A stretch of 64,000 bases of DNA, from positions 1,391,545 through 1,455,544 of the forward strand of contig OZ242348.1 of NCBI GenBank assembly GCA_965208625.1, read 5' to 3'. The position numbers were made by a program, and so were the translations under genes. This stretch comes from Dehalococcoidia bacterium (GTDB lineage Bacteria; Chloroflexota; Dehalococcoidia; Lucifugimonadales; Australimonadaceae). Every line of letters starts with the position of its first letter. Positions within the stretch are counted from its first letter, which is position 1. The notes beneath the pieces were generated by a model that had not been told where the DNA came from, ran no database searches, and saw only the letters and a program-made list of their open reading frames with translations. This document shows, in pieces, positions 1 through 64,000 of this stretch.

Positions 1-351
1 CAGGGCGACGGCGGGGCCATCGTCAACTTCTCGTCCGGCTCCGCGTTCAACGGCAACAAGCAGCGCGTCGCCTACGACATGGCGAAGGGCGCCATCGTGA
101 CGCTGACGATGGACATGGCGGTGCAGCTGGCGCAGTACGGCATCCGCACCAACGCCATCGCACCGGGCATCACCGGCTCGCAGGTCGGCGGCATGATCGC
201 ATTCGAGGACCGGCAGACGAACAACCTCGTCGGCGGTCGCGCGGGCTACCCGGAGGAGCAGGCAAGCGTCGCCCTCTTCCTCGCCAGCGACGAAGCCCGC
301 CACCTCTACGGACAGACCCTCAGGAACGACGGCGGCGGCTCTGTTCTCTAG
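1..351 (+). CDS. short-chain dehydrogenase/reductase (SDR), C-terminal part; 5' end lies outside the window
   Basis: Frame 1 is open from base 1 (QGDGGAIVNFSSG...). NAIAPG and LFLASDEARHLYGQTLRNDGG are typical of the SDR C-terminal half. Confidence 0.8.
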   Translation, partial: QGDGGAIVNFSSGSAFNGNKQRVAYDMAKGAIVTLTMDMAVQLAQYGIRTNAIAPGITGSQVGGMIAFEDRQTNNLVGGRAGYPEEQASVALFLASDEARHLYGQTLRNDGGGSVL

Positions 352-417
352 CGGAACACCGCACGCATATTCCCCTCCCTTCGCCGGGAGGGGGGACTAA
401 CGACAGGAGAGTGCGAC

Positions 418-741
418 ATGCCGGAAGGCTACGAGCGCGTGGCATCGCGCGACGAAGTGAGCGCGACTGAACTGAAGGTGGTGCAGGTCGGCGAGAACCA
501 GGTCATCGTCACCGAGCTGAGGGGCGAGGTCATCGCCTTCGACAACATGTGCACTCACGAAGAGTGCGACCTCTACTACGGCGCCGTGGACGAGGACGAC
601 GAGATCGAGTGCGACTGCCACGGCACGCGCTACAACGTGCTCACGGGTGAGGTCACTGCCCCGCCCGCAGAAATCCCGCTCCCCGTCTACGAGGTGAGCG
701 TGGACGACGGCGACGTCTCCATCGGCCCGCGCAAGAACTAG
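418..741 (+). CDS. Rieske [2Fe-2S] domain protein (ferredoxin-like)
   Basis: 107 aa. CTH-x17-CDCH fits the Rieske C-x-H...C-x-x-H motif. AGGAGA lies 7 nt upstream of the ATG. Confidence 0.85.
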   Translation: MPEGYERVASRDEVSATELKVVQVGENQVIVTELRGEVIAFDNMCTHEECDLYYGAVDEDDEIECDCHGTRYNVLTGEVTAPPAEIPLPVYEVSVDDGDVSIGPRKN

Positions 742-794
742 GCCCGCCCAGCGCAATACGCACGCCCGGGAACATCGGGGCTGAAGGAGGCTGC

Positions 795-3038
795 GTGCAG
801 GCCTACCATGTGATCGGAACAGCAGCCCCGCGCGTCGACGGAGTCGCCAAGACGACCGGCGCAGCCCGCTACGCCGCCGATACCGACCTGCCGGGCGCGC
901 TGTGGATGAAAGCCCTCCGCAGCCCCTACCCGCACGCCCGAATCGTCAGCATCGACACGTCGAGGGCCGAACGGCTCCTCGGCGTTCACGCCGTGCTGAC
1001 CGGGGCCGACGTCGTGGGTGTCCTCTACGGACGGCGGCTGCGCGACGTTCCGGTACTCGCCCACGAGCGCGTCCGCTTCGCTGGCGAACGCGTGGCAGCC
1101 GTCGCCGCCCGCGACGCGGAGACCGCGCAGCGGGCCGTCGACCTGATCGACGTCGTGTACGAGGAGTTGCCCGCCGTGCTGGAGCCCGAGGATGCCCTCG
1201 CCGACGGCGCTCCGCTGCTGCATCCGGACGTGCAGGCCTACGATGGCCTGCCCGCGCCCCTGCCCCAACCCACGAACGCGTTCGTCAGCGACGTGTGGGG
1301 CCGCGGCAACCCTGAACGCGGCTTCGCCGAGGCGGACCTTGTCGTCGAGGGGGTCTACACCACACAGCGTGCGCATCAGGCCTATCTCGAACCGCACTCG
1401 TGCGTCGTCTGGATCGACGACGACGGTCGGCTGCAGATATGGGCGCCCAACAAGGCCCCCCACCGCCTGAAACTGAACCTCGCCGACGCCCTCGACCTCG
1501 ACCCCGAGCGCATCGTCGTCCGGCATTCGACCATCGGAGGCGACTTCGGGGGCAAGGGTTCGCCGATGGACATCCCCGTCTGTTACTTCCTGGCGCAGAA
1601 GACCGGCCGGCCCGTCAAGAGCGTCATGACGTTCACCGAGGAATTCTCCGCAGCCAACCCGCGCCACCCCAGCGTCGTGCGGATGCGCACCGGAGTGAAG
1701 AGCGACGGAACGCTCACTGCCCACGAAGCGCAGTTCCTCTTCAACAGCGGCGCCTACGGCGGCTTCAAGCCCGTCCCGGGCGTCAATCTGCCAGGCGCGA
1801 GCCACGCCGCCGGGCCCTACCGCATCCCCCACACCCGCATCGAGGCCGTCCACGTCTACACCAACACCATTCCCGGCGGCTTCTTTCGGGGACCCGGAGC
1901 CGTGCAGGCCAACTTCGCCATCGAGTCCCACATGGACGTCATCGCCCAACGCCTCGGCCTCGAGCCTCTCGAACTGCGGCGGAAGAACCTCGTCCGCGGC
2001 GGCGAGGAGCTCGCCAACGGCATGCCCGGACTCATGATGCGCCCCGAGGAGACGGTCGATGCCGCCGTCCGCGCGTCCGGCTACAACGACTCCAAACCAC
2101 CCCACGTCGGACGCGGCATCTCGCTCTCCTACAAGGACCAGGGCGAGGGCGTATCGTCGGCAGCGGTGACGTTCCGGCCCGACGGCACGGTGCTCCTGCA
2201 CACGTCGGTATTTGAGCAGGGCACTGGCTCCTACACCGCGCTCGTTCAGATCGTCGGCGAAGCCCTCGCTATGGCTCCTGATCTCATCGAGGTGCAGGCG
2301 TGGGACTCGGACGACGGGCCATTCGACACCGGCGTCGGCGCGAGCCGCGTCACCCGCGTGGCCGGACCGGCTGCATACGAGGCAGCCACCCGCGCCAGAA
2401 CGGAGTTGTTCCAACTCGCAGCGCGGCTGCTCGGCTGGCCTGTTGAACGCGTCGCGTTATCCGGCAGCGACGTGAAGCGGACTGACACCGGCGAGTCAGC
2501 CCCGTGGGCGGGGCTCGTCGCACAGGCTGACACCCCCATCATGGGAAGCTCGACGAACAACGCCCACGAACATTCCCCCGTCGCCTCGGCGATGGCGCAG
2601 ATCGCCGAGGTGCGCGTCGATCCGGAGACCGGCCGGGTTGAACTGCTGAAGCTGACCAGCGCCCACGACGTCGGCGTGGTCATCAACCCCATCGGCCACC
2701 AGGGACAGATCAACGGAGGCGTCGTGCAGGGCATCGGGCACGCCCTCACCGAAGAACTCCTGGTTCAGGGCGGCCGGGTCGTCAACCCCACCCTCGCCGA
2801 CTACAAGTTGCCGTCGATCGCCGACCTCCCCGAGCTGCGCACCGCGCTCGTCGAGTCCGAGGAAGGGGTCGGCCCGTATCGCACCAAGGGCATAGGGGAG
2901 TACGCGATAGAGGGCATCAGCGCGGCGGTTGCAAATGCTGTTGCCGACGCCGTAGGCGTCCGCATCGCAGATGCGCCCGTCACAGCGGAGAAGGTGTACC
3001 GCGCACTCCGGGACCGCGGCCACTACAGCGAGCGCTAG
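795..3038 (+). CDS. xanthine dehydrogenase/aldehyde oxidase/CoxL-family molybdopterin-binding large subunit
   Basis: 747 aa with a GTG start. N-terminus IGTAAPRVDGVAKTTGAARYAAD...ALRSPYPHARI and the overall length are typical of Mo-hydroxylase large subunits. Confidence 0.9.
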   Translation: MQAYHVIGTAAPRVDGVAKTTGAARYAADTDLPGALWMKALRSPYPHARIVSIDTSRAERLLGVHAVLTGADVVGVLYGRRLRDVPVLAHERVRFAGERVAAVAARDAETAQRAVDLIDVVYEELPAVLEPEDALADGAPLLHPDVQAYDGLPAPLPQPTNAFVSDVWGRGNPERGFAEADLVVEGVYTTQRAHQAYLEPHSCVVWIDDDGRLQIWAPNKAPHRLKLNLADALDLDPERIVVRHSTIGGDFGGKGSPMDIPVCYFLAQKTGRPVKSVMTFTEEFSAANPRHPSVVRMRTGVKSDGTLTAHEAQFLFNSGAYGGFKPVPGVNLPGASHAAGPYRIPHTRIEAVHVYTNTIPGGFFRGPGAVQANFAIESHMDVIAQRLGLEPLELRRKNLVRGGEELANGMPGLMMRPEETVDAAVRASGYNDSKPPHVGRGISLSYKDQGEGVSSAAVTFRPDGTVLLHTSVFEQGTGSYTALVQIVGEALAMAPDLIEVQAWDSDDGPFDTGVGASRVTRVAGPAAYEAATRARTELFQLAARLLGWPVERVALSGSDVKRTDTGESAPWAGLVAQADTPIMGSSTNNAHEHSPVASAMAQIAEVRVDPETGRVELLKLTSAHDVGVVINPIGHQGQINGGVVQGIGHALTEELLVQGGRVVNPTLADYKLPSIADLPELRTALVESEEGVGPYRTKGIGEYAIEGISAAVANAVADAVGVRIADAPVTAEKVYRALRDRGHYSER

Positions 3039-3049
3039 AAGCGTTCCTC

Positions 3050-3212
3050 CGCCACTTACCGTCGTTCCTGCGCAGGCAGGAAGCTCGCCTGGTGTAGGGG
3101 CGTCCCATGTGGGCGCCCTTCCCCATCGTTCCCTCTCAGCCTTGTCTTCCCCCTCTCCCCCGGGAGAGGGTGCCGCGCTTCAGCCGCAGCGAGTGAGGGT
3201 CGAGACGCGCCC
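3050..3212. repeat. cluster of G+C-rich hairpin modules (intergenic mosaic repeat family)
   Basis: Contains GTTCCTGCGCAGGCAGGAAG, GTAGGGGCGTCCCATGTGGGCGCCC and CCCTCTCCCCCGGGAGAGGG+GCGCTTCAGC. Each has relatives in the other clusters listed. Confidence 0.8.
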
Positions 3213-3215
3213 CAC

Positions 3216-3854
3216 CTAATATCCACCCAGCGCAACGCTCACAAAGCGACGCTCCATGCGCAGCGCCAGGTCCCGCGCCGTCGAGAGGTGCTCGCTGCTG
3301 CCCAGCGCAACCACGAACGCGACGCCCAGCAGTCTCCCGAGCGCGAAGTCCACGATGGTGGAACCGATGACGCCTACCGGCACGTCGTGCACGGCGAAGA
3401 CGCCCGCCGCCTTGCCGTGGAAGCCGGACACCGGCACCTCCTCCGCGTGGAGCAGTTCATGGCCGTTGTCCAGGATGCGACCCGCGTTGCCGACGAACTC
3501 ACTGAGGAACGTCTCGTCTATCCAGCGCTCGACCGATGCTCCGTCGCGGAAGAGGTGCGCCACCATCCCCGCGCTGACGATGGTGCCTGTCTCAGGCTCC
3601 TCCTCCAACTCGCGGCTCATCTCTCGCAGATAGCCGCTGATGCGCCCGGCCTCTCCGATAGACTCTTCCGTCTGACCCGGAAAGCCATGCTCGGCCATCG
3701 TCTCGTTATCGAGTTCGTTCTCACGCGTGACAACGAACCCGGCAAGCTCGGGCGGCATGTCGGCTGGCTGCAACAGCATGTGCTCCAGGTCAGCCATCTG
3801 GACAGCGTCCGTGGCCCTGCGTAGTGCATTCGTCTGTTGCCCCTGACCGGTCAT
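3216..3854 (-). CDS. hypothetical protein
   Basis: The ORF runs 3216..3917. The internal ATG at 3854 is preferred (GAGGAG 10 nt upstream). Coding-like composition, but I recognise no motif. Confidence 0.55.
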   Translation of the reverse strand: MTGQGQQTNALRRATDAVQMADLEHMLLQPADMPPELAGFVVTRENELDNETMAEHGFPGQTEESIGEAGRISGYLREMSRELEEEPETGTIVSAGMVAHLFRDGASVERWIDETFLSEFVGNAGRILDNGHELLHAEEVPVSGFHGKAAGVFAVHDVPVGVIGSTIVDFALGRLLGVAFVVALGSSEHLSTARDLALRMERRFVSVALGGY

Positions 3855-3936
3855 CACAAGCGTGCTCCTCGTCGAATTGCACAGACAGCCTACCAGAGCA
3901 GGAGCGTCGCGGGGCATAGTACAATCGAAAGAGCGC

Positions 3937-4012
3937 CCGCCCGTAGCTCAGCGGATAGAGCATCGGTCTTCGGAACCGAGTGTCGTGGGTTCGATTCCCT
4001 CCGGGCGGGCCA
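3937..4012 (+). tRNA. tRNA-Arg (anticodon UCG)
   Basis: Manual cloverleaf. 7-bp acceptor CCGCCCG/CGGGCGG, U8, D-arm GCTC-AGCGGATA-GAGC. Anticodon arm TCGGT-CTTCGGA-ACCGA. T-arm GTGGG-TTCGATT-CCCTC with one U-U mismatch. Encoded CCA. The C1-G72 first pair is unusual. Confidence 0.85.
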
Positions 4013-4164
4013 GCGCCGCAAACCTGCACGAATCCGATTCCCACGGAACAACGTAACTCATATTGACCGGCTGTCCCCGTGGGAAACACGCTATCCTTAA
4101 GCAGTTGCTACCGATGGATCAGTGCCGCCCGAGAGAAGCCCGTACGGACCCGCAGTCGACGCCT

Positions 4165-4217
4165 CACAGGTGTTCCTGCTCCCGCTGCGGAACCGGGAGT
4201 AAGGAGATACACCTGTG
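4165..4217 (+). promoter_or_regulatory. 5' leader hairpin that sequesters the SD and start codon of the RND gene
   Basis: CACAGGTGT (4165-4173) pairs with ACACCTGTG (4209-4217). The second arm contains the GTG start. The inner helix is CTCCCG/CGGGAG, and AAGGAG lies inside the structure. Confidence 0.5.
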
Positions 4218-7200
4218 ACCTTCCTGACGTCGATGGCCCTCCGCCGCCCGACGGTGACGGTGCTCGCCATAGCCCTCATCCTCGTCTCCGGCGTGGGTGC
4301 CTACCGCTCGCTCCAGGTTGAGCTCTTTCCCCAGATCGACTTCCCGCTCGTTGCGGTCTTCGTCGCTTATCCCTCCGCCGACCCGGAGGCGGTCGTCCGT
4401 TCGGTCACCGACCCCATCGAGCGTGCGATCTCCGATACGCCCGAACTCGAATCGATACTGTCCAATTCGTCCGAGGGGAGGTCGGCGATATTCGCCAACT
4501 TCCGCTACGGCACGGACATGGCGGAAGCGCAGGCGGCCATCGAAGCCGCCGTCGGCGGCGTCACCTTCCCCGACGGCGTTCAGGAGCCGGACGTCGGGCG
4601 CTTCAATCCGGACGATTTCCCCGTCGTCCAGTTCAGCGTCATATCGGACAGGCCACTCGCGGAGATGCAGGACCTCGTGCGATCGCGCATCGTGCCTGAG
4701 ATCTCCGGCCTCGACGGCGTCATGGACGTTACGCTCGCCGGCACGGTGGACCGAAGCGTACGCATCACCGTGGACGCCGAGAAGTTGGCGGCCAACGACG
4801 TCCCCCTGTTCCAGCTAGCAGGGGCCCTGAGCGAGAACAACCTGACGCTCCCAGCCGGACTGCTGTTCGACGGCTCGCAGGCCATCATCGCCAAGACGAC
4901 CTACACGCTGGAGTCGGTGGAGGACATCGAGAACCTCATCGTCGGCGGCTCCGCAGCCGGCGTCGTGCGTCTCGCTGACGTCGCCACCGTAACCCTCGGT
5001 AACGGAACGCCTGACAGCATCGACCGCACGAACGGCAAGCCCGGCATCGGCGTGTCCGTCACCAAGGGGCCCGACGCCAATACCGTGGACGTAACGACCG
5101 CGGTCAACGAGGCGCTGGATAGCATCGAAGGACTCCCCGCGGACGTCGAGATAATCGTCGTAGCGGACCAGGGCCCCGAGATCCAGCGGCAGATCGACAC
5201 CCTCGCCAGGGAGGCGATATTCGGCTTCTTCTTCGCCGTCTCCGTGGTCTTCGCCTTCATGTTCACCATCCGGCCGACGGTCGTGCGGGGCTTCTTCAAC
5301 ACGCTCCGTCCCACCGTGGTCATCGCGCTCTCCATCCCCCTGAGCGTCCTGACCGGAATCCTGCTCATGTTCTCGCAGGACATGTCCCTCAATTTCATGA
5401 CGTTCGGAGGACTCGCCATCTCCGTGGGACGCGTCGTCGACGACTCCATCGTCGTGTTAGAGAACGTCTACCGCCACATACAGGGAGGACGCGAGCGGTG
5501 GCGCGCCGCGCTGGATGCAACCGCCGAGGTAGGCCCCGCCATCGTCGCCTCGACCTTGACCACCGTCGTCGTGTTTCTCCCGCTGGCGTTCATCCCCGGC
5601 CTGTTCGGGGCGTTCTTCTCTCCCTTCGCGCTCACTGTCACCTTCGCGCTCATCGCGTCGCTGTTCGTCGCGCTGACAGCGGTCCCTGTCCTCGGGGCAT
5701 ACCTCCTCCGCCCCGGCGACCTGCCGGAGGGAGCCGGCGACGAGGGCGAGTTGATGCTGCCGGAGACCGCGCTGCAGCGCATCTACGGCGCCATCCTGCG
5801 CTGGGTGTTGCGCCGCAGGCTCATCACCTTGCTGGCCGCCTTCCTGATCACGTTGTCGAGCCTCGGCCTTCTCGCCGTTATCCCCGTCAACCTGTTCGGC
5901 GGCGAGACCGACAGCCTGCAGATCCAGGTCGTCATGCCGCCAGGGACCGCCCCTGAGCAGACCCTCGAGACGGTCGTCGAGATAGAAGAGCGGCTGAACG
6001 ACGTCTCCGACCTCTACTCGGTGACCATCGGCGCGTCAGAGTTCGGTTTCTTCTCGGGTGGGGGGCAGGCTAGGCGTGCCGAGTTCTTCGTCACCCTCAG
6101 GGATGATGCTCCTGAGGACATCGCCCAGGTACTCAGGGAGGAACTCAACCAGCCTGGACGGGTCGTCAGCATCTCGGAGATCGTGGACGGCCCTCCGGGG
6201 GGCGGCGTTGACATCGCCGTCACCGGCCCGGACTACGGCGACATCGCCACTGTCTCCCGTGAACTGGTCGCGTCCCTCGGGACCATCGAGGACATCGTCA
6301 ACCTTGAGAACACCGTGACCCAGGCCCGTCCTGAGGTCGCGATTGAGGTGGACCCGGAGAAGGCCGCGTTCCTCGGTCTCACCACGCGCCAGGTCGCCTT
6401 CCAGCTCAGCCTGTACCTCATCGGCCAGACCGTCACGACCATCTCCATAGACGGCCAGACGTACGACGTCGTGGTCGCCGGAGACCCGCGCGCTGCGGGA
6501 GGGCTGGATGGTGTGAGCTCCCTCATCGTCGCCGGGCAGGTCGGCTCAGCGCCCCTGGGAGACATCGCCGAACTCGTCATGCGCGAGGGCCCGGTCGAGG
6601 TCAGCCGTATCGACGGCGTCCGCTCTGCGAGCATCACCGCCGACATCATCGGTGAAGATGCTCAGGCCGTCGGCGTCCTCGTCCAGGAGAAGATCGACGC
6701 ACTGCAGCTCCCGCCCGGCGTCAGCGTCGAGAGCGGCGGCGTCTTCGCCGACATCGCGGAGGGCTTCCAGGCCGTCTTCATCTCCATGGCCGTGGGTATC
6801 GTGCTCGTCTACCTCGTCATGGTCGTCAGCCTCGGCTCCCTGCGGAACCCGTTCGTCATCATCACGACGCTGCCGCTGGCGCTCATCGGCGTGTTCGTTT
6901 CGCTGGCCATAACCGGGCGCTCGCTCGGGCTGCCCGCCATGATGGGCATGCTGCTCCTCATCGGCATCGTCGTAACGAACGCAATCGTGCTCATCGCCTT
7001 CGTGGAACAGCAACGAGCCAGGGGCATGCCCGTCTACGACGCCCTGGTCTCCGGCGCACGCGTACGCCTGCGCCCCATCCTCATGACCGCCCTCACCACG
7101 AGCTTCGCCCTCCTGCCGCTCGCAGTGGCGAGCGAGGGCAGCGGCGGCATCATCAGCGCGGAGCTGGCGACGGTCGTGATAGGCGGCCTGATGAGCTCCA

Positions 7201-7328
7201 CCGGGCTCACCCTGCTCGTCCTGCCCATCGTCTACATGCTGTTCAACGACAGCATCCCAAGGCTCCTGAACAGGCTCTTCCGCCGCCCCCAGCCTGCTCC
7301 CGCGCCTGAGCCCGCCCCGGCAAGCTGA
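4215..7328 (+). CDS. RND-family efflux transporter permease (AcrB/HAE-like)
   Basis: 1037 aa. N-terminus MTFLTSMALRRPTVTVLAIALILVSGVGAYRSLQVELFPQIDFP. Two large loops and a 12-TM pattern are typical of the family. No adjacent periplasmic adaptor or outer-membrane gene. Confidence 0.9.
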   Translation: MTFLTSMALRRPTVTVLAIALILVSGVGAYRSLQVELFPQIDFPLVAVFVAYPSADPEAVVRSVTDPIERAISDTPELESILSNSSEGRSAIFANFRYGTDMAEAQAAIEAAVGGVTFPDGVQEPDVGRFNPDDFPVVQFSVISDRPLAEMQDLVRSRIVPEISGLDGVMDVTLAGTVDRSVRITVDAEKLAANDVPLFQLAGALSENNLTLPAGLLFDGSQAIIAKTTYTLESVEDIENLIVGGSAAGVVRLADVATVTLGNGTPDSIDRTNGKPGIGVSVTKGPDANTVDVTTAVNEALDSIEGLPADVEIIVVADQGPEIQRQIDTLAREAIFGFFFAVSVVFAFMFTIRPTVVRGFFNTLRPTVVIALSIPLSVLTGILLMFSQDMSLNFMTFGGLAISVGRVVDDSIVVLENVYRHIQGGRERWRAALDATAEVGPAIVASTLTTVVVFLPLAFIPGLFGAFFSPFALTVTFALIASLFVALTAVPVLGAYLLRPGDLPEGAGDEGELMLPETALQRIYGAILRWVLRRRLITLLAAFLITLSSLGLLAVIPVNLFGGETDSLQIQVVMPPGTAPEQTLETVVEIEERLNDVSDLYSVTIGASEFGFFSGGGQARRAEFFVTLRDDAPEDIAQVLREELNQPGRVVSISEIVDGPPGGGVDIAVTGPDYGDIATVSRELVASLGTIEDIVNLENTVTQARPEVAIEVDPEKAAFLGLTTRQVAFQLSLYLIGQTVTTISIDGQTYDVVVAGDPRAAGGLDGVSSLIVAGQVGSAPLGDIAELVMREGPVEVSRIDGVRSASITADIIGEDAQAVGVLVQEKIDALQLPPGVSVESGGVFADIAEGFQAVFISMAVGIVLVYLVMVVSLGSLRNPFVIITTLPLALIGVFVSLAITGRSLGLPAMMGMLLLIGIVVTNAIVLIAFVEQQRARGMPVYDALVSGARVRLRPILMTALTTSFALLPLAVASEGSGGIISAELATVVIGGLMSSTGLTLLVLPIVYMLFNDSIPRLLNRLFRRPQPAPAPEPAPAS

Positions 7329-7329
7329 T

Positions 7330-7560
7330 CCTCCCCCCTTGATGGAGACCTTTTGCATCACTGCGTGGGGTGCCATTGGGAGGGGTGATGATGCCTGATC
7401 CCCTCTCCCTTGAGGGGAGAGGGCAACGCGCTTTAGCGCGCGGTGAGGGTGAACCGGGGACGGGGCGTGGCATCTGTGAGCGGGTTATGCAAGGGCCCTT
7501 TGATGGGGGAAGGTGGGAGCCATCCCCGCATTTGATGCGGGGATGGGGGTGCATTGCCTG
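7330..7560. repeat. cluster of G+C-rich hairpin modules
   Basis: CCCCTCTCCCTTGAGGGGAGAGGG followed by ACGCGCTTTAGCGCGCGGTGAGGGTG, then the 11-bp hairpin CCATCCCCGCA-TTTGA-TGCGGGGATGG. Lies between convergent genes. Confidence 0.8.
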
Positions 7561-7565
7561 CGGCG

Positions 7566-10833
<3,268 letters not shown>

Positions 10834-10874
10834 CAGTCCAGAGTTGGTGAGACTTTGTTGACTGGTAGGCACTT

Positions 10875-11010
10875 AGCCTTGTCATGTTGAGCGTAGCCCG
10901 CGCTTCAGCGCGCAACATCCTCTCGGGGGGCGGTGGCATAGGGCGGGCGCTTGCCCGAGAGATTCCTCGGCTCCGCTCGGAATGACAATACAGGGACAGT
11001 CGCCCACCCA
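10875..11010. repeat. cluster of G+C-rich hairpin modules
   Basis: GTCATGTTGAGCG...CCCGCGCTTCAGCGCGC and GATTCCTCGGCTCCGCTCGGAATGAC modules. Confidence 0.65.
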
Positions 11011-11075
11011 CCCTGAACCAACACGCGCCTCCCTGAATCCTCGACGCAAAACCGGAACGGGCGTAACGTAATCCC

Positions 11076-12377
11076 GTGCGCGATTTCCTTGCCCGACGCT
11101 TCGAGTTCTTCGTCGTCCTCCGACGGCGGGACTACCGACGCTACTGGTTCGGCCTCGTCGGGAGCGTCACGTCCCAGCAGGCGCTCATGACCGCCCAGGG
11201 CTGGCTGCTCTACGACATCACCGGCGAGGTCGTCGTCCTCGGGTACGTTGCCGCCGCGCAGGCCGTCCCCGCCATCGTCTTCAACCTCCTCGCCGGCGCC
11301 CTCGCCGACCGGCTCGACCCCCGACGCCTCATCGTCATCGGCGAAGGCGTCGCAACGCTCGTCATCGCGGTGCTGGCGACGCTCGTGCTGATCGGACGGG
11401 TCGAGGTCTGGCACATCGTGGCCTCGGCCTTCCTCATCGGCATCTCGACGTCGCTCGACCAGCCCGCGCGCCGCGTCGTCTGGCCCGCCCTCGTGGAGCG
11501 TCAGCAGTTCATGTTCGCCACAGCCCTGAACCAGGGCGTCTGGAACGGCACCCGTGTCTTCTCGCCGATGGTCGGGGCGATGCCCATCGCCATCGTCGGC
11601 GGCATCACCGGCGACTTCCACCTCGGCGCGGCGGTCGCGCTCTACCTTATCGCGGCGGGCTTCGCCACCATGGCCATCGCCATCGTCACCATCACGCTGC
11701 CGGAGATGCGGCGCGCGACGGGACGCACCGTCCTCCACGACATCGCGGACGGGCTCGGCTTCGTCGTGCGGCACCGCATCTTCCTGCTCCTGCTCATGAT
11801 GAGCTTCGCCATCGGCTACTTCGGACTCTCCTACCAGTGGCTGCTGCCCGCGTTCGCCGCGGACGTCCTGGGGCTGGGGCCGGAGGGGCTCGGCTTGCTC
11901 CAGACCGCGAGCGGCATCGGCGGACTTACGGGCATCTTCCTCTCGGCGTCCTTCGGCCAGCAGCAGAGCAAGGCCTGGATGCTCGGCGGCGGCGCGGGCC
12001 TGCTCGGACTATCCGTGCTGCTCTTCGGCGTCAACGGCGAGATGCAGTGGTACTGGTTCGCCCTCGCCATGGCCGCCGCGAGCGGCGGGCTCTACGCCGT
12101 CTTCCAGACCGCCTCCAACACCCTGCTGAACCTCCTCGTCCCCACGGAGTTCCGAGGCCGTGTCATGGGCCTCCGAGGCGTGATGTGGAGCCTCGCCCCG
12201 CTCGGAGCCCTGCAGGCGGGCTTTGTCGCCCAGTACACCAGCACCCCGTTCGCCATAGCCCTCGGCGGCGGCGCCGTCATCGCCGTCACCATCCTCGCCT
12301 TCGCCTTCAGCGGCCAGGTCCGCTCCATCCACCGCCTCGTCGAAGAAGCCAACGCCCGCGAGGGAGTGAACGCGTAA
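11076..12377 (+). CDS. MFS transporter
   Basis: 433 aa with a GTG start and about 12 TM segments. LADRLDPRR loop motif. Confidence 0.85.
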   Translation: MRDFLARRFEFFVVLRRRDYRRYWFGLVGSVTSQQALMTAQGWLLYDITGEVVVLGYVAAAQAVPAIVFNLLAGALADRLDPRRLIVIGEGVATLVIAVLATLVLIGRVEVWHIVASAFLIGISTSLDQPARRVVWPALVERQQFMFATALNQGVWNGTRVFSPMVGAMPIAIVGGITGDFHLGAAVALYLIAAGFATMAIAIVTITLPEMRRATGRTVLHDIADGLGFVVRHRIFLLLLMMSFAIGYFGLSYQWLLPAFAADVLGLGPEGLGLLQTASGIGGLTGIFLSASFGQQQSKAWMLGGGAGLLGLSVLLFGVNGEMQWYWFALAMAAASGGLYAVFQTASNTLLNLLVPTEFRGRVMGLRGVMWSLAPLGALQAGFVAQYTSTPFAIALGGGAVIAVTILAFAFSGQVRSIHRLVEEANAREGVNA

Positions 12378-12384
12378 GTCCCGT

Positions 12385-12770
12385 CGTTCTTGTGAAAATA
12401 GGCGTTCGTCGTTCCTGCGGAGGCAGGAACCCCGCCCCTGTCCCGTCATTCCCGCACCGGCGGGAATCTAGGGTGCACGGGCAGTGCACACGGGGCGGAG
12501 TGGAAGGGCGGGGCGCGTCCAGCCGGCTACTGCGTTATTCGGCTGGCAAGTACGGGCGCGCGTGGGCTGTCGCCTCCCAATTTCATTCCCTTACACGGCC
12601 TGACAAGGCTCTGGGCCATTCCTGCGAAGGCAGGACGCGCTTTAGCGCGCCCTCGCCCCTTGCGCGGAGCGCCTGCTTGGTCCCTTCCCTCTTGATGGGG
12701 GAAGGTTAGGATGGGGGTGAACAGGTGGTGGGGAGTGGGGATGCCTGGTCCCCTCTCCTGAGGGAGAGGG
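12385..12770. repeat. large cluster of G+C-rich hairpin modules
   Basis: GTTCCTGCGGAGGCAGGAAC, ATTCCCGCACCGGCGGGAAT, CGGCCTGACAAGGCTC, ATTCCTGCGAAGGCAGGA+CGCGCTTTAGCGCGC, CCTTCCCTCTTGATGGGGGAAGG, CCCCTCTCCTGAGGGAGAGGG. The 380-aa track ORF reads through these by accident. Confidence 0.85.
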
Positions 12771-13294
12771 TTAGGGTGAGGGCCCTGCTTGGGTGGAGTG
12801 GGGAGATTTGAACGACGGTCCACCCAGCGCAGCCTCCATCGGCGTCGAGATGATGCCGCCCACGGTCTGTTCCTCCCCGGTCGGCGCGAAGCCCACGCGA
12901 GCGTAGAATGGGACGGCGTAGCGGTCGCATTGACCGTGACGCGCTCGGCGGCCGGATCGTTCTGGCGCGCGATGTCCAGCAGCCGTCTCACCAGTTCCCG
13001 CCCGACGCCCCGCCCGTGCATCGCCTCCTCCACGAAGAGCAGGCCGATGTGGGGTACCTCACGGCGGCGCCCGATCCAGCCCATGCCGACCAACCGCACT
13101 CCGGCAACGGCGACGAGTGTGCCCTGCCGCCGCTCGGGTTCGCCTAGCCGTGCTGACGATGCGTAATCGCTGAACGTCTTCCTGCCTTCATCAGTGAGGT
13201 CCGGCGCGACGAATTCGGCGAAGGCGCGCATCACCAGCCGGGATAGCTCCTCCTCTTCTCCCGCCCGCATGAGTCTGTAGCTGGCTTCAGGCAT
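12771..13294 (-). pseudogene. GNAT-family N-acetyltransferase with an apparent 1-nt frameshift near 12920-12928
   Basis: The N-terminal 124 codons (MPEASYRLMR...GRGVGRELVRRLLDIARQ...VTVNA) are in one frame. The expected GNAT C-terminus YAVPFYARVGFAPTGEEQTVGG...* is open in the adjacent frame down to TAA at 12771-12773. The span is 524 nt, which is not a multiple of 3. Confidence 0.6.
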
Positions 13295-13418
13295 GCAATT
13301 CATCTCCTGCTCAAAGGATAGCCGACCCAACCTCACCTCCCACACGCACACCCACCCCCGCTCGTGGTAAAACAGAAGCCGCCCCCAAGCGACACGACCA
13401 CCAAAGGAGAACAACCAC

Positions 13419-14369
13419 ATGATCCTGATCATCGGCGGAATGGGTTTCATCGGACTGAACACCGCGCTGCGCCTGCTGGACACCGGCGAGAGCGTCGTCA
13501 TCACGCAGCACAGCGCACACCGCGTGCCGGACGCGCTGACCCCGTACTTGAACGACCGCGCGTTCGTCGACCGCATGGACGTCACGAAACTGTACGAGGT
13601 GATGGACGTCGCGAGCCGCCACAAGGTGGACAGCATCATCTCGTTCGCCGCCCCGCCCGCGCGCGGCATCAGTCCGCAGGAGGACTACCGCATCTACACC
13701 GCCGGGCTGCAGAACACCCTGGAGGCGGCGCGCATCCTCGGCATGCGCCGCGTCTCGCTCGCCAGCTCCACGTCCGTCTACGGCAGCATCCCGCAGGGCC
13801 CGTTCCGCGAGGACATGCCCTTGCCCATCCACTCCGGCACGCAGGTGGAAGCGTTCAAGAAAGGCATGGAGATCCACGCGTTCCACTACGCCGCGCGCGC
13901 AGGGGTCGATGTCGTCTCGCTCCGCATCGGCAGCATCTACGGCCCCTACTACTACAGCATGTTCAACCCCATGAGCCGCATGTGCCACGCCGCCCTCAAG
14001 GGCGAGGACCCCGACTTCTCCGACAGGCCCGGCGGCACGATCAAAGAAGACGACGAGGGCGACTGGACGTACGTCGGCGACCTCGCGCGGGGCATCCAGC
14101 TCGTACACACCGCCGGCTCCCTGTCCCACGACACCTACAACATCGGCTCCGGCGCGGCCACGTCGACGAAGCGCGTCCTGGAGGCCGTGCAGAAGTCCCT
14201 GTCGGACGCTGTCTGCTCCGCCCTCAAACCCGGACGCACCCCCTCGAACGCCCACAACCCCGTCATGGACCTCTCCCGCATCGGCGAAGACGTCGGCTAC
14301 GCCCCCGAACACGACATAGACTCCGGCATCGCCGCCTACGTCGAGCACCTCCGCCACAACGCCCAGTAG
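13419..14369 (+). CDS. NAD-dependent epimerase/dehydratase (extended SDR)
   Basis: 316 aa. N-terminal Rossmann motif MILIIGGMGFIGLNTALRLL. Confidence 0.85.
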   Translation: MILIIGGMGFIGLNTALRLLDTGESVVITQHSAHRVPDALTPYLNDRAFVDRMDVTKLYEVMDVASRHKVDSIISFAAPPARGISPQEDYRIYTAGLQNTLEAARILGMRRVSLASSTSVYGSIPQGPFREDMPLPIHSGTQVEAFKKGMEIHAFHYAARAGVDVVSLRIGSIYGPYYYSMFNPMSRMCHAALKGEDPDFSDRPGGTIKEDDEGDWTYVGDLARGIQLVHTAGSLSHDTYNIGSGAATSTKRVLEAVQKSLSDAVCSALKPGRTPSNAHNPVMDLSRIGEDVGYAPEHDIDSGIAAYVEHLRHNAQ

Positions 14370-14705
14370 CCCCTCCCCGCTCATGGTGAGCCTGTCGAAC
14401 CCATCCTGCGAAGGCAGGAACCTCGCCCCCCGTCTGGTGTAGGGGCATCCCTTGTGGGTGCCCTTGCCCTCGCCTGCCGTAGGGGCGGTTCGCGAACCGC
14501 CCTCCCCCCGTCGTTCCCGCGCTTTAGCGCGCCGAAGGCAGGAACCTCGCCCCCTGTCCGGTGTAGGGGCATCCCCTTGTGGGTGCCCTTCCCCCCGCCC
14601 TGCCGTAGGGGTGGTTCGCGAACCGCCCTGCCCCCACCCGCGCTCACGATGCCGCCCTCCGCTCATGGTGCCCCCTTCTCCGCTCATGGTGAGCCTGTCG
14701 AACCA
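14370..14705. repeat. composite repeat: A-(B-C-D)-(B'-C-D)-A-A arrangement of hairpin modules
   Basis: A = CCGCTCATGGTGAGCCTGTCGAACC. B = CCTGCGAAGGCAGGAACC. C = GTAGGGGCATCCCTTGTGGGTGCCC. D = GTAGGGGCGGTTCGCGAACCGCCC. The B-C-D unit occurs twice in tandem. Confidence 0.9.
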
Positions 14706-14712
14706 CCCGCAT

Positions 14713-14728
14713 TGTCACATTTGTGACA
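14713..14728. promoter_or_regulatory. perfect 16-bp palindrome TGTCACA-TT-TGTGACA (operator-like)
   Basis: Read directly from the sequence. It lies in the lower-G+C stretch upstream of the HTH gene and overlaps TTGTCA/TTGTGA -35-like hexamers. Confidence 0.45.
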
Positions 14729-14812
14729 TCCGCCCATTGCGCCAACGATGCCACCCTCCCTACCCTGTAAGTGCGTCCCCCGCAGACGCCAGCAACACAC
14801 CGATGGAGGGAG

Positions 14813-14947
14813 TGAGCAGAAATGAGCGGAAAAAGGCAGAAACAGATACGAAAAGAGCAGCGAATGAGCAGTAATGAGCAGTCGGACTGCTCACCCGAAA
14901 CGCCGGATTAAGGAGTGACGGACCACCCTGTGAGCAGAAATGAGCAG
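14813..14947 (+). repeat. iteron-like TGAGCAG repeats in three pairs phased 10 bp apart
   Basis: TGAGCAG or variants at 14813, 14823 (TGAGCGG), 14854 (AGAGCAG), 14865, 14875, 14931 and 14941. One inverted copy, CTGCTCA, at 14887. Confidence 0.7.
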
Positions 14948-15328
14948 AAATTCCCTGCGGAGCTTTCCGATAGGCAGGTTTCCGCGCTTCCCTATCTTGC
15001 CGCAGCCGACACCTATACGGAGGGCGCGAAGAGGGCGGAGATCAGCATATCCACGCTGACGCGCTGGCGGCAGGACTCCGTCTTCCGTGATGAACTCCGG
15101 CGGCGGCGCGAGGACGAGGCCAGCCTGGCGCGCACGGAACTCAACGGGCTCGCCCTCAAGAGCATGGAAGCGCTCGCCGTCCTCCTCCAGGACCCCAACC
15201 CCCGCGTCAGGGCAGAGGCCGTCCGCATCGCTCTCAGTGTCGGCATCAAGGTGGAAGAGACCGCGAGGAATGCCCGCCGTCTCAACCAGATTCAGAAGGC
15301 CCTCACCCTGCTCAAGAACGTCAAGTAA
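14915..15328 (+). CDS. hypothetical helix-turn-helix protein (small-terminase/homeodomain-like N-terminus, HEAT-like C-terminus)
   Basis: 137 aa. EGAKRAEISISTLTRWRQD looks like an HTH and DPNPRVRAEAVRIAL is HEAT-like. The start is ambiguous (GTG 14915 overlaps the AAGGAG; GTG 14930 is the alternative). Confidence 0.55.
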   Translation: MTDHPVSRNEQKFPAELSDRQVSALPYLAAADTYTEGAKRAEISISTLTRWRQDSVFRDELRRRREDEASLARTELNGLALKSMEALAVLLQDPNPRVRAEAVRIALSVGIKVEETARNARRLNQIQKALTLLKNVK

Positions 15329-15339
15329 GGAGGCCCCGG

Positions 15340-15726
15340 ATGCCCAACGGACTGGATGCCCTGGAACGCTACCTCGTCTGCCAGCTCGCGCAGGTAACCC
15401 TCTACCCCATCGTCGAGGACTACGTCGACCGCTGGCGCGACGCCATGGAGAACGGCAACCCCTTGCCCGATGTGCTGGATATCGTCGAAGCCGCCGCCGA
15501 GGAGGACGTTCCCATCCTCACCATCGCCTCCGTGGACCCGTACCTGCGGGGGTGCGCGAAGGATGGCCGCATCCCCGACCCCGCCCGCGTCGTCACCGCC
15601 ATCGTTCACGGCTTCGCGGAAGTGCGCTTCGCCATGGACAGGAACTGCCGCTGCCCCGCGCGTCAGCAACTCGGGGAACCCCGCCTCTTCCCCTCCGCAC
15701 GCCTCGCCTTCTTCGACGATGCATGA
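15340..15726 (+). CDS. hypothetical protein
   Basis: 128 aa. The ATG is 11 nt after the preceding stop, with AAGGAGG upstream. No motif recognised. Confidence 0.5.
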   Translation: MPNGLDALERYLVCQLAQVTLYPIVEDYVDRWRDAMENGNPLPDVLDIVEAAAEEDVPILTIASVDPYLRGCAKDGRIPDPARVVTAIVHGFAEVRFAMDRNCRCPARQQLGEPRLFPSARLAFFDDA

Positions 15727-15965
15727 CTCCGTCATTCCCGCGAAAGCGGGAACCTCGTCCCCTGTCCGGTGTAGGGGCATCCCTTGTGGGTGCCCTTGCC
15801 CCCGCCGGCGTAGGGGCGGTTCGCGAACCGCCCTGTCCCCACCCCCCGCTCATGGTCGGGGGTGCCCGCTCATGGTGCCCCCTCCGTCCCTTGTGGGCGC
15901 CCGTTCTCCCACCTCTCCCCTCGGGGGAGGTCGACGCGCTTTAGCGCGCGGTGAGGGGTGGGCGC
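15727..15965. repeat. composite repeat (B''-C-D-A-A plus CCCCTC/GGGGAGG and GCGCTTTAGCGCGC modules)
   Basis: 15749-15882 aligns by eye with 14541-14675, with roughly nine of ten positions identical over the first ~100 nt. Confidence 0.9.
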
Positions 15966-15968
15966 CCC

Positions 15969-17846
15969 CTACCGGTCCGTGCGGTACACGTACCGGTCGT
16001 CCCACAGGCCGTAGAGCGTGGGCGTGACGTTGCCGAACACGTTGCGCACCGCGGTCAGCCGCTCCGACAGCGACGTGTAGACGACGGGCGCCTGCTCCGC
16101 CGCGATCTCCTGTGCCCGGTGATACATCCGCACGCGCTCCTCGTGGTCCAGCTCCTGGCTCGCCGCCGTGAACAGCTCGTCGATCTCCGCTTCCCACGCC
16201 GTCGCCGGCTCCGGCTGGTTCGGGTACCACAGGTGGAAGTCCGCGTCGCTGTGCCAGAACGTGATGGCGCCGTACGGGTCCGGCCCGCCGGTGAAGCCGA
16301 TCACGACCGCCTCCCAGTCGTACGTCGCGGTCAACTGACCGACGAGCAGGCCGAAGTCGATGACCTGGAGGTCCACGTCGAGGCCGATGCTCCGCATCCC
16401 GTCCGCGACGATGCCCGTGGCCCGCTCGCGCACGGTGTTGCCCTCGTTCGTCACGAGCGTGAACGCGATGGGGTTGCCGTCTGCGTCCTCGCGCACGCCG
16501 TCGCCGTCCGCGTCCGTCCAGCCGAGGCCGTCGAGCAGCGTGTTCGCCGCGTCGAGATCGTACTCGTACCGCCGGACGTCCGGGTTGTGGAAGTCGCCCG
16601 TGGCGGGGCTGATGGACGACCACTGCGGGTAGCCGAGTCCGCCAAGCGTCTCCTCGACGACCCGCTCCTTGTCCACACTGTGCGCGACCGCCTGCCGGAA
16701 CTCGAGGGTGTCGAACCACGCCCGCGCCTCGGGCCGTACGTACAGATCCCCGTCCGGGTTCGTGCCGGGGTGCACGTTGAACGTCAGGAACGTCGTGCCG
16801 AAGCCGGGGCCGCGCCGGTAGATGGTGAAGTTGCCCTCCTCCTGCAGCGGCTCCAGCACGGGGTGCTCCTCGCCGAGCACGCCGTGCGCGTCCGTCTCGC
16901 CCGCTTGGAACAGCTCCAACTCCTCCTCCAGCGTATCGACGACGAGGTAGACGATCTCGTCGATGTACGGGAGGCTCTTGCCCGCGCTGTCCCGCATCCA
17001 GTAGTCCGGATTGCGCCCGAGCGTGACCCGCTCGCCCGGCGTATAGCTCGTGATGGTGAGCGGCCCGGTGCCGATGACCTCCGACGGGTCCGTGTCGACG
17101 TCCCAGACCTCCTCGAACGTGCCCGCGTCCACGTACGGTTCGAGGAGGTGCCTCGGGTAGATGGCGGTGCCCATCGAGCGGAGGAACGGCGCGTAGGAGA
17201 CGGGCAGCACGAACCGCACCGTGTAGTCGTCCAGCGCGGTCACGGTCATCCGCCCGTCCGTCAGCTCGCCGGTCTCCTCGTCCGTGTAGACGAAGATGAA
17301 CGGCTCACGGCTGGAAGTCGGGATGTCGTCGTTGTAGATGATGCGGTTGAACGTGAAGTCCACGTCCCGCGCGGTGAACGGCTCGCCGTCGTGCCAGGAG
17401 ACGTCGCGCCGCAGGCGGAACGTCCACTCCTTGCCGTCGTCCGAGTGCTCCCACGACTCCGCGAGCAACGGTTCGATTGCGTCGTTCAGCCACGAGGTCT
17501 CGGTCAGCCCCTCGAACACGTAGCTCAGGTAGCCGGACGAACTCGCGTCGTTCGTGAGCGGCAGGTTGAATGTCAGCGGCTCGCCGATCGTCGAGTACGT
17601 GATCGTCCCGCCGTGCGTGCCGACGGCGTACTCGAAGCTCTCGGCGTTGCCGCGCAGCCGCGCAACGATCTCCTCCTGCGTCTCCGGGCCGGGCTCGGGA
17701 GTGGCCGCAGGCGTCGGTGTTGGTTCGGGAGTCGGCGTCGGCTCGGGCGTGGCAGTCGGGTCGTCGCTGTCGCAAGCGCCCAGCACGAGCGCGCTGAGCA
17801 GCGCCGCCGCAAGGATGAGGAGTATCGCCTTCCGTGTCCGTATCAT
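15969..17846 (-). CDS. ABC transporter substrate-binding lipoprotein, family 5 (peptide/nickel type)
   Basis: ATG 17846 is preferred (GGAGG upstream). Signal and lipobox are LLSALVLGAC, followed by a TPEPTP linker. The length and sequence are typical of DppA/OppA-like proteins. No permease or ATPase genes nearby. Confidence 0.85.
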   Translation of the reverse strand: MIRTRKAILLILAAALLSALVLGACDSDDPTATPEPTPTPEPTPTPAATPEPGPETQEEIVARLRGNAESFEYAVGTHGGTITYSTIGEPLTFNLPLTNDASSSGYLSYVFEGLTETSWLNDAIEPLLAESWEHSDDGKEWTFRLRRDVSWHDGEPFTARDVDFTFNRIIYNDDIPTSSREPFIFVYTDEETGELTDGRMTVTALDDYTVRFVLPVSYAPFLRSMGTAIYPRHLLEPYVDAGTFEEVWDVDTDPSEVIGTGPLTITSYTPGERVTLGRNPDYWMRDSAGKSLPYIDEIVYLVVDTLEEELELFQAGETDAHGVLGEEHPVLEPLQEEGNFTIYRRGPGFGTTFLTFNVHPGTNPDGDLYVRPEARAWFDTLEFRQAVAHSVDKERVVEETLGGLGYPQWSSISPATGDFHNPDVRRYEYDLDAANTLLDGLGWTDADGDGVREDADGNPIAFTLVTNEGNTVRERATGIVADGMRSIGLDVDLQVIDFGLLVGQLTATYDWEAVVIGFTGGPDPYGAITFWHSDADFHLWYPNQPEPATAWEAEIDELFTAASQELDHEERVRMYHRAQEIAAEQAPVVYTSLSERLTAVRNVFGNVTPTLYGLWDDRYVYRTDR

Positions 17847-17884
17847 GCTGCCTCCATCATGAGGTATCTGCTCTTCGCCGTCCT

Positions 17885-17995
17885 GGGGGAGTGCAGAGGG
17901 GAGTATCCCCGCTGCCACGGGCTAAGCCCGCGGCGTGGGGGTGTCCCCCAGGCCTGTCCTGAGCCTGCCGAAGGGCGTTCGGGTGGGTGAGTGGG
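17885..17995. repeat. cluster of G+C-rich hairpin modules
   Basis: CACGGGCTAAGCCCGCGG, GGGGGTGTCCCCC and CCTGAGCCTGCCGAAGGGC modules. Confidence 0.6.
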
Positions 17996-18133
17996 AAGAA
18001 CAACGCTTGCCAGGGCAGGTTACGCAAAGGTCTCTCGTGCGGACTGACGCTTGCCCACAGGCCGGTTGTCCGGGCGCGGGAACCGATGCAGTATAGTGCA
18101 GGCACTGCTGGAGGTTCGCCGAGGAGGAGAGCG

Positions 18134-18670
18134 ATGGCCATCGAGATCAACCCGTTCCAACTGCCGGACGACCAGAAGGGCTGGCGCGGCATGGAGGTCC
18201 ACGGACGCCCGCGACGGCGCGTCTACACCGTGCTCGAGACCGACCAGGTGCTCGTCACCGCGCTCCTCCAGATACCCGGCGAGCCGGGCGTGCGCCACAG
18301 CCACGAGACCGGCGAGCTCTCCTTCCGCTGGGGCGGCGACATGACCCCGTTCATCACGTGGCACCCGCCCGGCGAATGGCACGGCGGCATCGCCGAGGTC
18401 CGCGCCGGCAAGGCCCAGGAGGTCGCCGACGGCGTCGCGCTGCTGCGTTCCCAACTGATGAGCGGCGCGGCGGAGGTGGAGTCGCTGCTCCGCATCGCCG
18501 AAACGCTCCAGGAGCAGATCGACGCGCTGCAACACCAGGCGCGCAACGCCAAGGGCCCCGCGGGAGGCCCCGGCCTGCTGATAGACCTCCTCTTCCCGCC
18601 CTTCAAGACGACGATAGACGACCCCACCTACCCCGAGGTGCGCACCATCACCGGCCAGTGGTACGACTGA
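18134..18670 (+). CDS. cupin-domain protein
   Basis: GAGGAGGAG upstream of ATG 18134. GEPGVRHSHETGELSFRWGG fits cupin motif 1, G-x5-H-x-H-x3-E-x6-G, exactly. Confidence 0.7.
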   Translation: MAIEINPFQLPDDQKGWRGMEVHGRPRRRVYTVLETDQVLVTALLQIPGEPGVRHSHETGELSFRWGGDMTPFITWHPPGEWHGGIAEVRAGKAQEVADGVALLRSQLMSGAAEVESLLRIAETLQEQIDALQHQARNAKGPAGGPGLLIDLLFPPFKTTIDDPTYPEVRTITGQWYD

Positions 18671-18683
18671 GCGCCCCGTCCGC

Positions 18684-19976
18684 ATGGTCGCATCCGCCCG
18701 AAGCATCCTTGCCCTGCGTCACCGTGTCTTCTACGGCTGGCGCATGGTGGGCGCGGCGTTCTTCAACCAGATCATGCACTCGTCCCTGCTCTTCCTCTCG
18801 CAGGGCTTCTACGTCGTGCAGTTCGAGTCGACGTTCGGGTGGAGCCGGGGCGCGGTCTCATGGGCGTTCGGCCTGCTCCGCATCGAGACCGGACTCCTCG
18901 GCCCCATCCAGGGCTGGCTGCTGGACCGCTTCGGCCCGCGGCCGCTCATGCGCGCCGGCACCCTCCTGTTCGGCGTCGGACTTATCCTGCTCGGACAGAT
19001 ACAGGAGTTGTGGCACCTCTTCGCCGCCCTCACCGTCATCGCCGTAGGCACGAGCCTCGCGAGCTTCCTCACCATCAACACGGCGCTGGCCCACTGGTTC
19101 ATCCGGAAGCGCGCCCGCGCCATGTCCGTCACCTCCATCGGCTTCGCGGGCGGCGCGGTCGTGGCGCCTCTGATCGCATTGTCCATCACGACGTTCGGAT
19201 GGCGGGAGACCGCCGTCTTCTCCGGCATCCTCTCGTTCTGCATCGGCCTTCCGCTCGCCCAGCTCTTCCGGCACAGCCCGCAGGAACTCGGACTGAACCC
19301 GGACGGCGACAGCGATGAGGACGCGGCCCGCCACGCCGCCGCACGCCGCGCCGCGGGCACCGACTACGACTTCACGCTGCGCGAGGCCATCCGCGACCGC
19401 TCCTTCTGGCTCGTCTCCAGCGGGCACGGCCTCGCCCTGCTCGTCGTCGGCACCATCCCCGTGCACCTGGTCCCCCACCTGGTGGAGAGCGACGAGTGGA
19501 ACCTCGCCCGCGCGGCGCTCCTCTTCCCCGGCCTCATGGTCGCGCAGGTCATCGGCCAGGTGAGCGGCGGCATCCTGGGCGACCGCCATCCGAAACGCCT
19601 GCTCGCGGGCCTCGCGATGCTCGGGCACGGCACGGGCATCTGCCTGCTTGCATGGTCCAGCAGTGTGCCGGTAGTGGTGGCGGCGATACTGCTGCACGGC
19701 GTGTCGTGGGGGATGCGCGGCCCCTTGATGATGGCGCTGCGCGCCGACTACTTCGGACTGCGCCAGCTTGGAAAGATCGCCGGATGGTCCAACACCATCA
19801 CGGCAAGCGGCAGCATCATCGGCCCCGTCTACGCCGGCATCATGTACGACGCACGGGGCGACTACGTCTTCGCGTTCCTCTCGCTCGGAATGGTCACGAT
19901 AGCCGGCTCGCTCACGTTCTTCCTCGCCCGCCGCCCCCCGCTCCCCGCGCGGGCCCGCGCCGCGCGGGCGGGCTAG
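18684..19976 (+). CDS. MFS transporter (oxalate/formate antiporter-like)
   Basis: 430 aa, about 12 TM segments. WLLDRFGPRP loop motif. Confidence 0.85.
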   Translation: MVASARSILALRHRVFYGWRMVGAAFFNQIMHSSLLFLSQGFYVVQFESTFGWSRGAVSWAFGLLRIETGLLGPIQGWLLDRFGPRPLMRAGTLLFGVGLILLGQIQELWHLFAALTVIAVGTSLASFLTINTALAHWFIRKRARAMSVTSIGFAGGAVVAPLIALSITTFGWRETAVFSGILSFCIGLPLAQLFRHSPQELGLNPDGDSDEDAARHAAARRAAGTDYDFTLREAIRDRSFWLVSSGHGLALLVVGTIPVHLVPHLVESDEWNLARAALLFPGLMVAQVIGQVSGGILGDRHPKRLLAGLAMLGHGTGICLLAWSSSVPVVVAAILLHGVSWGMRGPLMMALRADYFGLRQLGKIAGWSNTITASGSIIGPVYAGIMYDARGDYVFAFLSLGMVTIAGSLTFFLARRPPLPARARAARAG

Positions 19977-20159
19977 GACTCGCGTTCAGGAGCGGGTGTG
20001 GCTTCGTCAGGTTGCTTGGTGGCGCCACCGGCGATACCCATGCGGAACGGTAAGCGTGAGCGCGATCCGGAATAGCAGGCTGGACACAGTGGCTTGGCAT
20101 ACGTTGTCGGAGACTGCTTGCCGCGCTTATGACAGAATCGAAGCGCCGGACGTGCCCTG

Positions 20160-20660
20160 ATGAAACACCTGATCGTAAGCAGTGCAATCGGTATCGCAGT
20201 CGTGGCAGCCGCCCTATTCGTACTCATGCGCCCTGAGCTCGTACTTATGCGTCCTGAGCCGCCGCTGACGCTGGAGCAGTATCTCGATGCTGCTTACTGT
20301 CCAACTTACGATGCGCTCTGGGGTGAGGAAGGCAAAGAGATCGCTTCCCACTATGTGAACTCATGGGACTACGTGCTGTCGCGTGTACAAGCCGCAGAAC
20401 CACCGCCGGAGCTACGCAGCTTCCACGAAAATATGCTCGAAGGACTCCCGCGGGCAAGTAGAGCATGGGAGGCAATGCCGGAGCCTATCAACGGCAGTAT
20501 AGATGTCTCGAGATGGCCGGAATTTGAAGAATTCACTGAAGCCCTTCGCATATTGCAGCCTGAGAACGCCGGTCTGGATCCGGACGTAGAAGAAGCACTC
20601 AACGTATTCTGCGCTCCACGCATGGAAGAGCCATCGCGCATGACGGAAGAATCACAATGA
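20160..20660 (+). CDS. hypothetical N-terminally membrane-anchored protein (ORFan-like, lower G+C)
   Basis: 166 aa. One N-terminal TM (IVSSAIGIAVVAAALFVL) followed by an acidic soluble part. Third-codon positions are visibly not G/C-dominated. Confidence 0.55.
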   Translation: MKHLIVSSAIGIAVVAAALFVLMRPELVLMRPEPPLTLEQYLDAAYCPTYDALWGEEGKEIASHYVNSWDYVLSRVQAAEPPPELRSFHENMLEGLPRASRAWEAMPEPINGSIDVSRWPEFEEFTEALRILQPENAGLDPDVEEALNVFCAPRMEEPSRMTEESQ

Positions 20661-20679
20661 AGGCGCCGTTGGAGTGCTC

Positions 20680-21858
20680 CTACCGCGCGAGGCCCCACGC
20701 GGCCTGCTCGTTGCCCTGCTCCGCGAGGCGCGATGCCACGGACGCGATGAGGTTCCCCATCGCCGTCTCCGACCAGAACCAGCGCTGCAGCTCATCGTCC
20801 CTGTCGTCAGGGCGCTGCGAGAAGCGGGCCTCGAGGAAGAACGCCTTGAGGTCGTCCGAGGCGAGGCGCAGGAACCGCACGGGCTCCACTCCCTCCGGCG
20901 CACGGTCGTATGCCGCGTCCTCCCCGGCGGCGAACGCCTGCAGGTAGCGCACGAGGCCGCGGAACTGCCGCTGCGGCACGCCGCTCAGCCCGACCATCGT
21001 CCGGCCCTCGTGCTCGTCCACCCAACGTTCGTAGTAACCGCGCAGCGCGGTGACCTCGTCGGCGGGGTCGCCGTCCCGGTTCGCCGCCTCCTCTTGCGCG
21101 GCGCTCGCCTGCAGCAGCACGGGCGGCGCGGCGGCGTCCTCCGGGAACTCGGCGAGCACGGGCGTGTCGTTCTCCGACAGCAGACCCAGCGCGGCGGAGA
21201 GCACCTTCTGCTGGAACGGCGGGTCGTCCGGGTTGCCAAGCGCGAACCCGAACGGGAACGGCACCCAGAGCGTGCGGGGTGGCTTCACTCGCTGGGCGTG
21301 CTCCTTGATGAGCGCAACGGTGACGGTCGGCAGGCCGGCCTCCTCGATGGCGCGCGCGAGCACACTGACCGTGTGCGTGCAGTTCGGTCAGGTCGGCGTC
21401 AGGAAGGCCGCGTCCGCGCCCTCCTCCAGCAACAGGCGTCCGACCTCCGGGCCGGTCTCCTCTTCGATGCGGCGCGGGCTGCGCTGCGCCCCCATGAACG
21501 AGTAGAAGTTCTCCGTCACCTCGCCGATCTCGCCGCGCTCCGCCATCTCCCGCAGCCGGTCGATGGGGAACGTGACGTTGACGTCGCGCATGATGCCCGT
21601 CCGGTCGAACCCGATGCTCATGTGGCTCTGGATGATGCCCGAGGCCGGTGAGGACGACGGGATGACGCGGTACGTCTGGTCCCCGCCGGAGAACGGCACG
21701 TCGTCGCGCAGGTGGAGGCCGGCCGTCGTCACGAGCGCGATCTTCGCCTCGTTCAACGGCTTGGTCATCCGCACGCAGGGCGCGTCGTCGTGGTCGAACG
21801 CAGGGAAGTTCAGCATCCCCTGTCGCGTGAGGTCAGGGAGGTCTTCGAGTCTCGGCAT
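20680..21858 (-). CDS. GrdB/PrdB-family selenoprotein (glycine/sarcosine/betaine/D-proline reductase B-like); UGA 21390..21388 read as Sec
   Basis: Two track ORFs lie in one frame, separated by TGA plus 8 sense codons. The joined protein reads ...FLTPT-U-PNCTHTVSVLARAIEEAGLPTV... and a SECIS-like hairpin follows. Confidence 0.75.
21360..21376 (-). promoter_or_regulatory. SECIS-like hairpin GCACAC-GGUCA-GUGUGC
   Basis: Perfect 6-bp stem starting 11 nt after the UGA. The apical loop begins with GGU. Confidence 0.6.
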
Positions 21859-21861
21859 GGG

Positions 21862-22293
21862 CTACTCCTCCTCGTCGAGTCCGTCCGCAGGTGAGCGCGA
21901 CTGCTTCCGGCTGCCGCGCAGCCGCTTCTCCGCCAAGCGCTGCTCCACCGACGCCTGCGACGGTCGCGTGGAACGGCGTTGGCGCGGGGGCATAGCGGCG
22001 TTGCGCAGGATAGCCACGAGCCGCTCGACGGCGTCGTCGCGGTTGCGCTCCTGGCTGCGGTAGCGCTGCGCCTTGATGATGAGCACCCCGTTCGGAGTGA
22101 GCCTGCGTCCTGCGGCGCTGCGCAGCCGGCGCTTCACCTCGTCCGGCAACGACGGCGATGACGCGGCGTCGAAGTGCAGGTGTGCAGCCGTGGCCACCTT
22201 GTTCACGTTCTGCCCGCCCGGTCCTGCGGATGTGACGTAGCGGAACTCCAGTTCGTGCTCGGCCAGATGGATGTTGTCGGTGATGGGGATCAT
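21862..22293 (-). CDS. arfB: alternative ribosome-rescue factor ArfB (peptidyl-tRNA hydrolase, YaeJ family)
   Basis: 143 aa. GGQ motif (SAGPGGQNVNKVATA) and a basic C-terminal tail. Confidence 0.9.
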   Translation of the reverse strand: MIPITDNIHLAEHELEFRYVTSAGPGGQNVNKVATAAHLHFDAASSPSLPDEVKRRLRSAAGRRLTPNGVLIIKAQRYRSQERNRDDAVERLVAILRNAAMPPRQRRSTRPSQASVEQRLAEKRLRGSRKQSRSPADGLDEEE

Positions 22294-22383
22294 GTCTTCA
22301 TGGTAACGCCTGCGCCCTCCGCGTTGACAGACCCCCGCCTGCTGCTATGCTCGCGCCACACCCAACCCTTCCGAGGAGCAAGC

Positions 22384-23280
22384 ATGGCGCGCAGCAGCAA
22401 CAGCATCCGTTTCGGACTCAACCCGCGAGGACTCCCCTACGACCGCATCGTCGAGGTGGCGAAGGCCGCCGAGGCTGCGGGCTTCCAGAACATCTCGTTC
22501 AGCGACAGGCCGCCCGAGAACAACCTGGAAGGCTGGACGCTGGCGACGGCGGTTGCGCTGCAGACGGACCGGCTCCGTGTGACCCACTCCACGCTCAACG
22601 TTCCTTTCCGCAACCCGGCTATGCTCTCCAAGATGGCCACCGCGCTCGACCACATCACTGGCGGCGACCGGCTCATCCTGACGCTCGGCACCGGCATCCA
22701 GGAGAACCACTTCACGACGTACGGCATCGAGTTCGGCACCCCCGGCGAGCGCGTCGACGGCCTGATAGACGCCATCGAGATACTGCGGGGCACGTGGGCG
22801 AACGAGCAGTTCACCTACTCCGGCAAGCGCTACAGCGTCGAGGATGCCACCGTCACGCCACAGCCCGTGAACGGCACGATCCCCATATTCCTTGGCGCGG
22901 CCCTGCCGCGCATGCTCCGCCTCACCGGGCGCGTCGCCGACGGCTGGATACGAAACGGCGGCTGGCCGGCCGACCTCGACGCCTACCGGGAGCAGCTCGC
23001 CGCGGTCGAGGAAGCCGCGAGCGCCGCCGGACGCGACCCCGGCTCGCTGCACCGCGTCGTGAACTGCAACGCCTACGTCGGCGACGAGGACCCGGCCACG
23101 AGACTCGCAACCGTGTTCGGCAATCCCGGTGGGCTGATGGGAACGGCGGAGCAGGTGCTGGACACCGTGGCCCAGTACCGCGAGGCGGGCGTCGACACTT
23201 TCCACGTCCAGTTCCAGAACGACATCATCGACGAGCAGATCCCAGCCTTCGGTGAACTGGTCATCGCCAGGTCGAATTAG
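22384..23280 (+). CDS. LLM-class (luciferase-like) flavin/F420-dependent oxidoreductase
   Basis: 298 aa from ATG 22384. Family-typical segments: FGLNPRG...AAEAAGFQNISFSDR, LILTLGTG, GRVADGW. Confidence 0.8.
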   Translation: MARSSNSIRFGLNPRGLPYDRIVEVAKAAEAAGFQNISFSDRPPENNLEGWTLATAVALQTDRLRVTHSTLNVPFRNPAMLSKMATALDHITGGDRLILTLGTGIQENHFTTYGIEFGTPGERVDGLIDAIEILRGTWANEQFTYSGKRYSVEDATVTPQPVNGTIPIFLGAALPRMLRLTGRVADGWIRNGGWPADLDAYREQLAAVEEAASAAGRDPGSLHRVVNCNAYVGDEDPATRLATVFGNPGGLMGTAEQVLDTVAQYREAGVDTFHVQFQNDIIDEQIPAFGELVIARSN

Positions 23281-23314
23281 GTCGGCTGCTGCCCCGTACA
23301 CACGAGGCCGAGGA

Positions 23315-24262
23315 CTAGTACGAGGCAACCCCGAACTCGTTACGCAGTTCGCGGCCATCGACGTAACGGTGCAGGTTGTCGATGAAGACGCCCCGCTGGA
23401 GGACCCACTTGTCCGGGTCACTGGCGGCGAGCCCGGGGCTGACGATCATGTTGGGGAAGTCCCACGCAGGCGAATCCTCCGGTAGCGGTTCGAATGGCGA
23501 GACATTGATGACCGCTCCGGCGATGACGCCTCCTCGAAGCGCATCGCCCAACGCATCGAGGTCGACGATGTAGCCGCCCCCGACGAGGACCACCAGGATG
23601 GCCGTCGGGCGCATAAGCCCGAGCTCCTTCATCGTGATCCAGGGCCGCCTGTCACCGCCCGGCGGTCTGGCCACGACGACGTAGTCGGACTCCGCCAGGA
23701 GGTCGAGCGTCCCGTCCGGCCCTGCGATCCAGTCCACGTATTCCGGTTTGTGTTCCGGGTGGAGGCGCGTTGCCATCACCCGCATCCCGAATGACCTCGC
23801 CTTCTGCGCAACCGCAGAGCCGATGGTGCCCAGGCCCACCACGCCGAGCGTGCTGCCCTCCAGCTTCCCCAGCCCCATGTCCGCAGCCCAGCGGTGAGCG
23901 CGCTGCGCCTCCATCATCTGCGGCAGTTGCTTGGTCAGCGTCAGGATCGTGGCGAAGGTGAACTCGGAGAACGACGCCCCGTGGATGCCGGTGCACGTCG
24001 TCACGCGGATGGAGCGCTCCCGCATGGACGGTGTGATATAGCTCGCCCCGCCTCCTCGCGTCACCTGCACCCACCGCAGCATGGGCATCGCCGCGATGAG
24101 GTCGTCGCTGAACGGATCGCTCGTGAACAGGACCTCGGTACGTGCCTGCTCCGCTGGATCGAGCTCGAAGCCGGTATGGAACGTCATGCTGGGGAACTCG
24201 CGCTCCAGGAGGCCCTTGTCCTCTTCCGACAGCGGTAGACGGACCCATACATCGCCCGGCAT
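23315..24262 (-). CDS. D-isomer-specific 2-hydroxyacid dehydrogenase, NAD-binding
   Basis: GVVGLGTIGSAVAQKARSFGMRV Rossmann motif. ATG 24262 is preferred (MPGDVWVRLPL...). Confidence 0.85.
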   Translation of the reverse strand: MPGDVWVRLPLSEEDKGLLEREFPSMTFHTGFELDPAEQARTEVLFTSDPFSDDLIAAMPMLRWVQVTRGGGASYITPSMRERSIRVTTCTGIHGASFSEFTFATILTLTKQLPQMMEAQRAHRWAADMGLGKLEGSTLGVVGLGTIGSAVAQKARSFGMRVMATRLHPEHKPEYVDWIAGPDGTLDLLAESDYVVVARPPGGDRRPWITMKELGLMRPTAILVVLVGGGYIVDLDALGDALRGGVIAGAVINVSPFEPLPEDSPAWDFPNMIVSPGLAASDPDKWVLQRGVFIDNLHRYVDGRELRNEFGVASY

Positions 24263-24279
24263 CGACAACCTCTCTCGGC

Positions 24280-25836
24280 TTACGACTTCCGCAGCGCACG
24301 TCCAGGAAACGCTCCCGTGTGCCGCCCCTGCTCCCATACCGGTGTCCCGTTGACGAACACGTACTCGATACCCGTCGCCAGCTGCTTCGGGTCCTCGAAC
24401 GTGGCCTGCGCGCGCACGCGCTCCGGGTCGAACACGACCACGTCCGCCTTCGCTCCGTCGCGGAGTACGCCGCGGTCGCGCAGCCCGAGCCTCCGCGCCG
24501 GAGCGCCTGTCATCTTGTGCACTGCATCCTCAAGCCGGAGCGTCCCCTGTTCCACGGCCTGCCCCAGGAGATAGGGGAACGTGCCATAGGTGCGCGGGTT
24601 CGGCATCTCGCCGGTCATCAGGCCGTCGCTGCCCACCATCTGCGCCGGATGCTTCATGATGGTGCGCACGTTGTCCGGATTGCCGGTTCGTGCGACGAAC
24701 GCCACCTCCAGCCGCTCCTCGATGAGCAGGTCGCAGATGGTGTCCACCATGCGCTTCCCCTGCGCGTCAGCCATGTCCTGCAGCGACCGCCCCTCCCATT
24801 CCTTGTTCTTCTCAGAACCGACGTGCGCAAACATGTAGTCCGCCAGCGAGCCGCCCCACTGCGGGTAGACTCCGTCCGCTATCTGGTCGCGCACATCCTT
24901 GTCCGCGATGCGCTGCAGCAGCATCTCCGGCCCCCCCTCGTGCACCCACGGCGGGATGAGCGAGAGCAGGATCGTGCTCGCGGCGGGGTACGGATACTGG
25001 TCGAACGTCACGTCGACGCCCGCCGACCGCGACTCGTCCACGAGCGCCACCATCCGCTCACCCATGCCGGGGACAGGGTTGTGGTAGTGGGATATCTGCA
25101 CCGGCGCGCCTGATTCCCTGCCAACCGCTACTGCCTCGCGGAACGGGTCCAACAGGCCATCGCCGAGCGCATACCGGCTGTGCGTCACGTAGATGCCACC
25201 GTACGGAGCGACAGCCCCAGCGATCTCGGTCAGCTCGTGGGTATCGCTGTAGATGTTCGGCACGTACGTCAAGCCGGTGGAGAAGCCGAACGCGCCGTCA
25301 CGCATCCCCTGCACGGCCAGTTCGCGCATCCGGTCCAGCTCCGCATCGGTAGGCAGACGGTTCGCCCATCCCATCGCCTCGATGCGGAGCGCTGCATGCG
25401 GCACGAAGTAGACGACGTTGCACGACGACGTGCCTTCGAACAGGTCGAGGAACGACGCGACCGACGTCCACTCCGTTCCTTCCGGCGGGCGTCCGTTCAC
25501 TGCGGCGAGGTAGTCGACGAGGTGCTGCCGGTTCACGGACGAGATGGGCGCGTAGGAGAGGCCGTCCTGCCCCAGCGCCTCAGTCGTGACACCCTGGCTC
25601 ACCTTTGGTTCATGTCGCGGCGACGTGAGCAGTGCGAAGTCGGAGTGAGAGTGCATGTCGATGAAGCCGGGGCAGACCGCCATGCCGGAGGCGTCTATCG
25701 TGCGGCCCGCCTCGACGTTCGACACGTCGCCTTCCAGCACCGTGACGGTATCGCCCTCGATGCCGAGGGCGGCTCGGAACCACGCGCGCCCCGCGCCGTC
25801 TATCACCTTTCCGTTCACGATGAGCGTGTCGAACAT
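24280..25836 (-). CDS. D-aminoacylase / N-acyl-D-amino-acid deacylase family amidohydrolase
   Basis: 518 aa. MFDTLIVNGKVIDGAG...GFIDMHSHSD metal-binding motif. Confidence 0.85.
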   Translation of the reverse strand: MFDTLIVNGKVIDGAGRAWFRAALGIEGDTVTVLEGDVSNVEAGRTIDASGMAVCPGFIDMHSHSDFALLTSPRHEPKVSQGVTTEALGQDGLSYAPISSVNRQHLVDYLAAVNGRPPEGTEWTSVASFLDLFEGTSSCNVVYFVPHAALRIEAMGWANRLPTDAELDRMRELAVQGMRDGAFGFSTGLTYVPNIYSDTHELTEIAGAVAPYGGIYVTHSRYALGDGLLDPFREAVAVGRESGAPVQISHYHNPVPGMGERMVALVDESRSAGVDVTFDQYPYPAASTILLSLIPPWVHEGGPEMLLQRIADKDVRDQIADGVYPQWGGSLADYMFAHVGSEKNKEWEGRSLQDMADAQGKRMVDTICDLLIEERLEVAFVARTGNPDNVRTIMKHPAQMVGSDGLMTGEMPNPRTYGTFPYLLGQAVEQGTLRLEDAVHKMTGAPARRLGLRDRGVLRDGAKADVVVFDPERVRAQATFEDPKQLATGIEYVFVNGTPVWEQGRHTGAFPGRALRKS

Positions 25837-25947
25837 GCGCGCACTCCCGGTGGGTTAGACCTCACAGGGCATGATAGCCGAGCGAAGGCTCATGCTAAGC
25901 CGCCCGGAACACGGGCGAGGGACGAAGAACACGCTGTTGCGCTTGCC

Positions 25948-26472
25948 CTAATCCGGGTGGCGGGCACGGCTCGCGGCCTGCGATACCTGCACCGCGCGCT
26001 GGGCCATGACCGCTTCCGCCAGCGTGTGGAACCGCCCGGAAACCACCTTGAGCACCTGGCCGAGCAGCCGGTAACCGACGTGCGGATCGCGCACGCACAG
26101 GTCCGCGAGCTGCGAGCCTTCGAACCGCGCGAGCGTTGCATCGGTCACACATACGGCGGTGAGCGAGTAGACGAACGGCTCCACCAGCGCCGACCAGCCG
26201 AATATCTGTCCGGCCTTAGCCGTAGACACCTTGCGATGCGGCGTGTCGATGCCCCACCACTCCGGAACGTTCATCCGCAGTTCCACCTCGCCGTCGAGAG
26301 CGACGTAGAGGTGTTGGGCATACTCTCCGCTTCCGAACAGTTCGGTGCCCGCTTCAGCGGTGACCGTCGTCGCCAGGTCCTGGAAACGCTCGATGTGGAT
26401 GGGGCTGAAGCCTTTGAGTAACTCGCTGTGTGCTAGCACATTCTCCAACGCGGTCCTCCCAGCAGCGGTCAT
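25948..26472 (-). CDS. cyclic nucleotide-binding domain protein (no DNA-binding domain)
   Basis: 174 aa. cNMP-binding beta-barrel pattern (GEYAQHLYVALDGEVEL...IFGWSALV). No C-terminal HTH. Confidence 0.7.
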   Translation of the reverse strand: MTAAGRTALENVLAHSELLKGFSPIHIERFQDLATTVTAEAGTELFGSGEYAQHLYVALDGEVELRMNVPEWWGIDTPHRKVSTAKAGQIFGWSALVEPFVYSLTAVCVTDATLARFEGSQLADLCVRDPHVGYRLLGQVLKVVSGRFHTLAEAVMAQRAVQVSQAASRARHPD

Positions 26473-26552
26473 GGTTTCAGCTACGGATTACACCACACGG
26501 AGTGCGGCCTGTGAACAAATAGCCTAGCAGATGGGACATCGTGCGATACGGC

Positions 26553-27542
26553 TCACGGCGAGAGGTCGATGACGATGTTCCCTATCGCGGTGTTGCTCTC
26601 CTGCATCTCATGTGCTGCGGCGATGTCGTCCAGCGGCATGACCGCCGCGATGGGGTGCGTGAGCGCGCCACCTGCGATGGCGGTCGCGATGTCGTCCACC
26701 GCCTGCCGCTTGGCCGATTCCGGCTCCGAGTAGACGAGCACGAAATGCACTGTCGCATTCTTCCGCGAGAGCGCCTGGTATTCGACCGCAGGCTCGCGGT
26801 CGCCGGTTGAGGCATAGCAGCCGATCGCGCCATTCAGCCGCAGTGCGCGCTTGCTGGCGGCAAGGTTGCCGCCGAAGTCGACCTCGACGATGCGCTCGAC
26901 GCCCTCCCCGCCTGTGAGTTCCAGCACGCGCTCCCCCACGTCTTCCGTTCGGTAGTTGACCGTGTGGTCCGCGCCTGCGCGCAGGGCGTGCCCCGCCTTC
27001 TCGTCCGAACTGACCGTGGCGATGACCGTCGCTCCGCCCCACTTGGCGAGCTGGATGGCGCAGTGCCCCACGGCACCCGCGCCGCCGGTCACGAGAACGG
27101 TCATGCCGTTCACCGGCCCGCTGGCGAACAGGCAGCGGTGCGCCGTCATCGCCGGAATGCCGATGCACGCGCCCTCCGGGAACGTCACGCTCTCCGGAAG
27201 CGTCGGCGCGTGGCCCGACGGCAGCGCGATGTACTCGGCCGCAGTGCCGAACGGACGCTGCCACTGGCCTTCGAAGAGCCAGACACGCTCGCCGACCCGG
27301 GACGCGTCCACACCCGCACCCACCGCCTCGATGACGCCTGCGCCGTCGCTGTGGGGGATGACACGCGCGAACGGCATCTGCGGCCCGCGTGAGCCGGTGC
27401 GAGACTTCCAGTCCGACGGGTTCACGCCGGATGCGTGGACGCGCACGAGCACCTCGCCGGGCCCGGGCTCCGGGTTCGGCACCTCACCGACGTGAAAGAC
27501 GTCCCGCGCAGGGCCGTACCGCTCGTACCACGCTGCTCTCAT
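26553..27542 (-). CDS. NADPH:quinone oxidoreductase / zinc-type alcohol dehydrogenase family
   Basis: 329 aa. GEVLVRVHASGVNPSD and VLVTGGAGAVGHCAIQLAK motifs. Confidence 0.85.
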   Translation of the reverse strand: MRAAWYERYGPARDVFHVGEVPNPEPGPGEVLVRVHASGVNPSDWKSRTGSRGPQMPFARVIPHSDGAGVIEAVGAGVDASRVGERVWLFEGQWQRPFGTAAEYIALPSGHAPTLPESVTFPEGACIGIPAMTAHRCLFASGPVNGMTVLVTGGAGAVGHCAIQLAKWGGATVIATVSSDEKAGHALRAGADHTVNYRTEDVGERVLELTGGEGVERIVEVDFGGNLAASKRALRLNGAIGCYASTGDREPAVEYQALSRKNATVHFVLVYSEPESAKRQAVDDIATAIAGGALTHPIAAVMPLDDIAAAHEMQESNTAIGNIVIDLSP

Positions 27543-27557
27543 CCTGCAGTTCGCCTC

Positions 27558-28634
27558 CTAGACCTCGCACTCGACGTCGAACTCGGCGCAGACGCCCCGA
27601 AACCAGTCGACCACGTCGCGGTGCAGCGGGATGCCCTTCACGGAGCGCTCCTCCAGCGCGTCCCACTCCGGATCGCCCGCCACCATCACGCGGTCGTGAC
27701 CTGTCGCGGGAGGCGTCGCCTTCAGTTCGCGGATGAAGTCGTCCATGCGCGCCTTGAAGTCACCCACGTCGCTGAACGCGTCGATGTTGTACGCCGCGAC
27801 GTAGTGGCGGTAGTTCTGCCTTCCCGCCTGCATCCCGTAGTCCGTGCCTGAGAGCACGGAGCACATGATGTCCACCGCTACTGCGAGCCCGTATCCCTTG
27901 TGCGAACCCGAGTCACGGTTCGTGCCGAGCGGCAGCAGGATGTAGTCGTCCGGCACGGGCGCGGGCTCCATCACCGGCGTGCCGTCCTCCGCCGCGATGG
28001 TCCCCGGCGGGAGCAGCGTCCCCATACGGCGGGCGTTCCGCACCTTGTTGACCGGCACCACGCTCGTCGCCATGTCGAATACCCACGGACGCTCCTCCCC
28101 CGTGGGCGCGGCGATAGCGATGGGGTTCGTGCCGAGGCGCGGCGCCCGCCCGAACGTCGGCGCGACGTCCGGCCCCGTCGCCGTCATGCAGACGCCGATC
28201 ATGTCGTGCGGCAGGGCAAGCATCGCGTGGTAGGCCGCCATGCCGACGTGCCCGCCATTGAACATCGTGACAACGCCGATGCCCGTGTTCCTCGCTTTCT
28301 CGATGGCGATCTCCATCGCCCTGGGCGCGATGATGACACCGAGCCCTCGGTCGCAGTCGATGTTGGCCGACGCCGCGCGCTCCCGGACGATGCGCCACTG
28401 GGGCGCCGTCTTCTGCACGCCGCTCTGGTAGCGGTCCAGGTAGACCTTCAGCATGTTGGAGACACCGTGGCTGTCCACGCCGCGGAGGTCGGCGGTGACG
28501 AGCACGTCCGCCGCGAGCGCAGCGTCAGCCTCGTCGAGTCCCACCTTCCTGAACAGCGCCTCCGTTGACTCGCGCAGCGGGGCAGTCTGTACGCGAACGG
28601 CATCCTCTTCGCGGATGTGGAAGCTCTGTGTCAC
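27558..28634 (-). CDS. Ldh2-family (malate/L-lactate/sulfolactate type 2) dehydrogenase
   Basis: GTG 28634 with GGAGG 7 nt upstream. LRGVDSHGV, GTNPIAIAAP and SHKGYGLAV motifs. GTGA overlap with the upstream gene. Confidence 0.85.
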   Translation of the reverse strand: MTQSFHIREEDAVRVQTAPLRESTEALFRKVGLDEADAALAADVLVTADLRGVDSHGVSNMLKVYLDRYQSGVQKTAPQWRIVRERAASANIDCDRGLGVIIAPRAMEIAIEKARNTGIGVVTMFNGGHVGMAAYHAMLALPHDMIGVCMTATGPDVAPTFGRAPRLGTNPIAIAAPTGEERPWVFDMATSVVPVNKVRNARRMGTLLPPGTIAAEDGTPVMEPAPVPDDYILLPLGTNRDSGSHKGYGLAVAVDIMCSVLSGTDYGMQAGRQNYRHYVAAYNIDAFSDVGDFKARMDDFIRELKATPPATGHDRVMVAGDPEWDALEERSVKGIPLHRDVVDWFRGVCAEFDVECEV

Positions 28635-29044
28635 GACTGCGCCTCCAGTGCTGCGAGCCCAGCCGCGGCGACCGCCTCGTCCTCTGCAGGGCGCGCGCCG
28701 CTGACGCCTATCGCGCCGACCATCGTGCCGTCCGGCCTGCGAACGGGCAGCGCGCCCTGCCATGGGATGAGCCGCCCGTTCTCCATCATGGAGAGGGCGC
28801 GGACCACGGGCTGGTCCCAGCGGTCGCTCAGATCACCGCTCGGCATGTCCCACGCAGCGGATGCAGCGGCCTTACCCTGGGAGATGGGGACGCTGCGCCA
28901 GAGCGCGCCGTCCATACGATTCAGCGCGACGAGGTCGCCGCGAGGGTCGAGCACCGCGATGCTCACACGGATACCAAGTTCCTCAGCCTTCGCAAGTCCT
29001 GCTTCGAGCATCCGCGCCGCTTCGTCCAGTCGCAACGGTTCCAT
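28631..29044 (-). CDS. GlcG/HbpS-like (DUF336) heme-binding-type protein
   Basis: 137 aa from ATG 29044 (GGAGG upstream). GAIGVSGARPAEDEAVAAAG motif. Confidence 0.75.
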   Translation of the reverse strand: MEPLRLDEAARMLEAGLAKAEELGIRVSIAVLDPRGDLVALNRMDGALWRSVPISQGKAAASAAWDMPSGDLSDRWDQPVVRALSMMENGRLIPWQGALPVRRPDGTMVGAIGVSGARPAEDEAVAAAGLAALEAQS

Positions 29045-29183
29045 GGGTACGCCTCCCTCCAGTGCGAGGCGGAGGATAGCGCATAACGAAGGTGAGCGGG
29101 GGTCAGCACGAGTGAGGGTCGAGGGGTGGGGTAGCACGGATGCCGAGGCTCGTGTATAAAGCACAATCGGCGTTAAAAGAGGT

Positions 29184-29287
29184 GTCCTGAGCAACTGGGG
29201 CGCCCGAGTTCGCCGTTCGGAGTCGGCCCCCCAGTCCCCCGGGGCCACCTCGTCCTGCGGCTCGCTCAAACCACAGTCACTCAGGAC
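29184..29287 (-). ncRNA. candidate structured RNA or leader element (class unknown)
   Basis: GUCCUGAG (29287..29280) pairs with CUCAGGAC (29191..29184). The helix can be extended, and there is an internal GGCCCC/GGGGCC hairpin. ACCUCUUUU follows. The element starts where the adjacent promoter should initiate. Confidence 0.25.
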
Positions 29288-29293
29288 GGGTGA

Positions 29294-29354
29294 ATCTTAA
29301 CGAGCGCGTTTAAGTACTGTCAAGCAGTTTTGAGCAGATTTCAGTGCAGTTTTG
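29294..29354 (-). promoter_or_regulatory. sigma70-like promoter TTGACA-N18-TAAGAT preceded by two CAAAACTGC direct repeats
   Basis: On the minus strand: -35 at 29323..29318 and -10 at 29299..29294. The 9-bp repeats are at 29332..29324 and 29354..29346, 22 bp apart, and the proximal one abuts the -35. Confidence 0.5.
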
Positions 29355-29459
29355 CCGCCTCTCCCATACTGATACTTAACTGGTGGTGCCAGGAGCGCAA
29401 GTATCAATAAAGGCCACTTCCGGTTCCCGCCTGTCAAGCCCCTTGCGCCCCACCCTGCC

Positions 29460-30245
29460 CTACGACTCGTAGCCCAGGCGCTCCATCGTCTGGCCGTCCA
29501 AATCCGGCATCACGTACGGCGGACGCCGCTCCGCAGTGACCGAGACGTTGGGGTCCTCCAAATCGACGCCCATGAAGACCAGTTGCCGCGTCGCGATGTG
29601 CTCAACGCCCCCGCTGCCGAGCACGCGGAACGGGCGGTCGTGCCCCGGATAGATGACCTCCGCCTCCTTCAGCACGCGCTCAATGCTCCGCCGCGAGTCC
29701 TCCTCGCTCCAGAAGACGTTGGCGTTCACCTTCGTCAACGCTACCTGTGCGTTCGCCACGCCGTCGCCTGTGATAGCGACCGGCCCCTCGGACGTATCGA
29801 CGATGACGGCCATCGTGCCGGCGGAGTGTCCCGGCGTGTGCAGGATGCGCACCCCCTTCTCGATCTCGTAACCGTCCTCGACCTCTTTGAGGTTGGGGAT
29901 CGTATCGAGCATCGCGCTCGTCCAGAGCGGCGTGGCCCAGTCGTTCGGGTGAGGGTTGCGCGCGTACCGCCGCTCCCAATCGTGGATCAGCACCTCGGCG
30001 CTGTCGAGCACGTCGTAGTTCTGCGCATGGTCCCAGTGCGAATGCGTCATCACCGCGATATCGATGTCGGACGGCCCGAGACTGCGCTCCGACAGCGCCT
30101 CGAGGAGGGCACGCCGCCTCCCGACGTGGCCCGTGTCCACGACGATGTTGCGGTCGCCCCGGACCAGCAGCGTGCTGCAGTAGCCGATCGAGCCGTAGTT
30201 CGTGGCGATGGACTCTCCGTGCAGCAGTACGTCAACCGTCGGCAT
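29460..30245 (-). CDS. MBL-fold metallo-hydrolase
   Basis: 261 aa. HSHWDH metal-binding motif. Confidence 0.85.
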   Translation of the reverse strand: MPTVDVLLHGESIATNYGSIGYCSTLLVRGDRNIVVDTGHVGRRRALLEALSERSLGPSDIDIAVMTHSHWDHAQNYDVLDSAEVLIHDWERRYARNPHPNDWATPLWTSAMLDTIPNLKEVEDGYEIEKGVRILHTPGHSAGTMAVIVDTSEGPVAITGDGVANAQVALTKVNANVFWSEEDSRRSIERVLKEAEVIYPGHDRPFRVLGSGGVEHIATRQLVFMGVDLEDPNVSVTAERRPPYVMPDLDGQTMERLGYES

Positions 30246-30278
30246 GGCGTCTCCTTGGGGTATCTCCCGATCCTCAGC

Positions 30279-31373
30279 CTAGATCCCGTACAGCCTGCGG
30301 GGGTTGTGCAGCAAGATACGTTCCTTCTCCACCTCGTCCAACCGTTCGTCGGATTTGAAGACTGAGATGGCGTCCACCTCGCTGGACGGGTCGATGTGGC
30401 CGTAGTCCGTGCCGATCACCAGGCAGTTCTCGCCCGCGTAGCTGCGAACGTAAGGGAGGTCGTCGTCGGTCTGGCAGGTGACGTAGATCTTCGCGTCTCC
30501 GAAGGGGTCGGCTGACATCTCCCTGCCTCCAGCGCGCCACCGGTTGGCGATCTCGTGGTAGACCCAGGGCACCCAGGAGGCGGACGACTCGATGAACCCC
30601 CAGCGCAGGTTGGGGAACAGCGCCGGGATCTCGCTGTTGAGCAACGAGTGGCAGACCATCATCGTCGGGGCGCGGAAGAGCGCGAACGAGTTGGCGTTCT
30701 GGAAGATGGAGCCGAACAGTTGGCGGTACTGCGGGCTGGCATTCGCGATGTGCACCGCGATGGCCATGTCCAGCCGCTCCGCTTCCTCGAAGAAGGGGTA
30801 GAAGTAATTGTTGATGAGGTACTTGTCGCCGTCGAAGGGCCGCAGGCACACGGCGACGGCGCCGTTCTCTTTGGCGAACCGCATCTGCTCGATCGCCTCG
30901 TCCGGCAACAGCGACGGCACGACGCACGACCAGCGAAGCCTGCCGTCGGCCTGTTTCCAGATGTCCGCGAGCCACTTGTTCCAGCTCCGGCAGAGCGCCG
31001 CCTCGGCGTAGGGGTCGGGGCTGACCTGCTCTATCCAGAGCGTGTTGTGCAGCACCTGGACGTCGATGCCGAGGTGGTCCATCTCCCTGAGCCGGAGCTG
31101 CACGTCGTCGAGTTCGCGGGCTTCGCGCGGCGTATCCATACGGCGTCCCGCCGTCTCGGACATCGTGAGGAGTTGCTGCTCGGACAGCGACGGAAAGCGG
31201 AGTCCGCGTATCTTCTCCTCGATCACCCAGAACTCTTTGGTGGGAGCGGAGGGTGACGTGTAGAGGATGGGCCGGTACTTCTCCTCGGCGGGTTCGAGGT
31301 AGTCCCAGGTGCGCTCCGTCTCGCAGACGTGGGCGTCCGCATCGATGACCCGCAACTTCGTTTCGGTAGTCAT
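30279..31373 (-). CDS. amidohydrolase-2 family protein (ACMSD-like metal-dependent hydrolase/decarboxylase)
   Basis: 364 aa. VIDADAHV N-terminal metal motif and C-terminal GTDYGH. Confidence 0.85.
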   Translation of the reverse strand: MTTETKLRVIDADAHVCETERTWDYLEPAEEKYRPILYTSPSAPTKEFWVIEEKIRGLRFPSLSEQQLLTMSETAGRRMDTPREARELDDVQLRLREMDHLGIDVQVLHNTLWIEQVSPDPYAEAALCRSWNKWLADIWKQADGRLRWSCVVPSLLPDEAIEQMRFAKENGAVAVCLRPFDGDKYLINNYFYPFFEEAERLDMAIAVHIANASPQYRQLFGSIFQNANSFALFRAPTMMVCHSLLNSEIPALFPNLRWGFIESSASWVPWVYHEIANRWRAGGREMSADPFGDAKIYVTCQTDDDLPYVRSYAGENCLVIGTDYGHIDPSSEVDAISVFKSDERLDEVEKERILLHNPRRLYGI

Positions 31374-31708
31374 GGCTCACGCCTCCTGTTCCTGCAGTTG
31401 CGGCGCGAGCGTAGCAAAGCGGAGGGCACTCGTCCATCAGCCCGATCGAGCATGGCTCAGGCCCCGCCGCGACAGGAGCGCAACGCCTCCGTAGTCGTCG
31501 ACCTCCCGCACTCCCATCTCCCCGCACGCTTATCGCATTGAGGAGTGCGCTTCCGTGCCGGAGAATCGATTGCCAACAAAACCGCCTCCGGTCCGCCCAG
31601 TCCCTCACTGCGGACCCGGACAGGCGGCGCAGGGGCCTGAACAGCGCTTCCCTGCAAACATCCGAATACACACGATCCCGACGCGAGTTCCGTGTCCCCA
31701 GGAGCAGC

Positions 31709-34700
31709 GTGAGACATCTGATCGCATCCGTTCCCCACGTTTCGACCCGTATCCTCTTGCCGGCGTTCATGGCAGCAGCCTTCGCACTGCTTTTGATGTT
31801 GCCCGCCTTCGGCCAGGGGACCTTCCACCGCACGGACGGGAAGATCAGCGTCGGCGGACTGAGTGTCGGCGTGTTCGCCGGCATCGAGGACGCCCAGGTG
31901 GCCAAGAACCGGGAGACTACCTACCGGGAAGAGACGGTCTACGTGCCCGAAGACCCTCCGCCCACGGCGCCCACACTTGGGAGAGTTACTGGTTCGCATT
32001 CCACGATGGACACCGCCTATCTCGCGGATGGGCAAGCCGCGCCGCAACACACCTTCTTCAATCACGTGCTCTGGGTGTCCAACAACCCTGAGGCGTACAA
32101 CACCATCCTCATCACGGCTGTGAGCAACAGCAACGTCACCGAGAACGACGACGGCTGTATCGTCGCGACGGTACGGAACCCGCGGGCCAACAGTTCCATG
32201 GCGGTGCAGATGGCTCTCTCGACTTCAACCGGCCCACCGGGTGAGTTGAAGAGCTACTACCAGGCATTCGTGCGGGTCCTCGATTCGCAGGCAGTGGACG
32301 CGAACGAGGACCCGCTCTATACGTCGACCAAGAGCCCGGCGTGCGATGACTTCGACGCAGGTGTCGCCCAGGACGCCACCGCCTCGATCCTCGCGCGGCA
32401 CGACGACCGCCTCGTGATCAATGTCGCCGGTGTGGGAGAGGTGGCGGTGGAGGTGGACGGCGAGGGGCCGGACGTGACCGGCATCACGCCGGAAGACATC
32501 AGTTACCTGCGCTCCAGCAGCCTCCATTACTCGTTCGCCGTGCGCGACAGCGACGCAGGCCTGCGGCACGACGGTGAACTCGTGATTACCAAGGACGGCG
32601 ACTACACGGAGGTGAACGCGGACGACGACCACGCCACGACCGGCGAGCCGCTCTCGACGTCCTCCGGCGGGCAGATCAGCGTGAACGGCGAGGCCGCGGA
32701 GATAGATCTGAATGTGTGGGCCGAGGAGGCTGACGCCAACTCCGCGGACGACATCACGGGGACGGGGAGGTGGACGCTCCTGGGCGACCGCCCGGGCGTG
32801 GCGTACTCGTTCTCGGCGGACGGCGGCAGCATGGATGAGGGCGCGTATTTCGTGGAGATAACGGCCTTCGACCGCGCCGGCAACCGGACGGTGAGCGAAG
32901 CGCCGGACGACAAATACCCGGGTCCGCACGCCTTCACCGTGGACGACACGGACCCGGCCACCGTCCAGTCGTGGACCGGCATCACTTACGACCCGGACCT
33001 CGCGATGATGGACAAGGTCGTAGGCGGGGAGGTCGCCGACCGTTCATGGATCATGGTGGATTTCACCGAACCGCTCCGCGCGGGGATCAAGCCCGAGCGG
33101 GTCAGGGTCGCCGGCCATGAGGTGGTCAGCGTTTACCAGCCGAACTACGCGCCGCCGTTCATGAGGACCCTCCTGGGCGGCATGAACATGGCTCCGGCGG
33201 GGGCGCCCCGGCTGACGTTCGCGCCGCCCGCGCCCCGCGCCGCGGCCTCGCTCGCGCCCCAGGCGCAGACGTGCACGGACACCTCGGACGACAGGATAAC
33301 CGGCCTCAGTTTCGACTACGACGAGACCACAGGTGACACCACGATCTCCTGGGACCGGCTCAGCAACGCCGACTGCGACGGCTACCGGCTGGCCATCCTC
33401 TCGGGGCGGACGGTGCTGTTCGTCGCGGACCCGGAGCGCCCGACTTCCGGGACGACAGTGTCCTTCAGCATACCGAGGGCGTCCGAACTGGGGCGGGATA
33501 TCGAGGCTGACATCGGGGACGCGGACGGAGACGATCTGACCATCCTCGTCGCACTGCCATACGCCTCCGTAGGCGCGCATACCGACAAGTTCGGGCGCAG
33601 GAAGGCGACCGCGGTCGTGGACCTCGCCAGCCTGACAGCACCGCAGACGGACGTGAGCGTCGACGTGATCGCACCGTTCCTGCTGCACCCGGCGTCGGCG
33701 CCCGCGGTGCTGCCGGCGATCGCGGCGAACGACGTCTCGCTCCTGTGCAGGTTCACGACCGGGACCCCCTCCAACGATGAAGTCGTGTTCTCCTTCACGC
33801 ACACACCGTTGACGGTCGGCGGATGGGAGCTCGTGGGGTACTACCGGCAGCTTTTCTACCCGCCGGTCGACAGCGACAACGATCCGCCGGAATACAGCGC
33901 CGATAAGTTGGACCGTCTCTTCGACTACACGGCGGTCGGGACGGACGGCTGGGAGACGAGCGTCAGTTTCCAGGGCTACTACGACGCGAGCCCGGAGGTG
34001 TACAACGCCAAGGGGGAGGTCGTGGGGGTGTACAAGAAGGATGGCAGGACGCTCGCGGGCGCAGTGCGGACCGTTGGGTGCACCGGCAGTAGGATCACCA
34101 ACTCGAACGTGGACAGGAGCCCGCCACTGCTCTGGACGGCAGAGGTCGGCGGCACGACGCTCAGGCTGACGTACAACGAGGGGCTGGACGGGGGGTCGAC
34201 GCCGTCCGAGAGTGCGTTCGACGTCCAGGTGGAGGGCGCGCAGCGCACGGTCAGCGACGTGTCGGTGCATGGCAGGCAGGTGACGCTCAAGCTGGGTTCG
34301 CCGGTCACGGCCGGGAATCGCGTTACGGTCAGCTACACGAAGCCTGGCACGAACCCGATCCAGGACGTCGCCGAGAACGACGCGTTCAGCTTCCGGCTCT
34401 GGCCCGTCTCGAACGCACTGGGAAGGGGAGACGCCGCCGCCGATGGCGTCGACATAACGGGCCTCACGCACGAAGAGGCGCTGGCGGAGGCGGGATACTG
34501 GCCGATAGACATCAACGGCGAACGCATTGAGGACACGCGCACGCGCATCTACATCGAACTGGCGGACGAGCTGCGGGCAGACGAGACGCCGGAGGTGACG
34601 ATCTTCGCCGGCGGCGCGCTCGACCTCGCGGGCAACGCGAGCGCCACCGAGGCCATCACGCCGCGGGACGGCATCGCGCCGCGCTTCACCGTCACCGTGA

Positions 34701-36115
34701 CGGCCACCGCGCAGGACCGTCCGGTCGCGAACGCACGCGGCGAGTTCGTCGTGGACGTGCGCGCGGACGAGGACCTGCGTCGGCGCCCAACGGTCTACTT
34801 CACCGGCATCGCGGCCGGGAAGGTGACGGTGAACGGCGCCGACGCTTACGGCTACGACATCGGCGAGCTCCAGGCAGGCCGCACGCTCACCGCACAGGAG
34901 GACGACGCCCACTGGGCCGGGACGTATCCGGCGTCGGGCCTGACCGGGATCGGAGAGCTGCTCGGGCTTGTGGTGTACGGGTTCGACTACGAGGACAACA
35001 TCGGCGAGTCGGGCGGCTGGAAGCCGCCCAGGCACCAGCGGACAGTGGAGATCGGCCCGCCCCTGCCGAACCACGACCTGGACCTCTCGAAGATGCATGA
35101 GGCAGGAGTGCTGCTGGAGATAGACGAGGAGTTCAACGGCGGCGCAACGCCTGAGGTCGCCCTGAACCCAACGCGGAGGCAGCGGAACGACGAGACGGAG
35201 AGTCCCGCCCCGATCATCAGCATCAGCTTCGCGGCGGAGGAGGCCGAGTACGCGGTCTGCCCCGTGGACGGCTGCGGCGACCCCAACCCGGACGCCGAGT
35301 TCTTCGACTCCCACGCCGGGGTGACCATCGCGGCGATCACGCTTGACGACAACGACGCGCTGGGGCAGCTCACACGGGTGAATGCCTCGAAGTTCGCGCT
35401 CCTCGCCAGCGACCTGGCGCTGGGAGAGCACGAGGTCGAGTACATGGCGCTCGACGACGCGGGCAACGTGGCCACGTTCGAGTTCACGTTCTCGGTGGTC
35501 GAGCGGGAGCCGTACAAGTTGGACGTGCTGCCTGGTTGGAACCTCATCTCCTTCCCCGGCACGCCCGAGGACCCGTCGCTGGGCGCCGTGATCCCGTCCG
35601 GCGCGCGCGTCTCGCCCGTGCTGGCGTACCAGGACGGGGACTGGCTGACCGCGGTGGTGAATGAGGAAGGCGAGTGGGGCGGCAACCTGACGCGGTTCGA
35701 GGCGGGGTTCGGCTACTGGCTGTTCACGACGACGTACGCGACGCTCGCCCCGCTGATCCCGGAGCATGAGCAGTCGACAACGCCGCCGACCGCGCCGGTG
35801 CGGCACGGCTGGAACCTGCTGGGGGTGATAGACATCTTCGAGAACCCGGCGGGCACGCCTCCGGGCCCGAACGGCGGCGACGGCGAGGCCGACCATTACT
35901 TCGGCAGCATCCCGTGGCGCATCGCCTATGCCTACGACACGGTGCACAGCCTGTGGGTGCGGAGCATCCCGAGCGCAGACAGGGCTGCTCCCGAGGGGAC
36001 GAGTACGGACGCACGCGGGTTCCGCCTGGTGGACGGTGAGGTCGTCACGCAGGAGGTCTTGAACGGCAAGGGCTACTGGGTGTGGTCGGCGGAGCCGGGC
36101 ACGCTGGTGCCGTAG
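31709..36115 (+). CDS. very large secreted repeat protein with Ig-like/SwmB-type domains (candidate surface-layer or adhesin protein)
   Basis: The ORF is open from 31538. GTG 31709 (AGGAG 4 nt upstream) gives the signal peptide ...ILLPAFMAAAFALLLMLPAFG-QG. LTYNEGLDGGSTPSESAFDVQV...VTVSYTKPGTNPIQDVAEND is an Ig-like repeat signature. No LPXTG and no C-terminal TM. Confidence 0.8.
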   Translation: MRHLIASVPHVSTRILLPAFMAAAFALLLMLPAFGQGTFHRTDGKISVGGLSVGVFAGIEDAQVAKNRETTYREETVYVPEDPPPTAPTLGRVTGSHSTMDTAYLADGQAAPQHTFFNHVLWVSNNPEAYNTILITAVSNSNVTENDDGCIVATVRNPRANSSMAVQMALSTSTGPPGELKSYYQAFVRVLDSQAVDANEDPLYTSTKSPACDDFDAGVAQDATASILARHDDRLVINVAGVGEVAVEVDGEGPDVTGITPEDISYLRSSSLHYSFAVRDSDAGLRHDGELVITKDGDYTEVNADDDHATTGEPLSTSSGGQISVNGEAAEIDLNVWAEEADANSADDITGTGRWTLLGDRPGVAYSFSADGGSMDEGAYFVEITAFDRAGNRTVSEAPDDKYPGPHAFTVDDTDPATVQSWTGITYDPDLAMMDKVVGGEVADRSWIMVDFTEPLRAGIKPERVRVAGHEVVSVYQPNYAPPFMRTLLGGMNMAPAGAPRLTFAPPAPRAAASLAPQAQTCTDTSDDRITGLSFDYDETTGDTTISWDRLSNADCDGYRLAILSGRTVLFVADPERPTSGTTVSFSIPRASELGRDIEADIGDADGDDLTILVALPYASVGAHTDKFGRRKATAVVDLASLTAPQTDVSVDVIAPFLLHPASAPAVLPAIAANDVSLLCRFTTGTPSNDEVVFSFTHTPLTVGGWELVGYYRQLFYPPVDSDNDPPEYSADKLDRLFDYTAVGTDGWETSVSFQGYYDASPEVYNAKGEVVGVYKKDGRTLAGAVRTVGCTGSRITNSNVDRSPPLLWTAEVGGTTLRLTYNEGLDGGSTPSESAFDVQVEGAQRTVSDVSVHGRQVTLKLGSPVTAGNRVTVSYTKPGTNPIQDVAENDAFSFRLWPVSNALGRGDAAADGVDITGLTHEEALAEAGYWPIDINGERIEDTRTRIYIELADELRADETPEVTIFAGGALDLAGNASATEAITPRDGIAPRFTVTVTATAQDRPVANARGEFVVDVRADEDLRRRPTVYFTGIAAGKVTVNGADAYGYDIGELQAGRTLTAQEDDAHWAGTYPASGLTGIGELLGLVVYGFDYEDNIGESGGWKPPRHQRTVEIGPPLPNHDLDLSKMHEAGVLLEIDEEFNGGATPEVALNPTRRQRNDETESPAPIISISFAAEEAEYAVCPVDGCGDPNPDAEFFDSHAGVTIAAITLDDNDALGQLTRVNASKFALLASDLALGEHEVEYMALDDAGNVATFEFTFSVVEREPYKLDVLPGWNLISFPGTPEDPSLGAVIPSGARVSPVLAYQDGDWLTAVVNEEGEWGGNLTRFEAGFGYWLFTTTYATLAPLIPEHEQSTTPPTAPVRHGWNLLGVIDIFENPAGTPPGPNGGDGEADHYFGSIPWRIAYAYDTVHSLWVRSIPSADRAAPEGTSTDARGFRLVDGEVVTQEVLNGKGYWVWSAEPGTLVP

Positions 36116-36354
36116 GGGGCGGGGGTTGTCAGGGACGGGCGCGCCTGCGCTGCTTGGTGGGGATGCCTCACCCCCGGAGCATCCTCACCGTGAGGTAAAG
36201 CGCGTTACCTCTTCCTTGTACGGAGAGGTGTCCGACCCCCTTCTCCCCTCGGGAAGTGCATGGACCTTCTCTATGCGTGTCGCTTCGGACCTCGTGTTGA
36301 AGGTGACCAGGTCGGTGAAGCTGCCTCCAACGTCGACCCCGATGCGCCAGTCGC

Positions 36355-37431
36355 TCAAGCGGTCCCCCAGGCGCCGCCGTAGAACCGCACCGCGTTCCGG
36401 TACAGGATGTCCTCCTTGGCGCTCTCGGAGACCGCCTCGTTCTCGAGCAGTTCGTCGATCTCGGCGCGGATGGTGTCGATGTTCACCTCGTGCGGGAAGT
36501 CGCTGGAGAAGACGAACGCGCCGCTTCCGTACTTGTCGATCGCGTTCGCCAGCATAGGCTCGTCGCCCTCGATACCGACGAACAGCCGTCCCGCGTCGAC
36601 CAGGCGCTGGATATACGCCTCGACGTTGTCTCCCTCATCGATCTGCAGGAAGCGGCGTTGCGGGTTGACCGGCGTGAACGCGTCGTACGCGCCGGAGCAA
36701 CGCTCGATCACCATGAGGAACCAGCCGAGCCCGCCTTCCAGGAAACCGAACCGCGCATTGGGGAAGCGATCGAAGATGCCGGTGAAGAGCATGTCCGTGA
36801 AGGCGATGCTGATGGCGAAGGAGTGGCCGAGCGCGTGGACGCCCGCGAACGGCGTCATGCCGTCCAGTCCCATCGCGTGGTGTGCGCCGGCGTGGATGCC
36901 AAGTACACAGCCGAGCCGGTCAGCCTCCTCGTAGACGGGCCAGAACTTCCTGTTGCCGAGCAGCGCCTGCAGCCCGGTGCCAGGCACCATCGCGCCGACG
37001 AAACCCAGCTCGGTGACGGCGCGGCGCAACTCGTCGACCGCCGCGTCCGGGTCCTGCATCGGCACGAGGGCCGCCGCCTTCACGCGCTCGTCCCTGCTGA
37101 GGTAGTCGTCGTACAGCCAGTCGTTGTACGCCCTTGCCGTCGCTATCGCGAGGTCGGGGTCGAGGATCTTGCCGAAGGACAGCCCGCGCGTCGGGTAAAC
37201 GACCGTGCCGTCGATGTGCGCGGAATCGAGGAAGTTGCCCCAGCCGGCGACGCCGCCGGGGTCCCGGAACGCGCCGTCGGGATAGCGGTGCGACTGGTGG
37301 TGCAAGTGGTCCGGCGCGGGGAACGGGCCCACGCCCCTGACGGCGTTCCCGCCGAGCAGTTCCGGGGGGATGCGCTCCATGATCGCCTTCACGTCTTCAA
37401 TGACATGCCCATCGCCGTCGAGTATCCGCAT
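36355..37431 (-). CDS. amidohydrolase-2 family protein
   Basis: ATG 37431 (MRILDGDGHVIED). SSDFPHE near the C-terminus. Confidence 0.85.
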   Translation of the reverse strand: MRILDGDGHVIEDVKAIMERIPPELLGGNAVRGVGPFPAPDHLHHQSHRYPDGAFRDPGGVAGWGNFLDSAHIDGTVVYPTRGLSFGKILDPDLAIATARAYNDWLYDDYLSRDERVKAAALVPMQDPDAAVDELRRAVTELGFVGAMVPGTGLQALLGNRKFWPVYEEADRLGCVLGIHAGAHHAMGLDGMTPFAGVHALGHSFAISIAFTDMLFTGIFDRFPNARFGFLEGGLGWFLMVIERCSGAYDAFTPVNPQRRFLQIDEGDNVEAYIQRLVDAGRLFVGIEGDEPMLANAIDKYGSGAFVFSSDFPHEVNIDTIRAEIDELLENEAVSESAKEDILYRNAVRFYGGAWGTA

Positions 37432-37468
37432 GGCGTATTCCTTTCTCCGCGCGAGGGGGGCGAACCCC

Positions 37469-37617
37469 GAACAAGATTCCAACGGCCCTCGTATTTTGAA
37501 ATCTTGTTCAGCATTTACGAGTGCGGGGGGAGGGCGAAATGAGTACCTTGATCTCCTTGTTATGGGGTGTTTTCAAGGCCGTGGCCTGCTTCCCGCGATC
37601 AAGGCATCAAGATTTCA
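37469..37617 (-). promoter_or_regulatory. 5' leader with three segments capable of mutually exclusive pairing
   Basis: 37497-37509 (TGAAATCTTGTTC on plus) can pair with either 37469-37478 (GAACAAGATT, 10 bp) or 37608-37617 (CAAGATTTCA, 10 bp). A nested CCTTGATC/GATCAAGG pair lies at 37546/37597. Confidence 0.4.
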
Positions 37618-37645
37618 TCGGTTTTAACTTTTCGCCTCCGCTGTC

Positions 37646-37692
37646 ATAGGTATTTCCTATAGCTGCGCGGATCTGCCATAGACCCTGTCTAT
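37646..37692. promoter_or_regulatory. two 15-bp palindromes, ATAGG-TATTT-CCTAT and ATAGAC-CCT-GTCTAT (operator-like pair)
   Basis: Read directly at 37646-37660 and 37678-37692. Both share ATAG...CTAT outer half-sites and their centres are 32 bp apart. Confidence 0.45.
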
Positions 37693-37734
37693 AGGAGGAA
37701 CAGGCGGCCTGCACATGGGCGCAGCATAGCGGAT

Positions 37735-37860
37735 GCGGGGGTGATGGCGTAAGCGGCGGGTGTCACTGCATGGGCTGCCCCACGCCAGGGCGAGCTTTCG
37801 CGCCAAGGCGCGTGCCTCCGCAGGAACGCCCCGGAGCCTTGTCAGGCCGCGTACGCGGTG
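37735..37860. repeat. cluster of G+C-rich hairpin modules (inverted relative to other clusters)
   Basis: The reverse complement contains GTTCCTGCGGAGGCA, GCGCCTTGGCGCGAAAGC, GTGGGGCAGCCCATGCAGTGACACCC and CGGCCTGACAAGGCTCCGG. The last matches 12596-12611. Confidence 0.7.
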
Positions 37861-38035
37861 ACGGATAAACCCCGTGAACTCGCCACGTGGGTTCCGGAGT
37901 TGCTGTAGCAGGGGCGTCGCCTCGGCGCAGGCGGCAAACACTCGGAGAGTCAGGATGCAGGCGAATGTCTCACAGGGGACGGCGTAGGAGCAACAGCGCC
38001 AGCCGACCCGCTACCGAAAGGTCCAGGCGGGGACG

Positions 38036-38833
38036 CTACTCGTCCGTGATATCGATCCAGACGCCGTCCGTATCCGCAATCTGGAGCTTCCCGCGAGCGC
38101 CTGACTCGAACAGCCGCCGCCTGACGTCGGATTCGGCGCTGCCGCCCAGGGCAACCGGCGCCAGCAACGTGTTCCCTCCCGTCAGCCGTGCCAAGTCCGA
38201 TCTGAAGGTTCCCAGGTCGCCCACATGAACCCGAAGTGTTCCGGTCCAGGCCGTTTTGATCGCCATGCCTTCGAAATATGTCATGCTCCAAGGGAGGACG
38301 CGCAGCATCACCCGGCCGTCGGAGAGCGTATATCCAAGGTCATCGGGGTCCTGCTTGACGGGCGCAAGCTCGAAGACCTCCTGGTAGTAGTCAGCGACGC
38401 GGTCCGCATGCGGCGTTCGGACCGCATAGAGGTTGACCCACCGGTCCTGCTCCCGGGCGTCTTCGGCGTAGACCTCCTTCAGGTTCTCGCTGTGCGCTTC
38501 CGCCAGGTCGAAGTGGTTGCCGTCGGGGTCGTTGGCGCTATAGGCGGCGAACGGCCGGCTGGACGGCCGCTTGACCATGGCGGCGTCCTCGTACGCCCTC
38601 ATCCGCGTCTCGACGGCCCCCAGATCGTCTACGAGGATGCCAAAGTGATCGAGTCCCGCGATGTAGCCGTCGCGCCGCGGCAGTATCTGCAGGCCTACGT
38701 TTCCGTCGGTGTGCGAAACGGCCGATTCGGGGGGGCTGGAGCCAGGCTTCATGCCGAACAGGGACTCGTAGAACTTGCCGAGCATGGCGTACTGAGGGCT
38801 GATGATGGCGATGTGGTTGATACGTGCGAACAT
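38036..38833 (-). CDS. VOC-family (glyoxalase/bleomycin resistance/extradiol dioxygenase) two-domain protein
   Basis: 265 aa. INHIAI...FYESLFGM and LDHFGILVDDL motifs. Confidence 0.8.
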   Translation of the reverse strand: MFARINHIAIISPQYAMLGKFYESLFGMKPGSSPPESAVSHTDGNVGLQILPRRDGYIAGLDHFGILVDDLGAVETRMRAYEDAAMVKRPSSRPFAAYSANDPDGNHFDLAEAHSENLKEVYAEDAREQDRWVNLYAVRTPHADRVADYYQEVFELAPVKQDPDDLGYTLSDGRVMLRVLPWSMTYFEGMAIKTAWTGTLRVHVGDLGTFRSDLARLTGGNTLLAPVALGGSAESDVRRRLFESGARGKLQIADTDGVWIDITDE

Positions 38834-38931
38834 GCTGTCCCCTCCTGATTCCGACCCATTGCGCCCTGTGGGACTACGTGCGCGAGCGTATCACGCGTCT
38901 TCAGAAAGTGGGCGTGTGCTACGCTCATGCC

Positions 38932-39762
38932 ATGCAGTTGCGGAACGTGGAACGAGGCCTGACCTACGCCGACATCACCTTCGTCCACGAGGCGCTTGGG
39001 GCGGACGGGCCCGCCGGGGACGAGATGACGCAGGCCCTCGCGGACGAGGAGCGCCGCGCGCAACTGCTCGGCAGCCAGCGGCTGTTCGACGCCCTCATGC
39101 CGCACGACGGCTCGCTCGCGCCCGTCTCGCCACGGCTGTTCTTCGAGGCGCTGCTGCGGCGCGCGGTCGACGAGCTGCAGGGGGCACAGCACACGTTCGA
39201 GCGCACGGGTTCGGTCTCCGGCGAGCGTGTGCCCGTGTTCGACGCGGCGGAGGTGGCGGCGTTCGCGACACAGCCGCGCATCCTGCATTACCTCGCGGCG
39301 GCGCTCTCCTCATTCACAAAGGTACACAGCCACACGGAGCGCGTCTGGGTGCGGCGCGGCGTCGTGCGCAAGGTGCGCTACAGCGACCTCGACGTGCACT
39401 CGATGCTGCGGCTGATCCAGCAGACCGAGGAGCACGAGCGCCTGCCGCTCTACCGGCGCACCGGCGACCTCTGCCTGCTCATCGTCGGCGTCTTCCCCGA
39501 CTTCGCCGCGACCGCCCACCGCTATCCGGGTACGGGCGCGCTGCGGGCGCAGTCGGCTTATCGGCGCAGACTGAGCACAGAGGAGTACGAGACGGTCGCT
39601 GCGGAGATGTACGCGCACGCTGCCCGGTACGACACGGGTGAGATGGCTTCGGTCCACCGCGCGCTCAGCGACCACGTCACAGACGCGAAGAAGCCGCTCA
39701 ATTTCATGGCCGAGCACTACCTCGGCTTCAGGCGGGACCGGCTGTTCGGGATGGGGGAGTAG
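38932..39762 (+). CDS. hypothetical protein
   Basis: 276 aa from ATG 38932. Coding-like composition, no motif recognised. Confidence 0.5.
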   Translation: MQLRNVERGLTYADITFVHEALGADGPAGDEMTQALADEERRAQLLGSQRLFDALMPHDGSLAPVSPRLFFEALLRRAVDELQGAQHTFERTGSVSGERVPVFDAAEVAAFATQPRILHYLAAALSSFTKVHSHTERVWVRRGVVRKVRYSDLDVHSMLRLIQQTEEHERLPLYRRTGDLCLLIVGVFPDFAATAHRYPGTGALRAQSAYRRRLSTEEYETVAAEMYAHAARYDTGEMASVHRALSDHVTDAKKPLNFMAEHYLGFRRDRLFGMGE

Positions 39763-39850
39763 AAGGATCGTACCGGTACTCTTGCCCTCCCACCCCCGCA
39801 GGCGTAAAGTCGCGGCCAAGTGAACGGATGACGCAGTCGGGAGGTGCGCG

Positions 39851-40882
39851 ATGGCCGTGATCGATTCAGATGCCCACGTCGTGGAATCGGAGCGGACGTG
39901 GGACTTCATCCCGGAGGACCTGCAGCACCTCCGCCCCATCGTGCTGCTGCCCAAGGAAGGCTACAAGTCACCCTCGCCGGAGTTCTGGTACGTGGACGGA
40001 CGGGCGTTCAGCAAGGGCGTCAACGTCGGGCTCGACACGGACGAGGCGACGCGCGAGGCGAGCGACATCGCCAGGCGGCTGGCACACATGGACGAGCTCG
40101 GCGTCGACACGCACGTCCTCTATCCCAGCATCTTCCTGCGACCGCTGGCGACGCACCCGGAGGTCGACCTTGCGCTCGCGCAGGGTTACAACCGCTGGCT
40201 CGCCGACATCTACCGGCAGGGCGGCGGACGCCTGCGCTGGGCCGTCGTCCTCCCCACGATGTCGCTCGACAAGTCCATCGAGGAGATGCAATTCGGGAAG
40301 GACAACGGGGCGTGCGCCGTGTTCATGCGCGGCATCGAGGGGCCGCACCGGCTGAGCGACCCGTACATGACGCCCCTCTGGGAGGAGGCGCAGCGGCTGG
40401 ACCTGCCAGTCTGCATCCACGCCGCAACGGGCAACTTCAACTTCTTCGACTACTTCGGGCGGGACGCGGGCTTCTCCACGTTCAAGCTCTCGGGAGTCGG
40501 CGCGTTCCACGACATCGTGATGAAGGACATGCACCTGCGTTTCCCCGACCTGCGCTGGGGGTTCGTCGAACTGAGCGCGTCGTGGGTGCCGTACGCCATG
40601 AACGACCTCGCTCTGCGGTTCGAGAAGCGGGGCAGGGCGTGGCCGGGGCGCGAACTGCTGGCTGAGCGGAACATCTGGGTTGCCGTGCAGACCGCAGACG
40701 ACATCGACTACGTCATCGACTGCGCGGGCGACGACAACCTCGTCCTCGGCACGGACTACGGCCACAACGACACCTCGACCGAGCTGCACGCGCTCCGCAA
40801 CCTGCGAGAGAACGGCGGCCTCGGCGACGACGTAGCGGACAAGATACTCGACCACAACCCCACCAGACTCTACGCGCTCTAG
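39851..40882 (+). CDS. amidohydrolase-2 family protein
   Basis: 343 aa. VIDSDAHVVE N-terminal motif and GTDYGHND near the C-terminus. Confidence 0.85.
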   Translation: MAVIDSDAHVVESERTWDFIPEDLQHLRPIVLLPKEGYKSPSPEFWYVDGRAFSKGVNVGLDTDEATREASDIARRLAHMDELGVDTHVLYPSIFLRPLATHPEVDLALAQGYNRWLADIYRQGGGRLRWAVVLPTMSLDKSIEEMQFGKDNGACAVFMRGIEGPHRLSDPYMTPLWEEAQRLDLPVCIHAATGNFNFFDYFGRDAGFSTFKLSGVGAFHDIVMKDMHLRFPDLRWGFVELSASWVPYAMNDLALRFEKRGRAWPGRELLAERNIWVAVQTADDIDYVIDCAGDDNLVLGTDYGHNDTSTELHALRNLRENGGLGDDVADKILDHNPTRLYAL

Positions 40883-40916
40883 CGCACGAACCAGAACACC
40901 TTCGGGAGGACCTGTC

Positions 40917-41918
40917 ATGGCACGCATCGGAAGGATCGGACGCTTGGGACGGCTCATGCTCCTTGCGGGAGCGCTCGCGGCCATCGCCGCATTCGGCGCG
41001 GCTTGCGGCGACGATGAGCCGGACTTCCCCACTCGCGACGTCGAGTGGTTCGTCGGCTTCGCAGCGGGTGGCGGATTCGACACCGCGAGCCGCATCATCG
41101 CCGACAAGATGAGTGATGACCTCGGCGTGAACGTCGTGGTGCGGAACATCGAGGGCGGCGGCGGACGGCGCGCGGTGCAGGAGATAGCCCGCTCCGACCC
41201 GGACGGCCACGCCATCTCCATCATGAACATGCCGAACCAGATAACGGCGGAACGGCTCGACCCGGAGGACGTGGACTTCAACGAACTCTCATGGGTCGGC
41301 CGAGCGGTCATCCAGACCTACGGCCTGTACACCGCGTCCGCGAACGACTTCAACACACCTGAAGACCTGCAGGGCATGCCTGACGTCCGCTTCTGCCTGA
41401 GCGGCCTCGCCGGACACTCGTTCCTCGTCGCGTCCGTCACCACTGAGGTGATGGGCATCGCGTGGAACCCGGTGACGGGCTACCGCGGGCAGGAGACGCA
41501 GGCCGGTCTGCTACGCGGCGACTGTGAGCTGGCCCTCGGTCCGATCGCGGGCACGACGCTGACCGCAGTGCAGGGGCCGGACTTCAAGGTGCTGTGGATG
41601 TACTCCAGCGAGCGCTTCGGCCCGGTGCCGGACGCACCGACGGTTGACGAGCTTGGCTTCCCCGAGCTCGGCGGCTCCAAGTTCGCGAACAACGGACTCG
41701 TCGCGGCAGCCCCCGGCACGCCTGACGACATCCTCCAGATTCTGGCGGACGCCTTCGACAGCGCTCTCCAGGACGCAGACGTCATCGCGGGCATCAACAA
41801 CGCCGGCATGGGCGTCGAAACGCTCACCCCTGACGAGACGGCAGAGGTCGTCGAGGGGATGGACGGCATCGTCTCGGAGTACATCGACACGGTAAGGCAG
41901 AAGTCGCAGGCACAATAG
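40917..41918 (+). CDS. tctC: tripartite tricarboxylate transporter substrate-binding protein (TctC/Bug family), lipoprotein
   Basis: 333 aa. Lipobox AAFGAAC. Bug-family pattern VGFAAGGGFDTASR...VVRNIEGGGG. Confidence 0.85.
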   Translation: MARIGRIGRLGRLMLLAGALAAIAAFGAACGDDEPDFPTRDVEWFVGFAAGGGFDTASRIIADKMSDDLGVNVVVRNIEGGGGRRAVQEIARSDPDGHAISIMNMPNQITAERLDPEDVDFNELSWVGRAVIQTYGLYTASANDFNTPEDLQGMPDVRFCLSGLAGHSFLVASVTTEVMGIAWNPVTGYRGQETQAGLLRGDCELALGPIAGTTLTAVQGPDFKVLWMYSSERFGPVPDAPTVDELGFPELGGSKFANNGLVAAAPGTPDDILQILADAFDSALQDADVIAGINNAGMGVETLTPDETAEVVEGMDGIVSEYIDTVRQKSQAQ

Positions 41919-41939
41919 CGAGGGAGGCCCGACAACCTT

Positions 41940-43448
41940 ATGTTCGAGGCATTCCTCGACGGACTCGCGGGGATGGGGAACCCTGCCGTGATCGGGGCGA
42001 TCGTCCTGGGCACGGTGCTCGGCGTCCTGTTCGGGGTGATCCCCGGTCTGGGCAGCGTCATCGCGATGACGCTGATCCTGCCGTTCACGTTCGGCTGGGA
42101 CCCCATCATCGCGATGTACGTGTTCGCGGGCATCATCGGCACCGCGAGCACGGGCGGCGGCGTGCCCGCCATTCTCCTCAACACGCCGGGGACGATAGCG
42201 AACGTCTGCACGACGTTCGACGGCTTCCCCATGACACGTCGAGGAGAGGGCGGGCGGGCCATAGGTCTGGCCGCTACTGCGTCAGCACTCGGCACGCTTT
42301 TCAGCATCATTGTGCTGGCGGCGCTGCTGCCGCTGGCGGAGGTGATGCTGCGGGCGTTCACGCCCCCGGACTTCTTCTGGCTCATCATCCTGGGCCTTAT
42401 CGCCGTGACGTTCGCATCGCGGCAGAACATGGCGAAGGGGCTCGCGGCGGGCGGTGTCGGCATCCTCATCGCCCTCATCGGGTTCAGCCCGGTGTTCGGC
42501 GTGCGGCGCTACACGCTCGGCAGCGAATACCTGTGGGACGGCATCGAGATCGTGCCGCTGGTCATCGGCTTCTTCGCGCTGAGCGAGCTCATCGTCTACA
42601 CGTCGCGCGGCGGCTCCATCGCGCGCGACGCCAACGTTAACCTGGGCGGGTTCAGGCAGATCATGCGCGGCGCGGTGGAGGTGTTCCAGTACAAGGCGAT
42701 CCTGCTGCGCGGCTCCGTCATCGGCACCGTCATCGGGGCCATCCCCGGCGCGGGCGGCGCGGTGGCGAACTTCCTCTCCTACTCCACGGCCAAGCAGGCG
42801 TCCAAGACGCCGGAGTTGTTCGGCACCGGCTATCCCGGCGGGGTCGTCGCGTCCGAGTCGTCCAACGACGCGAAGGACGGCGGCATCCTGCTGCCGACGC
42901 TCACGTTCGGCATCCCCGGCAACGGCGAGATGGTCATCCTGATGGGCGCGTTCGTGCTGCACGGCATCCAGCCGGGGCGGGACCTGCTCGTGAACCGGCT
43001 GGACATCGTGTGGGCCATCATCCTCGGCGTCATCGCGGCGCAGGTGCTCACGACCATCATCATCCTCGGGGGCGGGGCGTGGCTGGCGCGCATCAGCCTC
43101 GTGCCGGTGAAGTACATCGCGCCGTTCGTGGCCATTCTCTCGTTCATCGGCGTCTACGCCGTGCGCAGCAACATCTGGGACGTGGCTCTCGCGGTGTTCG
43201 CCGCCATCGTCGGCTTCTCGATGCGGCGCGCCGGGTTCCCGCTCATCACGCTGGTCATCGGCTTCGTGCTCGGCCAGCTGGCGGAGGAGAAGTTCACGCA
43301 GTCGCTCCAGATATCGGGCGGCGGGTACTCGATATTCTTCACGCGGCCTGTGTCCATCGTCCTGCTGCTTGGCATCTTCTTCATGCTCGGCTGGTCGATG
43401 TACAAGGCGGCGAAGAAGAATCCGGCTCCGCAAGGAGCGCAGCCATGA
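41940..43448 (+). CDS. tctA: tripartite tricarboxylate transporter large permease
   Basis: 502 aa polytopic protein. G(V/L)IPGLG and IPG(A/N)G motifs typical of TctA. Confidence 0.9.
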   Translation: MFEAFLDGLAGMGNPAVIGAIVLGTVLGVLFGVIPGLGSVIAMTLILPFTFGWDPIIAMYVFAGIIGTASTGGGVPAILLNTPGTIANVCTTFDGFPMTRRGEGGRAIGLAATASALGTLFSIIVLAALLPLAEVMLRAFTPPDFFWLIILGLIAVTFASRQNMAKGLAAGGVGILIALIGFSPVFGVRRYTLGSEYLWDGIEIVPLVIGFFALSELIVYTSRGGSIARDANVNLGGFRQIMRGAVEVFQYKAILLRGSVIGTVIGAIPGAGGAVANFLSYSTAKQASKTPELFGTGYPGGVVASESSNDAKDGGILLPTLTFGIPGNGEMVILMGAFVLHGIQPGRDLLVNRLDIVWAIILGVIAAQVLTTIIILGGGAWLARISLVPVKYIAPFVAILSFIGVYAVRSNIWDVALAVFAAIVGFSMRRAGFPLITLVIGFVLGQLAEEKFTQSLQISGGGYSIFFTRPVSIVLLLGIFFMLGWSMYKAAKKNPAPQGAQP

Positions 43449-43999
43449 CGCGCATCAACGGCTTCAACCTGGGCGTCTACGCCTTCCTGCTCACCATCGC
43501 ACTGAGCATCGTCCTGGGCGCGACCGCCTACGCGGGCAAGCAGCAGCTCACAGCGTTCGTCATCGGGGTCCCGACGATCACACTGCTCGTTTTCCTCTTC
43601 CTGGCAGAGGTCACCCCGCGCCTCATCAAACTGACGGGGGCGTTCGGCGTCTCAGAAGACGATGCGCCACAGGCCGCCGAGGACGACGCGGGCGCAAGCC
43701 CCGGCGGCATGGAGACAGGCTCGTGGCGGCGGATCGGCATCGTCTACGGCTGGCTCCTGCTCTACTTCGCCATGACGTTCGTCTTCGGGTTCTACATCGC
43801 GATACCGGTCTTCATGGTGCTCTTCCTCACCATCGAGTCGCGCCTCATCCCCGTCTTTGCCGTGGGCGTGATGGTGGCGGCGGGTCTGCCGCTGTACATC
43901 ATCTTCCGCCTGGTGCTGGACATACCGCTCTGGCCGGGGATCCTGCCGCGCATCATCCCGGGCGTCATCGGCGGCGGCATCGTCCCCCAGCTGAACTAA
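43445..43999 (+). CDS. tctB: tripartite tricarboxylate transporter small membrane protein (TctB-like)
   Basis: 184 aa, about 4 TM segments. ATGA overlap with the tctA stop. The call rests on position and size. Confidence 0.6.
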   Translation: MTRINGFNLGVYAFLLTIALSIVLGATAYAGKQQLTAFVIGVPTITLLVFLFLAEVTPRLIKLTGAFGVSEDDAPQAAEDDAGASPGGMETGSWRRIGIVYGWLLLYFAMTFVFGFYIAIPVFMVLFLTIESRLIPVFAVGVMVAAGLPLYIIFRLVLDIPLWPGILPRIIPGVIGGGIVPQLN

Positions 44000-44005
44000 G
44001 GCGCT

Positions 44006-44668
44006 TTACCCGCCAACGAGCACGACCCTCCGCCCCCGCAGCGGTTGGAGCGGCCTGTTGTTCGGCCCGCCGCTGAATGCCTGGAGCGCATCCACCTGCT
44101 CTTGCGACACCGTTCCGGGATCACGCAGCATCACCCACGCCACCGGCTCGTGGCACGGAGGCGTCGTCTTCGAGCCGGTGTAGTTGTAGAACGCGGTGGA
44201 GCGCGGTGTGAAACCCGCCGACCCGGAAGGGAAGGCCGTTGCAGCGCCGGACGCCGCGTCGAGCATCGCCTGGAGGACAGGGCTCAGGTCGCCGAGCCGG
44301 TAGAGGACGCCGACCACGAGCGCGTCGCCGGACGCGTCCTCGTGCACCATGTGGAGTTCCGCCGCGAAGGCTTCGCCGTCCACGGTGTGCTCGGCGGGAG
44401 CGTGGAAGTGGGCGGACTGCAACTCGTAGCGTCGGCCTCCCAGCGCCACGCTACTGCCCGGTCCAAACTCCACGACGATGGAGCCTCGCACGAGCGCTGC
44501 GCTGCTTACGGTTCCGTCGTACGAGAACGACAACGCAGGAGCGTCGGCGCGTTCGTAGCCGGTGATGTCTACCGGCGACTGCTGGACGCCTTCGCCGCAG
44601 GGCGCGTACTCCGGAGCGAGCGACGCCCAATGCTCAGGGCCGGTTGGCCCTACGTAACCCCACACCAT
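44006..44668 (-). CDS. alpha-class carbonic anhydrase
   Basis: 220 aa. QSPVDI, SAHFHAPAEHTVDG, ELHMVHE and GSKTTPPC signature segments. No obvious signal peptide. Confidence 0.85.
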   Translation of the reverse strand: MVWGYVGPTGPEHWASLAPEYAPCGEGVQQSPVDITGYERADAPALSFSYDGTVSSAALVRGSIVVEFGPGSSVALGGRRYELQSAHFHAPAEHTVDGEAFAAELHMVHEDASGDALVVGVLYRLGDLSPVLQAMLDAASGAATAFPSGSAGFTPRSTAFYNYTGSKTTPPCHEPVAWVMLRDPGTVSQEQVDALQAFSGGPNNRPLQPLRGRRVVLVGG

Positions 44669-44673
44669 GCCAA

Positions 44674-45222
44674 TCAGCTCAGGTACTTGGCGATGACCTC
44701 GTCCAGCGGCAGCACCTCGCTGTGCAGGACGTTCCGCACGATGCGGAGCGCGTAGTCCTTCACCTCAGGCGGCTCACTCTCCCGGTGCACCATCGTGCAG
44801 TCCTCCACGACGACGACCTTGTACCGAAATTGGAACGCGTCGGCGGCGGTCCACAGTACCGTGTTGTCGGTCGACGCCCCGGCGATGATGACGGTGTCCC
44901 GGTGGGTCGTGCGCAGGACGTAGTCCAGGTCGTTGTGGGAAAAGCCGCTCAGGTAGCGCTTGTAGACGAGGATGTCCTTGTCGACCGGTTGCAGCTCCGG
45001 GATGACGTCGAGGGCGTCGGTGCCCTCCTTCATCATCACGCGGGACCAGTCGCCGACCTGGTCGCTCTCTCTCCGCATCGAGTTGACGTGGATGATCTGC
45101 GCCTCGGCGGCGTACGCGGCATCCTTGAGCCGCCGAACGTTCGCCACCATCTCGTAGCCGTACGAGCCGGGCGCCCAGCCGTAGCCCTTCGCCATGTCCA
45201 GGATGATCACTGCGATGTTCAT
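44674..45222 (-). CDS. isochorismatase-like (cysteine hydrolase fold) protein; the nucleophile position reads Thr
   Basis: ATG 45222 with AAGGAG upstream. The fold pattern VIILDM...VIIAGASTDNTVLWTAADA...VVVVED is present, but the usual ATDxCV Cys is replaced (STDNTV). Confidence 0.65.
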   Translation of the reverse strand: MNIAVIILDMAKGYGWAPGSYGYEMVANVRRLKDAAYAAEAQIIHVNSMRRESDQVGDWSRVMMKEGTDALDVIPELQPVDKDILVYKRYLSGFSHNDLDYVLRTTHRDTVIIAGASTDNTVLWTAADAFQFRYKVVVVEDCTMVHRESEPPEVKDYALRIVRNVLHSEVLPLDEVIAKYLS

Positions 45223-45241
45223 CTCTTCTCCTTTGTGCGCC

Positions 45242-46108
45242 CTACCCTGCCGCTTCTTTGAAGCGGCGCAGGGCGTCGATGTGTTCATCCGCCGAACCGA
45301 GTCCCGCGCGGAGGGTGTTGAAGGAGATGTGCGTTGCGCCCATCCCTTGCCACGCCTCGGAGTCACGCAGCGCGCCGTCGACGCCGCCGCGGGACACGGC
45401 GACCCGCGCGTCGACGCCCACGTCGTCCTGCGAGCGTCCCGCCTCCGCAACGAAGTTGCGGAACGCCGCCACCCGCTCTCTGCCCTGCTCGTCCGCCTGC
45501 AACTGCGGGAACCAGCCGTCGCCCATTCGGGCGATGCGCCGGAGCACGCCGTCCGAGCGTCCGCCGCCGAACCAGATGGGGATGGGGCGCTGCACCGGCA
45601 GCGGTTTGATGCCCGCGCCGGGGATGCTGTGCCACTTGCCCTGGAAGTCGACGATCTCGTTCGTCCAGAGCGCACGCAGCAGTTCAACCTGCTCTTCGGA
45701 GCGCTTGCCGCGGTCGTGGAAGTTCTCGTTCAGTGCCTCGTACTCAACATCGTTCCAGCCGATGCCGACGCCGAGGCGAAGCCGTCCGCCGCTGAGCACG
45801 TCCACCTGTGCGGCCTGCTTGGCGAGGAGCGCAGTCTGCCGCTGCGGCAGGATGATGACGGCGGTGACGAGCTCGATGCGGCTGGTCAGCGCAGCGAGGT
45901 AGCCGAACGTGACCATCGGCTCGTGGAAGACGTCCTTGTGCGAGTACGGGCCCTGCCAGTCCAGCCTGCGGTTGGTGTCCGCGCCGAGGACGTGGTCGTA
46001 GAAGATGAGGTGCGCGTACCCCAGGCCCTCGGCGGCCTCGGCGAACGCCCGCACCGCGCCCGGGTCTTCGCCTATCTCATTCTGGGGGAAAACAACGCCT
46101 AGCTGCAT
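45242..46108 (-). CDS. LLM-class F420-dependent oxidoreductase
   Basis: 288 aa. MQLGVVFPQNEIGEDPGAVRAFAEAAEGLGYAHLIFYDHVLGA is typical of the Rv2161c-like LLM subgroup. Confidence 0.8.
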   Translation of the reverse strand: MQLGVVFPQNEIGEDPGAVRAFAEAAEGLGYAHLIFYDHVLGADTNRRLDWQGPYSHKDVFHEPMVTFGYLAALTSRIELVTAVIILPQRQTALLAKQAAQVDVLSGGRLRLGVGIGWNDVEYEALNENFHDRGKRSEEQVELLRALWTNEIVDFQGKWHSIPGAGIKPLPVQRPIPIWFGGGRSDGVLRRIARMGDGWFPQLQADEQGRERVAAFRNFVAEAGRSQDDVGVDARVAVSRGGVDGALRDSEAWQGMGATHISFNTLRAGLGSADEHIDALRRFKEAAG

Positions 46109-46171
46109 GTACGCTCCTGGTCCGGGGTAGTCGAAGGGTTGGTAGTCGGTCCCTCGCGACCCGTCTCCTGC

Positions 46172-46987
46172 CTACGACGTCAAGAACTCCAACACCACCT
46201 CGTTGAACCGGTCCGCGGCCTGCTGCGGCAGCATGTGGCTGACGCCCTCGAACGGCACGAGGCGAGCGCCCGGAATGGTGGCGGCGGTCTGCTCGCCCAT
46301 CTCGAACGCGTTGGTCTGATCGGCAGTACCCCAGCACACCAGCGTCGGCGCCTTGATGTGGGGCATCCTCCGCAGGGTGTTGTACCGGATGCGCGTGTCC
46401 GGGTTGGTCATGTGGCGCATCACTGACGCGAACGCCTCTCCGTGGCCCGGCAATGAGTTCTTGCGGATGTACGGCGCGGCCACCTCATCGTAGTTGACGG
46501 TACCCTCGGGGAACCGGTGCGCGAATTGCTCTCTGATCTGCTCCTCGGTGGGGACTTTAAACTCGACCATGTTCTGCAGCGGCCGCGTCGCTGTCCCGCC
46601 GCCCGCTACGTTCACCACTTTGTTTACGCGCTCGGGGCTCTCGTACGACAGCAGCGTGACGACCCATCCGCCCATCGAGTGCCCGACGAAGTTCGCCCGC
46701 TCGATGCCGAGCACGTCCATGAATTCGCGGACGTGGTCAACGAGGTATGCGAAGGAGAACTCCTGCTGAAAGACGTCGCCGACGCCCCAGTTCAGGCAAT
46801 CGATAGCGTAGACGTGGAGCTTCTCCGAGAGCGGCCCGATGTTGCGGATCCATGACTCGCAGCCGCTCGTCCAGCCTGCGCCGTGGATGAGGATGGTTGG
46901 GTAACCCGCCCCGGCTTCCCAGTACCGGGTATTCCCATGGACCATCTCAGCGTACCGCTCAGTCCAGACTTTCGTAGTCGTAGCCAC
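46172..46987 (-). CDS. alpha/beta hydrolase (meta-cleavage-product hydrolase-like)
   Basis: GHSMGG nucleophile elbow. GTG 46987 is preferred (AAGGAG 5 nt upstream). Confidence 0.8.
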   Translation of the reverse strand: MATTTKVWTERYAEMVHGNTRYWEAGAGYPTILIHGAGWTSGCESWIRNIGPLSEKLHVYAIDCLNWGVGDVFQQEFSFAYLVDHVREFMDVLGIERANFVGHSMGGWVVTLLSYESPERVNKVVNVAGGGTATRPLQNMVEFKVPTEEQIREQFAHRFPEGTVNYDEVAAPYIRKNSLPGHGEAFASVMRHMTNPDTRIRYNTLRRMPHIKAPTLVCWGTADQTNAFEMGEQTAATIPGARLVPFEGVSHMLPQQAADRFNEVVLEFLTS

Positions 46988-47237
46988 ATGCACTCCTTTC
47001 AACCTCGCCGGGTTGCAGCAATGGTTCAATCACCCAGGGAAGGACTCACGGTACACCGAACCCGAAGTTGTCGAAAGATGAGGCGCGCGTACACGCCGGG
47101 TAACCCGACCCGTCCTGTCCGGTGCATCAGGTTAGCCTGCCCCGCTTCCCGCGTCGAGGAGGGTGCTGCTCACAGGGACGGCTCGCCCGCTGCTGCAGGC
47201 ATGCCCGGGTACAATCGAGTTCCCCAAGGAGCCAGCA

Positions 47238-47696
47238 ATGCCAACCTGGAAACGCCTCCTCATCGCGTGGTTCTTCGTGCCGGTGCACCGGCTGCTGTTC
47301 CGCCTCTCAGGCGGCCAACTGCTGGGCCGCCTGGAAGGCACAGGAGTGCTCATCCTCGTGACGAAGGGGCGCAGGAGCGGCAAGCCGCGCTCGTCGCCCC
47401 TGCTGTACTTCCGGTTCGGCGAGTTCGACGACCTCATCGTCGTCGCCTCGAACTACGGCCGGGACCGTCATCCCGCGTGGTACCTGAACATCGCCGCCGA
47501 CCCGAACATCTCGGTCGAGGCCAACGGCGAACGTTTCGCCGCGGAGGCTCGCATCACCGAGGGAGATGAGCGGACCGCGCTGTACAACCAGGTGGTAGCA
47601 GCGAACCCACGCTTCGCCATCTATTACGCCGCCACCGACCGCCAGATCCCGGTCGTCTCGCTTCGCCGCGTCGAGACCGGGGAGGAGGGGAGTTGA
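47238..47696 (+). CDS. deazaflavin (F420)-dependent nitroreductase-family protein (DDN/PF04075-like)
   Basis: 152 aa from ATG 47238. ...VTKGRRSGKPRSSPLLY...VASNYGRDRHPAWYLNIAADP signature. Confidence 0.8.
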   Translation: MPTWKRLLIAWFFVPVHRLLFRLSGGQLLGRLEGTGVLILVTKGRRSGKPRSSPLLYFRFGEFDDLIVVASNYGRDRHPAWYLNIAADPNISVEANGERFAAEARITEGDERTALYNQVVAANPRFAIYYAATDRQIPVVSLRRVETGEEGS

Positions 47697-47728
47697 CTCC
47701 CCTCCCCGGTCCTGAGCAAACGTGAAGG

Positions 47729-48883
47729 CTACGTCCTTCGCGCGTCGGTGACGCCTGCGACGCCGGTGCAGTAGGGGATGAACGCCTTCATGTTGCACTG
47801 GGCGCCGGACTTGGCGAGCTCAGCCTCGAAGATCTCGTGGATCTCGCGGTCCTCGTCCTCGTACTCGACCTGGATGCCGCCCTCCTTCATGCTCACGTCG
47901 CCACCCACGGCGGTGTTGGGCGCGATGAAGCCGCCCTTGCCGTCGCGCAGCGCCATGTAGCGGGCGCGGGTCGTGCCGGAGTTGAAGTGCTGGTGATACG
48001 TTCCCTCGCCGGGGATGATGACGACGGTCCCGACCTGCCAGTCGCACTTGATCATGTCGGAGCGGTCAGGTTTGGTCCACAGGAGGGAGAAGCCGGAGTC
48101 GCCGCTGAGCAGGAAGAGGTGTGCGCCCGGCCCATGCCGGTGGGCCTTCTTGTACGTGCCGATGGGGAACTCGGAGATGTGGTTGCCCATGTCGTTCTTG
48201 CCCATCTGCAGCATGGCGTTGATGCCGCCTGCCCCGCGCTCCTTCCAACCGTAAAGCGCCATGTCCGGAGCGTTGGGGATGAAGTTGCTCTCCCAGACGC
48301 GCTTGTTGTAGAGCGTGCCGTTGCCGCTGAACCAGGACTCGTCATCCGAGTAGCGTGAGCGGAACATGAAGTCGTTGTTGAACATGAAGTCCGTGTCGCG
48401 GAAGAGGCGCATCATGGGCGGGGCGTTGGTCGTCGCCATGTAGCGCACCTTCTCGTCACCGGAGCCGTTGAAGTGCTGGTACCAGGCATTCAGGGGGACG
48501 GTGAAGAGGGAGCCTGTCCTCCACTCGAAGGTCTGCTTGCTGTCCTCGTCCATCCATACAGTCGTCGCGCCGCGCCCGGAGACGATGTAGAAGTTGATCT
48601 CGTACATGTGGTGCTCGGGCTCCGACTTGCCGCCGGGTTTGATGTCCACCACGTGCAGGTCGTTGGGCAGGAGCGCATTGTCGATGCGGACAACCGCGCC
48701 ATCGCCGCCCTTGCGCTCCCAGGGACCAACCTCGACCTCGTGCCAGTTAGGGATATAGAAGGTCTTGTGGACCATCACCCCTTCGCTCTCCAGCCAGTCC
48801 TCGTAGGCGTCGGGGATGCGGAAGTCTTCGAGCTGTCCGGTTGGCGTTTCCGCCACCTTCATGTCGGTGCCTTGCATAACCAT
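47729..48883 (-). CDS. bicupin protein (gentisate-dioxygenase-like fold)
   Basis: 384 aa with two cupin barrels (EPEHHMYEINFYIVSGRG and HRHGPGAHLFLLSG). Confidence 0.7.
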   Translation of the reverse strand: MVMQGTDMKVAETPTGQLEDFRIPDAYEDWLESEGVMVHKTFYIPNWHEVEVGPWERKGGDGAVVRIDNALLPNDLHVVDIKPGGKSEPEHHMYEINFYIVSGRGATTVWMDEDSKQTFEWRTGSLFTVPLNAWYQHFNGSGDEKVRYMATTNAPPMMRLFRDTDFMFNNDFMFRSRYSDDESWFSGNGTLYNKRVWESNFIPNAPDMALYGWKERGAGGINAMLQMGKNDMGNHISEFPIGTYKKAHRHGPGAHLFLLSGDSGFSLLWTKPDRSDMIKCDWQVGTVVIIPGEGTYHQHFNSGTTRARYMALRDGKGGFIAPNTAVGGDVSMKEGGIQVEYEDEDREIHEIFEAELAKSGAQCNMKAFIPYCTGVAGVTDARRT

Positions 48884-49003
48884 GGCGCGCCTCCATTGCG
48901 AGATGGCGCGAGCCTACCGCAACCATGAGCAGCGCACAAATGCCCCGCTCACGCACACAAATGAAGGGGCACTTCCTGAACAAACCGACGGGTTCGGCCA
49001 GCC

Positions 49004-50302
49004 TCAGGCGTCCGTGGTTCCCGAGCGTCGCGCTTCGCGTTCCAGCCGCTTTCGCTCGGCGCGCTCCTGCTCCTCCGGCGGGTGAACGTCCTTGAACATC
49101 AGGTAGAGCCCGACGAGGTAGACGGTCTTGAATGCACCGGAGGCAACGAACGGCGCGCTCGCCGAGACCGCCTGCCAGAGGATGGTGGCGAGCGACGGTG
49201 TGACCGCGCCAACGGCTGCCTGGCTCACGTTGGTGATGCTGGCCATGGCCACGCGCTCATCCCGGTTCACGATGGCCATGGTGTAGGACTGCCGCGGGGG
49301 ATTATCCATCTGGCCGAAGAAGGCCCGCACGTACCAGAAGAAGACCGCCAGCCAGGCCGTCGGGGCGAAGGGAACGGCGAAGGTGGCCAACACCGCCGGT
49401 ATGTGGGTAAAGACGATGGTGTTCAGCAGGCCGATCCGGGTCGAAAGCCTCGCGGCTACCCACAGGGAGACCATGTTGAGGAAGGTGGAGCCAGCGAGCA
49501 CGTAGCTGACCTCAGTGAGTTCGAAATCGTGCTCTACGCTGAACCATGCTCCCACGAGGCTGAAGAAGACGAACCGTGTCGCGAAGCCGTCCACCGAGAA
49601 GATGGCAGCGAAGGTAAAGATGGTCTTCCGGGATTCGAGCTTCAGGGGGTTCTGCCATCCGCCCCCGCTGACGCCGGAGTCGATGGCGGGCGAGAGCAGG
49701 CCGTACATGGCGCCGGAGACCAGCATGATGACCGCGTAGGCGACGAACATGAGCTTGAAGCCCGTGATCTCGTCGACGTCGAAGACCGCGACCAGCACGG
49801 CGGGCATGGCAGCGCCGAACGTGCCCGTCAGCCGCGCGGCCCGCTCGCCCATGCCCGCGAGTGCGTACAGGTCCGTGCGGTGCTCGGACGTGGTCGTGTC
49901 GGGAAGGGCCGCCTGCTCCAGCGGCTGCACCGGTCCCCTCGGCCCGCTCCCCGAGATGGCGAGGCTCCCGACGAAGAACGACACGAACGCCAGCAGCGTG
50001 TATTGCTCCGTGAACGCATAGCCAAGCCCGGCGAGCCCCATCATCGCCGTGAACCCGATGAGCAGCCGCCGTCTGCCAAGCGTGTCGCCGATAAAGACGA
50101 CCAGCGTGGCGAAGACGGTGCTGCCGATGGAACCGATCGTGATCAGCAGCCCCATTTCCACCAGGCTGTAGCCCAGTTCGATGAGGTAGATCCCGAAGAA
50201 GACGGCGATGAGCGACTGAGCGAACGTCCGCATGAACCGCGCGGACACCATCAGCCAGGCGTCCCCAGTCACCCAACCAAGCGGACGTGATGAACGTTTC
50301 AC
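49004..50302 (-). CDS. MFS transporter
   Basis: 432 aa, about 12 TM segments. GDTLGRRRLL loop motif. Confidence 0.85.
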   Translation of the reverse strand: MKRSSRPLGWVTGDAWLMVSARFMRTFAQSLIAVFFGIYLIELGYSLVEMGLLITIGSIGSTVFATLVVFIGDTLGRRRLLIGFTAMMGLAGLGYAFTEQYTLLAFVSFFVGSLAISGSGPRGPVQPLEQAALPDTTTSEHRTDLYALAGMGERAARLTGTFGAAMPAVLVAVFDVDEITGFKLMFVAYAVIMLVSGAMYGLLSPAIDSGVSGGGWQNPLKLESRKTIFTFAAIFSVDGFATRFVFFSLVGAWFSVEHDFELTEVSYVLAGSTFLNMVSLWVAARLSTRIGLLNTIVFTHIPAVLATFAVPFAPTAWLAVFFWYVRAFFGQMDNPPRQSYTMAIVNRDERVAMASITNVSQAAVGAVTPSLATILWQAVSASAPFVASGAFKTVYLVGLYLMFKDVHPPEEQERAERKRLEREARRSGTTDA

Positions 50303-50306
50303 GGCT

Positions 50307-51197
50307 TCACCCCCGCGCGGCTATCGCTTCGTAGCGCGCGAGGAGACGCTGGGCGCGCTGCACCACCGGCACGTCGATCATCTTGCCGTCCAGTTGGAAA
50401 GAGCCGCGGCCGGTCTTCTCCGCCTCAGCATTCGCCTCGATGATGCGCTTGGCCAGGGCGACCTCCTCCTCGCCGGGGCTGAATGCCTCGTTGAGCACGG
50501 GCACGACGCTCGGATGGATGCAAGATGCGCCTTCGAGCCCGAAGCGCCTCGCCTTGAGCGCCACCTCCCGCACGGCGTCGAGGTCCTGATAGTCGGCGAC
50601 GGTGCCGAAGATGCCCAGCGCCATCACCCCCGCGGCCTTCGCCGCGTAGACGGACTGGGTCTTCGGATAGAGCAGCGTTTCGGCGTCCGGCTGCATGCCC
50701 AGCGACGACGCCAGGTCCTCCGCGCCGATGGTGATGGCGGCGATGCGCGGGCTCGCCTTCGCGATCTCGCCGATCTGGAAGAACGCCTCCGGCGTCTCGA
50801 CCATCGCCAGGAATGAAGTCGCACCTACCACCATTCCACGCTCCGCTTCCAGCTCCGACACCATCTCGTCCAGCAGCCTGACGTGGGCGGGTCCTGCGAT
50901 CTTCGGCAGGACGAGGGCGTCGACCGCGGGGCATACGCTGGCCTTGATGTCCGGCACGGCAAGCCGCAGCGGCTGATTGACGCGCACCAGCACGTCCGCG
51001 CCCGCCTGCCCGACGCGCTCCGCAGCCGCCTGCACGCCCGCCCGCGCCGACGCCTTCTCTCCAGGCGGGACCGAGTCCTCGAGGTCGAGGATGATACCGT
51101 CGGCGCCGCGCTCGTGAGCCTTGGCGAGGTAACGCTCGACGTTCGCCGGCACGTACAGCAGCGACCGCCACACCGGGAGCTTTCGTTCGTCGGTCAT
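50307..51197 (-). CDS. HpcH/HpaI-CitE family acyl-CoA lyase (citrate lyase beta / malyl-CoA lyase-like)
   Basis: 296 aa. RSLLYVPAN...GADGIILDLEDSV signature. Confidence 0.85.
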   Translation of the reverse strand: MTDERKLPVWRSLLYVPANVERYLAKAHERGADGIILDLEDSVPPGEKASARAGVQAAAERVGQAGADVLVRVNQPLRLAVPDIKASVCPAVDALVLPKIAGPAHVRLLDEMVSELEAERGMVVGATSFLAMVETPEAFFQIGEIAKASPRIAAITIGAEDLASSLGMQPDAETLLYPKTQSVYAAKAAGVMALGIFGTVADYQDLDAVREVALKARRFGLEGASCIHPSVVPVLNEAFSPGEEEVALAKRIIEANAEAEKTGRGSFQLDGKMIDVPVVQRAQRLLARYEAIAARG

Positions 51198-52423
51198 CCG
51201 ATCACACCTCTCGTTCGAAGATCGGCCAGCTCTCCTGCGGAGACGCCCGCGCCGCCGAAGATCTCGTCGTTGTGCTGCCCCAGCCTGGGCGCGGGGTAGC
51301 GGAAAGTGCCCGGCGTGCGCGAGAGGCGAGGCACGATGTTATGCGTCGGGACTGTCCCCACGTCCTCGTCGGGCAGGTCGACAACCACCTCGCGCTCGAT
51401 GACGTGGGGGTCGTCGAGGAACTGAGCGATGTCGTAGACAGGCCCGGCGGTCACGCCAGCGCCATTCAATTCGGCGAGCGCCTCGTCCAATTCGCGTTCG
51501 GCCATCCAGTCCCCGATGATGGCGTCGACCTCATCCCGATGCCGCACCCGCTCGGCGTTGTTCCGGAAGCGGGGGTCGCCGATCGCGTCCTCCCTGCCGA
51601 CGACTCTGAACACGCGTTCCGCCATCGACTGGATGGACGCCGACAGCGCCACCCACTTCCCGTCCTTCGTTGCGTAGACGTTACGGGGGGACGCCGTATT
51701 GGAGGCGCTGCCCACGCGCTGCTTGACGCTGCCATCGATCCGGTATCCGGCCGCGTCGGCGCCCAGGATGGAGAAGACGGGTTCGAGGAGCGAGAGGTCG
51801 ACAACCTGCCCTGCGCCGCCCTTCATTTCGCGCTCCCGCAGCGCGATCAGCACGGCCATGGCGCCGTACAAGCCCGCCGCCATGTCCGCCAGCGCCATCG
51901 GGGGCAGGACGGGCTCGCGGTCGGGGAAGCCGTTGCGGTCCGCGAACCCGGACATCGCCTCCACCAGCGTGCCGAACCCCGGCCGCTCACGATAGGGCCC
52001 GGTCTGGCCGAAGCCGGAGACGCGCACGACGACGAGGCCGGGGTTGTCCGCATGCAGGGTCTCCGGCGCCAGTCCCATCTCCTCCAGCCGTCCAGGGATG
52101 AAGTTCTCGACGATCACGTCGGCGTCCCTGGCCAGCCGCCGCACGAGCGCGCGCCCGTCGTCCTCGCGCAGGTCGACTGACACGCTCTTCTTGTTCCGGC
52201 AGTACGTCTTCCAGTGCGTCTGGACGGAGCTGTCGCCCCAGGCTCGCAGCGGGTCGCCATTCGGCAGCGCCTCGATCTTGACGACCTCGGCGCCGAAGTC
52301 CGCAAGCTGGAGGGTCAGCATGTTCCCGGCCACGAGCCGCGACATGTCGAGCACGCGCAGACCGTCCAGCGGTCCGCGGTCGTCGGGATCGAACTGCCTG
52401 GCGTGAAGCCCCATCCTCCGCAA
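51194..52423 (-). CDS. CaiB/BaiF family III CoA-transferase
   Basis: 409 aa. GLRVLDMSRLVAGNMLTLQLADFGAEVVKIE signature. 4-nt overlap with the downstream lyase gene. Confidence 0.9.
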   Translation of the reverse strand: MRRMGLHARQFDPDDRGPLDGLRVLDMSRLVAGNMLTLQLADFGAEVVKIEALPNGDPLRAWGDSSVQTHWKTYCRNKKSVSVDLREDDGRALVRRLARDADVIVENFIPGRLEEMGLAPETLHADNPGLVVVRVSGFGQTGPYRERPGFGTLVEAMSGFADRNGFPDREPVLPPMALADMAAGLYGAMAVLIALREREMKGGAGQVVDLSLLEPVFSILGADAAGYRIDGSVKQRVGSASNTASPRNVYATKDGKWVALSASIQSMAERVFRVVGREDAIGDPRFRNNAERVRHRDEVDAIIGDWMAERELDEALAELNGAGVTAGPVYDIAQFLDDPHVIEREVVVDLPDEDVGTVPTHNIVPRLSRTPGTFRYPAPRLGQHNDEIFGGAGVSAGELADLRTRGVIG

Positions 52424-52465
52424 CTCCTCTCCCCGCGATTCTACTGCCCTGTTGCTTGCGAGGGG

Positions 52466-53620
52466 CTAGCCGTCCTGCCCGAAGACGGTGCTTCCTACTC
52501 TCATCGACCGCATCACCTCGGCGACAGCGTCCGCGATGAGCTCGCCCGCGCGCGCCGACGCCTCATCCAGGGCCATCGGAGCGTTGACGATGGCCACAAC
52601 CGCGTCGATTCCCTCGGCGTGAACGTCCTCGAAACCCCTGCCGAGTGAGCCGCAGACGGCCAGAACCGGGATATTTCTTCGTTTCGCTCGTCGCGCGACT
52701 CCGATCGGGGCCTTGTTGTAGACCGTCTGGAAGTCGATCTGCCCCTCGCCTGTGATAACCAGGTCGGCCCCCTCCATCTTTTCGTCGAGCCCGACATGGT
52801 CCAGCACGATATCCACGCCCGCCCGCAGCGAACCTCCAAGGAATGCCATCATTCCCCCGCCGAGCCCGCCGGCAGCGCCCGAGCCGGGGACGGCGTCGAT
52901 GCTCGTTCCGATGTCTCGTTCGACGACCTCTGCGAAGTGCTTCAGCGCTGCGTCCAGTTGCTGGACCATACCGGGCGTTGCCCCCTTCTGCGGACCGTAT
53001 ACGGTCGCAGCGCCCTCGGGGCCGGTAAGCGGGTTCGATACGTCGCATGCCACTGAGAACCGGGCCTCCCGCACTCTCTCGTCCAGTCCCGATGTGTCGA
53101 TCCTCCGGAGTTCGGCGAGCGCCGCTCCTCCCGGTGGAAGGTCTTTCCCGGTCTCGTCCAGCAGGCGTACGCCCAGGGCCTGGGCCATCCCCGCACCGCC
53201 GTCGTTCGTTGCGCTTCCGCCGATCCCCACGATGAAGCTGCGGAAACCGGCGTCGAGCGCCTCGCGGATCACCTCACCGAGCCCGTACGTGGTTGCGTGC
53301 AGAGGATCGCGTTCAGCGAGCGAGAGCAGCGCAAGGCCGGAGGTACGCGCCATCTCGATGACGGCGGTCTGCCCGTCGCCGAGCGCGCCCCACTCCGCCG
53401 TAACCGGCCTTCCGACGGGGCCGGTCACCGTTGTGGAGCGGACCTCCCCGCCGGTTGCTTCAACAAGCGTCTCGAGCGTTCCGTCGCCGCCGTCCGCCAC
53501 CGGCACGAGAACGGTCCCGGCGTCCGGGACGACCCGCAGCACCCCTTCCTCCATAGCCCTGGCGGCATCGAGTGCCGAGATGCTTCCCTTGAAGCTCTGC
53601 GGTGCGATGACGACTCTCAT
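52466..53620 (-). CDS. glycerate kinase
   Basis: ATG 53620. MRVVIAPQSFKGSISALDAARAMEEG and C-terminal VITGEG motifs. Confidence 0.85.
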   Translation of the reverse strand: MRVVIAPQSFKGSISALDAARAMEEGVLRVVPDAGTVLVPVADGGDGTLETLVEATGGEVRSTTVTGPVGRPVTAEWGALGDGQTAVIEMARTSGLALLSLAERDPLHATTYGLGEVIREALDAGFRSFIVGIGGSATNDGGAGMAQALGVRLLDETGKDLPPGGAALAELRRIDTSGLDERVREARFSVACDVSNPLTGPEGAATVYGPQKGATPGMVQQLDAALKHFAEVVERDIGTSIDAVPGSGAAGGLGGGMMAFLGGSLRAGVDIVLDHVGLDEKMEGADLVITGEGQIDFQTVYNKAPIGVARRAKRRNIPVLAVCGSLGRGFEDVHAEGIDAVVAIVNAPMALDEASARAGELIADAVAEVMRSMRVGSTVFGQDG

Positions 53621-53770
53621 CACTTGCCTTCCTCGCTCTTCACGAGCGGACTGTGAGGATACTATCGAGCGCAGCCCTCTCAGGCGATTCTCCATCTCAG
53701 GAGAGAGGAGATGCTGTCGGCGGCTACAATGCGGGCGGCGGACCCGCCTATCGGACGCAAGGAGCTGACC

Positions 53771-55396
53771 ATGAAGGCACTGGAAGCGATGGCCGAGATC
53801 CTGAAGCGGGAGGGCGTCGAATACCTCTTCTGCTATCCGACAACCGACCTGATCGACGCCGTTGCCGACGTCGGCATCAGGCCCATCGTGTGTCGACAGG
53901 AGCGCGTCGGGCTCGGCATGGCGGACGGCCTCAGCCGCGCCAGCAACGGCTCGAAGATCGGGGTGTTTGCGATGCAGGCGGGGCCGGGCGCCGAGAATGC
54001 GTTCGCAGGGGTGACGACAGCCTACGCGGATTCCTCGCCGCTCCTCGTATTGCCGTCGGGGTACCCGCGTGACCGCGAGGGCTGGCCCCGCTACTTCACC
54101 GCGGAGCGCGGCTACCGCAACGTGACGAAGTGGCTCGAAACCGTCAACGTCCCCGAGCAGACCGAGGACGCGATGCGGCGCGCCTTCTCCCGGTTGCGCA
54201 ACGGCAGGCCCGGCCCCGTGATGGTCGAGCTGCCGACCGACGTCGCCGAGCTGGACATCGGCGAGACCGGTTACGAGCCGGTCACATCAACGCGCACCCT
54301 CGCAGACCCGCGAGACGTGGAGCGCGCCGCCCGCGCCCTGGCCAACGCCAACGCGCCGGTGATACTGGCGGGACAAGGCGTGCTCTGGGCCGGGGCGACA
54401 GACGAGGTCGTCGAGCTGGCCGAGATGCTGGGGGCGCCTGTCGCGGCGACGCTCCTCGGCAAGAGCGCGTTCCCCGAGACCCACCCGCTCTCCATCGGCA
54501 CAGCCTCGACATCCACCACGCCCATGGTGCGCAGCTTCCTGGACAAGGCCGACGTCATCCTCGCGGTGGGAGCGAGCCTGGCCAAGCACCAGATGAACCT
54601 GCCCCTGCCCGATGGCCGCACCATCATCCAGCTCACCAACGACGAGGCGGACCTGAACAGGAACTACGCCGCCGCTCACCCCTTGCTGGCGGATGCGAGG
54701 CTGGGCATGCGCCAGCTCATCGACGCCGTCCGCGACGCGGGCGGAACGAACGCCAGCCGCCGGTCGGCTGTCGAGACTGAGACCGCGTCGGCATACAACA
54801 CATGGCTCGACGCATGGCACGGCAAGATCGAATCGCAGGACACGCCCATCAACCCGTACCGGGTCGTCTGGGAGCTGAACCGCACCATTCCGGCGGACGA
54901 GGCCATCGTCACCCACGACTCCGGCAGCCCGCGCGACCAGATGGTCCCGTTCTACCGGTCGGCCGGGCCGCGCAGCTACATCGGATGGGGCAAGTCCCAT
55001 GCGCTCGGCACCGGCCTCGGCTTTGCGATGGGCGCCAAGCTCGCAGAACCGGACAAGGTCTGCATCAACTGGATGGGCGATGCCGCGTTCGGCATGACAG
55101 GCCTCGACTTCGAGACCGCGGTGCGCAACGGCATCCCCATCATCACGATGGTGTCGAACAACTCGACGATGGCCATCGAGACCAGGCGGCTCGTCGGCTC
55201 GCACGAGAAGTACGGCACGCGGGACGTTGGCGGCAACTACGCCGACCTCGCCCGCTCGCTGGGCGGCTGGGCGGAGCGCGTCGAGGACCCGGAGGAGGTC
55301 GGCCCCGCGATCCTGCGCGCCCGCCGCGCCACCGAGGACGGCCAGGCAGCGCTGCTGGAGTTCATCACCTCGGCTGAGACGGCGCTGAACCGTTAG
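53771..55396 (+). CDS. thiamine-pyrophosphate-dependent enzyme (acetolactate synthase / glyoxylate carboligase-like)
   Basis: 541 aa from ATG 53771. N-terminal Pyr domain (GVEYLFCYP...QERVGLGMADG) and C-terminal GDAAFGMTG TPP motif. Confidence 0.85.
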   Translation: MKALEAMAEILKREGVEYLFCYPTTDLIDAVADVGIRPIVCRQERVGLGMADGLSRASNGSKIGVFAMQAGPGAENAFAGVTTAYADSSPLLVLPSGYPRDREGWPRYFTAERGYRNVTKWLETVNVPEQTEDAMRRAFSRLRNGRPGPVMVELPTDVAELDIGETGYEPVTSTRTLADPRDVERAARALANANAPVILAGQGVLWAGATDEVVELAEMLGAPVAATLLGKSAFPETHPLSIGTASTSTTPMVRSFLDKADVILAVGASLAKHQMNLPLPDGRTIIQLTNDEADLNRNYAAAHPLLADARLGMRQLIDAVRDAGGTNASRRSAVETETASAYNTWLDAWHGKIESQDTPINPYRVVWELNRTIPADEAIVTHDSGSPRDQMVPFYRSAGPRSYIGWGKSHALGTGLGFAMGAKLAEPDKVCINWMGDAAFGMTGLDFETAVRNGIPIITMVSNNSTMAIETRRLVGSHEKYGTRDVGGNYADLARSLGGWAERVEDPEEVGPAILRARRATEDGQAALLEFITSAETALNR

Positions 55397-55422
55397 AGCG
55401 GGACCGGAAGGGGGATACGTTC

Positions 55423-56190
55423 ATGCGCACCAACACCACCAGGGCCAAACTGCATGAAGGCGAAGTCGTCTTCGGGGGCATCGTCACCCGTTACGCTCCC
55501 GACACCGTGGAGATCCTCGGCGCTCTCGGATACGACTTCGTCATGATCGACTGCGAGCACGGCCCTGCCACCCTGGACCAGGTCGAGCACATGGTCCGCG
55601 CCGCCGAGTCCTTCGACATCACTCCCATCGCCCGCATCCCCGACCACGCCGAGCAGACCATCCTCCGGTTCCTCGACTGCGGCCTCCAAGGGATAATCGT
55701 CCCCCACGTCAACACGGGAGAACAGGCCGCCGCGGTTGCTCGCGCCGCTCGTTACCACCCCGACGGCTACCGGGGAGTGGCCACCGGCCGGACACACGAC
55801 TACGGCATCGGCGTCTCCCGGAGCGAGGCGACGGCGTGGATCAATGCGCAAGTGCTGGTCATCCCGATGGTCGAAGACATCGAGGCCGTCAACAACCTCG
55901 ACGACATCCTCCAGGTTTCCGGCGCCGACGTGCTCCACGTGGCCCCTTCCGACCTGGGCCAGAGCCTGGGCAACCCCGGCGCCGCCGAAGTCCGCCGGGT
56001 AATGAGCGAGGTCATCCCGCGGGTCCGGGCCGGGGGCAAGTTCGTTGGGGTGGGCGGCAACAGTCCAGCCGACACCGCCGGCGTGGCCGAGTTCATCAGG
56101 CAGGGCGCGAACTTCGTGACCGTCTCCGCGTGGGGCCTGCTCCGCGCCGGCGCAGAGGACTTCCTCAGGAACGTCAAGGCCGAGCTTTGA
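55423..56190 (+). CDS. HpcH/HpaI family 2-keto-3-deoxy-acid aldolase
   Basis: 255 aa. LGYDFVMIDCEHGP signature. Confidence 0.85.
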   Translation: MRTNTTRAKLHEGEVVFGGIVTRYAPDTVEILGALGYDFVMIDCEHGPATLDQVEHMVRAAESFDITPIARIPDHAEQTILRFLDCGLQGIIVPHVNTGEQAAAVARAARYHPDGYRGVATGRTHDYGIGVSRSEATAWINAQVLVIPMVEDIEAVNNLDDILQVSGADVLHVAPSDLGQSLGNPGAAEVRRVMSEVIPRVRAGGKFVGVGGNSPADTAGVAEFIRQGANFVTVSAWGLLRAGAEDFLRNVKAEL

Positions 56191-56349
56191 GAACCTCGTA
56201 GGGAGCGCGATCGAAGCTCTTTCGCGATCTTGGCCTCGCAGGGATGCCACGCGGCGAGGAGCTTCCATGCCAACGGTGAGGAGTCCCGGGCACTGGAACT
56301 GTTCCGTGGTCTATTGTTAGTCTTGGGCGCAGAAGAGAGGAGTAGCCGC

Positions 56350-57120
56350 ATGGCCATTGTCAGCGTCGAAATCACGGAACGCGTGCCCTTCGCCGGCGGC
56401 GCGGAATCCGGCGGAGCCCGCCCGTACGAGCGTGTCGACGGGCTGCTGACCCACGCCGTCGACCCCGCGAACCCGGCGAACGTGCTCATCACCGACCTCG
56501 CGCTGGCGCCCCGCGGCGCCGACGGTCTCGTGCGCTTCACGGGCGATTTCACGCTCATCGCACCGGTCGACCGGGAGCACGGCAACGGCGAACTGCTGAT
56601 AGACGTAGTGAACCGGGGACGGCGGCAAGTGATGCCGACCTTCAACATGGCGCCGCCGTCGCGCGTGGGATCGTCGGAGGTCCCCCTCGGCGACGGTTTC
56701 CTCTGCCGCCTGGGTTACACGGTGTTGTCGGTCGGGTGGCAGTGGGACGTCCCGCGCAGTCCGGCGATGATGGGCCTCGAGGCTCCCGTGGCTTTCGAGA
56801 ACGGGAAGCCTGCGACGGGGCAGGTGCTGGTCGAGATCAGGCCCGACGCGCCGCAGCGGACGCGGCTGCTGGCGAACCGCGTCCACAAGCCGTATCCGGC
56901 AGCCGACGTCGACGAGCCGCAGGCCCGGCTGCTGGTGAAGGACTGGGAGGATGGGCCGTACCGGGAGATCCCGCGTTCGGCATGGCGGTTCGCCGCTGGC
57001 AGGGCATTCGGGGGCGGAGTAGTCTTGGGCGCGAAGAGGGTGGTTTGTCGAACGCGGGCAGAAGCCACGGCAGGTGAGGTCATGGCGTTGACCAGCCTGG
57101 TTCGGAAGGGACGGCAATGA
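56350..57120 (+). CDS. hypothetical protein, possibly 3'-truncated
   Basis: ATG 56350 with GAGGAG upstream. The conserved-looking N-terminal two thirds are followed by a low-information tail (GRAFGGGVVLGAKRVVCRTRAEATAG...). The stop overlaps the next start (ATGA). Confidence 0.5.
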   Translation: MAIVSVEITERVPFAGGAESGGARPYERVDGLLTHAVDPANPANVLITDLALAPRGADGLVRFTGDFTLIAPVDREHGNGELLIDVVNRGRRQVMPTFNMAPPSRVGSSEVPLGDGFLCRLGYTVLSVGWQWDVPRSPAMMGLEAPVAFENGKPATGQVLVEIRPDAPQRTRLLANRVHKPYPAADVDEPQARLLVKDWEDGPYREIPRSAWRFAAGRAFGGGVVLGAKRVVCRTRAEATAGEVMALTSLVRKGRQ

Positions 57121-57578
57121 CGGAAACCTACATCGGGAAGACGGTCTCCGATTTCACACTTCAGTCCAGCGATGGAAAGACGATATCCCTTGGCAGCCTT
57201 CGCGGACGGAAGGTCCTGCTGTACTTCTTCACGAGTCCGGGCGGTGGCAACTGAACCCGCATGGCTCTTGGGTACCGAGAGCATGCTGCGGGGTTCACCG
57301 AGAAGAACGTCTTGCTGTTCGGGGTCCATGACGGAAGCCTCGATGCTGCACGACAGTGGGTCGAGAAGGAGCAGCTTCCGTTCGCGGTCCTGAACGACCC
57401 TGACCGGCGAGTAGGCATCGAGTTGGGCATGTCCGCTCTCGATGGAGAAAGGTACGTCAATGACCCCTCAGACGGAAGGAGGCCTGCAGTTGTCATCGAC
57501 GAACACGGCGCGATCTGCGCGTGGGAACCGGACATGAACCACACCGATCAGATCGCACAGTTGCTGGAGCGTCTGTAG
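57117..57578 (+). CDS. AhpC/TSA (BCP)-like peroxiredoxin selenoprotein; UGA 57252-57254 read as Sec
   Basis: ATG 57117 is in frame with track ORF 57261..57578. The product reads ...GRKVLLYFFTSPGGGN-U-TRMALGYREHAAGFTEKNVLLFGVHDGS...LPFAVLNDP. U aligns with the peroxidatic Cys of the TPGCT motif. Confidence 0.75.
57259..57286 (+). promoter_or_regulatory. SECIS-like hairpin
   Basis: GCAUG-(G)-CUCUUGG / CCGAGAG-CAUGC, about 11-12 bp with one bulged G. The apex is GGUACC, which puts G/U 17-20 nt after the UGA. Confidence 0.6.
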
Positions 57579-57660
57579 GAACCGGCCCTGCCTCAGGGCG
57601 CAGTCCTCGATCGTCCCTTCATGGCCGGTCGGAAGAACACAGGGAAACAAGGAGGACCCA

Positions 57661-58593
57661 ATGAAGTTCGTGATGTACAACGACAACCAGCCCGGCATCC
57701 TGACCGATGCGGGCGTGATAGACATCGGCGACCTCTGCCCCGGCGGCGGGCAGGCCGCTATCGTCCATCTGGTCACCAACTACGACGACCTGAAGCCCCA
57801 GCTGGAAACCCGCGCAGCCGAGGGTGCGCCGGTCGAAGGCGCGCAACTGCGGGCGCCGCTGCCGCGCCCCAACAAGATTCTCTGCATGGGCGGCAACTAC
57901 CGCGAGTTCGGTGCACGGGAGCCTTCACCGATGTGGGGCTTCACCAAGAGCCTCCACAGCATCCTGGACCCGGGCGGCACCGTGGTCCTCCCTGACATAG
58001 ACGCCAACATCTTCCACCACGAGGCGGAGCTCGTGTTGGTCTTCGGCAAGGGCGGCAAGGACATACCGGCGTCGGAGGCCATGGATCACGTCTTCGGCTA
58101 CACGGCGGGCGTGGACGTCTCGGCGCGGATGCCGGCGCCCGGCGGCGGCCGGGTGCCCAACACGCTGCCCGTCGCCGAGCACAAATCGCACCCCACCTTC
58201 TGCCCCCTCGGCCCCTGCATAGTGACCAGGGACGAGATCGCGAACCCGGAGAACCTGCAGGTCTCCTTGAGCGTCGACGGCGAGCTGCGCGTCAACTACA
58301 ACACCGACGACCTCGCCCACTCCATCGCCGAGTCGATAGAGTTCGTCGCGGCCATCGAGGAGATCAGCCCCGGCGACGTGCTCTTCATGGGCACCAACCA
58401 CCAGGGCCTCGGCGCGATGCAGGACGGCGACACCATCGACATGGGCGTTGAGGGCGTGGGCAGGTTCACCCTCACGGTGAGCGACCCGCTCAAGCGCCGG
58501 TGGCCCAGGGGCGTCGACGAGGCGTCCGCCAGGGACGTGCGCGAGGGCGCCGGCGGCCCCGGCCGTCAGGCCCGGCCTCTGCCGGCCGTATAA
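57661..58593 (+). CDS. fumarylacetoacetate hydrolase (FAH) family protein
   Basis: 310 aa. PNKILCMGGNYREF and HHEAELVLVFGK signature segments. Confidence 0.85.
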   Translation: MKFVMYNDNQPGILTDAGVIDIGDLCPGGGQAAIVHLVTNYDDLKPQLETRAAEGAPVEGAQLRAPLPRPNKILCMGGNYREFGAREPSPMWGFTKSLHSILDPGGTVVLPDIDANIFHHEAELVLVFGKGGKDIPASEAMDHVFGYTAGVDVSARMPAPGGGRVPNTLPVAEHKSHPTFCPLGPCIVTRDEIANPENLQVSLSVDGELRVNYNTDDLAHSIAESIEFVAAIEEISPGDVLFMGTNHQGLGAMQDGDTIDMGVEGVGRFTLTVSDPLKRRWPRGVDEASARDVREGAGGPGRQARPLPAV

Positions 58594-58801
58594 CAGTCGT
58601 TCGCGGGAACCGCAGGGCTCGCTCCTCGTAGGGCCTGAGTGGCCCTTGGAAATGCAACCCCGCAGCTAGGGATGCTCACACATACAGTGTTTCTGGTGCC
58701 CCCAGCGGACACCATATTCTAGTTTCACGACGTTCCTTGCAGCCTTGTGTCGTTAGCCCTACGCTAGGCCGTTACCTTCTGCAGGCGTTCCGTGAGACTG
58801 C

Positions 58802-58830
58802 TTGATGTTTCACTGGCCATCCCTTAGTAT
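58802..58830 (+). promoter_or_regulatory. sigma70-like promoter TTGATG-N17-TAGTAT upstream of the integrase gene
   Basis: Hexamers at 58802-58807 and 58825-58830. The predicted short leader carries two GTGACAAC copies (58842, 58854) and no Shine-Dalgarno sequence. Confidence 0.4.
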
Positions 58831-58863
58831 GGCATCATAAAGTGACAACGCAGGTGACAACAG

Positions 58864-60036
58864 ATGCCACGTCTATCTGGAGCATTCGTTAGGACCGTAA
58901 CCAAGCCCGGTCGCTACGGCGATGGCGGACGGGGCTCGCATGGACTTGCCTTACTGGTCAAACCCACCACAACGGACAGGGTGCCCAAGTCATGGGTGCA
59001 ACGCATCCGGGTCAATGGGCGGTCTACGAACATCGGGCTAGGGCCGTACCCCCTTGTCACCCTAGCACAAGCACGCGAGGTCGCCATCGAGAACACGAGG
59101 GCCGTAAGGACCGGGGCAGACCCTCAAGCCGACCGCAAACGTAAGACGACAATCCCGACCTTCGCCGAGGCAGCCGAAAGGGTCATCGCTCTCTATTCTG
59201 AGAGTTGGAAGGATGGCAGCCGGACTGCGAGGATCTGGCGCTCACGGCTCGCAGAGTACGTTTACCCCGCCGTTGGGCGTTTCAGGATTGACGAGCTCAC
59301 AACCGCCCACGTCCTCAATGTGCTCACTCCGATATGGGCAACCCGGCGAGAGACAGCCCGGAAGGTGCGGCAGTATCTCAATGCAGTCATGGCATGGGCT
59401 GTGGCCCAAGGCTACCGTGAGGACAACCCAGCTGCGGCAGACGTTATCAGCGCGGCGATGCCACGCGCAGGCAACGTGACGCAGCATCACCGAGCCCTCG
59501 GGTATACGGACGTTCCGGCTGCTCTTGCTGGGGTGCAGGCCTCCAACGCCTACGCATCCACGAAGGATGCGCTTGCGTTCCTCGTGCTTACAGCAGCCCG
59601 ATCTGGCGAAGTTCGAGGCGCGACCTGGACAGAGATCGACCTCGATACCGCGACGTGGACCATTCCTGGAGCGCGCATGAAGACAGGGCGCGAGCACCGT
59701 GTCCCGCTATCCAGCGCTGCACTTGAAGTGCTGCATCGAGCCCACGAGTACGCTGACTCGTCCGGCCTCCTGTTTCCGTCCATCAGGGGAAGAGCGCTCT
59801 CAGACAATACGCTGTCGAAGCTACTGCGCGACAACGGAGTCCTCTGCGTGCCGCACGGATTCCGCTCCACGTTCAGGGTGTGGGCCGCAGAGTGCTCTTC
59901 TGCGCCGCGGGAAATCGCGGAGATGGCATTGGCTCACGTCGAGGGCAGTGCGGCGGAACTTGCGTATCGTCGGACAGACTATTTCGAGGCGCGAAGGTCG
60001 CTTATGGAGGAATGGGCAAAGGCCTGCCAGCCTTAG
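58864..60036 (+). CDS. int: tyrosine-type site-specific recombinase (P4-like integrase with N-terminal arm-binding domain)
   Basis: 390 aa. N-terminus ...KPGRYGDGGRGSHGLALLVKPTTTDRVPKSWVQRIRVNGRSTNIGLGPYP. C-terminal catalytic segments HGFRSTF and LAHVEGSAAELAYRRTDY. Confidence 0.9.
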   Translation: MPRLSGAFVRTVTKPGRYGDGGRGSHGLALLVKPTTTDRVPKSWVQRIRVNGRSTNIGLGPYPLVTLAQAREVAIENTRAVRTGADPQADRKRKTTIPTFAEAAERVIALYSESWKDGSRTARIWRSRLAEYVYPAVGRFRIDELTTAHVLNVLTPIWATRRETARKVRQYLNAVMAWAVAQGYREDNPAAADVISAAMPRAGNVTQHHRALGYTDVPAALAGVQASNAYASTKDALAFLVLTAARSGEVRGATWTEIDLDTATWTIPGARMKTGREHRVPLSSAALEVLHRAHEYADSSGLLFPSIRGRALSDNTLSKLLRDNGVLCVPHGFRSTFRVWAAECSSAPREIAEMALAHVEGSAAELAYRRTDYFEARRSLMEEWAKACQP

Positions 60037-60215
60037 GGGACGGAGGTTTCCATCTCCTCCGAAGGGGGCCGGGCAGGCATCCACTCACCGATGGAGAACT
60101 TCCCGCAGGAGAGGCCCCCCGAGCACCGTGGCCCAGCCCTGTCAGATTTCGGACCCATCGCTCTCTTCCAACAGCTTCGTCGCTCCTACAAGCAATCAGC
60201 GCAGGCGTCATCAGC

Positions 60216-60264
60216 CACCAGTGATCGCTGGTGTCTCAGTTGAGACTGGAGCAGACTGAGACAC
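60216..60264 (+). other. two overlapping perfect hairpins downstream of int
   Basis: CACCAG-TGATCG-CTGGTG (60216-60233) and GTGTCTCAGT-N14-ACTGAGACAC (60231-60264). They share GTG, so they are mutually exclusive. Confidence 0.5.
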
Positions 60265-60413
60265 TACTCATCACTTGGGGCCTGTAATTGGACTCATGTC
60301 GCTGAGGGCATGTACCGTCATCGGCGTATGTGTCTTTCGGCGACATGAGGGGAACGGTATCGCGGGGTCATTTCCTGACACTTTGAAGATAGGGGGCCTC
60401 AGGGGGAGAAGGC

Positions 60414-61412
60414 TTGTGCACTTGGGTTGTTGGAGTGAGCCTATTGCCACTGGCTGCAATCGGACTACTGGTATGGGGTCATGGGCGCCCTGTGGTCCCA
60501 TGGCTCGCGCTGGCTACTGTAGTCGTTAGTGCAGTGCCGGTCTTCAGTTTGTCGGCCACGCTCGCGACCTACGGCAGCGCCGGGGCAGACCTCCACACGT
60601 TCAGGACACTTACCAACGGTCTCGGAACAGCGTCCTACGGTTTTGCCGGTCTCGGCGTCCTCGCGCTGTGTGTCCGGCTGCGACCGGTGGCATTCATACC
60701 CCTCGGCGCGGTCCTCGCGGGACTCATCCTGATCGGCTCCTTCTACCAGTACATCCCACCTTCCAACTCGGGCTCAGCGGTCACCCTGCTATTCGCAGGG
60801 CCGGGGTTTGCCCTAGTCATCTATGGGCTCTACTTATGGCGCCGCAATGGGCTGTCAGGTAGCCTGCAGGAGTGGAACCCAGGCTTGAAACTGGTCACGG
60901 TGCTGGGGATTGTGGCCGGATTCGGAGTCGCTGGGTTGCTTGCCTATCAGACCGAGCCTAACCGCCCCAACTGGACTTTTCAGCCACTCGACTTGCCTCG
61001 TCTCGGAGCGACTTCCGAGTTGGTTGTGGAGGGTGTGGTGGTCAACAAAGAGGCTTGGAGCAGGGAGTCTCATCGGCCAAGCGGCAGGAGATACACGATC
61101 AGATACACCATCTACCGCGTGGATGTCTCCCAGGTCTGGAGGGGAGAGGAGGCGGAGTCCGTGTCTGTAGCGGTGGCAGATTGGAGCCCCGTTAGCCTTA
61201 CGCAGGGTCAGTCTTATCTGTTGTTCTCCTCAGGAATGGCAAACCAAGAAGACTTCCCTGGCCATTGGCGGCTGAGCGAACCGCATAGGGTGTGGACTGT
61301 CGAGGATGGCATCTTCCATCCGCATTTTGGCCTAGATCCTTCGAGACCATTAGGCCGCGAGAGGGTGGTTGAACTCCTTCTAGAAAATCCGTTGAGTACT
61401 CCCACACCGTAG
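60414..61412 (+). CDS. hypothetical polytopic membrane protein with a C-terminal soluble domain
   Basis: 332 aa with a TTG start in the track (GGGGGAGAAGG upstream). About 6 TM segments followed by a ~150-aa beta-rich domain. No motif recognised. Confidence 0.5.
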   Translation: MCTWVVGVSLLPLAAIGLLVWGHGRPVVPWLALATVVVSAVPVFSLSATLATYGSAGADLHTFRTLTNGLGTASYGFAGLGVLALCVRLRPVAFIPLGAVLAGLILIGSFYQYIPPSNSGSAVTLLFAGPGFALVIYGLYLWRRNGLSGSLQEWNPGLKLVTVLGIVAGFGVAGLLAYQTEPNRPNWTFQPLDLPRLGATSELVVEGVVVNKEAWSRESHRPSGRRYTIRYTIYRVDVSQVWRGEEAESVSVAVADWSPVSLTQGQSYLLFSSGMANQEDFPGHWRLSEPHRVWTVEDGIFHPHFGLDPSRPLGRERVVELLLENPLSTPTP

Positions 61413-61608
61413 GCAGAGTAGGCGTGGCTGGCTAGGGGTGATACCCGGCGAATAGCGGCGAACGACCTGCCACTACTCGTGCTGCTTGGCCTTTCAGCAC
61501 TGAGCGGCTAAGGTCGCTGCTAGCCTGGTCTTGGCATGCAGTTTCTCCGTTGCGTTGCCTATCCAGTTGCCGAGCATATAGGTTCCCGTATTGAGGAGGA
61601 AGGCAGCC

Positions 61609-64000
61609 ATGAATAATGCTCGGAGCGTCGGCGCTCTAGTTGGCGAGACCGTCGTTGACTTTCTCCGGGGAGCCGTCGAGAGGCATGGTCCTCGCGACGC
61701 CCTCCTGTTCAAGCCGGCATTCCGGTATCTACGTTGGACCTACTCCCGTCTGTGGGACGAGTCAGGGCAGGTCGCAACTCTCCTCCAACGCCGGGGGCTG
61801 AGGAAAGGGGACCAAGTCATCCTCTGGGGCCCCAATTCCCCCCACTGGGTGCTCATCTTCTTCGGCTGCCTGAGGGCGGGAGTCGTTCTCGTCCCCCTCG
61901 ACCTACGCAGCGCTCCCGACTACGTCGCAAGGGTCGCGTCCAGAACGGAGCCGAAGCTGGCCTTCACGTCGCGGTTCACTCCAAAGGGAGAGGTTGACCT
62001 CGGCATCCCGGAGATGGCCTTCGAGGATCTCGAGGCCGCCATCGCCGGTCTGCCCGAGCCGGAGGACGTGGAAATAGAGCCGAACGACCTTGCGGAGATC
62101 ATGTTCACATCCGGCACGACGGGCGACCCGAAGGGTGTCATGCTCACCCATCGGAATCTGACGGCGAATATCGAAGGTGTAGCCCAGTACATCTCCTGCG
62201 CGCCCTCCGGCAGGCTCCTGTCCATCCTTCCCCTGAGTCACATGTACGAGCAGATGGGCGGGTTGTTCGTGACCCTGCACAACGGCGCCAGCGTGACCTA
62301 CCCCACCAGCCGCCAGCCGACCGTTCTCTCCCGGACGATGCGCGAGCGCAAGATCACCATCATGCTGCTCGTCCCCCAGGGGCTGGAGCTGCTCATGAAC
62401 GGGATCGAGCGGGAGGTGGCCCGGCAGAACAAGCAGGCCCTGTGGAATAAGCTCCTCAAGGTAGCCGGACGGACACCGTTCCGGCTGCGACGTCATCTCT
62501 TCCGCCGGGTGCACAAGCAGTTCGGGGGAAAGCTGGACTTCATCGTCTCAGGCGGGGCCGCGCTGGATGCAGACCTCGCGCGCAAGTGGGAGCTGCTCGG
62601 AGTCAAGATCGTCCAGGGCTACGGGACCACCGAGGCGTCGCCCGTCATCAGCAATCACACCATCGAGGAGCGGCGCCACGACTCCACCGGCCGGCCGCTG
62701 CCGAACGTTGAGGTCAGGATCAGCAGCGAGGGCGAGATACTGGCGCGCGGGGAGAACATCACCCCCGGCTACTGGCGCGCACCGGAGGAGACCGCCAAGG
62801 TCTTCGACGGCGACTGGTACAGGACGGGCGACCTGGGTTACTTCGACGGCGAGGGGTTCCTGCATATCCAGGGTCGGATGAAGGACATGATCGTGCTGCC
62901 GAGCGGCCAGAACGTCTTCCCAGAGGACATCCAGTCGGTCCTGGTGAAGCACCCCCGGGTCAAGGATGCCTCCGTGGTGGGACTGGCGAAGGGTTCGTCC
63001 GTGGAGGTGCACGCGGCCCTGATCCTGGACGATGCCGGCGATGCCCAAGACGCGGTCGCGTGGACCAACGACCAGCTTGCCGAACAGCAACGGATCAGGG
63101 GCTTCACCGTCTGGCAGGACGAGGACTTCCCCCGCACGCACACGCTAAAGGTGAAGAAGCAGATCATCATCGATACGATTCTCGGGAGGCTGCAGCCGGA
63201 GCCCCCGACTGCGGCGCCTTCCGGCGGCAGGCTGGCGGGCGGACAGAGGGGCCTGCTCCACATCATCGCCGAGGTGAGCAAACGCGACGTCGGGGACCTC
63301 GTTGACGAGGCGGCACTCGGCGACGACCTCGAACTCGACTCGCTCGGCCGGGTCGAGCTGCTGTCGGCGGTCGAAGCAGAGCTCGGCGTCTACATGGATG
63401 AGAGCCAGGTGGGCCCGGAGACGACGGTCCGGCAACTCGCCGGCCTCGTGGAGAAGGGGTCGAGGAACCCGCCCATGATGAGCTTCCCGCGTTGGGGCAT
63501 GCAGTGGTGGTGCCGCATGACCCGCGGACTCCTTCAACGGGGAGTCGTCTTCCCGCTCGTCGCCCTTCCCTACGGCCTGAGGGTGACGGGCCGCGAGCAC
63601 TTGGAAGGCATCACCGGCCCCGTGCTCTTCGCGTCGAACCACAACCTCGGTCTGGACAACCCGTTAATCATCAAGGCCGTTCCCCTCAAGTGGCGTCGCC
63701 GGATGGCCGTGGCGGGGGCTGCCGATCTCTGGAGGAACCCGGTCTGGTGGATCATGAACCCACTCCTGGGAAACGGCTTCCCGCTGGCAAGGGAAGGCTC
63801 CGTCAGGCCCAGCCTGGAGAATATGGGGAAGATCATGGACGACGGCTGGTCCGTGCTCATCTACCCGGAAGGCGAACTCACCGTCGGAGGCCCGATCAAG
63901 CCCTTCATGAGCGGCGCCGGACTCGTCGCCGTCGAGGGACGTATCCCCGTCGTTCCGCTGCGCCTGCACGTCCACAAGCTGGGCTCGCCCAGACGATTCC
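61609..64000 (+). CDS. tri-domain fusion: AMP-dependent acyl ligase + acyl carrier domain + PlsC-type acyltransferase; 3' end lies outside the window
   Basis: Not in the ORF track because there is no stop before the window end. Frame 1 is open from ATG 61609 (GAGGAGGAAGG upstream). Motifs: TSGTTGDPKG, GYGTTE, YRTGDLG, GRMKDM; DDLELDSLGRVELL; SNHNLGLD (H-x4-D) and IYPEGE. Confidence 0.85.
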   Translation, partial: MNNARSVGALVGETVVDFLRGAVERHGPRDALLFKPAFRYLRWTYSRLWDESGQVATLLQRRGLRKGDQVILWGPNSPHWVLIFFGCLRAGVVLVPLDLRSAPDYVARVASRTEPKLAFTSRFTPKGEVDLGIPEMAFEDLEAAIAGLPEPEDVEIEPNDLAEIMFTSGTTGDPKGVMLTHRNLTANIEGVAQYISCAPSGRLLSILPLSHMYEQMGGLFVTLHNGASVTYPTSRQPTVLSRTMRERKITIMLLVPQGLELLMNGIEREVARQNKQALWNKLLKVAGRTPFRLRRHLFRRVHKQFGGKLDFIVSGGAALDADLARKWELLGVKIVQGYGTTEASPVISNHTIEERRHDSTGRPLPNVEVRISSEGEILARGENITPGYWRAPEETAKVFDGDWYRTGDLGYFDGEGFLHIQGRMKDMIVLPSGQNVFPEDIQSVLVKHPRVKDASVVGLAKGSSVEVHAALILDDAGDAQDAVAWTNDQLAEQQRIRGFTVWQDEDFPRTHTLKVKKQIIIDTILGRLQPEPPTAAPSGGRLAGGQRGLLHIIAEVSKRDVGDLVDEAALGDDLELDSLGRVELLSAVEAELGVYMDESQVGPETTVRQLAGLVEKGSRNPPMMSFPRWGMQWWCRMTRGLLQRGVVFPLVALPYGLRVTGREHLEGITGPVLFASNHNLGLDNPLIIKAVPLKWRRRMAVAGAADLWRNPVWWIMNPLLGNGFPLAREGSVRPSLENMGKIMDDGWSVLIYPEGELTVGGPIKPFMSGAGLVAVEGRIPVVPLRLHVHKLGSPRRF

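What the first reader, a model, noticed from the sequence alone, without database searches (positions are those of the whole stretch)
3050..37860. Family of short G+C-rich hairpin modules reused combinatorially in at least eight intergenic regions
The same ~20-35-nt self-complementary modules recur in different orders and orientations at 3050-3212, 7330-7560, 10875-11010, 12385-12770, 14370-14705, 15727-15965, 17885-17995 and 37735-37860 (possibly also 36120-36260). Examples are GTTCCTGC-GAAG-GCAGGAAC, TTCCCGC-GAAA-GCGGGAA, GGGGCGGTTCGCGAACCGCCCC, GGGCA-TCCCTTGTGGG-TGCCC, CCCTCTCCC-CC-GGGAGAGGG, (A)CGCGC-TTTA-GCGCG and CGGCCTGACAAGGCTC. They sit mostly at gene 3' ends and between convergent genes. 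They create long spurious ORFs with repetitive pseudo-peptides. This looks like a REP/MITE-like system, but no RAYT or transposase gene is present in the window.
Basis: seen in the sequence. Interest (0 to 1): 0.6.

Follow-up and report, generated by a model that had tools for sequence, protein, structure and literature searches.

The report
Mosaic arrays of REP-type hairpin repeats
The intergenic hairpins are real: they are GTAG- and CGTC-tagged repetitive extragenic palindromes (REPs), a published class of bacterial repeats, packed into mosaic arrays behind genes of a Chloroflexota chromosome and reshuffled between close strains.

Summary
Each module recurs 2-6 times in the window against a chance expectation of 0.5 or less. 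Nearly all copies are intergenic, and each folds as a hairpin.

The modules fit the two REP superfamilies of Di Nocera et al. 2013 (PMC3733652):
- Module A is a CGTC-1-type REP: CGTC tag, 8-bp stem, 4-nt loop.
- Modules B and C are GTAG REPs of a GTAGGGGC type.
- Modules D-I are accessory motifs, as in E. coli BIMEs.

Stems show compensatory changes in all three tagged families (0/500 shuffles reach the observed score).

At the same two intergenic sites, strains with 94-97% identical flanks carry different module arrays, so the arrays turn over fast.

The window has no RAYT or other transposase. In other genomes, module C lies next to and inside RAYT-like HUH tyrosine-transposase genes. This makes trans mobilisation the likeliest mechanism, but it is inferred, not shown for this genome.

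The source is a Chloroflexota chromosome.

Verdict: a new member of a known kind, of moderate-to-low interest. The more unusual lead lies outside the window. The 28-nt module C palindrome sits in frame, with its DNA conserved, inside thousands of RAYT-like genes across phyla.

The parts
3060..3083 (+). Module A, a CGTC-tagged REP: CGTC GTTCCTGC GCAG GCAGGAAG
3094..3118 (+). Module B, a GTAG-tagged REP: GTAGGGGCGTCCCATGTGGGCGCCC. It differs from the other B copies by a compensatory A:T to G:C change.
3150..3200 (+). Degenerate E-F-i composite: CCCCTCTCCC cc GGGAGAGGG hairpin, a CGCGC-type hairpin, then GTGAGGG
7401..7455 (+). E-F-i composite: CCCTCTCCC ttgag GGGAGAGGG, ACGCGCTTTAGCGCGC, GGTGAGGGTGA
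   Evidence: (D15)
7497..7546 (+). H-like motif (CCTTTGATGGGGGAAGGT) followed by a perfect 12-bp hairpin, CCATCCCCGCAT ttg ATGCGGGGATGG
10877..10990 (.). Inverted pair of TGTC-tagged arms (TTGTCATGTTGAGCG ... CGCTCGGAATGACAA) enclosing an F hairpin. It folds as one long hairpin and is the only REPIN-like or head-to-head-dimer-like unit in the window.
12407..12467 (+). Two CGTC REPs in tandem: GTTCCTGC/GGAG and ATTCCCGC/ACCG. The second has a conserved ~45-nt 3' extension that is shared with L123 and L124.
12596..12650 (+). G (CGGCCTGACAAGGCTC), a partial A, then F (ACGCGCTTTAGCGCGC). This is the inverted twin of 37813-37853.
   Evidence: (I3)
12683..12782 (+). H hairpin + TTAGGATGGGGG, then E hairpin + TTAGGGTGAGGG. 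Positions 12749-12783 give a sub-threshold Rfam match to whalefall-1.
14379..14401 (+). Module D (GCTCATGGTGAGCCTGTCGAACC), left copy. It flanks the array as a direct repeat.
   Evidence: (D7)
14404..14639 (+). Tandem duplication (period 124-126 nt) of the composite A-B-C. In the second unit, an F hairpin lies inside module A (14509-14545).
   Evidence: (D1, D4)
14682..14704 (+). Module D, right copy
   Evidence: (D7)
15730..15833 (+). Third copy of the A-B-C composite: CGTC REP, GTAG REP B, GTAG REP C
15908..15960 (+). E-F-i composite, 91% identical to 7415-7449 over 35 nt
   Evidence: (D15)
17940..17985 (+). Weak D-related motif (CCTGAGCCTGCCGAAGGGC) in a divergent promoter region. Membership is doubtful.
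   Evidence: no module pattern hit
36178..36235 (-). Degenerate E-F-i composite on the minus strand. It lies at the edge of a strain-specific segment.
   Evidence: my own reading; junction
37795..37853 (-). F-like hairpin, partial A and G on the minus strand. It is conserved at the same place in a 96%-identical strain (L121).
   Evidence: (I3)

Best explanation
The clusters are BIME-like mosaic arrays of repetitive extragenic palindromes (REPs) in a Chloroflexota chromosome.

Three module families are tagged REPs in the sense of Di Nocera et al. 2013:
- A is a CGTC-1-type element.
- B and C are GTAG elements that share the head GTAGGGGC.
- D, E, F, G, H and I are accessory short hairpins or motifs. 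They travel with the REPs in recurring composites: A-B, B-C, A-B-C and E-F-GGTGAGGG.

Proposed mechanism (inferred):
- The GTAG hairpins are single-strand DNA substrates of RAYT/TnpA-REP-like HUH tyrosine enzymes encoded elsewhere in the genome. These enzymes cut and rejoin next to the tag and so seed new copies.
- Copies survive where they do no harm, just downstream of ORFs.
- Arrays then grow, shrink and are swapped by tandem duplication and by recombination between arrays.
- The CGTC elements have no known enzyme.
- The arrays would be transcribed as the 3' ends of the upstream genes, so they may secondarily act as 3'-end hairpins.

Shown: recurrence, tags, hairpins with covariation, intergenic position, rapid turnover between strains, wide distribution, and physical association of C and B with RAYT-like genes in other genomes.

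Inferred: mobilisation in this genome, and any RNA-level effect.
For: - Recurrence is far above chance.
- The tag is unpaired and the stem-loop geometry fits. A is CGTC + 8 bp + 4 nt. B is GTAG + 8 bp + a 5-nt CTYGT loop. C is GTAG + a 9-10-bp palindrome. All three match the published definitions (PMC3733652).
- Covariation:
  - A: 94.9% paired, 18 double-sided changes, 0/500 shuffles reach this.
  - B: 100% paired, 17 double-sided changes, 0/500.
  - C: 97.1% paired, 8 double-sided changes, 0/500.
  - Sliding the partner columns drops pairing to 20-55% in all three.
- Turnover. Two sites were compared, behind the MFS gene (stop at 12377) and behind the epimerase gene (stop at 14369). L123, L124 and L168 have 89-97% identical flanks but different module content and order.
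- The same module repertoire in mixed orders occurs in other Chloroflexota and Dehalococcoidia genomes.
- The exact 24-mer of C occurs in at least 120 contigs from many phyla.
- RAYT-like genes carry C-type hairpins inside and beside the gene (L047, L119, L058, L011, L204, L207, L208). A paralogue in L058 carries two B-type hairpins. These genes hit NCBIfam REP_Tyr_transpos at E = 5e-19, and their best PDB hit is E. coli TnpA-REP, 4ER8.
- Tandem duplication of A-B-C with a period of 124-126 nt.
Against: - No RAYT-like gene is in the window or in about 0.5 Mb of related-strain loci. The rest of this 3.3-Mb genome could not be searched, so the cognate enzyme is not shown for this organism.
- The REPs here are head-to-tail and of different families. 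They are not the inverted doublets (REPINs, head-to-head or tail-to-tail dimers) thought to be the mobile unit elsewhere.
- CGTC elements have no known transposase (PMC3733652).
- One array (37735-37860) is unchanged between strains at 96% identity.
- Strain differences look like replacement of whole arrays, not clean single-module insertions. Recombination alone could explain the turnover.
- The sequences for the pair counts were picked by patterns that favour pairing.
Confidence: 0.75

Rival explanations
1. The hairpins are primarily functional 3'-UTR RNA elements. On this view they act as U-tract-independent terminators or as barriers to 3' exonucleases, and are selected at each gene rather than being mobile DNA.
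For: - The arrays sit directly after stop codons (3038/3060, 12377/12385, 14369/14370, 15726/15730).
- All 11 full tagged copies between 3 and 16 kb have the same orientation as the upstream gene.
- In 5 of 15 B copies, including every window copy except 3094, one pair is T.G on the tagged strand. That is a G.U pair in RNA but C.A on the other strand.
- Di Nocera et al. draw the same inference.
Against: - No terminator-like site (hairpin plus T-run) falls in any array.
- The module content behind the same gene differs between close strains, so no particular hairpin is needed at a given gene.
- Up to ten modules pile up at one site.
- Identical modules occur in unrelated phyla and inside ORFs.
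- This reading is compatible with, not exclusive of, a mobile origin.
Confidence: 0.15
2. The clusters are MITEs or decayed fragments of classical (DDE-type) insertion sequences, or remnants of decayed RAYT genes.
For: - The element at 10877-10990 has inverted ends and folds as one hairpin.
- Module C is identical to a segment inside RAYT-like genes.
Against: - The modules are 20-35 nt, without terminal inverted repeats or target-site duplications.
- The flanks of the window C copies show no similarity to RAYT coding sequence (tblastn).
- No transposase is present in the window.
Confidence: 0.04
3. The repeats are a chance by-product of G+C-rich, low-complexity intergenic DNA.
For: The window is 67% G+C, and many short hairpins also occur inside genes.
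Against: - Markov expectation is 0.5 copies or fewer per module, against 2-6 observed.
- 74-nt composites repeat at 72-89% identity.
- Exact 24-mers are shared with more than 120 other contigs.
- The stems co-vary.
Confidence: 0.01

Closest known systems
GTAG-tagged REPs, especially family GTAG-23 of Thermomicrobium roseum, Roseiflexus and Chloroflexus (Di Nocera et al. 2013, PMC3733652)
   Same: - Unpaired 5' GTAG, then a G+C-rich 8-10-bp stem and a short loop.
- The same phylum.
[quoted passage not shown]
- The TAG of the tag can supply stop codons.
- Association with RAYT genes.
- G.T pairs in the stems.
   Different: - The GTAG-23 consensus is not held as text, so identity with B or C could not be checked. 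Only the peptides it encodes (AGLRPAP, GAAQPRTY) suggest a GTAGGGGC-like head.
- Here the GTAG REPs are interleaved head-to-tail with CGTC REPs.
CGTC-1 REPs (for example Neisseria dRS3 and Rickettsia RPE-6)
   Same: - CGTC/TGTC tag, 8-bp stem beginning AT, 4-nt loop and a CCA-type tail.
- No linked transposase.
   Different: - The 2013 paper reported them in Proteobacteria, Chlorobi, Bacteroidetes, Spirochaetes and Thermotogae, not in Chloroflexi.
- There they are mostly head-to-head dimers and rarely clustered. Here they are single, co-oriented and clustered.
- Window copies have tails CTA, CTC or CCC and a GT-starting stem variant (GTTCCTGC).
E. coli BIMEs (bacterial interspersed mosaic elements)
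   Same: Extragenic mosaics that combine REPs with a small set of other conserved motifs in variable order.
   Different: - REPs in BIMEs alternate in orientation. Here they are co-oriented.
- Binding of IHF, gyrase and Pol I is unknown here.
REPIN-RAYT systems of Pseudomonas and Enterobacteria (Bertels and Rainey)
   Same: - Short palindromes with a GTAG head.
- The presumed enzyme is of the same HUH-Y1 family.
   Different: - REPINs are inverted REP doublets, and their RAYTs are single-copy and vertically inherited, with lineage-specific REPs.
- Here there are no doublets apart from 10877-10990.
- The C sequence is identical across phyla.
Rfam whalefall-1 RNA motif (RF01762)
   Same: A CUCUCC...GGAGAG hairpin followed by AGGGUGAGG, as in module E+I at 12749-12783.
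   Different: - The score is 24 bits against a gathering score of 37.
- The 24-nt middle part is missing.
- The E-F-i copies at 7401 and 15908 do not match.

Membership tests
GTAG REP superfamily | Unpaired GTAG (or a close variant) at one end of a stem-loop | tested here: met
   B and C copies all begin with GTAG, and the tag stays unpaired in the minimum-energy fold.
GTAG REP superfamily | Stem of 5-13 bp, loop of 2-20 nt, and subfamilies with complementary stem changes | tested here: met
   B has 8 bp and a 5-nt loop. C is a 9-10-bp palindrome. Compensatory pairs.
GTAG REP superfamily | Many copies per genome, mostly extragenic | tested here: inconclusive
   There are 7 GTAG copies in 64 kb, all intergenic, and more in strains L123 and L124. 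The whole genome (a 3.3-Mb contig) could not be scanned.
GTAG REP superfamily | Association with a RAYT (TnpA-REP) gene | tested here: inconclusive
   Met in other genomes: L047, L119, L058, L011, L204, L207 and L208. No RAYT is in the window or the related loci. This genome is not testable.
CGTC REP superfamily (CGTC-1) | CGTC/TGTC tag, 8-bp stem starting AT, 4-nt loop, 3-nt tail (CCA) | tested here: met
   32 copies were aligned. The tag is invariant apart from the first base. The stem is 94.9% paired. The tail is CCA in most relatives and CTA, CTC or CCC in the window. Three window copies start the stem with GT.
CGTC REP superfamily (CGTC-1) | Predominantly head-to-head dimers, rarely clustered | tested here: not met
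   Window copies are single, co-oriented and inside clusters. This is an organisational feature, not a defining one.
BIME | Extragenic mosaic of REPs plus other conserved motifs | tested here: met
   Recurring composites A-B, B-C and E-F-i in variable order.
BIME | REPs in alternating orientation | tested here: not met
   All 11 full tagged REPs between 3 and 16 kb are on the + strand.
REPIN | Two REPs in inverted orientation that fold into one long hairpin | tested here: not met
   This holds only for 10877-10990. A, B and C are never inverted pairs in the window.
MITE | Terminal inverted repeats plus a target-site duplication, derived from an IS | tested here: not met
   No TIR or TSD surrounds the modules. 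No IS is present in the window.
Intrinsic terminator | G+C-rich hairpin followed by a T-run | tested here: not met
   None of the 8 terminator-like sites in 2900-18200 lies in an array.
Rfam whalefall-1 (RF01762) | Score at or above the family's gathering threshold | tested here: not met
   24 bits against 37.

The most novel reading that the evidence does not exclude
Module C may be more than an ordinary lineage-specific REP.

What was seen:
- The same 28-nt palindrome, GTAGGGGCGGTTCGCGAACCGCCCCTAC, sits in frame at one fixed site just after the HUH motif. There it encodes (R/K)GGSRTAPT.
- The host is a family of RAYT-like genes with at least 7,987 detected members in many phyla. 97 of the top 120 carry the motif.
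- The conservation is at the DNA level. The palindrome is kept in genes of 41-48% G+C. Where it varies, it does so by compensatory changes that alter the peptide (L201 CRGDSRITPT, L208 GRGSSRTAPT).

The novel reading is that the enzyme gene carries its own recognition hairpin. The hairpin could serve self-regulation, or it could be the master copy from which genomic REPs are seeded or corrected. Either role would explain why identical REPs appear in Chloroflexota, Bacteroidota, Nitrospirota, Cyanobacteria and other phyla. It would also tie the window's C arrays to that enzyme.

I found no paper in the held library that contains the sequence or the peptide.
Probability: 0.3. Interest if true: 0.65.

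Novelty: new member of a known kind. Interest (0 to 1): 0.33.

Why it matters
- **Annotation.** These arrays make up about 3% of the window and generate long false ORFs. Masking GTAG/CGTC-tagged hairpins would clean up gene calls in Chloroflexota MAGs.
- **Range of the families.** The finding extends CGTC-type REPs to Chloroflexota. It also shows GTAG and CGTC elements built into common head-to-tail composites, which bears on the open question of what mobilises CGTC REPs.
- **Strain typing.** The arrays differ between strains with 94-97% identical flanks, so they are useful strain markers. At least one array sits at a gene-replacement junction.
- **Cross-phylum identity.** Module C is identical across phyla and is built into RAYT-like genes. 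If confirmed, this would open a testable route to how REP families and their enzymes stay matched.

Tried and rejected
- **Finding the source genome.** Exact-protein look-ups gave nothing for 21388-21858, 13419-14369, 3216-3917 and 8488-9804. The TctA protein worked. Cluster look-up then identified a 3.3-Mb Chloroflexota contig.
- **Plasmids.** blastn of the 14370-14710 array against plasmids found no match.
- **Tag statistics.** A generic count of the 4 nt next to all perfect hairpins was uninformative. Stems absorb palindromic tags, and one locus set was selected by the GTAG pattern. I replaced it with family-specific alignments.
- **Rfam.** At gathering thresholds only the tRNA matches. At E-value thresholds only a sub-threshold whalefall-1 hit appears.
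- **Terminators.** None lies in the arrays.
- **RAYT or transposase in the window or related loci.** None was found. The 14915-15328 product has only a weak HTH_Tnp_1 hit (E = 0.0014), so I do not treat it as a transposase.
- **A type I R-M link for the RAYT-like family.** It was seen in 2 of the 5 homologue contexts fetched by protein similarity. The two homologues in housekeeping operons show no such link, so it is not a general rule.
- **Replication-strand bias.** GC skew is too noisy in 64 kb to decide.
Full report
**Setting**

The window is 64 kb at about 67% G+C. It carries ordinary metabolic and transport genes:
- a molybdopterin oxidoreductase subunit at 795-3038 (+)
- tRNA-Arg at 3937-4012
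- an AcrB-type pump at 4215-7328 (+)
- MFS transporters
- an epimerase at 13419-14369 (+)
- a family-5 solute-binding protein at 15969-17918 (-)
- the TctC/TctA transporter pair
- amidohydrolases and F420-dependent enzymes

Nine window proteins occur exactly on one 3,298,779-bp contig. Their 90% cluster mates are named 'Chloroflexota bacterium', so the source is a Chloroflexota chromosome.

Yes. I used a Markov-chain control for a census with 2-3 mismatches allowed. Every module recurs 2-6 times where 0.5 copies or fewer are expected.

The repeat finder independently returns three results:
- a 74-nt A-B unit, three times
- a 46-nt C unit, three times
- a 41-nt inverted match between 12592-12632 and 37813-37853

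All good copies lie between the ORFs whose codon-position G+C composition marks them as likely genes. Each module folds into a hairpin.

Two of the nine listed regions are weak:
- 17885-17995 has only a distant relative of D, and it lies in a divergent promoter region.
- 36120-36260 is a degenerate minus-strand copy of the E-F-GGTGAGG unit. This is my own reading.

The orientations are less mixed than stated. All 11 full tagged copies between 3 and 16 kb are on the + strand.

**Anatomy**

| Module | Sequence form | Features |
|---|---|---|
| A | CGTC + (A/G)TTCC(C/T)GC + 4 nt + GC(G/A)GGAA(T/C) | CGTC tag, 8-bp stem, 4-nt loop |
| B | GTAG + GGGC-XY-CC + CTYGT + GG-Y'X'-GCCC | GTAG tag, 8-bp stem, 5-nt loop |
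| C | GTAG + GGGCGGTTCG/CGAACCGCCC | GTAG tag, 9-10-bp palindrome |

In each family a 4-nt tag stays unpaired at the 5' end of the hairpin.

The modules form higher-order units:
- A-B occurs four times.
- B-C occurs three times.
- The whole A-B-C composite occurs three times. Two of these copies form a tandem duplication with a period of 124-126 nt, flanked by two perfect copies of D.
- A two-hairpin unit, E-F-GGTGAGGG, occurs at 7401, 15908 and 3150, and in degenerate form at 36178 (-).
- An F hairpin lies inside one A copy (14509-14545).
- 10877-10990 is an inverted pair of TGTC-tagged arms that folds as one long hairpin.

**What it is**

The tags led to Di Nocera, De Gregorio and Rocco 2013 (PMC3733652). 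That paper sorts most REPs into a GTAG and a CGTC superfamily.
- Its CGTC-1 family has a CGTC/TGTC tag, an 8-bp stem starting AT, a 4-nt loop and a CCA tail. Neisseria dRS3 belongs to it. This describes module A point by point.
- Its GTAG families include GTAG-23 of the Chloroflexi T. roseum, Roseiflexus and Chloroflexus. [quoted passage not shown]
- It also notes G.T pairs in the stems, a position behind ORFs, false ORFs, and the lack of any transposase for CGTC elements.

**Covariation**

| Family | Alignment | Paired | Double-sided changes | Shuffles reaching the score |
|---|---|---|---|---|
| A | 32 distinct copies (window plus other loci) | 94.9% | 18 | 0/500 |
| B | 15 copies | 100% | 17 | 0/500 |
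| C | 19 variants | 97.1% | 8 | 0/500 |

- In family A, one pair occurs as C:G 17 times, G:C 8 times and U:A 5 times.
- In family B, 5 copies have a T.G pair on the tagged strand.
- Sliding the partner columns lowers pairing to 20-55% in all three families.
- Caveat: the copies were collected with patterns that favour hairpins, and related copies are not independent.

**Recurrence elsewhere**

The contigs come from:
- Chloroflexota and Dehalococcoidia
- Acidobacteriota
- Desulfobacterota
- Nitrospinota
- Cyanobacteria
- Omnitrophota
- Planctomycetota
- Bacteroides and Parabacteroides
- Thiothrix
- Rubrobacter and other groups

C often appears there as the full 28-nt palindrome. In the Chloroflexota loci of that set, modules A, B, D, E, H and I co-occur with C in varying order and orientation.

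**Turnover**

A protein-anchored metagenome search returned strains with 89-97% identical flanking genes.
- Behind the epimerase gene:
  - the window has D-[A-B-C]x2-D
  - L124 has A-C-E...A...C
  - L123 has a roughly 950-nt array of A, C, E and B units
- Behind the MFS gene, the three strains again differ.
- By contrast, the array at 37735-37860 is unchanged in a 96%-identical strain.

So the arrays are much more fluid than the genes. The changes seen are replacements of whole arrays, so they do not by themselves prove transposition.

**Enzyme**

The window and the related loci hold no RAYT and no other transposase.

Among the loci found through module C, five RAYT-like genes appear, in L047, L119, L011 and twice in L058. 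They hit NCBIfam REP_Tyr_transpos at E = 5e-19, below the family cut-off. Their best PDB match is E. coli TnpA-REP, 4ER8.
- In four of the five genes the C palindrome lies inside the ORF, just after the HUH motif.
- L119 also has C-type REPs on both sides.
- In L047 the stop codon is the TAG of a flanking REP.
- The fifth gene, the more distant L058 paralogue, holds two inverted B-type hairpins instead.

This links B and C to two RAYT-like subfamilies. It makes mobilisation in trans the best-supported mechanism, though it remains an inference for this genome.

**A lead beyond the window**

The RAYT-like family is very large, with at least 7,987 hits at E of 1e-10 or better. The peptide (R/K)GGSRTAPT is nearly invariant.

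I then fetched homologues chosen by protein similarity, not by DNA pattern.
- The DNA palindrome is kept in genes of only 41-48% G+C.
- Where it varies, it varies by compensatory changes that alter the peptide: L201 CRGDSRITPT and L208 GRGSSRTAPT.
- In one homologue (L209) it is degenerate.

So the conserved object is the hairpin, not just the peptide. No paper in the held library contains the sequence or the peptide. I cannot exclude that this has been described elsewhere.

**Rivals**

- A purely RNA-level role as 3'-end hairpins. This fits the position, the co-orientation with upstream genes and the strand-specific G.T pairs. But there are no T-runs, and the hairpins behind a given gene are not conserved between strains. 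It is best seen as a possible secondary use.
- MITE or gene-remnant readings. These fail on structure.
- Chance. This is excluded.

**Verdict**

The 'REP-like' interpretation is supported and sharpened to GTAG- and CGTC-tagged REPs in BIME-like arrays. This is a known kind of element. What is new is limited to three points:
- CGTC-type REPs in Chloroflexota
- co-oriented mixed GTAG/CGTC composites
- the strain-level turnover documented here

The most novel reading that remains open concerns the palindrome built into RAYT-like genes.

Noticed in passing
L047 208-768, L119 2364-2900 (-), L058 1865-2380 (-), L011 1-285, L204 3001-3534, L207 3001-3582, L208 10001-10543: A very large RAYT-like (HUH-Y1) gene family carries the module C palindrome in frame at a fixed site after the HUH motif, encoding (R/K)GGSRTAPT. 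The DNA hairpin is conserved even in AT-rich genes and varies by compensatory changes. Some members repeat the motif or end in the other-frame reading, VGAVRE...
   Followed up: partly
L201-L203 3001-3552; L204-L206 3001-3534; L207: In some genomes this RAYT-like gene sits inside type I restriction-modification operons (next to HsdR, or between HsdR and HsdS) or beside AAA_15/AAA_21, reverse-transcriptase and Macro genes. In L208 and L209 it is wedged into housekeeping operons instead.
   Followed up: partly
L058 136-730 (-): A second, distant RAYT-like paralogue (30% identical) holds two B-type GTAG hairpins in inverted orientation inside its ORF. This suggests one paralogue per REP type.
   Followed up: no
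window 31489-36263: This is a strain-specific segment. The window has a 1,525-aa Ig-like/SWM-repeat protein where the 96%-identical strain L121 has a hydantoinase A/B operon. The right junction (36264) lies at the edge of the degenerate REP cluster, and about 90 nt of the hydantoinase 5' end seems to remain.
   Followed up: partly
window 46119-47225: An alpha/beta-hydrolase gene (46172-47029, minus strand) is present here but absent from L121 and L122, which have only 74 nt at this place.
   Followed up: no
L168 1193-2249 and 2729-5938: A related strain has about 1-kb and 3.2-kb insertions at, or next to, the REP-array sites behind the MFS gene and before the epimerase gene. The array sites may be hot spots for gene gain and loss.
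   Followed up: no
window 12749-12783: Module E plus TTAGGGTGAGGG gives a sub-threshold match (24 bits, gathering score 37) to the orphan Rfam motif whalefall-1 (RF01762). That motif may itself be a REP-like element.
   Followed up: partly
window 14713-14728: The perfect palindrome TGTCACATTTGTGACA lies just after the array. It is conserved in strain L124, upstream of a conserved pair of small genes (14915-15328 with a weak HTH hit, and 15340-15726). It looks like an operator site.
   Followed up: no
window 58864-60036 and 58-62 kb: A phage-type tyrosine integrase gene lies in a stretch where G+C drops to 0.60-0.635. This is possibly an integrated element.
   Followed up: no
L208 12550-12577: A GTAG palindrome (GTAGGGGTGCACAGCCGTGCGCCCCTAC) lies inside a 1,043-aa ferredoxin/oxidoreductase ORF of a Chloroflexi MAG. 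This is an example of an intragenic REP.
   Followed up: no

Follow-up and report, generated by a model that had tools for sequence, protein, structure and literature searches.

Start-codon repeats as a candidate helically phased binding array in a chromosomal small-terminase-like protein family of Chloroflexota

What are the short repeats that surround and enter the start of a gene for a helix-turn-helix (HTH) protein, and what might read them? We analyzed the gene within a window, the whole 64-kb stretch of DNA under study, and compared it with related loci. The original prediction described an operator-like palindrome and three TGAGCAG pairs phased at 10 bp, together with an AGAGCAG variant and an inverted CTGCTCA, in an A/T-richer stretch. 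Every one of these elements is present at exactly the coordinates given for it, and the stretch is indeed richer in A and T (the repeat region has a GC content of 0.51-0.53 compared with about 0.67). The top strand of the repeat region is purine-rich.

On the forward strand TGAGCAG starts at 14813, 14865, 14875, 14931 and 14941, and there are variant units at 14823 (TGAGCGG) and 14854 (AGAGCAG). The heptamer occurs 25 times in the 64-kb window compared with 7.9 +/- 3.3 in shuffled sequences (0 of 100 shuffles reach 25), and six exact copies lie inside 135 bp. The paired form TGAGCAG-N3-TGAGCAG, with up to 1 mismatch, is found at only three places in the window, all of them at this gene. The pairs are thus present as described, but the first two (14813/14823 and 14865/14875) are parts of a longer array of period 10 detected by Tandem Repeats Finder (TRF), which also includes the in-frame ATG codons at 14822 and 14864 (Table 1). 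There is a 21-nt duplication as well; positions 14812-14832 and 14930-14950 are 95% identical. The palindrome has no second copy in the 64-kb window, even with up to 3 mismatches permitted.

Table 1. Features of the repeat-bearing gene and its surroundings, in window coordinates
Feature	Position	Strand	Details
Palindrome TGTCACA-TT-TGTGACA	14713..14728	+	7-bp arms, exact; left edge of the conserved cassette
Promoter-like block TGTGACATCCGCCCATTGCGCCAACGAT.CC.CCCT.CCTACCCTGT	14722..14768	+	near-invariant across loci, about 45 nt
Shine-Dalgarno GGAGGGAG for the long-form start ATG 14822	14805..14812	+	
Degenerate 10-bp array, ~7 units, consensus TGAGCAGAAA	14813..14881	+	TRF: period 10, 6.7 copies, 67% matches
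Inverted unit, single copy	14887..14893	-	CTGCTCA on the + strand
Nonsense codon TAA within the N-terminal extension, found in the window only	14909..14911	+	comparison of 26 loci
Perfect tandem pair GTGAGCAGAA/ATGAGCAGAA/A	14930..14951	+	TRF 14931-14951: 2.1 copies, 100%
Core ORF, small-terminase-like HTH protein	14930..15328	+	132 aa
Partner gene	15340..15726	+	128 aa, all-alpha, conserved CxCPA motif, putatively co-transcribed

The position of the repeats relative to the gene depends on where the gene begins. Besides the core ORF, the gene can be read from GTG 14915 (the listed ORF, 137 aa) or from ATG 14822, the start of a long form of the family (168 aa) that is interrupted here. Close homologues of the listed ORF number 53; every one comes from a Chloroflexota/SAR202-type assembly, and most are 168 aa long. 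In the window the frame from ATG 14822 reads MSGKRQKQIRKEQRMSSNEQSDCSPETPD, then a stop, then GVTDHPVSRNEQK. In 25 of 26 SAR202-clade loci the corresponding extension is open and measures exactly 36 codons; the stop occurs only in the window. Two substitutions (TTTACGAG to TTAAGGAG) make the TAA and also create an AAGGAG Shine-Dalgarno sequence at 14910-14915. All SAR202-clade loci have GGAGG or AAGGAG 8-10 nt 5' of the equivalent long-form ATG. Remote homologues are mostly 132-136 aa long and begin exactly at the position of GTG 14930. Because most of them begin there, the comparison settles on GTG 14930 as the ancestral start codon of the family. It also shows the 168-aa form to be a clade-specific extension that is truncated in this genome. 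In most genomes the extension region is probably also translated.

Each pair of repeats contains a possible start. Pair 1 spans the long-form Shine-Dalgarno sequence and ATG, pair 2 holds the in-frame ATG 14864, and pair 3 holds GTG 14930. The repeats had been placed upstream of and inside the gene start; this holds for pair 3, which overlaps the first codons, but most of the sites lie within the 36-codon extension and so are not upstream of the gene, since that extension starts at the equivalent of ATG 14822. An upstream pseudo-copy encoding GVSRNERK had been read as a duplicated 5' end of the gene; it is instead the first two units of the array, with the long-form Shine-Dalgarno sequence and ATG.

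The arrangement at the start codon extends far beyond this locus. A profile search of 1.8 billion representatives gave 2,116 cluster representatives related to the window protein, and the named sources are all Chloroflexota. Locus DNA came from 28 loci of reference genomes and nine remote relatives (about 40 loci overall). In all loci with DNA examined, the gene starts within a 10-nt tandem repeat (2-3 units), with the start codon in the penultimate unit. The start repeat is ATGACTCAGA/ATGATCCGG in L029, AAAGTACAAA/ATGGTACAAA/ATGGTACAGC in L030, ATGACACAAA/ATGACACAAA/ATGACCCGG in L031, ATGTTACAAA/ACGTTGCGG in L032, ATGTCAGGAT/ATGTCCGAAA/ATGTCAGGTC in L033, ATGAGACAAA/ATGAGACAAA/ATGACACAAA in L040, GTGGAACAGA/ATGGAACAAA/ACGGAACACA in L041, and ATGGAACAT/ATGGAACAGA/ATGGAGCGGC in L042. 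Examples of start repeats include ATGGTACAAA twice and ATGACACAAA twice with ATGACCC. The units have the common frame ATG-nn-(A/C)CA-R-A. Nucleotides 1-10 and 11-20 are identical at 7 or more of 10 positions in 23 of 32 loci, compared with 0.5% of control ORF starts and window positions.

The repeat is also visible in the proteins. Among 47 distinct N-terminal hexapeptides of the form [MV]xxNxx, residue 2 predicts residue 5 via the genetic code in 38 (5,000 shuffles gave a mean of 15.6 and a maximum of 27). Examples are S (AGC) to E, T (ACC) to D, V to G, L (TTG) to V, Q to A, and D to G. The start-codon repeat persists in the family down to about 25% identity. We found no account of this arrangement in the literature searched. 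The proteins whose genes bear these repeats form a large, undescribed Chloroflexota family of chromosomal DNA-binding proteins that resemble small terminases.

Conservation in the repeat region does not have the pattern of a peptide. The unit is 10 nt long, and successive copies fall in different reading frames; VSRNEQ, for example, is encoded by GTGAGCAGAA followed by ATGAGCAG. Within four clades, variable columns in the extension and repeat are distributed 51/55/74 over codon positions 1, 2 and 3 (chi-square p = 0.08), compared with 123/92/307 in the core gene (p = 2e-34). Overall conservation is similar in the two regions. Because it has almost no third-position bias, the extension and repeat appear to be constrained at all three codon positions, and selection that would act on the nucleotides rather than on the peptide is supported for the repeat region. 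A repeat at the peptide level is ruled out by the same two observations, the shifting frame of the 10-nt unit and the near absence of third-position bias.

The same data bear on whether the repeat needs a dedicated function at all. It could be a slippage-prone tandem duplication that is re-homogenized, with the remaining conservation due to the coding of a basic, K/R/Q-rich N-terminal tail. P0145 and P0365, whose proteins are at least 90% identical, differ in both the number and the sequence of their units, and loci have either 2 or 3 units; slippage could therefore homogenize copies without selection. The extension is open at exactly 36 codons in nearly all clade loci, so part of its conservation is protein-coding. 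However, slippage homogenizes adjacent units and not copies that are 40-110 nt apart or inverted, two-copy repeats of 10 nt would decay fast without selection, and the feature survives at the low identities given above. The weak third-position bias also speaks against a coding explanation. We consider a repeat without function improbable.

The units change in concert within a locus. Their cores differ by lineage (GCAG, GACC, GCGG, GCC, GAACA, and others), and all copies within one locus share the core. The clade of the window, AG, has the unit TGAGCAG. The ACC clade (L005, L009-11, L018) has TGGACC, the CGG clade (L013-17) has TGAGCGG, and the GCC clade (L020-27) has TGAGCC/GGCTCA. At one syntenic site the flanks are 88-95% identical between genomes (mostly 90-93%) and the cassette is 76-86% identical, and genomes differ there in whether the unit is of the AG, ACC or CGG type. 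A genome has 2-3 paralogues, each with its own unit and each between housekeeping genes, in positions that are syntenic across genomes; the paralogues of one genome carry different unit types in 9 of 10 genomes.

The repeats are confined to the 5' region of the gene itself, the pairs being unique in the window and the heptamer enriched at the starts of relatives. Across 33 loci, the locus-specific heptamer in either orientation has 163 matches between -200 and +25 compared with 32.8 expected. Spacing follows the helical turn; 61 of 94 adjacent copies in the same orientation are spaced 9-11 nt apart (51 of them exactly 10), and the remaining spacings are mostly 20-22, 31 or 41-43 nt.

Orientation varies between lineages. 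In some loci the units upstream are reverse-complementary to those at the start (TGTCCCA x5 in L030, GTCACAT x6 in L032, TGGCTCA x7 in L029), and L020-27 have three to four upstream inverted units, GGCTCA. In the CGG and ACC clades all copies are direct. In 4 of 9 loci of the clade of the window, the inverted copy carries uncompensated mutations.

These patterns allow a reading at the RNA level, in which leader units, bound by a protein (perhaps the gene product itself) or by complementary "anti-start" copies, would set the rate or site of translation initiation (M1, M15, M37). The array is part of the transcribed leader and without exception extends over the start codon, there are three in-frame start codons with one unit each, and the reverse-complementary upstream units of L030, L032, L029 and L020-27 could pair with the start units. 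The L030 leader folds into a long hairpin (z = -2.36), and in the window CTGCTCA can pair with the TGAGCAG at 14865 in the minimum-free-energy fold. Yet folding is no better than that of shuffled sequences in the window (z = -0.89) or in L032 (z = -0.42), a duplex is impossible in the clades with direct copies only, and the inverted copy changes without compensation. Strict 10-nt periodicity reflects the DNA helix, and HTH proteins of this fold bind DNA. We regard an RNA-level translational operator as unlikely. A structured cis-regulatory RNA leader was rejected, as the folds are weak and inconsistent, the inverted copy is uncompensated, and Rfam matches comprise only a tRNA, with none for the leader.

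Coverage of a start codon is in itself typical of translational (RNA) operators, an observation that counts against a DNA array.

The palindrome belongs to a conserved cassette. Homology to more than 20 related loci begins at 14703-14719, mostly at exactly 14713. The palindrome had been taken for an operator, and in the window it is perfect; across related loci, however, only the right arm TGTGACA is almost invariant, and the left arm reads TGTCGCA, TGTCATA or TTCACA, or is missing, with no compensating changes. Given how unevenly the arms are conserved, a symmetric dimer operator is doubtful. TGTGACA does match the unit frame TGNNACA, and a family member may bind there.

Overlapping the right arm is a promoter-like block with a -35-like TTGCGC (14737-14742), an 18-nt spacer and a -10-like TACCCT (14761-14766). 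The block is near-invariant although the encoded proteins are only 60% identical. Remote relatives have classical TTGACA-N17-TAnnnT promoters at the equivalent place. A strict sigma-70 scan of 14350-16000 detected no promoter, so the assignment of the block as a promoter, which we infer, leans on its conservation and on the analogy with remote loci. The same block is also found 5' of an unrelated small gene in L035. A host promoter or regulator site is thus more probable than an element private to the family.

Relative to the inferred promoter, the repeat units lie at about +40 to +175. This is an unusual place for the sites of a repressor and counts against a DNA array.

The encoded protein is predicted to have a small-terminase fold of the phBC6A51 type. 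In the AF2 model (pLDDT 87.7) the N-terminal 45 residues are poorly predicted and are followed by a three-helix HTH and two long helices (helices at 50-61, 65-71, 76-83, 86-121 and 127-167), which gives the TerS-like layout of an N-terminal HTH and then a helical core. The best match among solved structures is phBC6A51 2ao9 (probability 0.99, E 0.04), followed by the NV1 and Sf6 small terminases, with weak E-values. The structure 2ao9 has been treated as a small terminase (PMC11331095). A fold search of viral models (BFVD) gave a best E of 9e-5 and many matches named terminase small subunit, and the best PHROG match is also a terminase small subunit (E 1.3e-4). In Pfam, the window protein matches HTH_Tnp_1 below threshold (19.3 bits) and PF13022, HTH_Tnp_1_2, at 14.0 bits (E 0.055; gathering threshold 27.9). 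Among 91 aligned relatives, 61 match PF13022 at E <= 0.01 (best 1.3e-8), and a precomputed match to it is present on some relatives.

We also considered what the neighborhood might imply. The gene in the window is flanked by an epimerase gene and by a gene for an ABC-transporter substrate-binding protein (SBP), and this context is syntenic in many genomes. Other loci sit among uvrB, sugar kinase, proS, rho, nrdR and similar genes. Large terminase, portal and capsid genes were not found within 3-4 kb at about 40 loci (within ~50 kb in the window), and no relatives occur among the 2.9 million viral contigs of IMG/VR. A phage origin of the locus was rejected for the lack of viral relatives and of phage genes in the flanks. 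The Pfam names suggest a link to transposons or insertion sequences; this was rejected, as transposases adjoin only L040 and L042. A link to defense systems was dropped after PADLOC gave no significant match. The partner gene is found 3' of the HTH gene at the syntenic locus and at the remote L028, L029, L030 and L032, with 26-52% identity, and is missing from the other paralogues, whose repeats remain. It has no match in Pfam, PHROG, PADLOC or PDB fold comparisons.

The fold raises the question of a packaging signal. A working small terminase of a GTA-like or satellite-like machine could read the 5' end of its own gene, as in SPP1, P22 and 80-alpha, and the recognition site of pac phages does lie in or at the start of terS as sets of direct repeats (PMC4737164). 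The small-terminase fold and the weak PHROG terminase matches agree with this. The absence of packaging and capsid genes nearby and of viral relatives does not, nor do 2-3 paralogues per genome with different units in syntenic places between housekeeping genes. We consider a pac-like signal very unlikely.

Direct repeats in tandem with helical phasing, in a region locally richer in A and T, could also be the iterons of a plasmid or an integrated replicon, and iterons were part of the original prediction. The gene, however, encodes a terminase-fold HTH protein of 132-168 aa and no Rep-type initiator is present, the locus is chromosomal and syntenic between the epimerase and SBP genes in many genomes, GC falls only to 0.51, and the skew has no inflection at the site. 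Iterons in the replication sense do not fit a locus with neither a Rep gene nor an origin, and we give this reading almost no weight. The other half of the typing fares better; the sites are best read as operator-like, are phased at one turn, and appear to track the HTH helix of their own gene product.

This tracking involves the recognition-helix motif TLxRW. Residue x, which is exposed, is T with the core GCAG, K with GACC and AGCC, R with GCGG, Y with GAACA, GTACA and AGACA, N with CACA, V with CTCA, and H with TCCG. Residue x thus appears to covary with the unit core, through few lineage-level events that are confounded by shared descent.

The reading that we favor, with a rough probability of 0.45, is that the TGAGCAG units form a candidate array of cognate binding sites, in phase with the helix, through which the gene is probably autoregulated. 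About ten units would be binding sites for the small-terminase-like HTH protein at its own gene, with one 10-bp site per helical turn from the transcribed leader across GTG 14930. An oligomer of the protein may bind head-to-tail along the ~135-bp stretch, or be wrapped by it, and once bound would throttle the expression of its own gene. The lineage-specific core would keep the 2-3 paralogues of a genome from cross-talking. Double-stranded DNA sites are suggested because both orientations occur and because the direct-copy clades cannot form RNA duplexes. An autoregulatory array of this kind agrees with units that are phased, occur in both orientations, are confined to the 5' region, change in concert and appear to covary with the helix. 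From sequence comparison we infer binding of the units by the protein, action on DNA rather than RNA, and negative autoregulation as the outcome.

If the protein does read the units, there would be a simple recognition code in which one helix position is set against a 3-4-bp core, with thousands of natural variants. The first six codons of the coding sequence would be dictated by a DNA-binding site. In SAR202 and other Chloroflexota, an abundant family annotated as "hypothetical protein" would gain a role, and the small-terminase fold would have been recruited to chromosomal gene control away from phage. We tentatively extend this to an idea that is less likely to be right than wrong by a clear measure, that the units are natural orthogonal protein-DNA "barcodes", each family member having its own 10-bp unit read by 1-2 exposed residues of a recognition helix that is invariant in its other positions. 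The M-x-x-N-x-x N-terminal peptide would then be a by-product of the binding site, and paralogues would not interfere with one another. Slippage might, in addition, add or remove units that bear a start codon and so re-set the choice of ATG.

Helically phased repeats at the beginning of a gene for a terminase-like HTH protein are known in kind. In the pac regions of the Bacillus phages SPP1 and SF6, sets of direct repeats (box a, b and c) span the promoter and the start of the small terminase gene (PMC4737164). The family described here resembles that system (small terminase G1P) in having an HTH protein of small-terminase fold with direct repeats at the start of its own gene, and the idea that DNA engages many HTHs of one oligomer applies to both. 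It differs in having no large terminase, portal, capsid or viral relatives, in having several chromosomal paralogues per genome, and in a strict 10-bp unit that takes in the start codon and whose core varies in concert. A terminase-like fold is no guarantee of sequence reading, because the isolated DNA-binding domain of the SF6/SPP1 small terminase shows little preference for the box repeats (PMC4737164).

The lambda system is similar in placing several short sites for a small-terminase HTH beside the start of its gene, without a tandem 10-bp array or an overlap with the start codon. Lambda cosB has three 16-bp R sites for gpNu1 that do not all face the same way, and an IHF site lies between them. 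Small terminases of phage relatives form rings (8-12-mer) via a helical hairpin or core and bind pac or cos DNA.

Short repeats spaced by one turn or contiguous, direct or inverted, are also found in the arrays of ParR-parC (11-bp direct repeats) and the omega repressor (heptads). In both, cooperative binding by a small protein represses its own operon, and the repeats and protein co-diversify into incompatibility or specificity groups. Those proteins differ in being ribbon-helix-helix proteins of plasmid partition, with sites over the promoter and not over the start codon. Excisionases (Xis; lambda X1-X1.5-X2, L5 gp36) are small winged-HTH proteins that bind head-to-tail on direct repeats phased at one turn and bend the DNA; their sites are att sites beside an integrase gene, and no integrase is present here, and the fold of the C-terminal half is different. 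TRAP, a ring that wraps repeated triplets over a start codon, is the model for the RNA-level alternative, as a ring oligomer that reads regular repeats up to the ribosome-binding site. Its target is single-stranded RNA, read at a period of ~5 nt; it has another fold and leaves the inverted copies unexplained. Compared with all of these, what appears unusual in our sequence comparison is a family-wide twist, in which the start codon and the first six codons lie within the repeat and its core diversifies in concert.

The gene next to the small-terminase-like HTH gene is its ancient companion. In the remote loci from other genomes its product shares 26-52% identity, with a length of 112-128 amino acids. 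The protein is predicted to be all-alpha (model pLDDT 74.8) and has six invariant residues (R10, W32, P43, P58, Y68, and P79), and a CxCPA motif is kept among the closer relatives. We found no match for it in Pfam, PHROGs, PADLOC, or PDB.

Positions of the partner gene and of the GC-rich palindromic repeat elements in the window and in related loci of other genomes
Feature	Sequence	Positions	Remark
Partner gene	window	15340-15726
Partner gene	L028	4381-4760
Partner gene	L029	931-1287
Partner gene	L030	1048-1386
Partner gene	L032	3486-3824
Composite GC-rich palindromic repeat elements	window	14404-14640; 15727-15850	both sides of cassette
Element of the same type, additional site	window	3094-3118
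GC-rich palindromic repeat elements	L010	3260-3760; 4790-5410
GC-rich palindromic repeat elements	L011	1510-2025

We compared the orientation of the two-gene cassette (window 14713-15722) in three related loci (L002, L005, and L018) with window positions 13404-17000. In all three its neighbours are those of the window, the epimerase gene and the gene for the substrate-binding protein, and it lies in the opposite orientation with tight junctions; in L002, 8 nt separate the stop codon of the partner gene from that of the epimerase gene. The flip reflects either inversion of the cassette or its re-insertion.

A conserved block in front of the HTH gene, TGTGACATCCGCCCATTGTGCG, also precedes an unrelated small gene in L035 (8510-8930), whose product combines a coiled coil with a membrane helix at its C-terminus. 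Its occurrence in both settings suggests a promoter or regulator site in common use. Directly after the -10-like TACCCT, at window 14775-14795 and the corresponding positions of L002-L018, every locus carries a short inverted repeat rich in GC. Its sequence differs from locus to locus: the window has GCGTC...GACGC, for instance, and L009 has CCCTGCAGGG. In L005, L012-14, and L017 a REP-like insertion is found at this position. In the leader of the remote locus L030, a GC-rich hairpin and then a run of T residues (~290-350, AAGCACAGCCAC...GTGGCTGTGCTTTTCTCGTTT) come directly 3' of a textbook TTGACA-N17-TACACT promoter. This arrangement is terminator-like, so attenuation is a possibility in L030.

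The window differs from the 95%-identical L001 by two substitutions at 14909-14915 (TTTACGAG to TTAAGGAG), which create both the sole nonsense codon observed in the N-terminal extension of the HTH gene and a canonical AAGGAG Shine-Dalgarno sequence. The change may mark a switch to the short form only, or the onset of gene decay.

The homologous proteins P0145 and P0365, members of one 90% cluster, are near-identical and differ at their N-termini, consistent with a different number and sequence of the 10-nt repeat units (KWCKIVQESAK corresponds to ATGGTGCAAA|ATCGTGCAAG|AATCGGCAAA in this comparison). This hints that units are gained or lost between close strains. An extra CTGCTCA at window 15308-15314 falls within the invariant C-terminal codons of the HTH gene (..LTLLKNVK). 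It is most likely a coding coincidence, because these codons are also conserved in clades with a different repeat unit.

The palindromic elements that flank the cassette, with units of ~73-125 bp, include GTAGGGGCATCCCTTGTGGGTGCCC and GGGCGGTTCGCGAACCGCCC and are, within the window, nearly restricted to the cassette flanks. They have expanded to many tandem copies in L010 and L011, and resemble elements of the REP/MITE type in SAR202 genomes.

Follow-up and report, generated by a model that had tools for sequence, protein, structure and literature searches.

The universal active-site motif of peroxiredoxins is PxxxTxxC, and the SECIS element of E. coli fdhF carries G23 and U24 in its loop. Peroxiredoxins in which selenocysteine (Sec) takes part (PF00578) have the form PxxxTxxU, and a passage of PMC13188914 credits their first demonstration, in Eubacterium acidaminophilum, to Sohling et al. 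2001. Other thioredoxin-fold selenoproteins, named Prx-like 1-3, were predicted from Sec/Cys pairs in the metagenomes of the GOS study (PMC2398784). The bSECIS model for bacterial elements describes an apical loop of 3-9 nt with a G at position 1 or 2 and U as the next base, an upper stem of 4-16 bp, a folding energy of -7.5 kcal/mol or lower, and a distance of 16-37 nt from the UGA (PMC13188914). In addition, BSepDB holds metagenome-assembled genomes of Dehalococcoidia with 46-49 selenoprotein genes (PMC13326102).

Here we describe a locus at positions 57117..57578 (+ strand) of a window of 64,000 nucleotides from a Dehalococcoidia genome. Very probably it is one gene, encoding a selenoprotein of 153 residues with the AhpC/TSA fold, for which decoding of Sec by SelB and peroxiredoxin-like chemistry are proposed. 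The predicted gene, of the BCP/PrxQ-like type, begins with ATG 57117-57119, which shares an ATGA overlap with the TGA of the upstream frame, and comprises 153 codons followed by TAG at 57576-57578. Codon 46 is an in-frame UGA (57252..57254, + strand), past which the frame remains open up to the TAG; a mechanical list of open reading frames splits the gene into two pieces, of 45 aa (57117..57254) and 105 aa (57261..57578). Re-reading confirmed all coordinates given in an earlier note on this DNA, namely the ATG at 57117, the TGA at 57252-57254, the hairpin at 57259-57286 and the end at 57578. A purine run GGAAGGGA (57104..57111, + strand), located 5 nt before the ATG, may be a Shine-Dalgarno-like sequence, as far as direct reading of the letters can suggest. 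The stretch with this run is also present in the closest relative, locus L008. The ORF upstream of the gene (56230..57120) is largely absent from the same relative.

The joined product, with U read as C, matches the Pfam AhpC-TSA profile across the TGA (residues 6-133, profile positions 1-121 of 124, E = 1.6e-19), and the layout of 45 + 1 + 107 codons is common to all orthologues. The pN/pS ratio is 0.30 in the 45 codons upstream of the TGA versus 0.25 downstream, with synonymous sites near saturation. By these estimates, purifying selection acts on the upstream 45 codons as well as on the downstream part. That the upstream codons are the thioredoxin-fold N-terminus, as the reading in the note requires, is borne out by the Pfam span and by this selection.

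The position of the UGA within the fold was examined by profile-to-PDB alignment (E = 3e-17 to chains of the BCP/PrxQ type). U46 falls on the peroxidatic Cys of chains 2ywn and 5enu and on a Ser in 3drn, and the invariant Arg122 aligns with the catalytic Arg of 2ywn (KRAVFVID), on the strand before the ...VID... segment. In an AlphaFold model of the Cys-containing homologue P0008 (pLDDT 90.8), residue 46 lies in the first turn of helix 44-55, and the top Foldseek matches to this model are BCP, PrxQ and AhpE (TM ~0.82). According to these alignments and the model, Sec occupies the place of the peroxidatic Cys, in the first turn of helix alpha-2 and beside the conserved Arg122. The claim of the earlier note that the UGA sits at the position of the catalytic Cys was upheld by the Cys homologues and by the BCP/PrxQ chains, all of which align Cys there except for 3drn. 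The note missed that this is no standard ...TPGC... segment: the sequence reads T39-S-P-G-G43-G-N-U46, so that the PxxxTxxC(U) motif is absent, with Pro(-7) replaced by Thr39 and Thr(-3) by Gly43. Both T39 and G43 are invariant columns in the family alignments A1 and A3, the Cys forms included.

The best matches in sequence and fold are the Cys-type BCP/PrxQ proteins (E. coli BCP type; PDB 2ywn/4g2e, 3drn and 5enu) and the 1-Cys peroxiredoxin AhpE (1xvw). The size and the order of secondary-structure elements are the same as in BCP/PrxQ, whereas Sec stands for Cys, the resolving Cys at +5 is replaced by Leu51, and the active-site Pro and Thr are lost. The family has no further conserved Cys, and the nearest sister clade (P0262) keeps a BCP-like CxxxxC pair. 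Similarly to the Sec-containing peroxiredoxins, the family has an AhpC/TSA domain, Sec in the first turn of helix alpha-2, a retained catalytic Arg, and a putative SECIS immediately downstream of the UGA inside the coding region, but the defining PxxxTxxU does not occur in it, Thr being found at -7 and Gly at -3. It also resembles the selenoproteins of the Prx-like thiol:disulfide oxidoreductase and Redoxin families, which have the thioredoxin fold and are positive for PF00578/PF08534. In contrast to the UxxC/UxxU motif of those families (PMC2398784, PMC13188914), the sequence here reads U-T-R-M and contains neither a Cys nor a further Sec.

Conservation of the codon was assessed across relatives. 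Of 23 species genomes of Dehalococcoidia, 22 have TGA at codon 46, as do all the orthologues read from metagenomes, at protein identities of 53-94%, and the codon is present in each of the 26 distinct Sec-form sequences; TGC was found in three Cys forms. Cys fills the UGA column in the full-length homologues P0008, P0009, P0014, P0016 and P0261 and in loci L014, L031 and L032. These Cys forms make up a minority clade, and the column is a Sec/Cys pair. All the Sec-form orthologues examined share the TGA, the N-terminal length of 45 codons and the hairpin described below. The dominant Sec form is apparently ancestral in an unsupported NJ tree, where the Cys clade is nested inside it. The orthologues form a tight clade, seen so far only in Dehalococcoidia, and only 8 representatives among 1.84 billion reach E <= 1e-30.

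A bacterial SECIS-like hairpin is located at 57259..57286 (+ strand). It consists of a 5-bp lower stem (57259-63 / 57282-86), a bulged G57264, and an upper part (57265..57281, + strand) with a 7-bp stem (57265-71 / 57275-81) and the apical loop GUA (57272-74), which begins 17 nt past the last base of the UGA. Its energy is -15.5 kcal/mol; the 61-nt context folds with -27 kcal/mol (z = -3.4), and none of 200 shuffled sequences folds as well. As in the fdhF SECIS and the bSECIS model, the hairpin follows directly after the UGA inside the ORF and has a small apical loop with G and then U. These two bases lie at +21/+22 from the U of the UGA, as compared with +23/+24 in fdhF, and the upper stem here has 7 bp. 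Unlike in fdhF, the loop has 3 nt (or 5 nt with the closing G-C pair open), the bulged U has no equivalent, and the two elements have no primary-sequence similarity. All constraints of the bSECIS model published in PMC13188914 hold for this hairpin, with respect to its GUA loop, 7-bp stem, distance of 17 nt and energy.

The hairpin is present in all 26 distinct Sec forms, and RNAalifold gives the 7-bp upper stem as their consensus structure. In the alignment of 24 Sec forms, compensatory changes occur at two pairs (U-A to A-U and C-G to U-A), and 87.5% of cells are paired; sliding the 3' partners gives 51% at most. Codon entropy falls to 0.43 bits at codons 50-55, against 1.42 bits elsewhere (p = 0.0007), and the codons of the stem are frozen: GCT for Ala50 in 22 of 22 sequences, GGG for Gly52 in 20 of 22, and TAC for Tyr53 in 22 of 22. 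Part of this conservation is due to the protein, since the hairpin sits within the strongly conserved peptide MALGYRE. The Cys forms retain just 3-5 of the 7 upper-stem pairs, with 2-4 lost, and the hairpin decays in them. Thus the bacterial SECIS geometry proposed in the note agrees with the published model, with covariation and with suppressed synonymous variation. In addition, an outer helix (57252..57298, + strand), in which the UGA region 57252-58 would pair with 57292-98, extends the hairpin in this lineage only. It is predicted in the window and in L008, and partly, with some pairs broken, in locus L001; it does not appear in more distant orthologues and is no conserved part of the SECIS-like element. 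No SECIS family of Rfam matches the hairpin, and a permissive scan of 57150-57400 gave only a chance match to sroE (E = 0.88).

On the basis of these comparisons, the UGA at 57252-57254 almost certainly encodes selenocysteine. Another possibility would be that the codon is recoded in a different way, either by hairpin-stimulated near-cognate read-through with Trp, Cys or Arg, or by lineage-specific reassignment; we consider this quite improbable. It would agree with the Sec-decoding machinery not being seen in the window, where ARAGORN and Rfam (at the gathering threshold) found tRNA-Arg only in the search for tRNA-Sec. The 64 kb of the window and most of the flanks of orthologues contain no selA, selB, selD or tRNA-Sec, and a six-frame search of the window and of loci L001-L030 for SelA, SelB and SelD signatures gave nothing; the latter result is weak negative evidence, because the motifs were strict. 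It would also agree with one marine contig (L034), in which CGA (Arg) replaces TGA while the hairpin is intact, and with public gene calls that give W at this position, but these W versions are the same TGA under another genetic code (P0025 is identical to L025). Moreover, UGA terminates 12 of 42 strong ORFs in the window, and therefore no global reassignment of UGA has taken place. The aligned residue in homologues is a redox-active Cys, the hallmark of Sec/Cys pairs, and the hairpin fits the SelB-type SECIS geometry, both of which argue against recoding as another amino acid. So does a tRNA-Sec that adjoins one orthologue: in locus L015 it follows msrB, ~0.8 kb downstream of the orthologue, with the anticodon TCA according to ARAGORN and with 73 bits for Rfam RF01852 versus a gathering score of 47. 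Finally, Dehalococcoidia are documented as selenoprotein-rich. A 95-nt 'tRNA-Pro(agg)' called in locus L023 falls inside a coding sequence and was rejected as spurious. The window has a second gene with a conserved in-frame TGA, which is PrdB/GrdB-like and has a UxxC motif. Its hairpin has the loop GGUCA, also 17 nt after the UGA, and the public versions of its homologues are cut at that codon. For this genome, the support for Sec decoding is indirect and comes from this second gene, from the tRNA-Sec of L015 and from the selenoprotein-rich character of the class.

Very little room is left for a pseudogene or a nonsense-truncated peroxiredoxin, in which the TGA would be a real stop and a fragment or nothing would be made. 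Gene callers everywhere do treat this TGA as a stop, another probable nonsense TGA occurs in the window in a haloalkane-dehalogenase-like gene at 10321, and an integrase is located 1.3 kb downstream of the gene under study. The GC3 of the gene is ~0.72 versus 0.85-0.95 in the neighboring genes, which, together with the nearby integrase, suggests that this genome may have acquired the gene recently. A conserved gene neighborhood was sought and none was found, the flanks varying between orthologues. However, the TGA persists in all but one of 23 species despite the divergence of the proteins, purifying selection is seen on both sides of it, and the N-terminal part always has 45 codons. A dead gene would lose the fixed TGA, the selection, the length and the co-varying hairpin, and for this reason it is disfavored. 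A reading as two short genes, one for a peptide of 45 aa and one for a protein of 105 aa translated from AUG 57261 by termination-reinitiation, is scarcely tenable. An ATG 6 nt after the TGA is indeed invariant, but the Cys forms, in which this Met49 is clearly an internal residue (CTRMALGY / CTRMGLGY), show no variation at it either, and a product of 105 aa would be without the catalytic residue and the first three beta-strands of the fold. An error of sequencing or assembly that changed TGC or TGT to TGA is the least credible of all, even though the window probably comes from a metagenome-assembled genome, as the identical codon is found in dozens of independent long-read and short-read assemblies from different samples; the TGC or TGT at 57252 that the earlier note had considered is excluded, since 22 of the 23 species share the TGA.

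For the selenoprotein gene, the anatomy of the locus suggests the following mechanism. SelB carrying Sec-tRNA(Sec) would bind the hairpin a few bases past UGA46 and would deliver selenocysteine at the UGA in place of release. The selenolate would most likely attack a peroxide or a similar oxidised substrate, after which the oxidised Sec may be re-reduced by an external thiol partner. A 1-Sec mechanism is proposed, as a second Cys is not conserved in the family. Since the Pro and Thr of PxxxTxxC are missing, we can only infer peroxidase activity, and the peroxide-reducing chemistry is the least certain step.

Whether the family is new is a separate matter. No entry with its motif exists in the 2026 inventory of prokaryotic selenoprotein families, and a literature search for the exact motif or for Sec-peroxiredoxins of SAR202/Chloroflexota found nothing specific. 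We tentatively suggest, while regarding it as rather doubtful, that the family is a distinct selenoprotein subfamily, confined so far to Dehalococcoidia, with the signature FFTSPGG[GN]N-U-TRMALGYRE and with Pro and Thr lost. If this is true, then either the Thr/Pro activation network can be dispensed with owing to the chemistry of selenium, or the substrate is other than peroxide. No curated NCBIfam model for BCP/PrxQ or for selenoproteins reaches its cut-off, and the only matches are generic and sub-threshold (NF006960, 56.6 bits versus a cut-off of 140; NF053650, 41.9 versus 260). With no model at cut-off and no inventory entry, annotation pipelines truncate the gene systematically. The mis-annotation foreseen in the note is indeed found in public gene calls for the orthologues, which are 105-aa 'peroxiredoxin' fragments; an exact look-up of the 105-aa product of the window itself gave no record.

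These observations are of importance both for annotation and for the biology of the class. About a hundred public protein clusters are deposited as 105-residue 'peroxiredoxin' fragments that lack the catalytic residue, and inventories of redox defence or of selenium use built on such calls would be wrong for Dehalococcoidia, an abundant class in soil and marine environments. Two predicted selenoprotein genes in one 64-kb window fit recent reports that place some Dehalococcoidia among the bacteria richest in selenoproteins. Overall, the family appears to be a natural experiment, in which a site of the peroxiredoxin fold has Sec (or Cys) and Arg and has lost Thr and Pro, and it could show the extent to which selenium can substitute for the usual activation network.

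The peroxiredoxin-like frame proposed in an earlier note from the sequence alone was re-read, and its coordinates and translation proved right. On the forward strand it starts at ATG 57117, which shares an ATGA with the TGA stop of the preceding frame, and runs through 45 codons, an in-frame TGA (57252-57254, codon 46) and 107 further codons up to TAG 57576-57578, yielding a 153-residue product when the TGA is read through; a mechanical ORF list shows only two pieces of 45 and 105 aa. When Cys is substituted at the TGA, Pfam AhpC-TSA aligns with residues 6-133 over positions 1-121 of its 124 (E = 1.6e-19), and thus one domain is continuous across the TGA. The product also matches Redoxin.

Two readings that make the UGA a true stop, a pseudogene and a functional gene consisting of the 105-aa piece alone, were considered against the pattern of substitutions in 22 orthologues of identical length that carry the TGA (Sec forms). 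The ratio of pN to pS is 0.30 at codons 2-45 (0.21 and 0.72) and 0.25 at codons 59-153 (0.19 and 0.78), with synonymous sites close to saturation. Purifying selection is equal on the halves before and after the TGA, which rules out the pseudogene, and its action on codons 2-45 rules out the 105-aa piece as the whole gene. Global reassignment of UGA is excluded, since UGA is the ordinary stop of 12 of 42 strong long ORFs in the window (TAG ends 25 and TAA 5). The frame is a single gene, and its UGA lies at the catalytic position. TAG as the commonest stop is unusual for a genome of 66% G+C, and this preference over TGA may be linked to the extensive role of UGA as a Sec codon.

The UGA is directly followed by a conserved, co-varying hairpin of SECIS geometry (57259-57286, forward strand, -15.5 kcal/mol). 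It consists of a 5-bp lower stem (GCAUG with CAUGC), a bulged G57264, a 7-bp upper stem (CUCUUGG with CCGAGAG) and the apical loop GUA at 57272-57274. For the 61 nt that contain it, the folding energy is -27 kcal/mol (z = -3.4), a value reached by none of 200 dinucleotide shuffles; an outer helix pairing the UGA itself with 57292-98 is found in the window lineage and is not conserved among orthologues. The upper stem keeps 6-7 of its 7 pairs in all 26 distinct Sec-form sequences and is exactly the RNAalifold consensus. Two of its pairs show compensatory changes: U-A to A-U in loci L011 and L029, in which His replaces Leu and a synonymous Arg codon restores the pair, and C-G to U-A in L026 and L028. 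Paired cells amount to 87.5% with this structure; shifting the 3' partners by 1-3 columns leaves 29-51%. The collapse of synonymous variation is confined to the stem codons, which are nearly fixed (Ala50 GCT 22/22, Gly52 GGG 20/22, Tyr53 TAC 22/22, Glu55 GAG 21/21) and have a mean codon entropy of 0.43 bits versus 1.42 bits for 56 other conserved codons (Mann-Whitney p = 0.0007). Of the 7 pairs, only 3, 4 and 5 remain in the three relatives with a Cys codon (Cys forms) for which DNA is available; their loop is CUA, although the encoded peptide is nearly identical.

The bacterial SECIS model requires a loop of 3-9 nt with G within its first two positions followed by G or U, an upper stem of 4-16 bp, a distance of 16-37 nt from the UGA and an energy of at most -7.5 kcal/mol (PMC13188914). 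The GUA loop, 7-bp stem, 17-nt distance and -15.5 kcal/mol satisfy all these constraints. Counting from the U of UGA, the loop G and U lie at +21 and +22, compared with G23/U24 in the SECIS of E. coli fdhF. Taken together, the conserved TGA, coding selection on both sides of it and the co-varying SECIS-type hairpin bear out the selenoprotein interpretation of the earlier note, and this is very probably a genuine selenoprotein gene.

A search of a 5.8-billion-protein collection returned 150 matches to the product, most of them exactly 105 residues long and beginning MALGYRE, hence cut at the same codon as the window gene. The contigs encoding such fragments carry, without exception, a 45-aa AhpC-TSA piece, a gap of 6 nt and the 105-aa piece; several of the latter are labelled 'peroxiredoxin' by JGI/IMG, and the NCBI and ENA copies are unnamed. 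Among the few full-length matches (153 aa), P0008, P0009, P0014 and P0016 have Cys at the TGA position (GGNNCTRM), versions with 'W' represent the same TGA under another genetic code (P0025 is identical to locus L025, whose codon is TGA), and one has Arg. In a marine contig from Tara Oceans (L034, 319-321), CGA (Arg) replaces the TGA, from which it differs by one C/T transition, with the hairpin intact (7/7 pairs). This may be a variant that inactivates the protein, a polymorphism of the population or an error in the reads.

A scan of GTDB with one genome per species gave 23 loci, every one from Dehalococcoidia/Chloroflexota MAGs, and the aligned codon is TGA in 22 of them and TGC in one (L014). 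The window genome is a close relative of the MAG containing L008 (OY764542.1), given their DNA identity of about 93% over window positions 43.7-59 kb. The family is tight, as HMMER, run exhaustively against 1.84 billion representatives, found only 8 at E <= 1e-30, followed by scores of generic peroxiredoxins. Its nearest sister, P0262 (SPGGRNCTAHAC), retains the CxxxxC pair of BCP. A neighbour-joining tree (no support values) nests the Cys clade within Sec-form lineages, which hints that Sec is ancestral and Cys a reversal.

Neither tRNA-Sec nor SelA, SelB or SelD signatures were found in the 64-kb window, a weak negative over such a length. Sec decoding has indirect support from relatives, from a further TGA gene of the window described below and from the retention of UGA as an ordinary stop. 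The genome carrying the orthologue L015 has tRNA-Sec: the Prx-like gene is followed there by msrB (SelR domain, 10637-11014, forward strand) and, about 0.8 kb downstream, by tRNA-Sec (11263-11356, reverse strand; ARAGORN anticodon TCA; Rfam RF01852, 73.1 bits, gathering score 47). This small redox/Sec cluster occurs in L015 only among the loci. In L011, ARAGORN reports a tRNA-Pro(cgg) at 17961-18036, absent from the Rfam gathering-threshold scan. Two Dehalococcoidia MAGs, with 49 and 46 selenoprotein genes, are among the ten selenoprotein-richest bacteria of the database BSepDB (PMC13326102).

Aligning the family profile with PDB sequences places the Sec column at the peroxidatic Cys of the PrxQ/BCP chains 2ywn and 5enu and at a Ser of 3drn, and the invariant Arg122 at the catalytic Arg of PrxQ/BCP chains. 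In the AlphaFold model of P0008, a natural Cys homologue of 63% identity (pLDDT 90.8, pTM 0.88), helix 44-55 follows strand 32-37 and holds residue 46 in its first turn; the closest structures to this model are BCP, PrxQ and AhpE (TM about 0.82). In contrast to the peroxiredoxin PxxxTxxC motif, the family has T39-S-P-G-G43-G-N-U46, with both Pro and Thr replaced in Sec and Cys forms alike, and the position of the BCP resolving Cys (+5) is Leu. Scores for BCP and PrxQ in NCBIfam are far under the cut-offs of these models, and no selenoprotein-specific NCBIfam model matches the product. In the mechanism we propose, SelB with Sec-tRNA(Sec) would bind the hairpin and put Sec at codon 46, and the selenolate beside Arg122 would reduce peroxide or a related oxidant. 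Sec would then be recycled by an external thiol (a 1-Sec mechanism), as the family has no second conserved Cys. The least secure part of this scheme is the chemistry, given the loss of Thr and Pro.

Another candidate for a selenoprotein gene lies on the reverse strand of the window (21858..20680, 392 codons); it is PrdB/GrdB-like and has a conserved TGA at 21390-21388 in the context LTPT-U-PNC, a UxxC motif. Pfam GRDB matches its N-terminal part, the last profile position falling right at the TGA. The same codon divides public homologues into 156-aa and 227-aa pieces, and full-length relatives with about 44% identity bear the name D-proline reductase PrdB. The loop of its hairpin (GCACAC-GGUCA-GUGUGC) likewise lies 17 nt after the UGA. 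In the related loci L037 and L038 a 143-aa RF-1-domain (ArfB-like) gene precedes this gene. A haloalkane-dehalogenase-like alpha/beta-hydrolase gene (about 9960-10833, forward strand) is also broken by an in-frame TGA (10321-10323), with a coding signal of GC3 0.95 on both sides. Relatives have Arg there (HPE-R-VKG); the TGA probably arose from CGA as a nonsense change, in a pseudogene or through a sequencing error, and is unlikely to encode Sec. In L003 (4170-7073) a FAD-oxidase/Fe-S (GlcD-GlpC-like) gene of 967 aa is a single call, whereas in the near-identical L004 (4194-7096) it is split into calls of 882 and 85 aa, perhaps by a frameshift or a TGA.

No gene neighbourhood is conserved among the orthologues of the Prx-like gene. 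In the window an FAA-hydrolase gene comes next, and a tyrosine integrase (58864-60036) lies 1.3 kb downstream; the GC3 of the Prx-like gene is about 0.72 versus 0.85-0.95 in the neighbours, and in L001 transposase and resolvase genes flank the orthologue of 88% identity. The low GC3, the integrase and the L001 flanks together hint at mobility and, with the variable neighbourhood, make lateral movement within the class plausible. No Pfam family matches the ORF 56230..57120, the stop codon of which is the one that overlaps the ATG of the Prx-like gene; most of it (56337-57020, about 680 nt) is without counterpart in L008 (at about 9923), where an aldolase gene precedes the Prx-like gene almost directly. 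This difference is an indel, in either direction.

Known families comprise Sec-containing Prx (TxxU), Prx-like UxxC/UxxU oxidoreductases, UxxS AhpC/TSA proteins, UxxC Redoxin proteins and CxxU Prx-SUH (PMC2398784, PMC13188914); the G-x-x-U / U-T-R-M signature is in none of the families listed by these two studies, the GOS study of 2008 and an inventory of 2026. Homology-based selenoproteome pipelines would probably still pick up the gene as 'Prx'. Selenoproteins of the Prx fold are already documented, as are Sec-rich Dehalococcoidia, and the family described here may be a distinct selenoprotein subfamily, set apart by its motif from those listed.

Follow-up and report, generated by a model that had tools for sequence, protein, structure and literature searches.

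The gene at positions 61609-64000 (+) of the 64,000-nt stretch of DNA that was analysed (the window) is real and intact, and belongs to a marine SAR202 (Chloroflexota) bacterium. The product joins an adenylating enzyme, an acyl carrier and a PlsC-type acyltransferase in one chain. Probably it activates free fatty acid, keeps it bound to its own carrier and transfers it to a glycerolipid. For the window itself the main yield is an annotation correction, as this conserved gene for an 835-aa protein was absent from the ORF track.

Frame 1 was open from the ATG at 61609-61611 to the last base of the window. The 797 codons were free of stops in the translation, as the original prediction had stated, and they encode residues 1-797 of the 835. 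A Shine-Dalgarno-like sequence, GAGGAGGAAGG, was read from the DNA at 61593-61603 (+), 5 nt 5' of the start codon, which is the motif that had been noted upstream. In this span the ORF lister had reported minus-strand ORFs and off-frame plus-strand ORFs at 61734, 62567 and 63060 and nothing else. By its own description, the lister leaves out ORFs that run off an end. The gene was missing from the track because its ORF runs off the window edge, so the explanation given originally, that no stop is reached, was correct. The 3' end was reached with a 100% identical database protein of 835 aa (P0001), which comes from a 3.3 Mb contig, and with an independent MAG contig (L001, MPMJ01000074) that is 99.56% identical across 3616 nt with zero gaps and has a stop after codon 835. 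The full protein accordingly has 835 residues, and 38 codons and the stop lie past the window edge. These final 38 codons add no further domain.

The possibility that the gene is non-functional, either as a chance open frame or as a pseudogene, was also considered, since the stop codon falls outside the window and the case rests on assemblies, not on reads. Against this, the codon-position GC of the gene is 0.67/0.44/0.85, resembling that of a native neighbour gene, and the dN/dS of 0.11-0.18 between the gene and eight homologues indicates purifying selection. Full-length copies, identical and 99.6% identical, are present in independent assemblies, and a profile search found a family of more than 7000 proteins with the same architecture. 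This alternative is effectively refuted.

The first module is an ANL enzyme. Its N-terminal domain covers residues 22-389 (61672-62775, +; PF00501, E 1e-79) and contains the P-loop TSGTTGDPKG at residues 167-176 and GYGTTE at 337-342. The hinge and the C-terminal subdomain follow at residues ~404-517 (62818-63159, +) and were placed by motif positions and a weak match to AMP-binding_C (PF13193) at residues 441-512. YRTGD was located at 404-408, GRMKD at 422-426 and the A10 lysine, K514, in the motif at 508-514, such that the core motifs A3, A5, A7, A8 and A10 are all present (at 167, 337, 404, 422 and 508-514). The AMP-ligase motifs named in the original prediction (MFTSGTTGDPKGVMLTH, GYGTTE, WYRTGDLG and GRMKDMIV) were each found in the translation. 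In an alignment of 40 sequences, the residues S168, G169, T171, P174, G176, Y338, G339 and E342 as well as G407, D408 and K514 were invariant.

Judged by profile matches and the modelled fold, the adenylating part is closest to acyl-CoA ligases, not to FAALs. The best NCBIfam matches of the N-terminal half were long-chain-fatty-acid-CoA ligases, and the adenylating fold of the AlphaFold model matched CoA ligases in Foldseek with a target-normalised TM of about 0.8-0.87. The nearest relatives in sequence and fold were FadD13 and the feruloyl-, oxalyl- and malonyl-CoA synthetases, and the AasS structure 8HSY matched with an E of 1e-29. No FAAL was named among the best matches (25 from NCBIfam, 60 from PDB sequences and 50 from Foldseek); these sets consisted of CoA ligases, NRPS A domains, luciferases, acyl-ACP synthetase, carboxylic acid reductase and PKS loading domains. 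The FAAL-specific insertion is ~20 residues long, and the 61 residues between A5 and A7 appear too short to hold it. It is possible that such a CoA-ligase-like A domain also forms some acyl-CoA.

A flexible linker rich in Pro, Gly and Ala (residues 529-546; 63193-63246, +), unconserved and modelled by AlphaFold with a pLDDT under 50, leads to the acyl carrier domain at residues 549-614 (63253-63450, +). The carrier was recognised by PF00550 (E 6e-7) and by its modelled fold, a four-helix bundle with the serine of a D-S-L motif starting helix II. The PP-binding score was 30 bits, compared with a cutoff of 20.8, and some relatives score under the Pfam threshold. The predicted phosphopantetheine-attachment residue is S578 (codon 63340-63342). 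The site claimed beforehand, LGDDLELDSLGRVELLSAVE, was seen in the translation and agrees with PF00550. In the alignment D577, S578 and L579 were invariant from Dehalococcoidia to Fusobacteriota. The carrier model superposed on type II FAS or AcpP-type ACPs with an rmsd of about 1.8 A (Foldseek), and the NCBIfam acyl carrier protein models were the top matches. In these models the carrier most resembles the ACPs of fatty-acid-synthase type.

Ahead of the acyltransferase core the model shows a Trp/Arg-rich amphipathic helix (residues ~625-652; 63481-63564, +), composed of helices at 628-631 and 633-652, which may serve as a membrane-interface element. A transmembrane segment was sought through the entire protein and none was found. 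The PlsC/LPLAT-type acyltransferase occupies residues 657-797 in the window (63577-64000, +) and continues to residue 835 (PF01553, E 1e-13, with the match spanning residues 657-785). It contains NHNLGLD at 677-683, with His678 at 63640-63642 and Asp683 at 63655-63657, YPEG at 752-755 and PVVP at 780-783. Block I (H-x4-D), block III ((F/Y)-P-E-G) and a PlsC-like alpha/beta fold were all recognised, and N677, H678, D683, P753, E754 and G755 were invariant in the 40 sequences. Both the predicted H-x4-D box, FASNHNLGLDNP, and its partner LIYPEGE occur in the translation, in agreement with PF01553.

The nearest solved structure was 5KYM, the PlsC of Thermotoga maritima (Foldseek E 5e-8, 214 aligned columns), which was also the sole PDB sequence match for the acyltransferase. 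The next structural matches were GPATs, and PatA was also among the matches. The best NCBIfam match was TIGR00530 (AGP_acyltrn) with 47.8 bits versus a curated cutoff of 102.95, and Aas-type acyl-[ACP]-phospholipid O-acyltransferases were also among the best. Since the NCBIfam scores of the C-terminal half are all far under the curated cutoffs, the acceptor is not readable from homology.

The Pfam scan detected AMP-binding, PP-binding and Acyltransferase in this order. The three-module fusion of the original prediction was therefore borne out by Pfam profiles, invariant catalytic residues and predicted structures alike, and the A, ACP, AT order also confirms a built-in carrier and a domain order reversed with respect to Aas. 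Two AlphaFold models were used, with pLDDT values of 83.5 and 85.4; the ACP-AT half was modelled apart, since Foldseek searches with the full-length model were flooded by A-domain matches. The catalytic residues of all three modules were invariant in 40 relatives with 24-55% identity, the alignment reaching down to 24%.

Members of the family, ~830 aa long, occur in Dehalococcoidia, Fusobacteriota and one Woesearchaeota MAG, and nearly all of the best 150 representatives (50% clustering) are collinear and about 800-900 aa long. In databases the members go only by "AMP-binding protein" or "long-chain acyl-CoA synthetase", or are even entered as "2-succinylbenzoate-CoA ligase". In a plasmid collection, partial matches from Fusobacterium and Ilyobacter shared the A-ACP-AT architecture, and no match spanned at least 80% of the query. 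A word-index search with the ACP-AT half returned mainly fragments of the same clade. The architecture is already catalogued as a large uniform family across several phyla, of which the protein is a new member. No characterised A-ACP-PlsC enzyme without a reductase was found in the literature searched.

The gene context was analysed in 80 close genome loci and in more distant relatives. A gene for an MBL-fold protein lies directly upstream on the same strand, with a gap of 0-150 nt, in 62 of the 80 loci and is the only conserved neighbour among them; it also lies directly upstream in a 62%-identical relative. It is missing in the other 18 loci and in the window, where an integrase-bearing low-GC insert occupies its place. 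The edges of this segment were inspected for att repeats and a tRNA, and short imperfect repeats but no tRNA were found. A search for a specific function of the MBL-fold partner gave generic B3, GloB and lactonase-like matches only, far under the cutoffs. Conservation of the window flanks beside the gene was rejected: the upstream 332-aa ORF recurred in L001 and in no other locus, and synteny was lacking for the FAH and TPP genes. This 332-aa ORF encodes a multi-pass membrane protein with multiple hydrophobic helices and matched no Pfam or PHROG family.

Near the gene in the window no lipid genes were found. In three independent relatives with 46-48% identity (L086, L087 and L089), the gene is the first of an operon that also encodes a CDP-alcohol phosphatidyltransferase and a CDP-diglyceride synthase (CdsA). 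Both of these enzymes consume phosphatidic acid. In the Woesearchaeota MAG (L085), a 4'-phosphopantetheinyl transferase (ACPS) gene abuts the start codon of the homologue, an indirect sign that the carrier serine may be phosphopantetheinylated. Linkage to CdsA, the CDP-alcohol transferase or a PPTase was absent from the 80 close loci but for one PPTase-like match (L060), which is 4.6 kb away and probably a coincidence. The context in relatives supports a role in phospholipid synthesis.

The anatomy of the protein and the gene context suggest that activation and transfer are self-contained, as originally proposed. We consider it likely that the protein is a one-polypeptide acylation machine that leads from activation through a carrier in cis to a glycerol-phosphate-based acceptor. 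The protein would be soluble or peripheral. The ANL domain would use ATP to turn a free fatty acid, probably of medium or long chain, into acyl-AMP, and the acyl group would then be taken over by the thiol of the phosphopantetheine arm at Ser578, in the carrier of the same chain. The flexible linker would allow the loaded carrier to dock on the PlsC-type domain, where the His678/Asp683 pair would move the acyl group onto a hydroxyl of the acceptor. The acceptor would most likely be a lysophospholipid such as 1-acyl-glycerol-3-phosphate, and the product phosphatidic acid or a phospholipid. Such a protein could serve to salvage fatty acids or remodel membranes, and would need neither free acyl-CoA nor a soluble FAS ACP. 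In this scheme the substrate class, the acceptor and the in-cis loading of the carrier are our inferences. Several observations count against it: the window has no lipid genes near the gene, the NCBIfam scores fall far short of their cutoffs, the A domain resembles CoA ligases, ElbD showed no acyltransferase activity in vitro, the phospholipid-operon context is confined to the distant clade, with 0 of the 80 close loci, and the MBL-fold protein conserved in the close clade plays no part.

Alternatively, the acceptor could be something other than a glycerophospholipid. Candidates would be OlsA-like aminolipid intermediates, PatA-like glycolipids and small specialised metabolites, with the SAR202 MBL-fold hydrolase as a pathway partner, for example one that supplies the acceptor or hydrolyses a mis-loaded carrier. 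The upstream position of the MBL-fold gene in the close loci and in the 62%-identical relative, the lack of phospholipid genes near all 80 of them, the presence of PatA among the structural matches and an acyltransferase score well under the AGPAT cutoff would fit such an enzyme. We nevertheless regard this as rather unlikely, as an LPA acyltransferase is the closest structure, the AGP_acyltrn and Aas models are the best profile matches and the more distant homologues have CdsA and a CDP-alcohol transferase as operon partners. Moreover, the MBL protein matches generic models only, far under their cutoffs, and its gene is dispensable. The carrier, in turn, could be vestigial or regulatory, with an ordinary acyl-CoA synthetase A domain and an acyltransferase working on diffusible acyl-CoA or cellular acyl-ACP. 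The relationship of the A domain to CoA ligases instead of FAALs points in this direction, as do the PP-binding score of only 30 bits and the relatives under the Pfam threshold. But NRPS A domains likewise have no FAAL features and yet load carriers in cis. Neither Ser578 nor the DSL motif around it varies from Dehalococcoidia to Fusobacteriota, and the carrier was modelled confidently as a four-helix ACP. Archaea generally lack a FAS ACP, and in the archaeon the family gene is coupled to one for a phosphopantetheinyl transferase. A vestigial carrier is therefore improbable.

An ElbD-type enzyme for ether lipids, in which the tethered acyl group is reduced by a separately encoded reductase to yield alkyl-glycerol ether lipids, is very unlikely. 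The module order ACS-ACP-AGPAT does equal the C-terminal three quarters of ElbD, and the MAG names of the relatives suggest a habitat in sponges, which are rich in ether lipids. ElbD homologues have also been reported for Chloroflexota and Woesearchaeia in surveys that used BLAST (PMC11868695). Against this, neither the protein nor the upstream 332-aa membrane-protein ORF contains a NAD_binding_4/FAR domain. That this ORF is a hidden reductase of a split ElbD was rejected on account of its hydrophobic helices and the lack of a Rossmann-type match. No reductase gene is conserved beside the gene across the 80 loci, and elbB- or elbE-like neighbours were not found. A sponge study has, after domain checks, ElbD in Poribacteria, Acidobacteriota and Latescibacterota and only Ger homologues in Chloroflexota, and Pontiella has an elbD homologue yet no ether lipids (PMC11868695).

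Returning to the one-polypeptide acylation machine, we raise as a tentative generalisation that the ~830-aa family is a CoA- and FAS-independent module for one-protein acylation to phosphatidic acid or phospholipid, and that the MBL-fold partner is a new accessory hydrolase of this salvage in SAR202. If so, ester-lipid membranes would be built or remodelled directly from scavenged free fatty acids. This might account for the family in lineages that depend on a host or a community: SAR202 from sponges, the subsurface Dehalococcoidia with the CdsA operon, and the DPANN Woesearchaeota archaeon with the coupled phosphopantetheinyl transferase gene. For Chloroflexota and Woesearchaeia, the BLAST-based counts of 'ElbD homologues' would then reflect ester-lipid salvage, not a capacity for ether lipids. 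Such chemistry would follow from the domains and would not surprise a lipid biochemist. A characterised member would define a third fused route from free fatty acids to lipids, beside Aas and ElbD, and would aid the reading of "ElbD homologue" matches in metagenomic lipid surveys.

The comparison with ElbD of Myxococcus xanthus (MXAN_1528, Q1DC43) suggested by the original prediction proved apt. ElbD has a FAR-like reductase at its N-terminus, followed by ACS-ACP-AGPAT (PMC9131029). The ANL, carrier and AGPAT-like modules are consecutive in one chain in both proteins, and both appear soluble. The N-terminal FAR-like (NAD_binding_4) reductase, in contrast, is found in ElbD only and is absent here by Pfam, whether fused or as a split upstream ORF. 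For the homologous domains of ElbD, ACS and ACP activities were reported in vitro, whereas no acyltransferase activity was detectable in vitro (PMC9131029). 'ElbD-like homologues lacking the FAR1 domain' were noted by Lorenzen et al. 2014 (per PMC9131029), and by this description and by its module order the protein matches them. The elbD-type genes of sponge symbionts adjoin genes for a CDP-alcohol phosphatidyltransferase and a DAG kinase, which recalls the operons of L086, L087 and L089. Unlike elbD, the gene has no elbB, elbC or elbE neighbours, and no HAD or epimerase genes recur beside it.

Aas of E. coli, which works with LplT, also combines a PlsC-type acyltransferase with ANL activation and an ACP-bound intermediate and re-acylates lysophospholipids. 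In Aas the acyltransferase precedes the A domain and a separate cellular AcpP is used, whereas here the order is A, ACP, AT and the carrier is built in. No LplT-like transporter adjoins the gene in the window or in the 80 loci. That the protein is an Aas orthologue was rejected because of the reversed domain order and the low scores: the ACP-AT half reached 23-37 bits with the Aas models NF005959, NF006386 and NF005291 (cutoffs 886-1349), and the full protein 171 and 162 bits (cutoffs 1221 and 1349). The adenylating domain of Aas may be FAAL-like, but this found no support in PMC8460268, where Aas does not appear in the text; only fusions of certain FAAL-like domains to lysophospholipid acyltransferases are mentioned (PMC8460268, PMC12820801). 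The A domain here, by contrast, is CoA-ligase-like.

With PlsC of T. maritima (5KYM) the protein shares the HX4D and PEG catalytic blocks and the closest solved fold, but the identity is only about 20% and the score lies under the TIGR00530 cutoff. PlsC takes free acyl-ACP or acyl-CoA, whereas the donor here is predicted to sit on a covalently fused carrier. The soluble acyl-ACP synthetases AasS/AasC of Vibrio harveyi and Chlamydia, which are paired with separate acyltransferases, resemble the protein in the ATP-dependent loading of exogenous fatty acids onto ACP for phospholipids, and in Chlamydia the synthetase gene adjoins a lysophospholipid acyltransferase gene (PMC5693948). There, the three functions reside in separate proteins, whereas here they are combined in one chain.

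The frame opening at ATG 61609 was translated to the edge of the window (61609-64000, plus strand) and ran for 797 codons without a stop; GAGGAGGAAGG lies 5' of the start codon at 61593-61603. The original prediction had placed here an unlisted gene for an adenylating enzyme fused to a carrier protein and a PlsC-type acyltransferase, and both the open frame and all motif strings quoted for it were confirmed in the translation. Apart from three off-frame ORFs on the plus strand, the ORF list shows nothing but minus-strand ORFs in this span. As had been presumed, the gene is missing because the ORF tool, by its own description, excludes ORFs running off an end. The codon-position GC of the frame (0.67/0.44/0.85) is as expected for a native gene at the 66% GC of this genome, where the neighbouring fumarylacetoacetate hydrolase (FAH) gene has a GC3 of 0.92.

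The 3' end was obtained from two further records. The database protein P0001, recorded from a 3.3 Mb contig, has 835 residues and is 100% identical to the fusion protein. The independent MAG contig L001 (MPMJ01000074, "SAR202 cluster bacterium bin16") matches without a gap over 3616 nt at 99.56% identity and has a stop after codon 835. Therefore, only 38 codons lie outside the window and no further domain follows. Comparison with eight homologues gave dN/dS values of 0.11-0.18, which point to purifying selection, and the chance that the gene is non-functional is negligible. We conclude that the finding is real and that its first interpretation was essentially right.

All three predicted modules were detected by Pfam: AMP-binding at residues 22-389 (E 1e-79) with a weak AMP-binding_C match at 441-512, PP-binding at 549-614 (E 6e-7, above the gathering score) and Acyltransferase PF01553 at 657-785 (E 1e-13). 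The adenylating part contains the ANL motifs, with the P-loop at 167-176, GYGTTE from 337, YRTGD from 404 and GRMKD from 422, and also PRTHTLK at 508-514. The carrier has DSL at 577-579, and the acyltransferase has NHNLGLD at 677-683, YPEG from 752 and PVVP from 780. When 40 family members with 24-55% identity to the fusion protein, two Fusobacteriota proteins among them, were aligned, the invariant columns coincided with the catalytic positions. These were S168, G169, T171, P174, G176, Y338, G339, E342, G407, D408 and K514 in the adenylating part, and S578, N677, H678, D683, P753, E754 and G755 in the carrier and acyltransferase. No transmembrane segment was found in the fusion protein, its sole strongly hydrophobic stretch lying in the core of the ANL fold.

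The full-length AlphaFold2 model was confident (pLDDT 83.5, pTM 0.79); residues 529-546 form a disordered linker in it. Foldseek placed the adenylating part nearest to acyl-CoA ligases (oxalate-CoA ligase, FadD13, feruloyl-CoA synthetase, MatB and MenE). [quoted passage not shown] The carrier-acyltransferase half was modelled separately from P0153, an 88%-identical database fragment (pLDDT 85.4). Its acyltransferase matched Thermotoga maritima PlsC first (5KYM, E 5e-8), followed by plant GPAT, PatA and human GPAT1, and its carrier matched type II FAS ACPs at about 1.8 A. Among the NCBIfam models, AGP_acyltrn matched this half best (47.8 bits, cutoff 103), then Aas-type and then acyl carrier protein models, every one scoring under its cutoff.

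The architecture belongs to a family of wide distribution, catalogued already but poorly named and biochemically uncharacterised. All 1.84 billion representatives were searched exhaustively with phmmer, which gave 17,093 proteins at E <= 1e-30; presumably, many align with the adenylation domain only. The best 150 of these, extending down to E 1e-129, are nearly all about 800-900 aa long and collinear with residues ~13-835 at 33-56% identity. A profile search gave 7197 proteins at E <= 1e-50; among the matches listed, PF00501 and PF01553 occur in all and PF00550 in nearly all. Pfam showed the same architecture for an 824-aa protein of Fusobacterium animalis and for a tandem pair of paralogues, 827 and 819 aa long, from Ilyobacter polytropus (L082 1179-6346, plasmid pILYOP01), and it was also found in a Woesearchaeota MAG (P0290, 845 aa). 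Some Dehalococcoidia genomes carry two dispersed copies (L016/L019 on OZ244792.1; L013/L014). The public names are generic or wrong: relatives are called "AMP-binding protein", "long-chain acyl-CoA synthetase" or "2-succinylbenzoate--CoA ligase", and fragments "1-acyl-sn-glycerol-3-phosphate acyltransferase".

Proteins with 71-99% identity were encoded at 80 loci, all from Dehalococcoidia, SAR202 or Chloroflexota MAGs, several of which we take to be from sponge metagenomes by their MAG names (bin16, APA_bin, SB0661_bin). When the flanking ORFs were clustered without preselection, a single recurrent neighbour emerged, a gene of ~240 aa for a metallo-beta-lactamase (MBL)-fold protein with the motif THAHPDHSGG. 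It is present on the same strand in 62 of the 80 loci (for example L037 9247-9972 and L003 9207-9926) and in nearly all of these ends 0-150 nt 5' of the fusion gene, which suggests that the two are co-transcribed. It also accompanies a 62%-identical relative (L088 3985-4698). The protein resembles B3 lactamases, glyoxalase II and lactonases in a generic way only. At locus L008, a 25-residue C-terminal remnant (2661-2735) is all that is left of it, indicating that the partner was lost repeatedly. The window has a distant paralogue at 29625-30260 on the minus strand (about 26-30% identity, PF00753 E 6e-20); 31 kb separate it from the fusion gene, to which it is probably unrelated.

In the window and in L001, the position of the MBL gene is filled by a segment of ~3 kb (58594-61608) holding a tyrosine integrase (58864-60036) and a multi-pass membrane ORF of 332 aa (60414-61412), which was assigned to no family and found outside the window in L001 only. 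Its composition (56-62% GC, GC3 0.66-0.67; flanks 65-68%, GC3 0.85-0.92) marks it as a probable foreign insertion. Since it occupies the MBL-gene site of the 62 related loci, the segment is probably what remains of an integrative element by which this gene was displaced. Its edges showed neither a tRNA nor convincing att repeats. In five related genomes (L037, L038, L041, L046, L052), a tRNA-Ala(CGC) lies 3' of the fusion gene (about 12580-14460), with a tyrosine integrase 49% identical to that of the window ~300 nt beyond, a classical tRNA-targeted island. Further 5' in the window, 40917-58593 is an organic-acid catabolism and transport neighbourhood, of a kind typical of SAR202. It encodes TctC/TctA transport, an isochorismatase-domain protein, an alpha/beta hydrolase, a cupin, an MFS transporter, an HpcH-type aldolase, a family III CoA-transferase, glycerate kinase, a TPP enzyme and the FAH-family hydrolase. 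No lipid genes were found in it, and none of the window's upstream genes is conserved beside the fusion gene at the other loci.

The context of relatives at 46-48% identity is more informative. On three independent contigs, the fusion gene is followed by two phosphatidate-consuming enzymes, a divergent CDP-alcohol phosphatidyltransferase (~205 aa), overlooked by the precomputed Pfam annotation, and a CDP-diglyceride synthase (L086 7521-9027; L087 7511-9023; L089 4120-5756). With the fusion gene, they make up a compact phospholipid-synthesis operon; one contig has a DAG-kinase-domain gene nearby. Related clusters at about this distance include proteins attributed by NCBI to Dehalococcoidia. On a Woesearchaeota contig (L085 4612-7538, GCA_016188155.1) with clearly archaeal flanks (Spt5, L11, S17e, Topo VI), the end of a 4'-phosphopantetheinyl transferase gene coincides exactly with the start of the fusion gene. 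The latter is a bacterial-type gene on a DPANN contig, a possible sign that ester-lipid salvage occurs in an archaeon.

Taken together, these results are best explained by a self-contained pathway of activation, carrier loading and transfer, a reading that we favour with some reserve. The adenylating domain would convert a fatty acid and ATP to acyl-AMP, and the acyl group would be loaded in cis as a thioester onto the pantetheine arm of Ser578. The PlsC-like domain would then use His678/Asp683 to move it to a glycerol-phosphate lipid. A lysophospholipid such as lysophosphatidic acid is the most likely acceptor, and the product would be phosphatidic acid or a phospholipid. If the carrier were vestigial, the fusion protein would act as an ordinary acyl-CoA synthetase; this reading would suit the ligase-like adenylating part, and is improbable given the invariant serine of the carrier. 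The recurrent MBL-fold gene would fit a partner protein and an acceptor other than a glycerophospholipid; with the phospholipid genes of the distant relatives, we consider this rather unlikely. We tentatively raise a wider possibility, that the family, MBL-fold partner included, acts as a module for phospholipid salvage that needs neither CoA nor FAS and matters in dependent lineages, SAR202 symbionts and DPANN archaea among them.

The logic resembles that of Aas, the bifunctional acyltransferase/acyl-ACP synthetase of E. coli. As predicted, however, the domain order is reversed and the carrier built in; moreover, the fusion protein has no LplT neighbour and scores far under Aas models. In surveys, lysophospholipid acyltransferases fused to FAAL-like domains have been noted (PMC8460268; PMC12820801), whereas the A domain here is CoA-ligase-like. 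The Myxococcus xanthus ether-lipid enzyme ElbD consists of a FAR-like reductase, ACS, ACP and an AGPAT-like acyltransferase, and in ElbD-like homologues of other phyla the FAR domain is missing in almost all (reviewed in PMC9131029). The fusion protein has the architecture of these FAR-less homologues and therefore would work like the ElbD core, but it lacks the defining reductase. An ElbD-type ether-lipid role would need this reductase in trans; despite the shared core, we regard it as very unlikely, the MBL-fold gene being the one recurrent neighbour. Our literature search turned up no biochemical work on any member without the reductase. In surveys that rely on BLAST, MAGs of Chloroflexota and Woesearchaeia are credited with "ElbD homologues" (PMC11868695), whereas a domain-checked sponge study confined ElbD hits to Poribacteria, Acidobacteriota and Latescibacterota (preprint 10.64898/2026.06.23.733905). 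This difference suggests that reductase-less proteins such as the one described here inflate the counts of "ElbD homologues".
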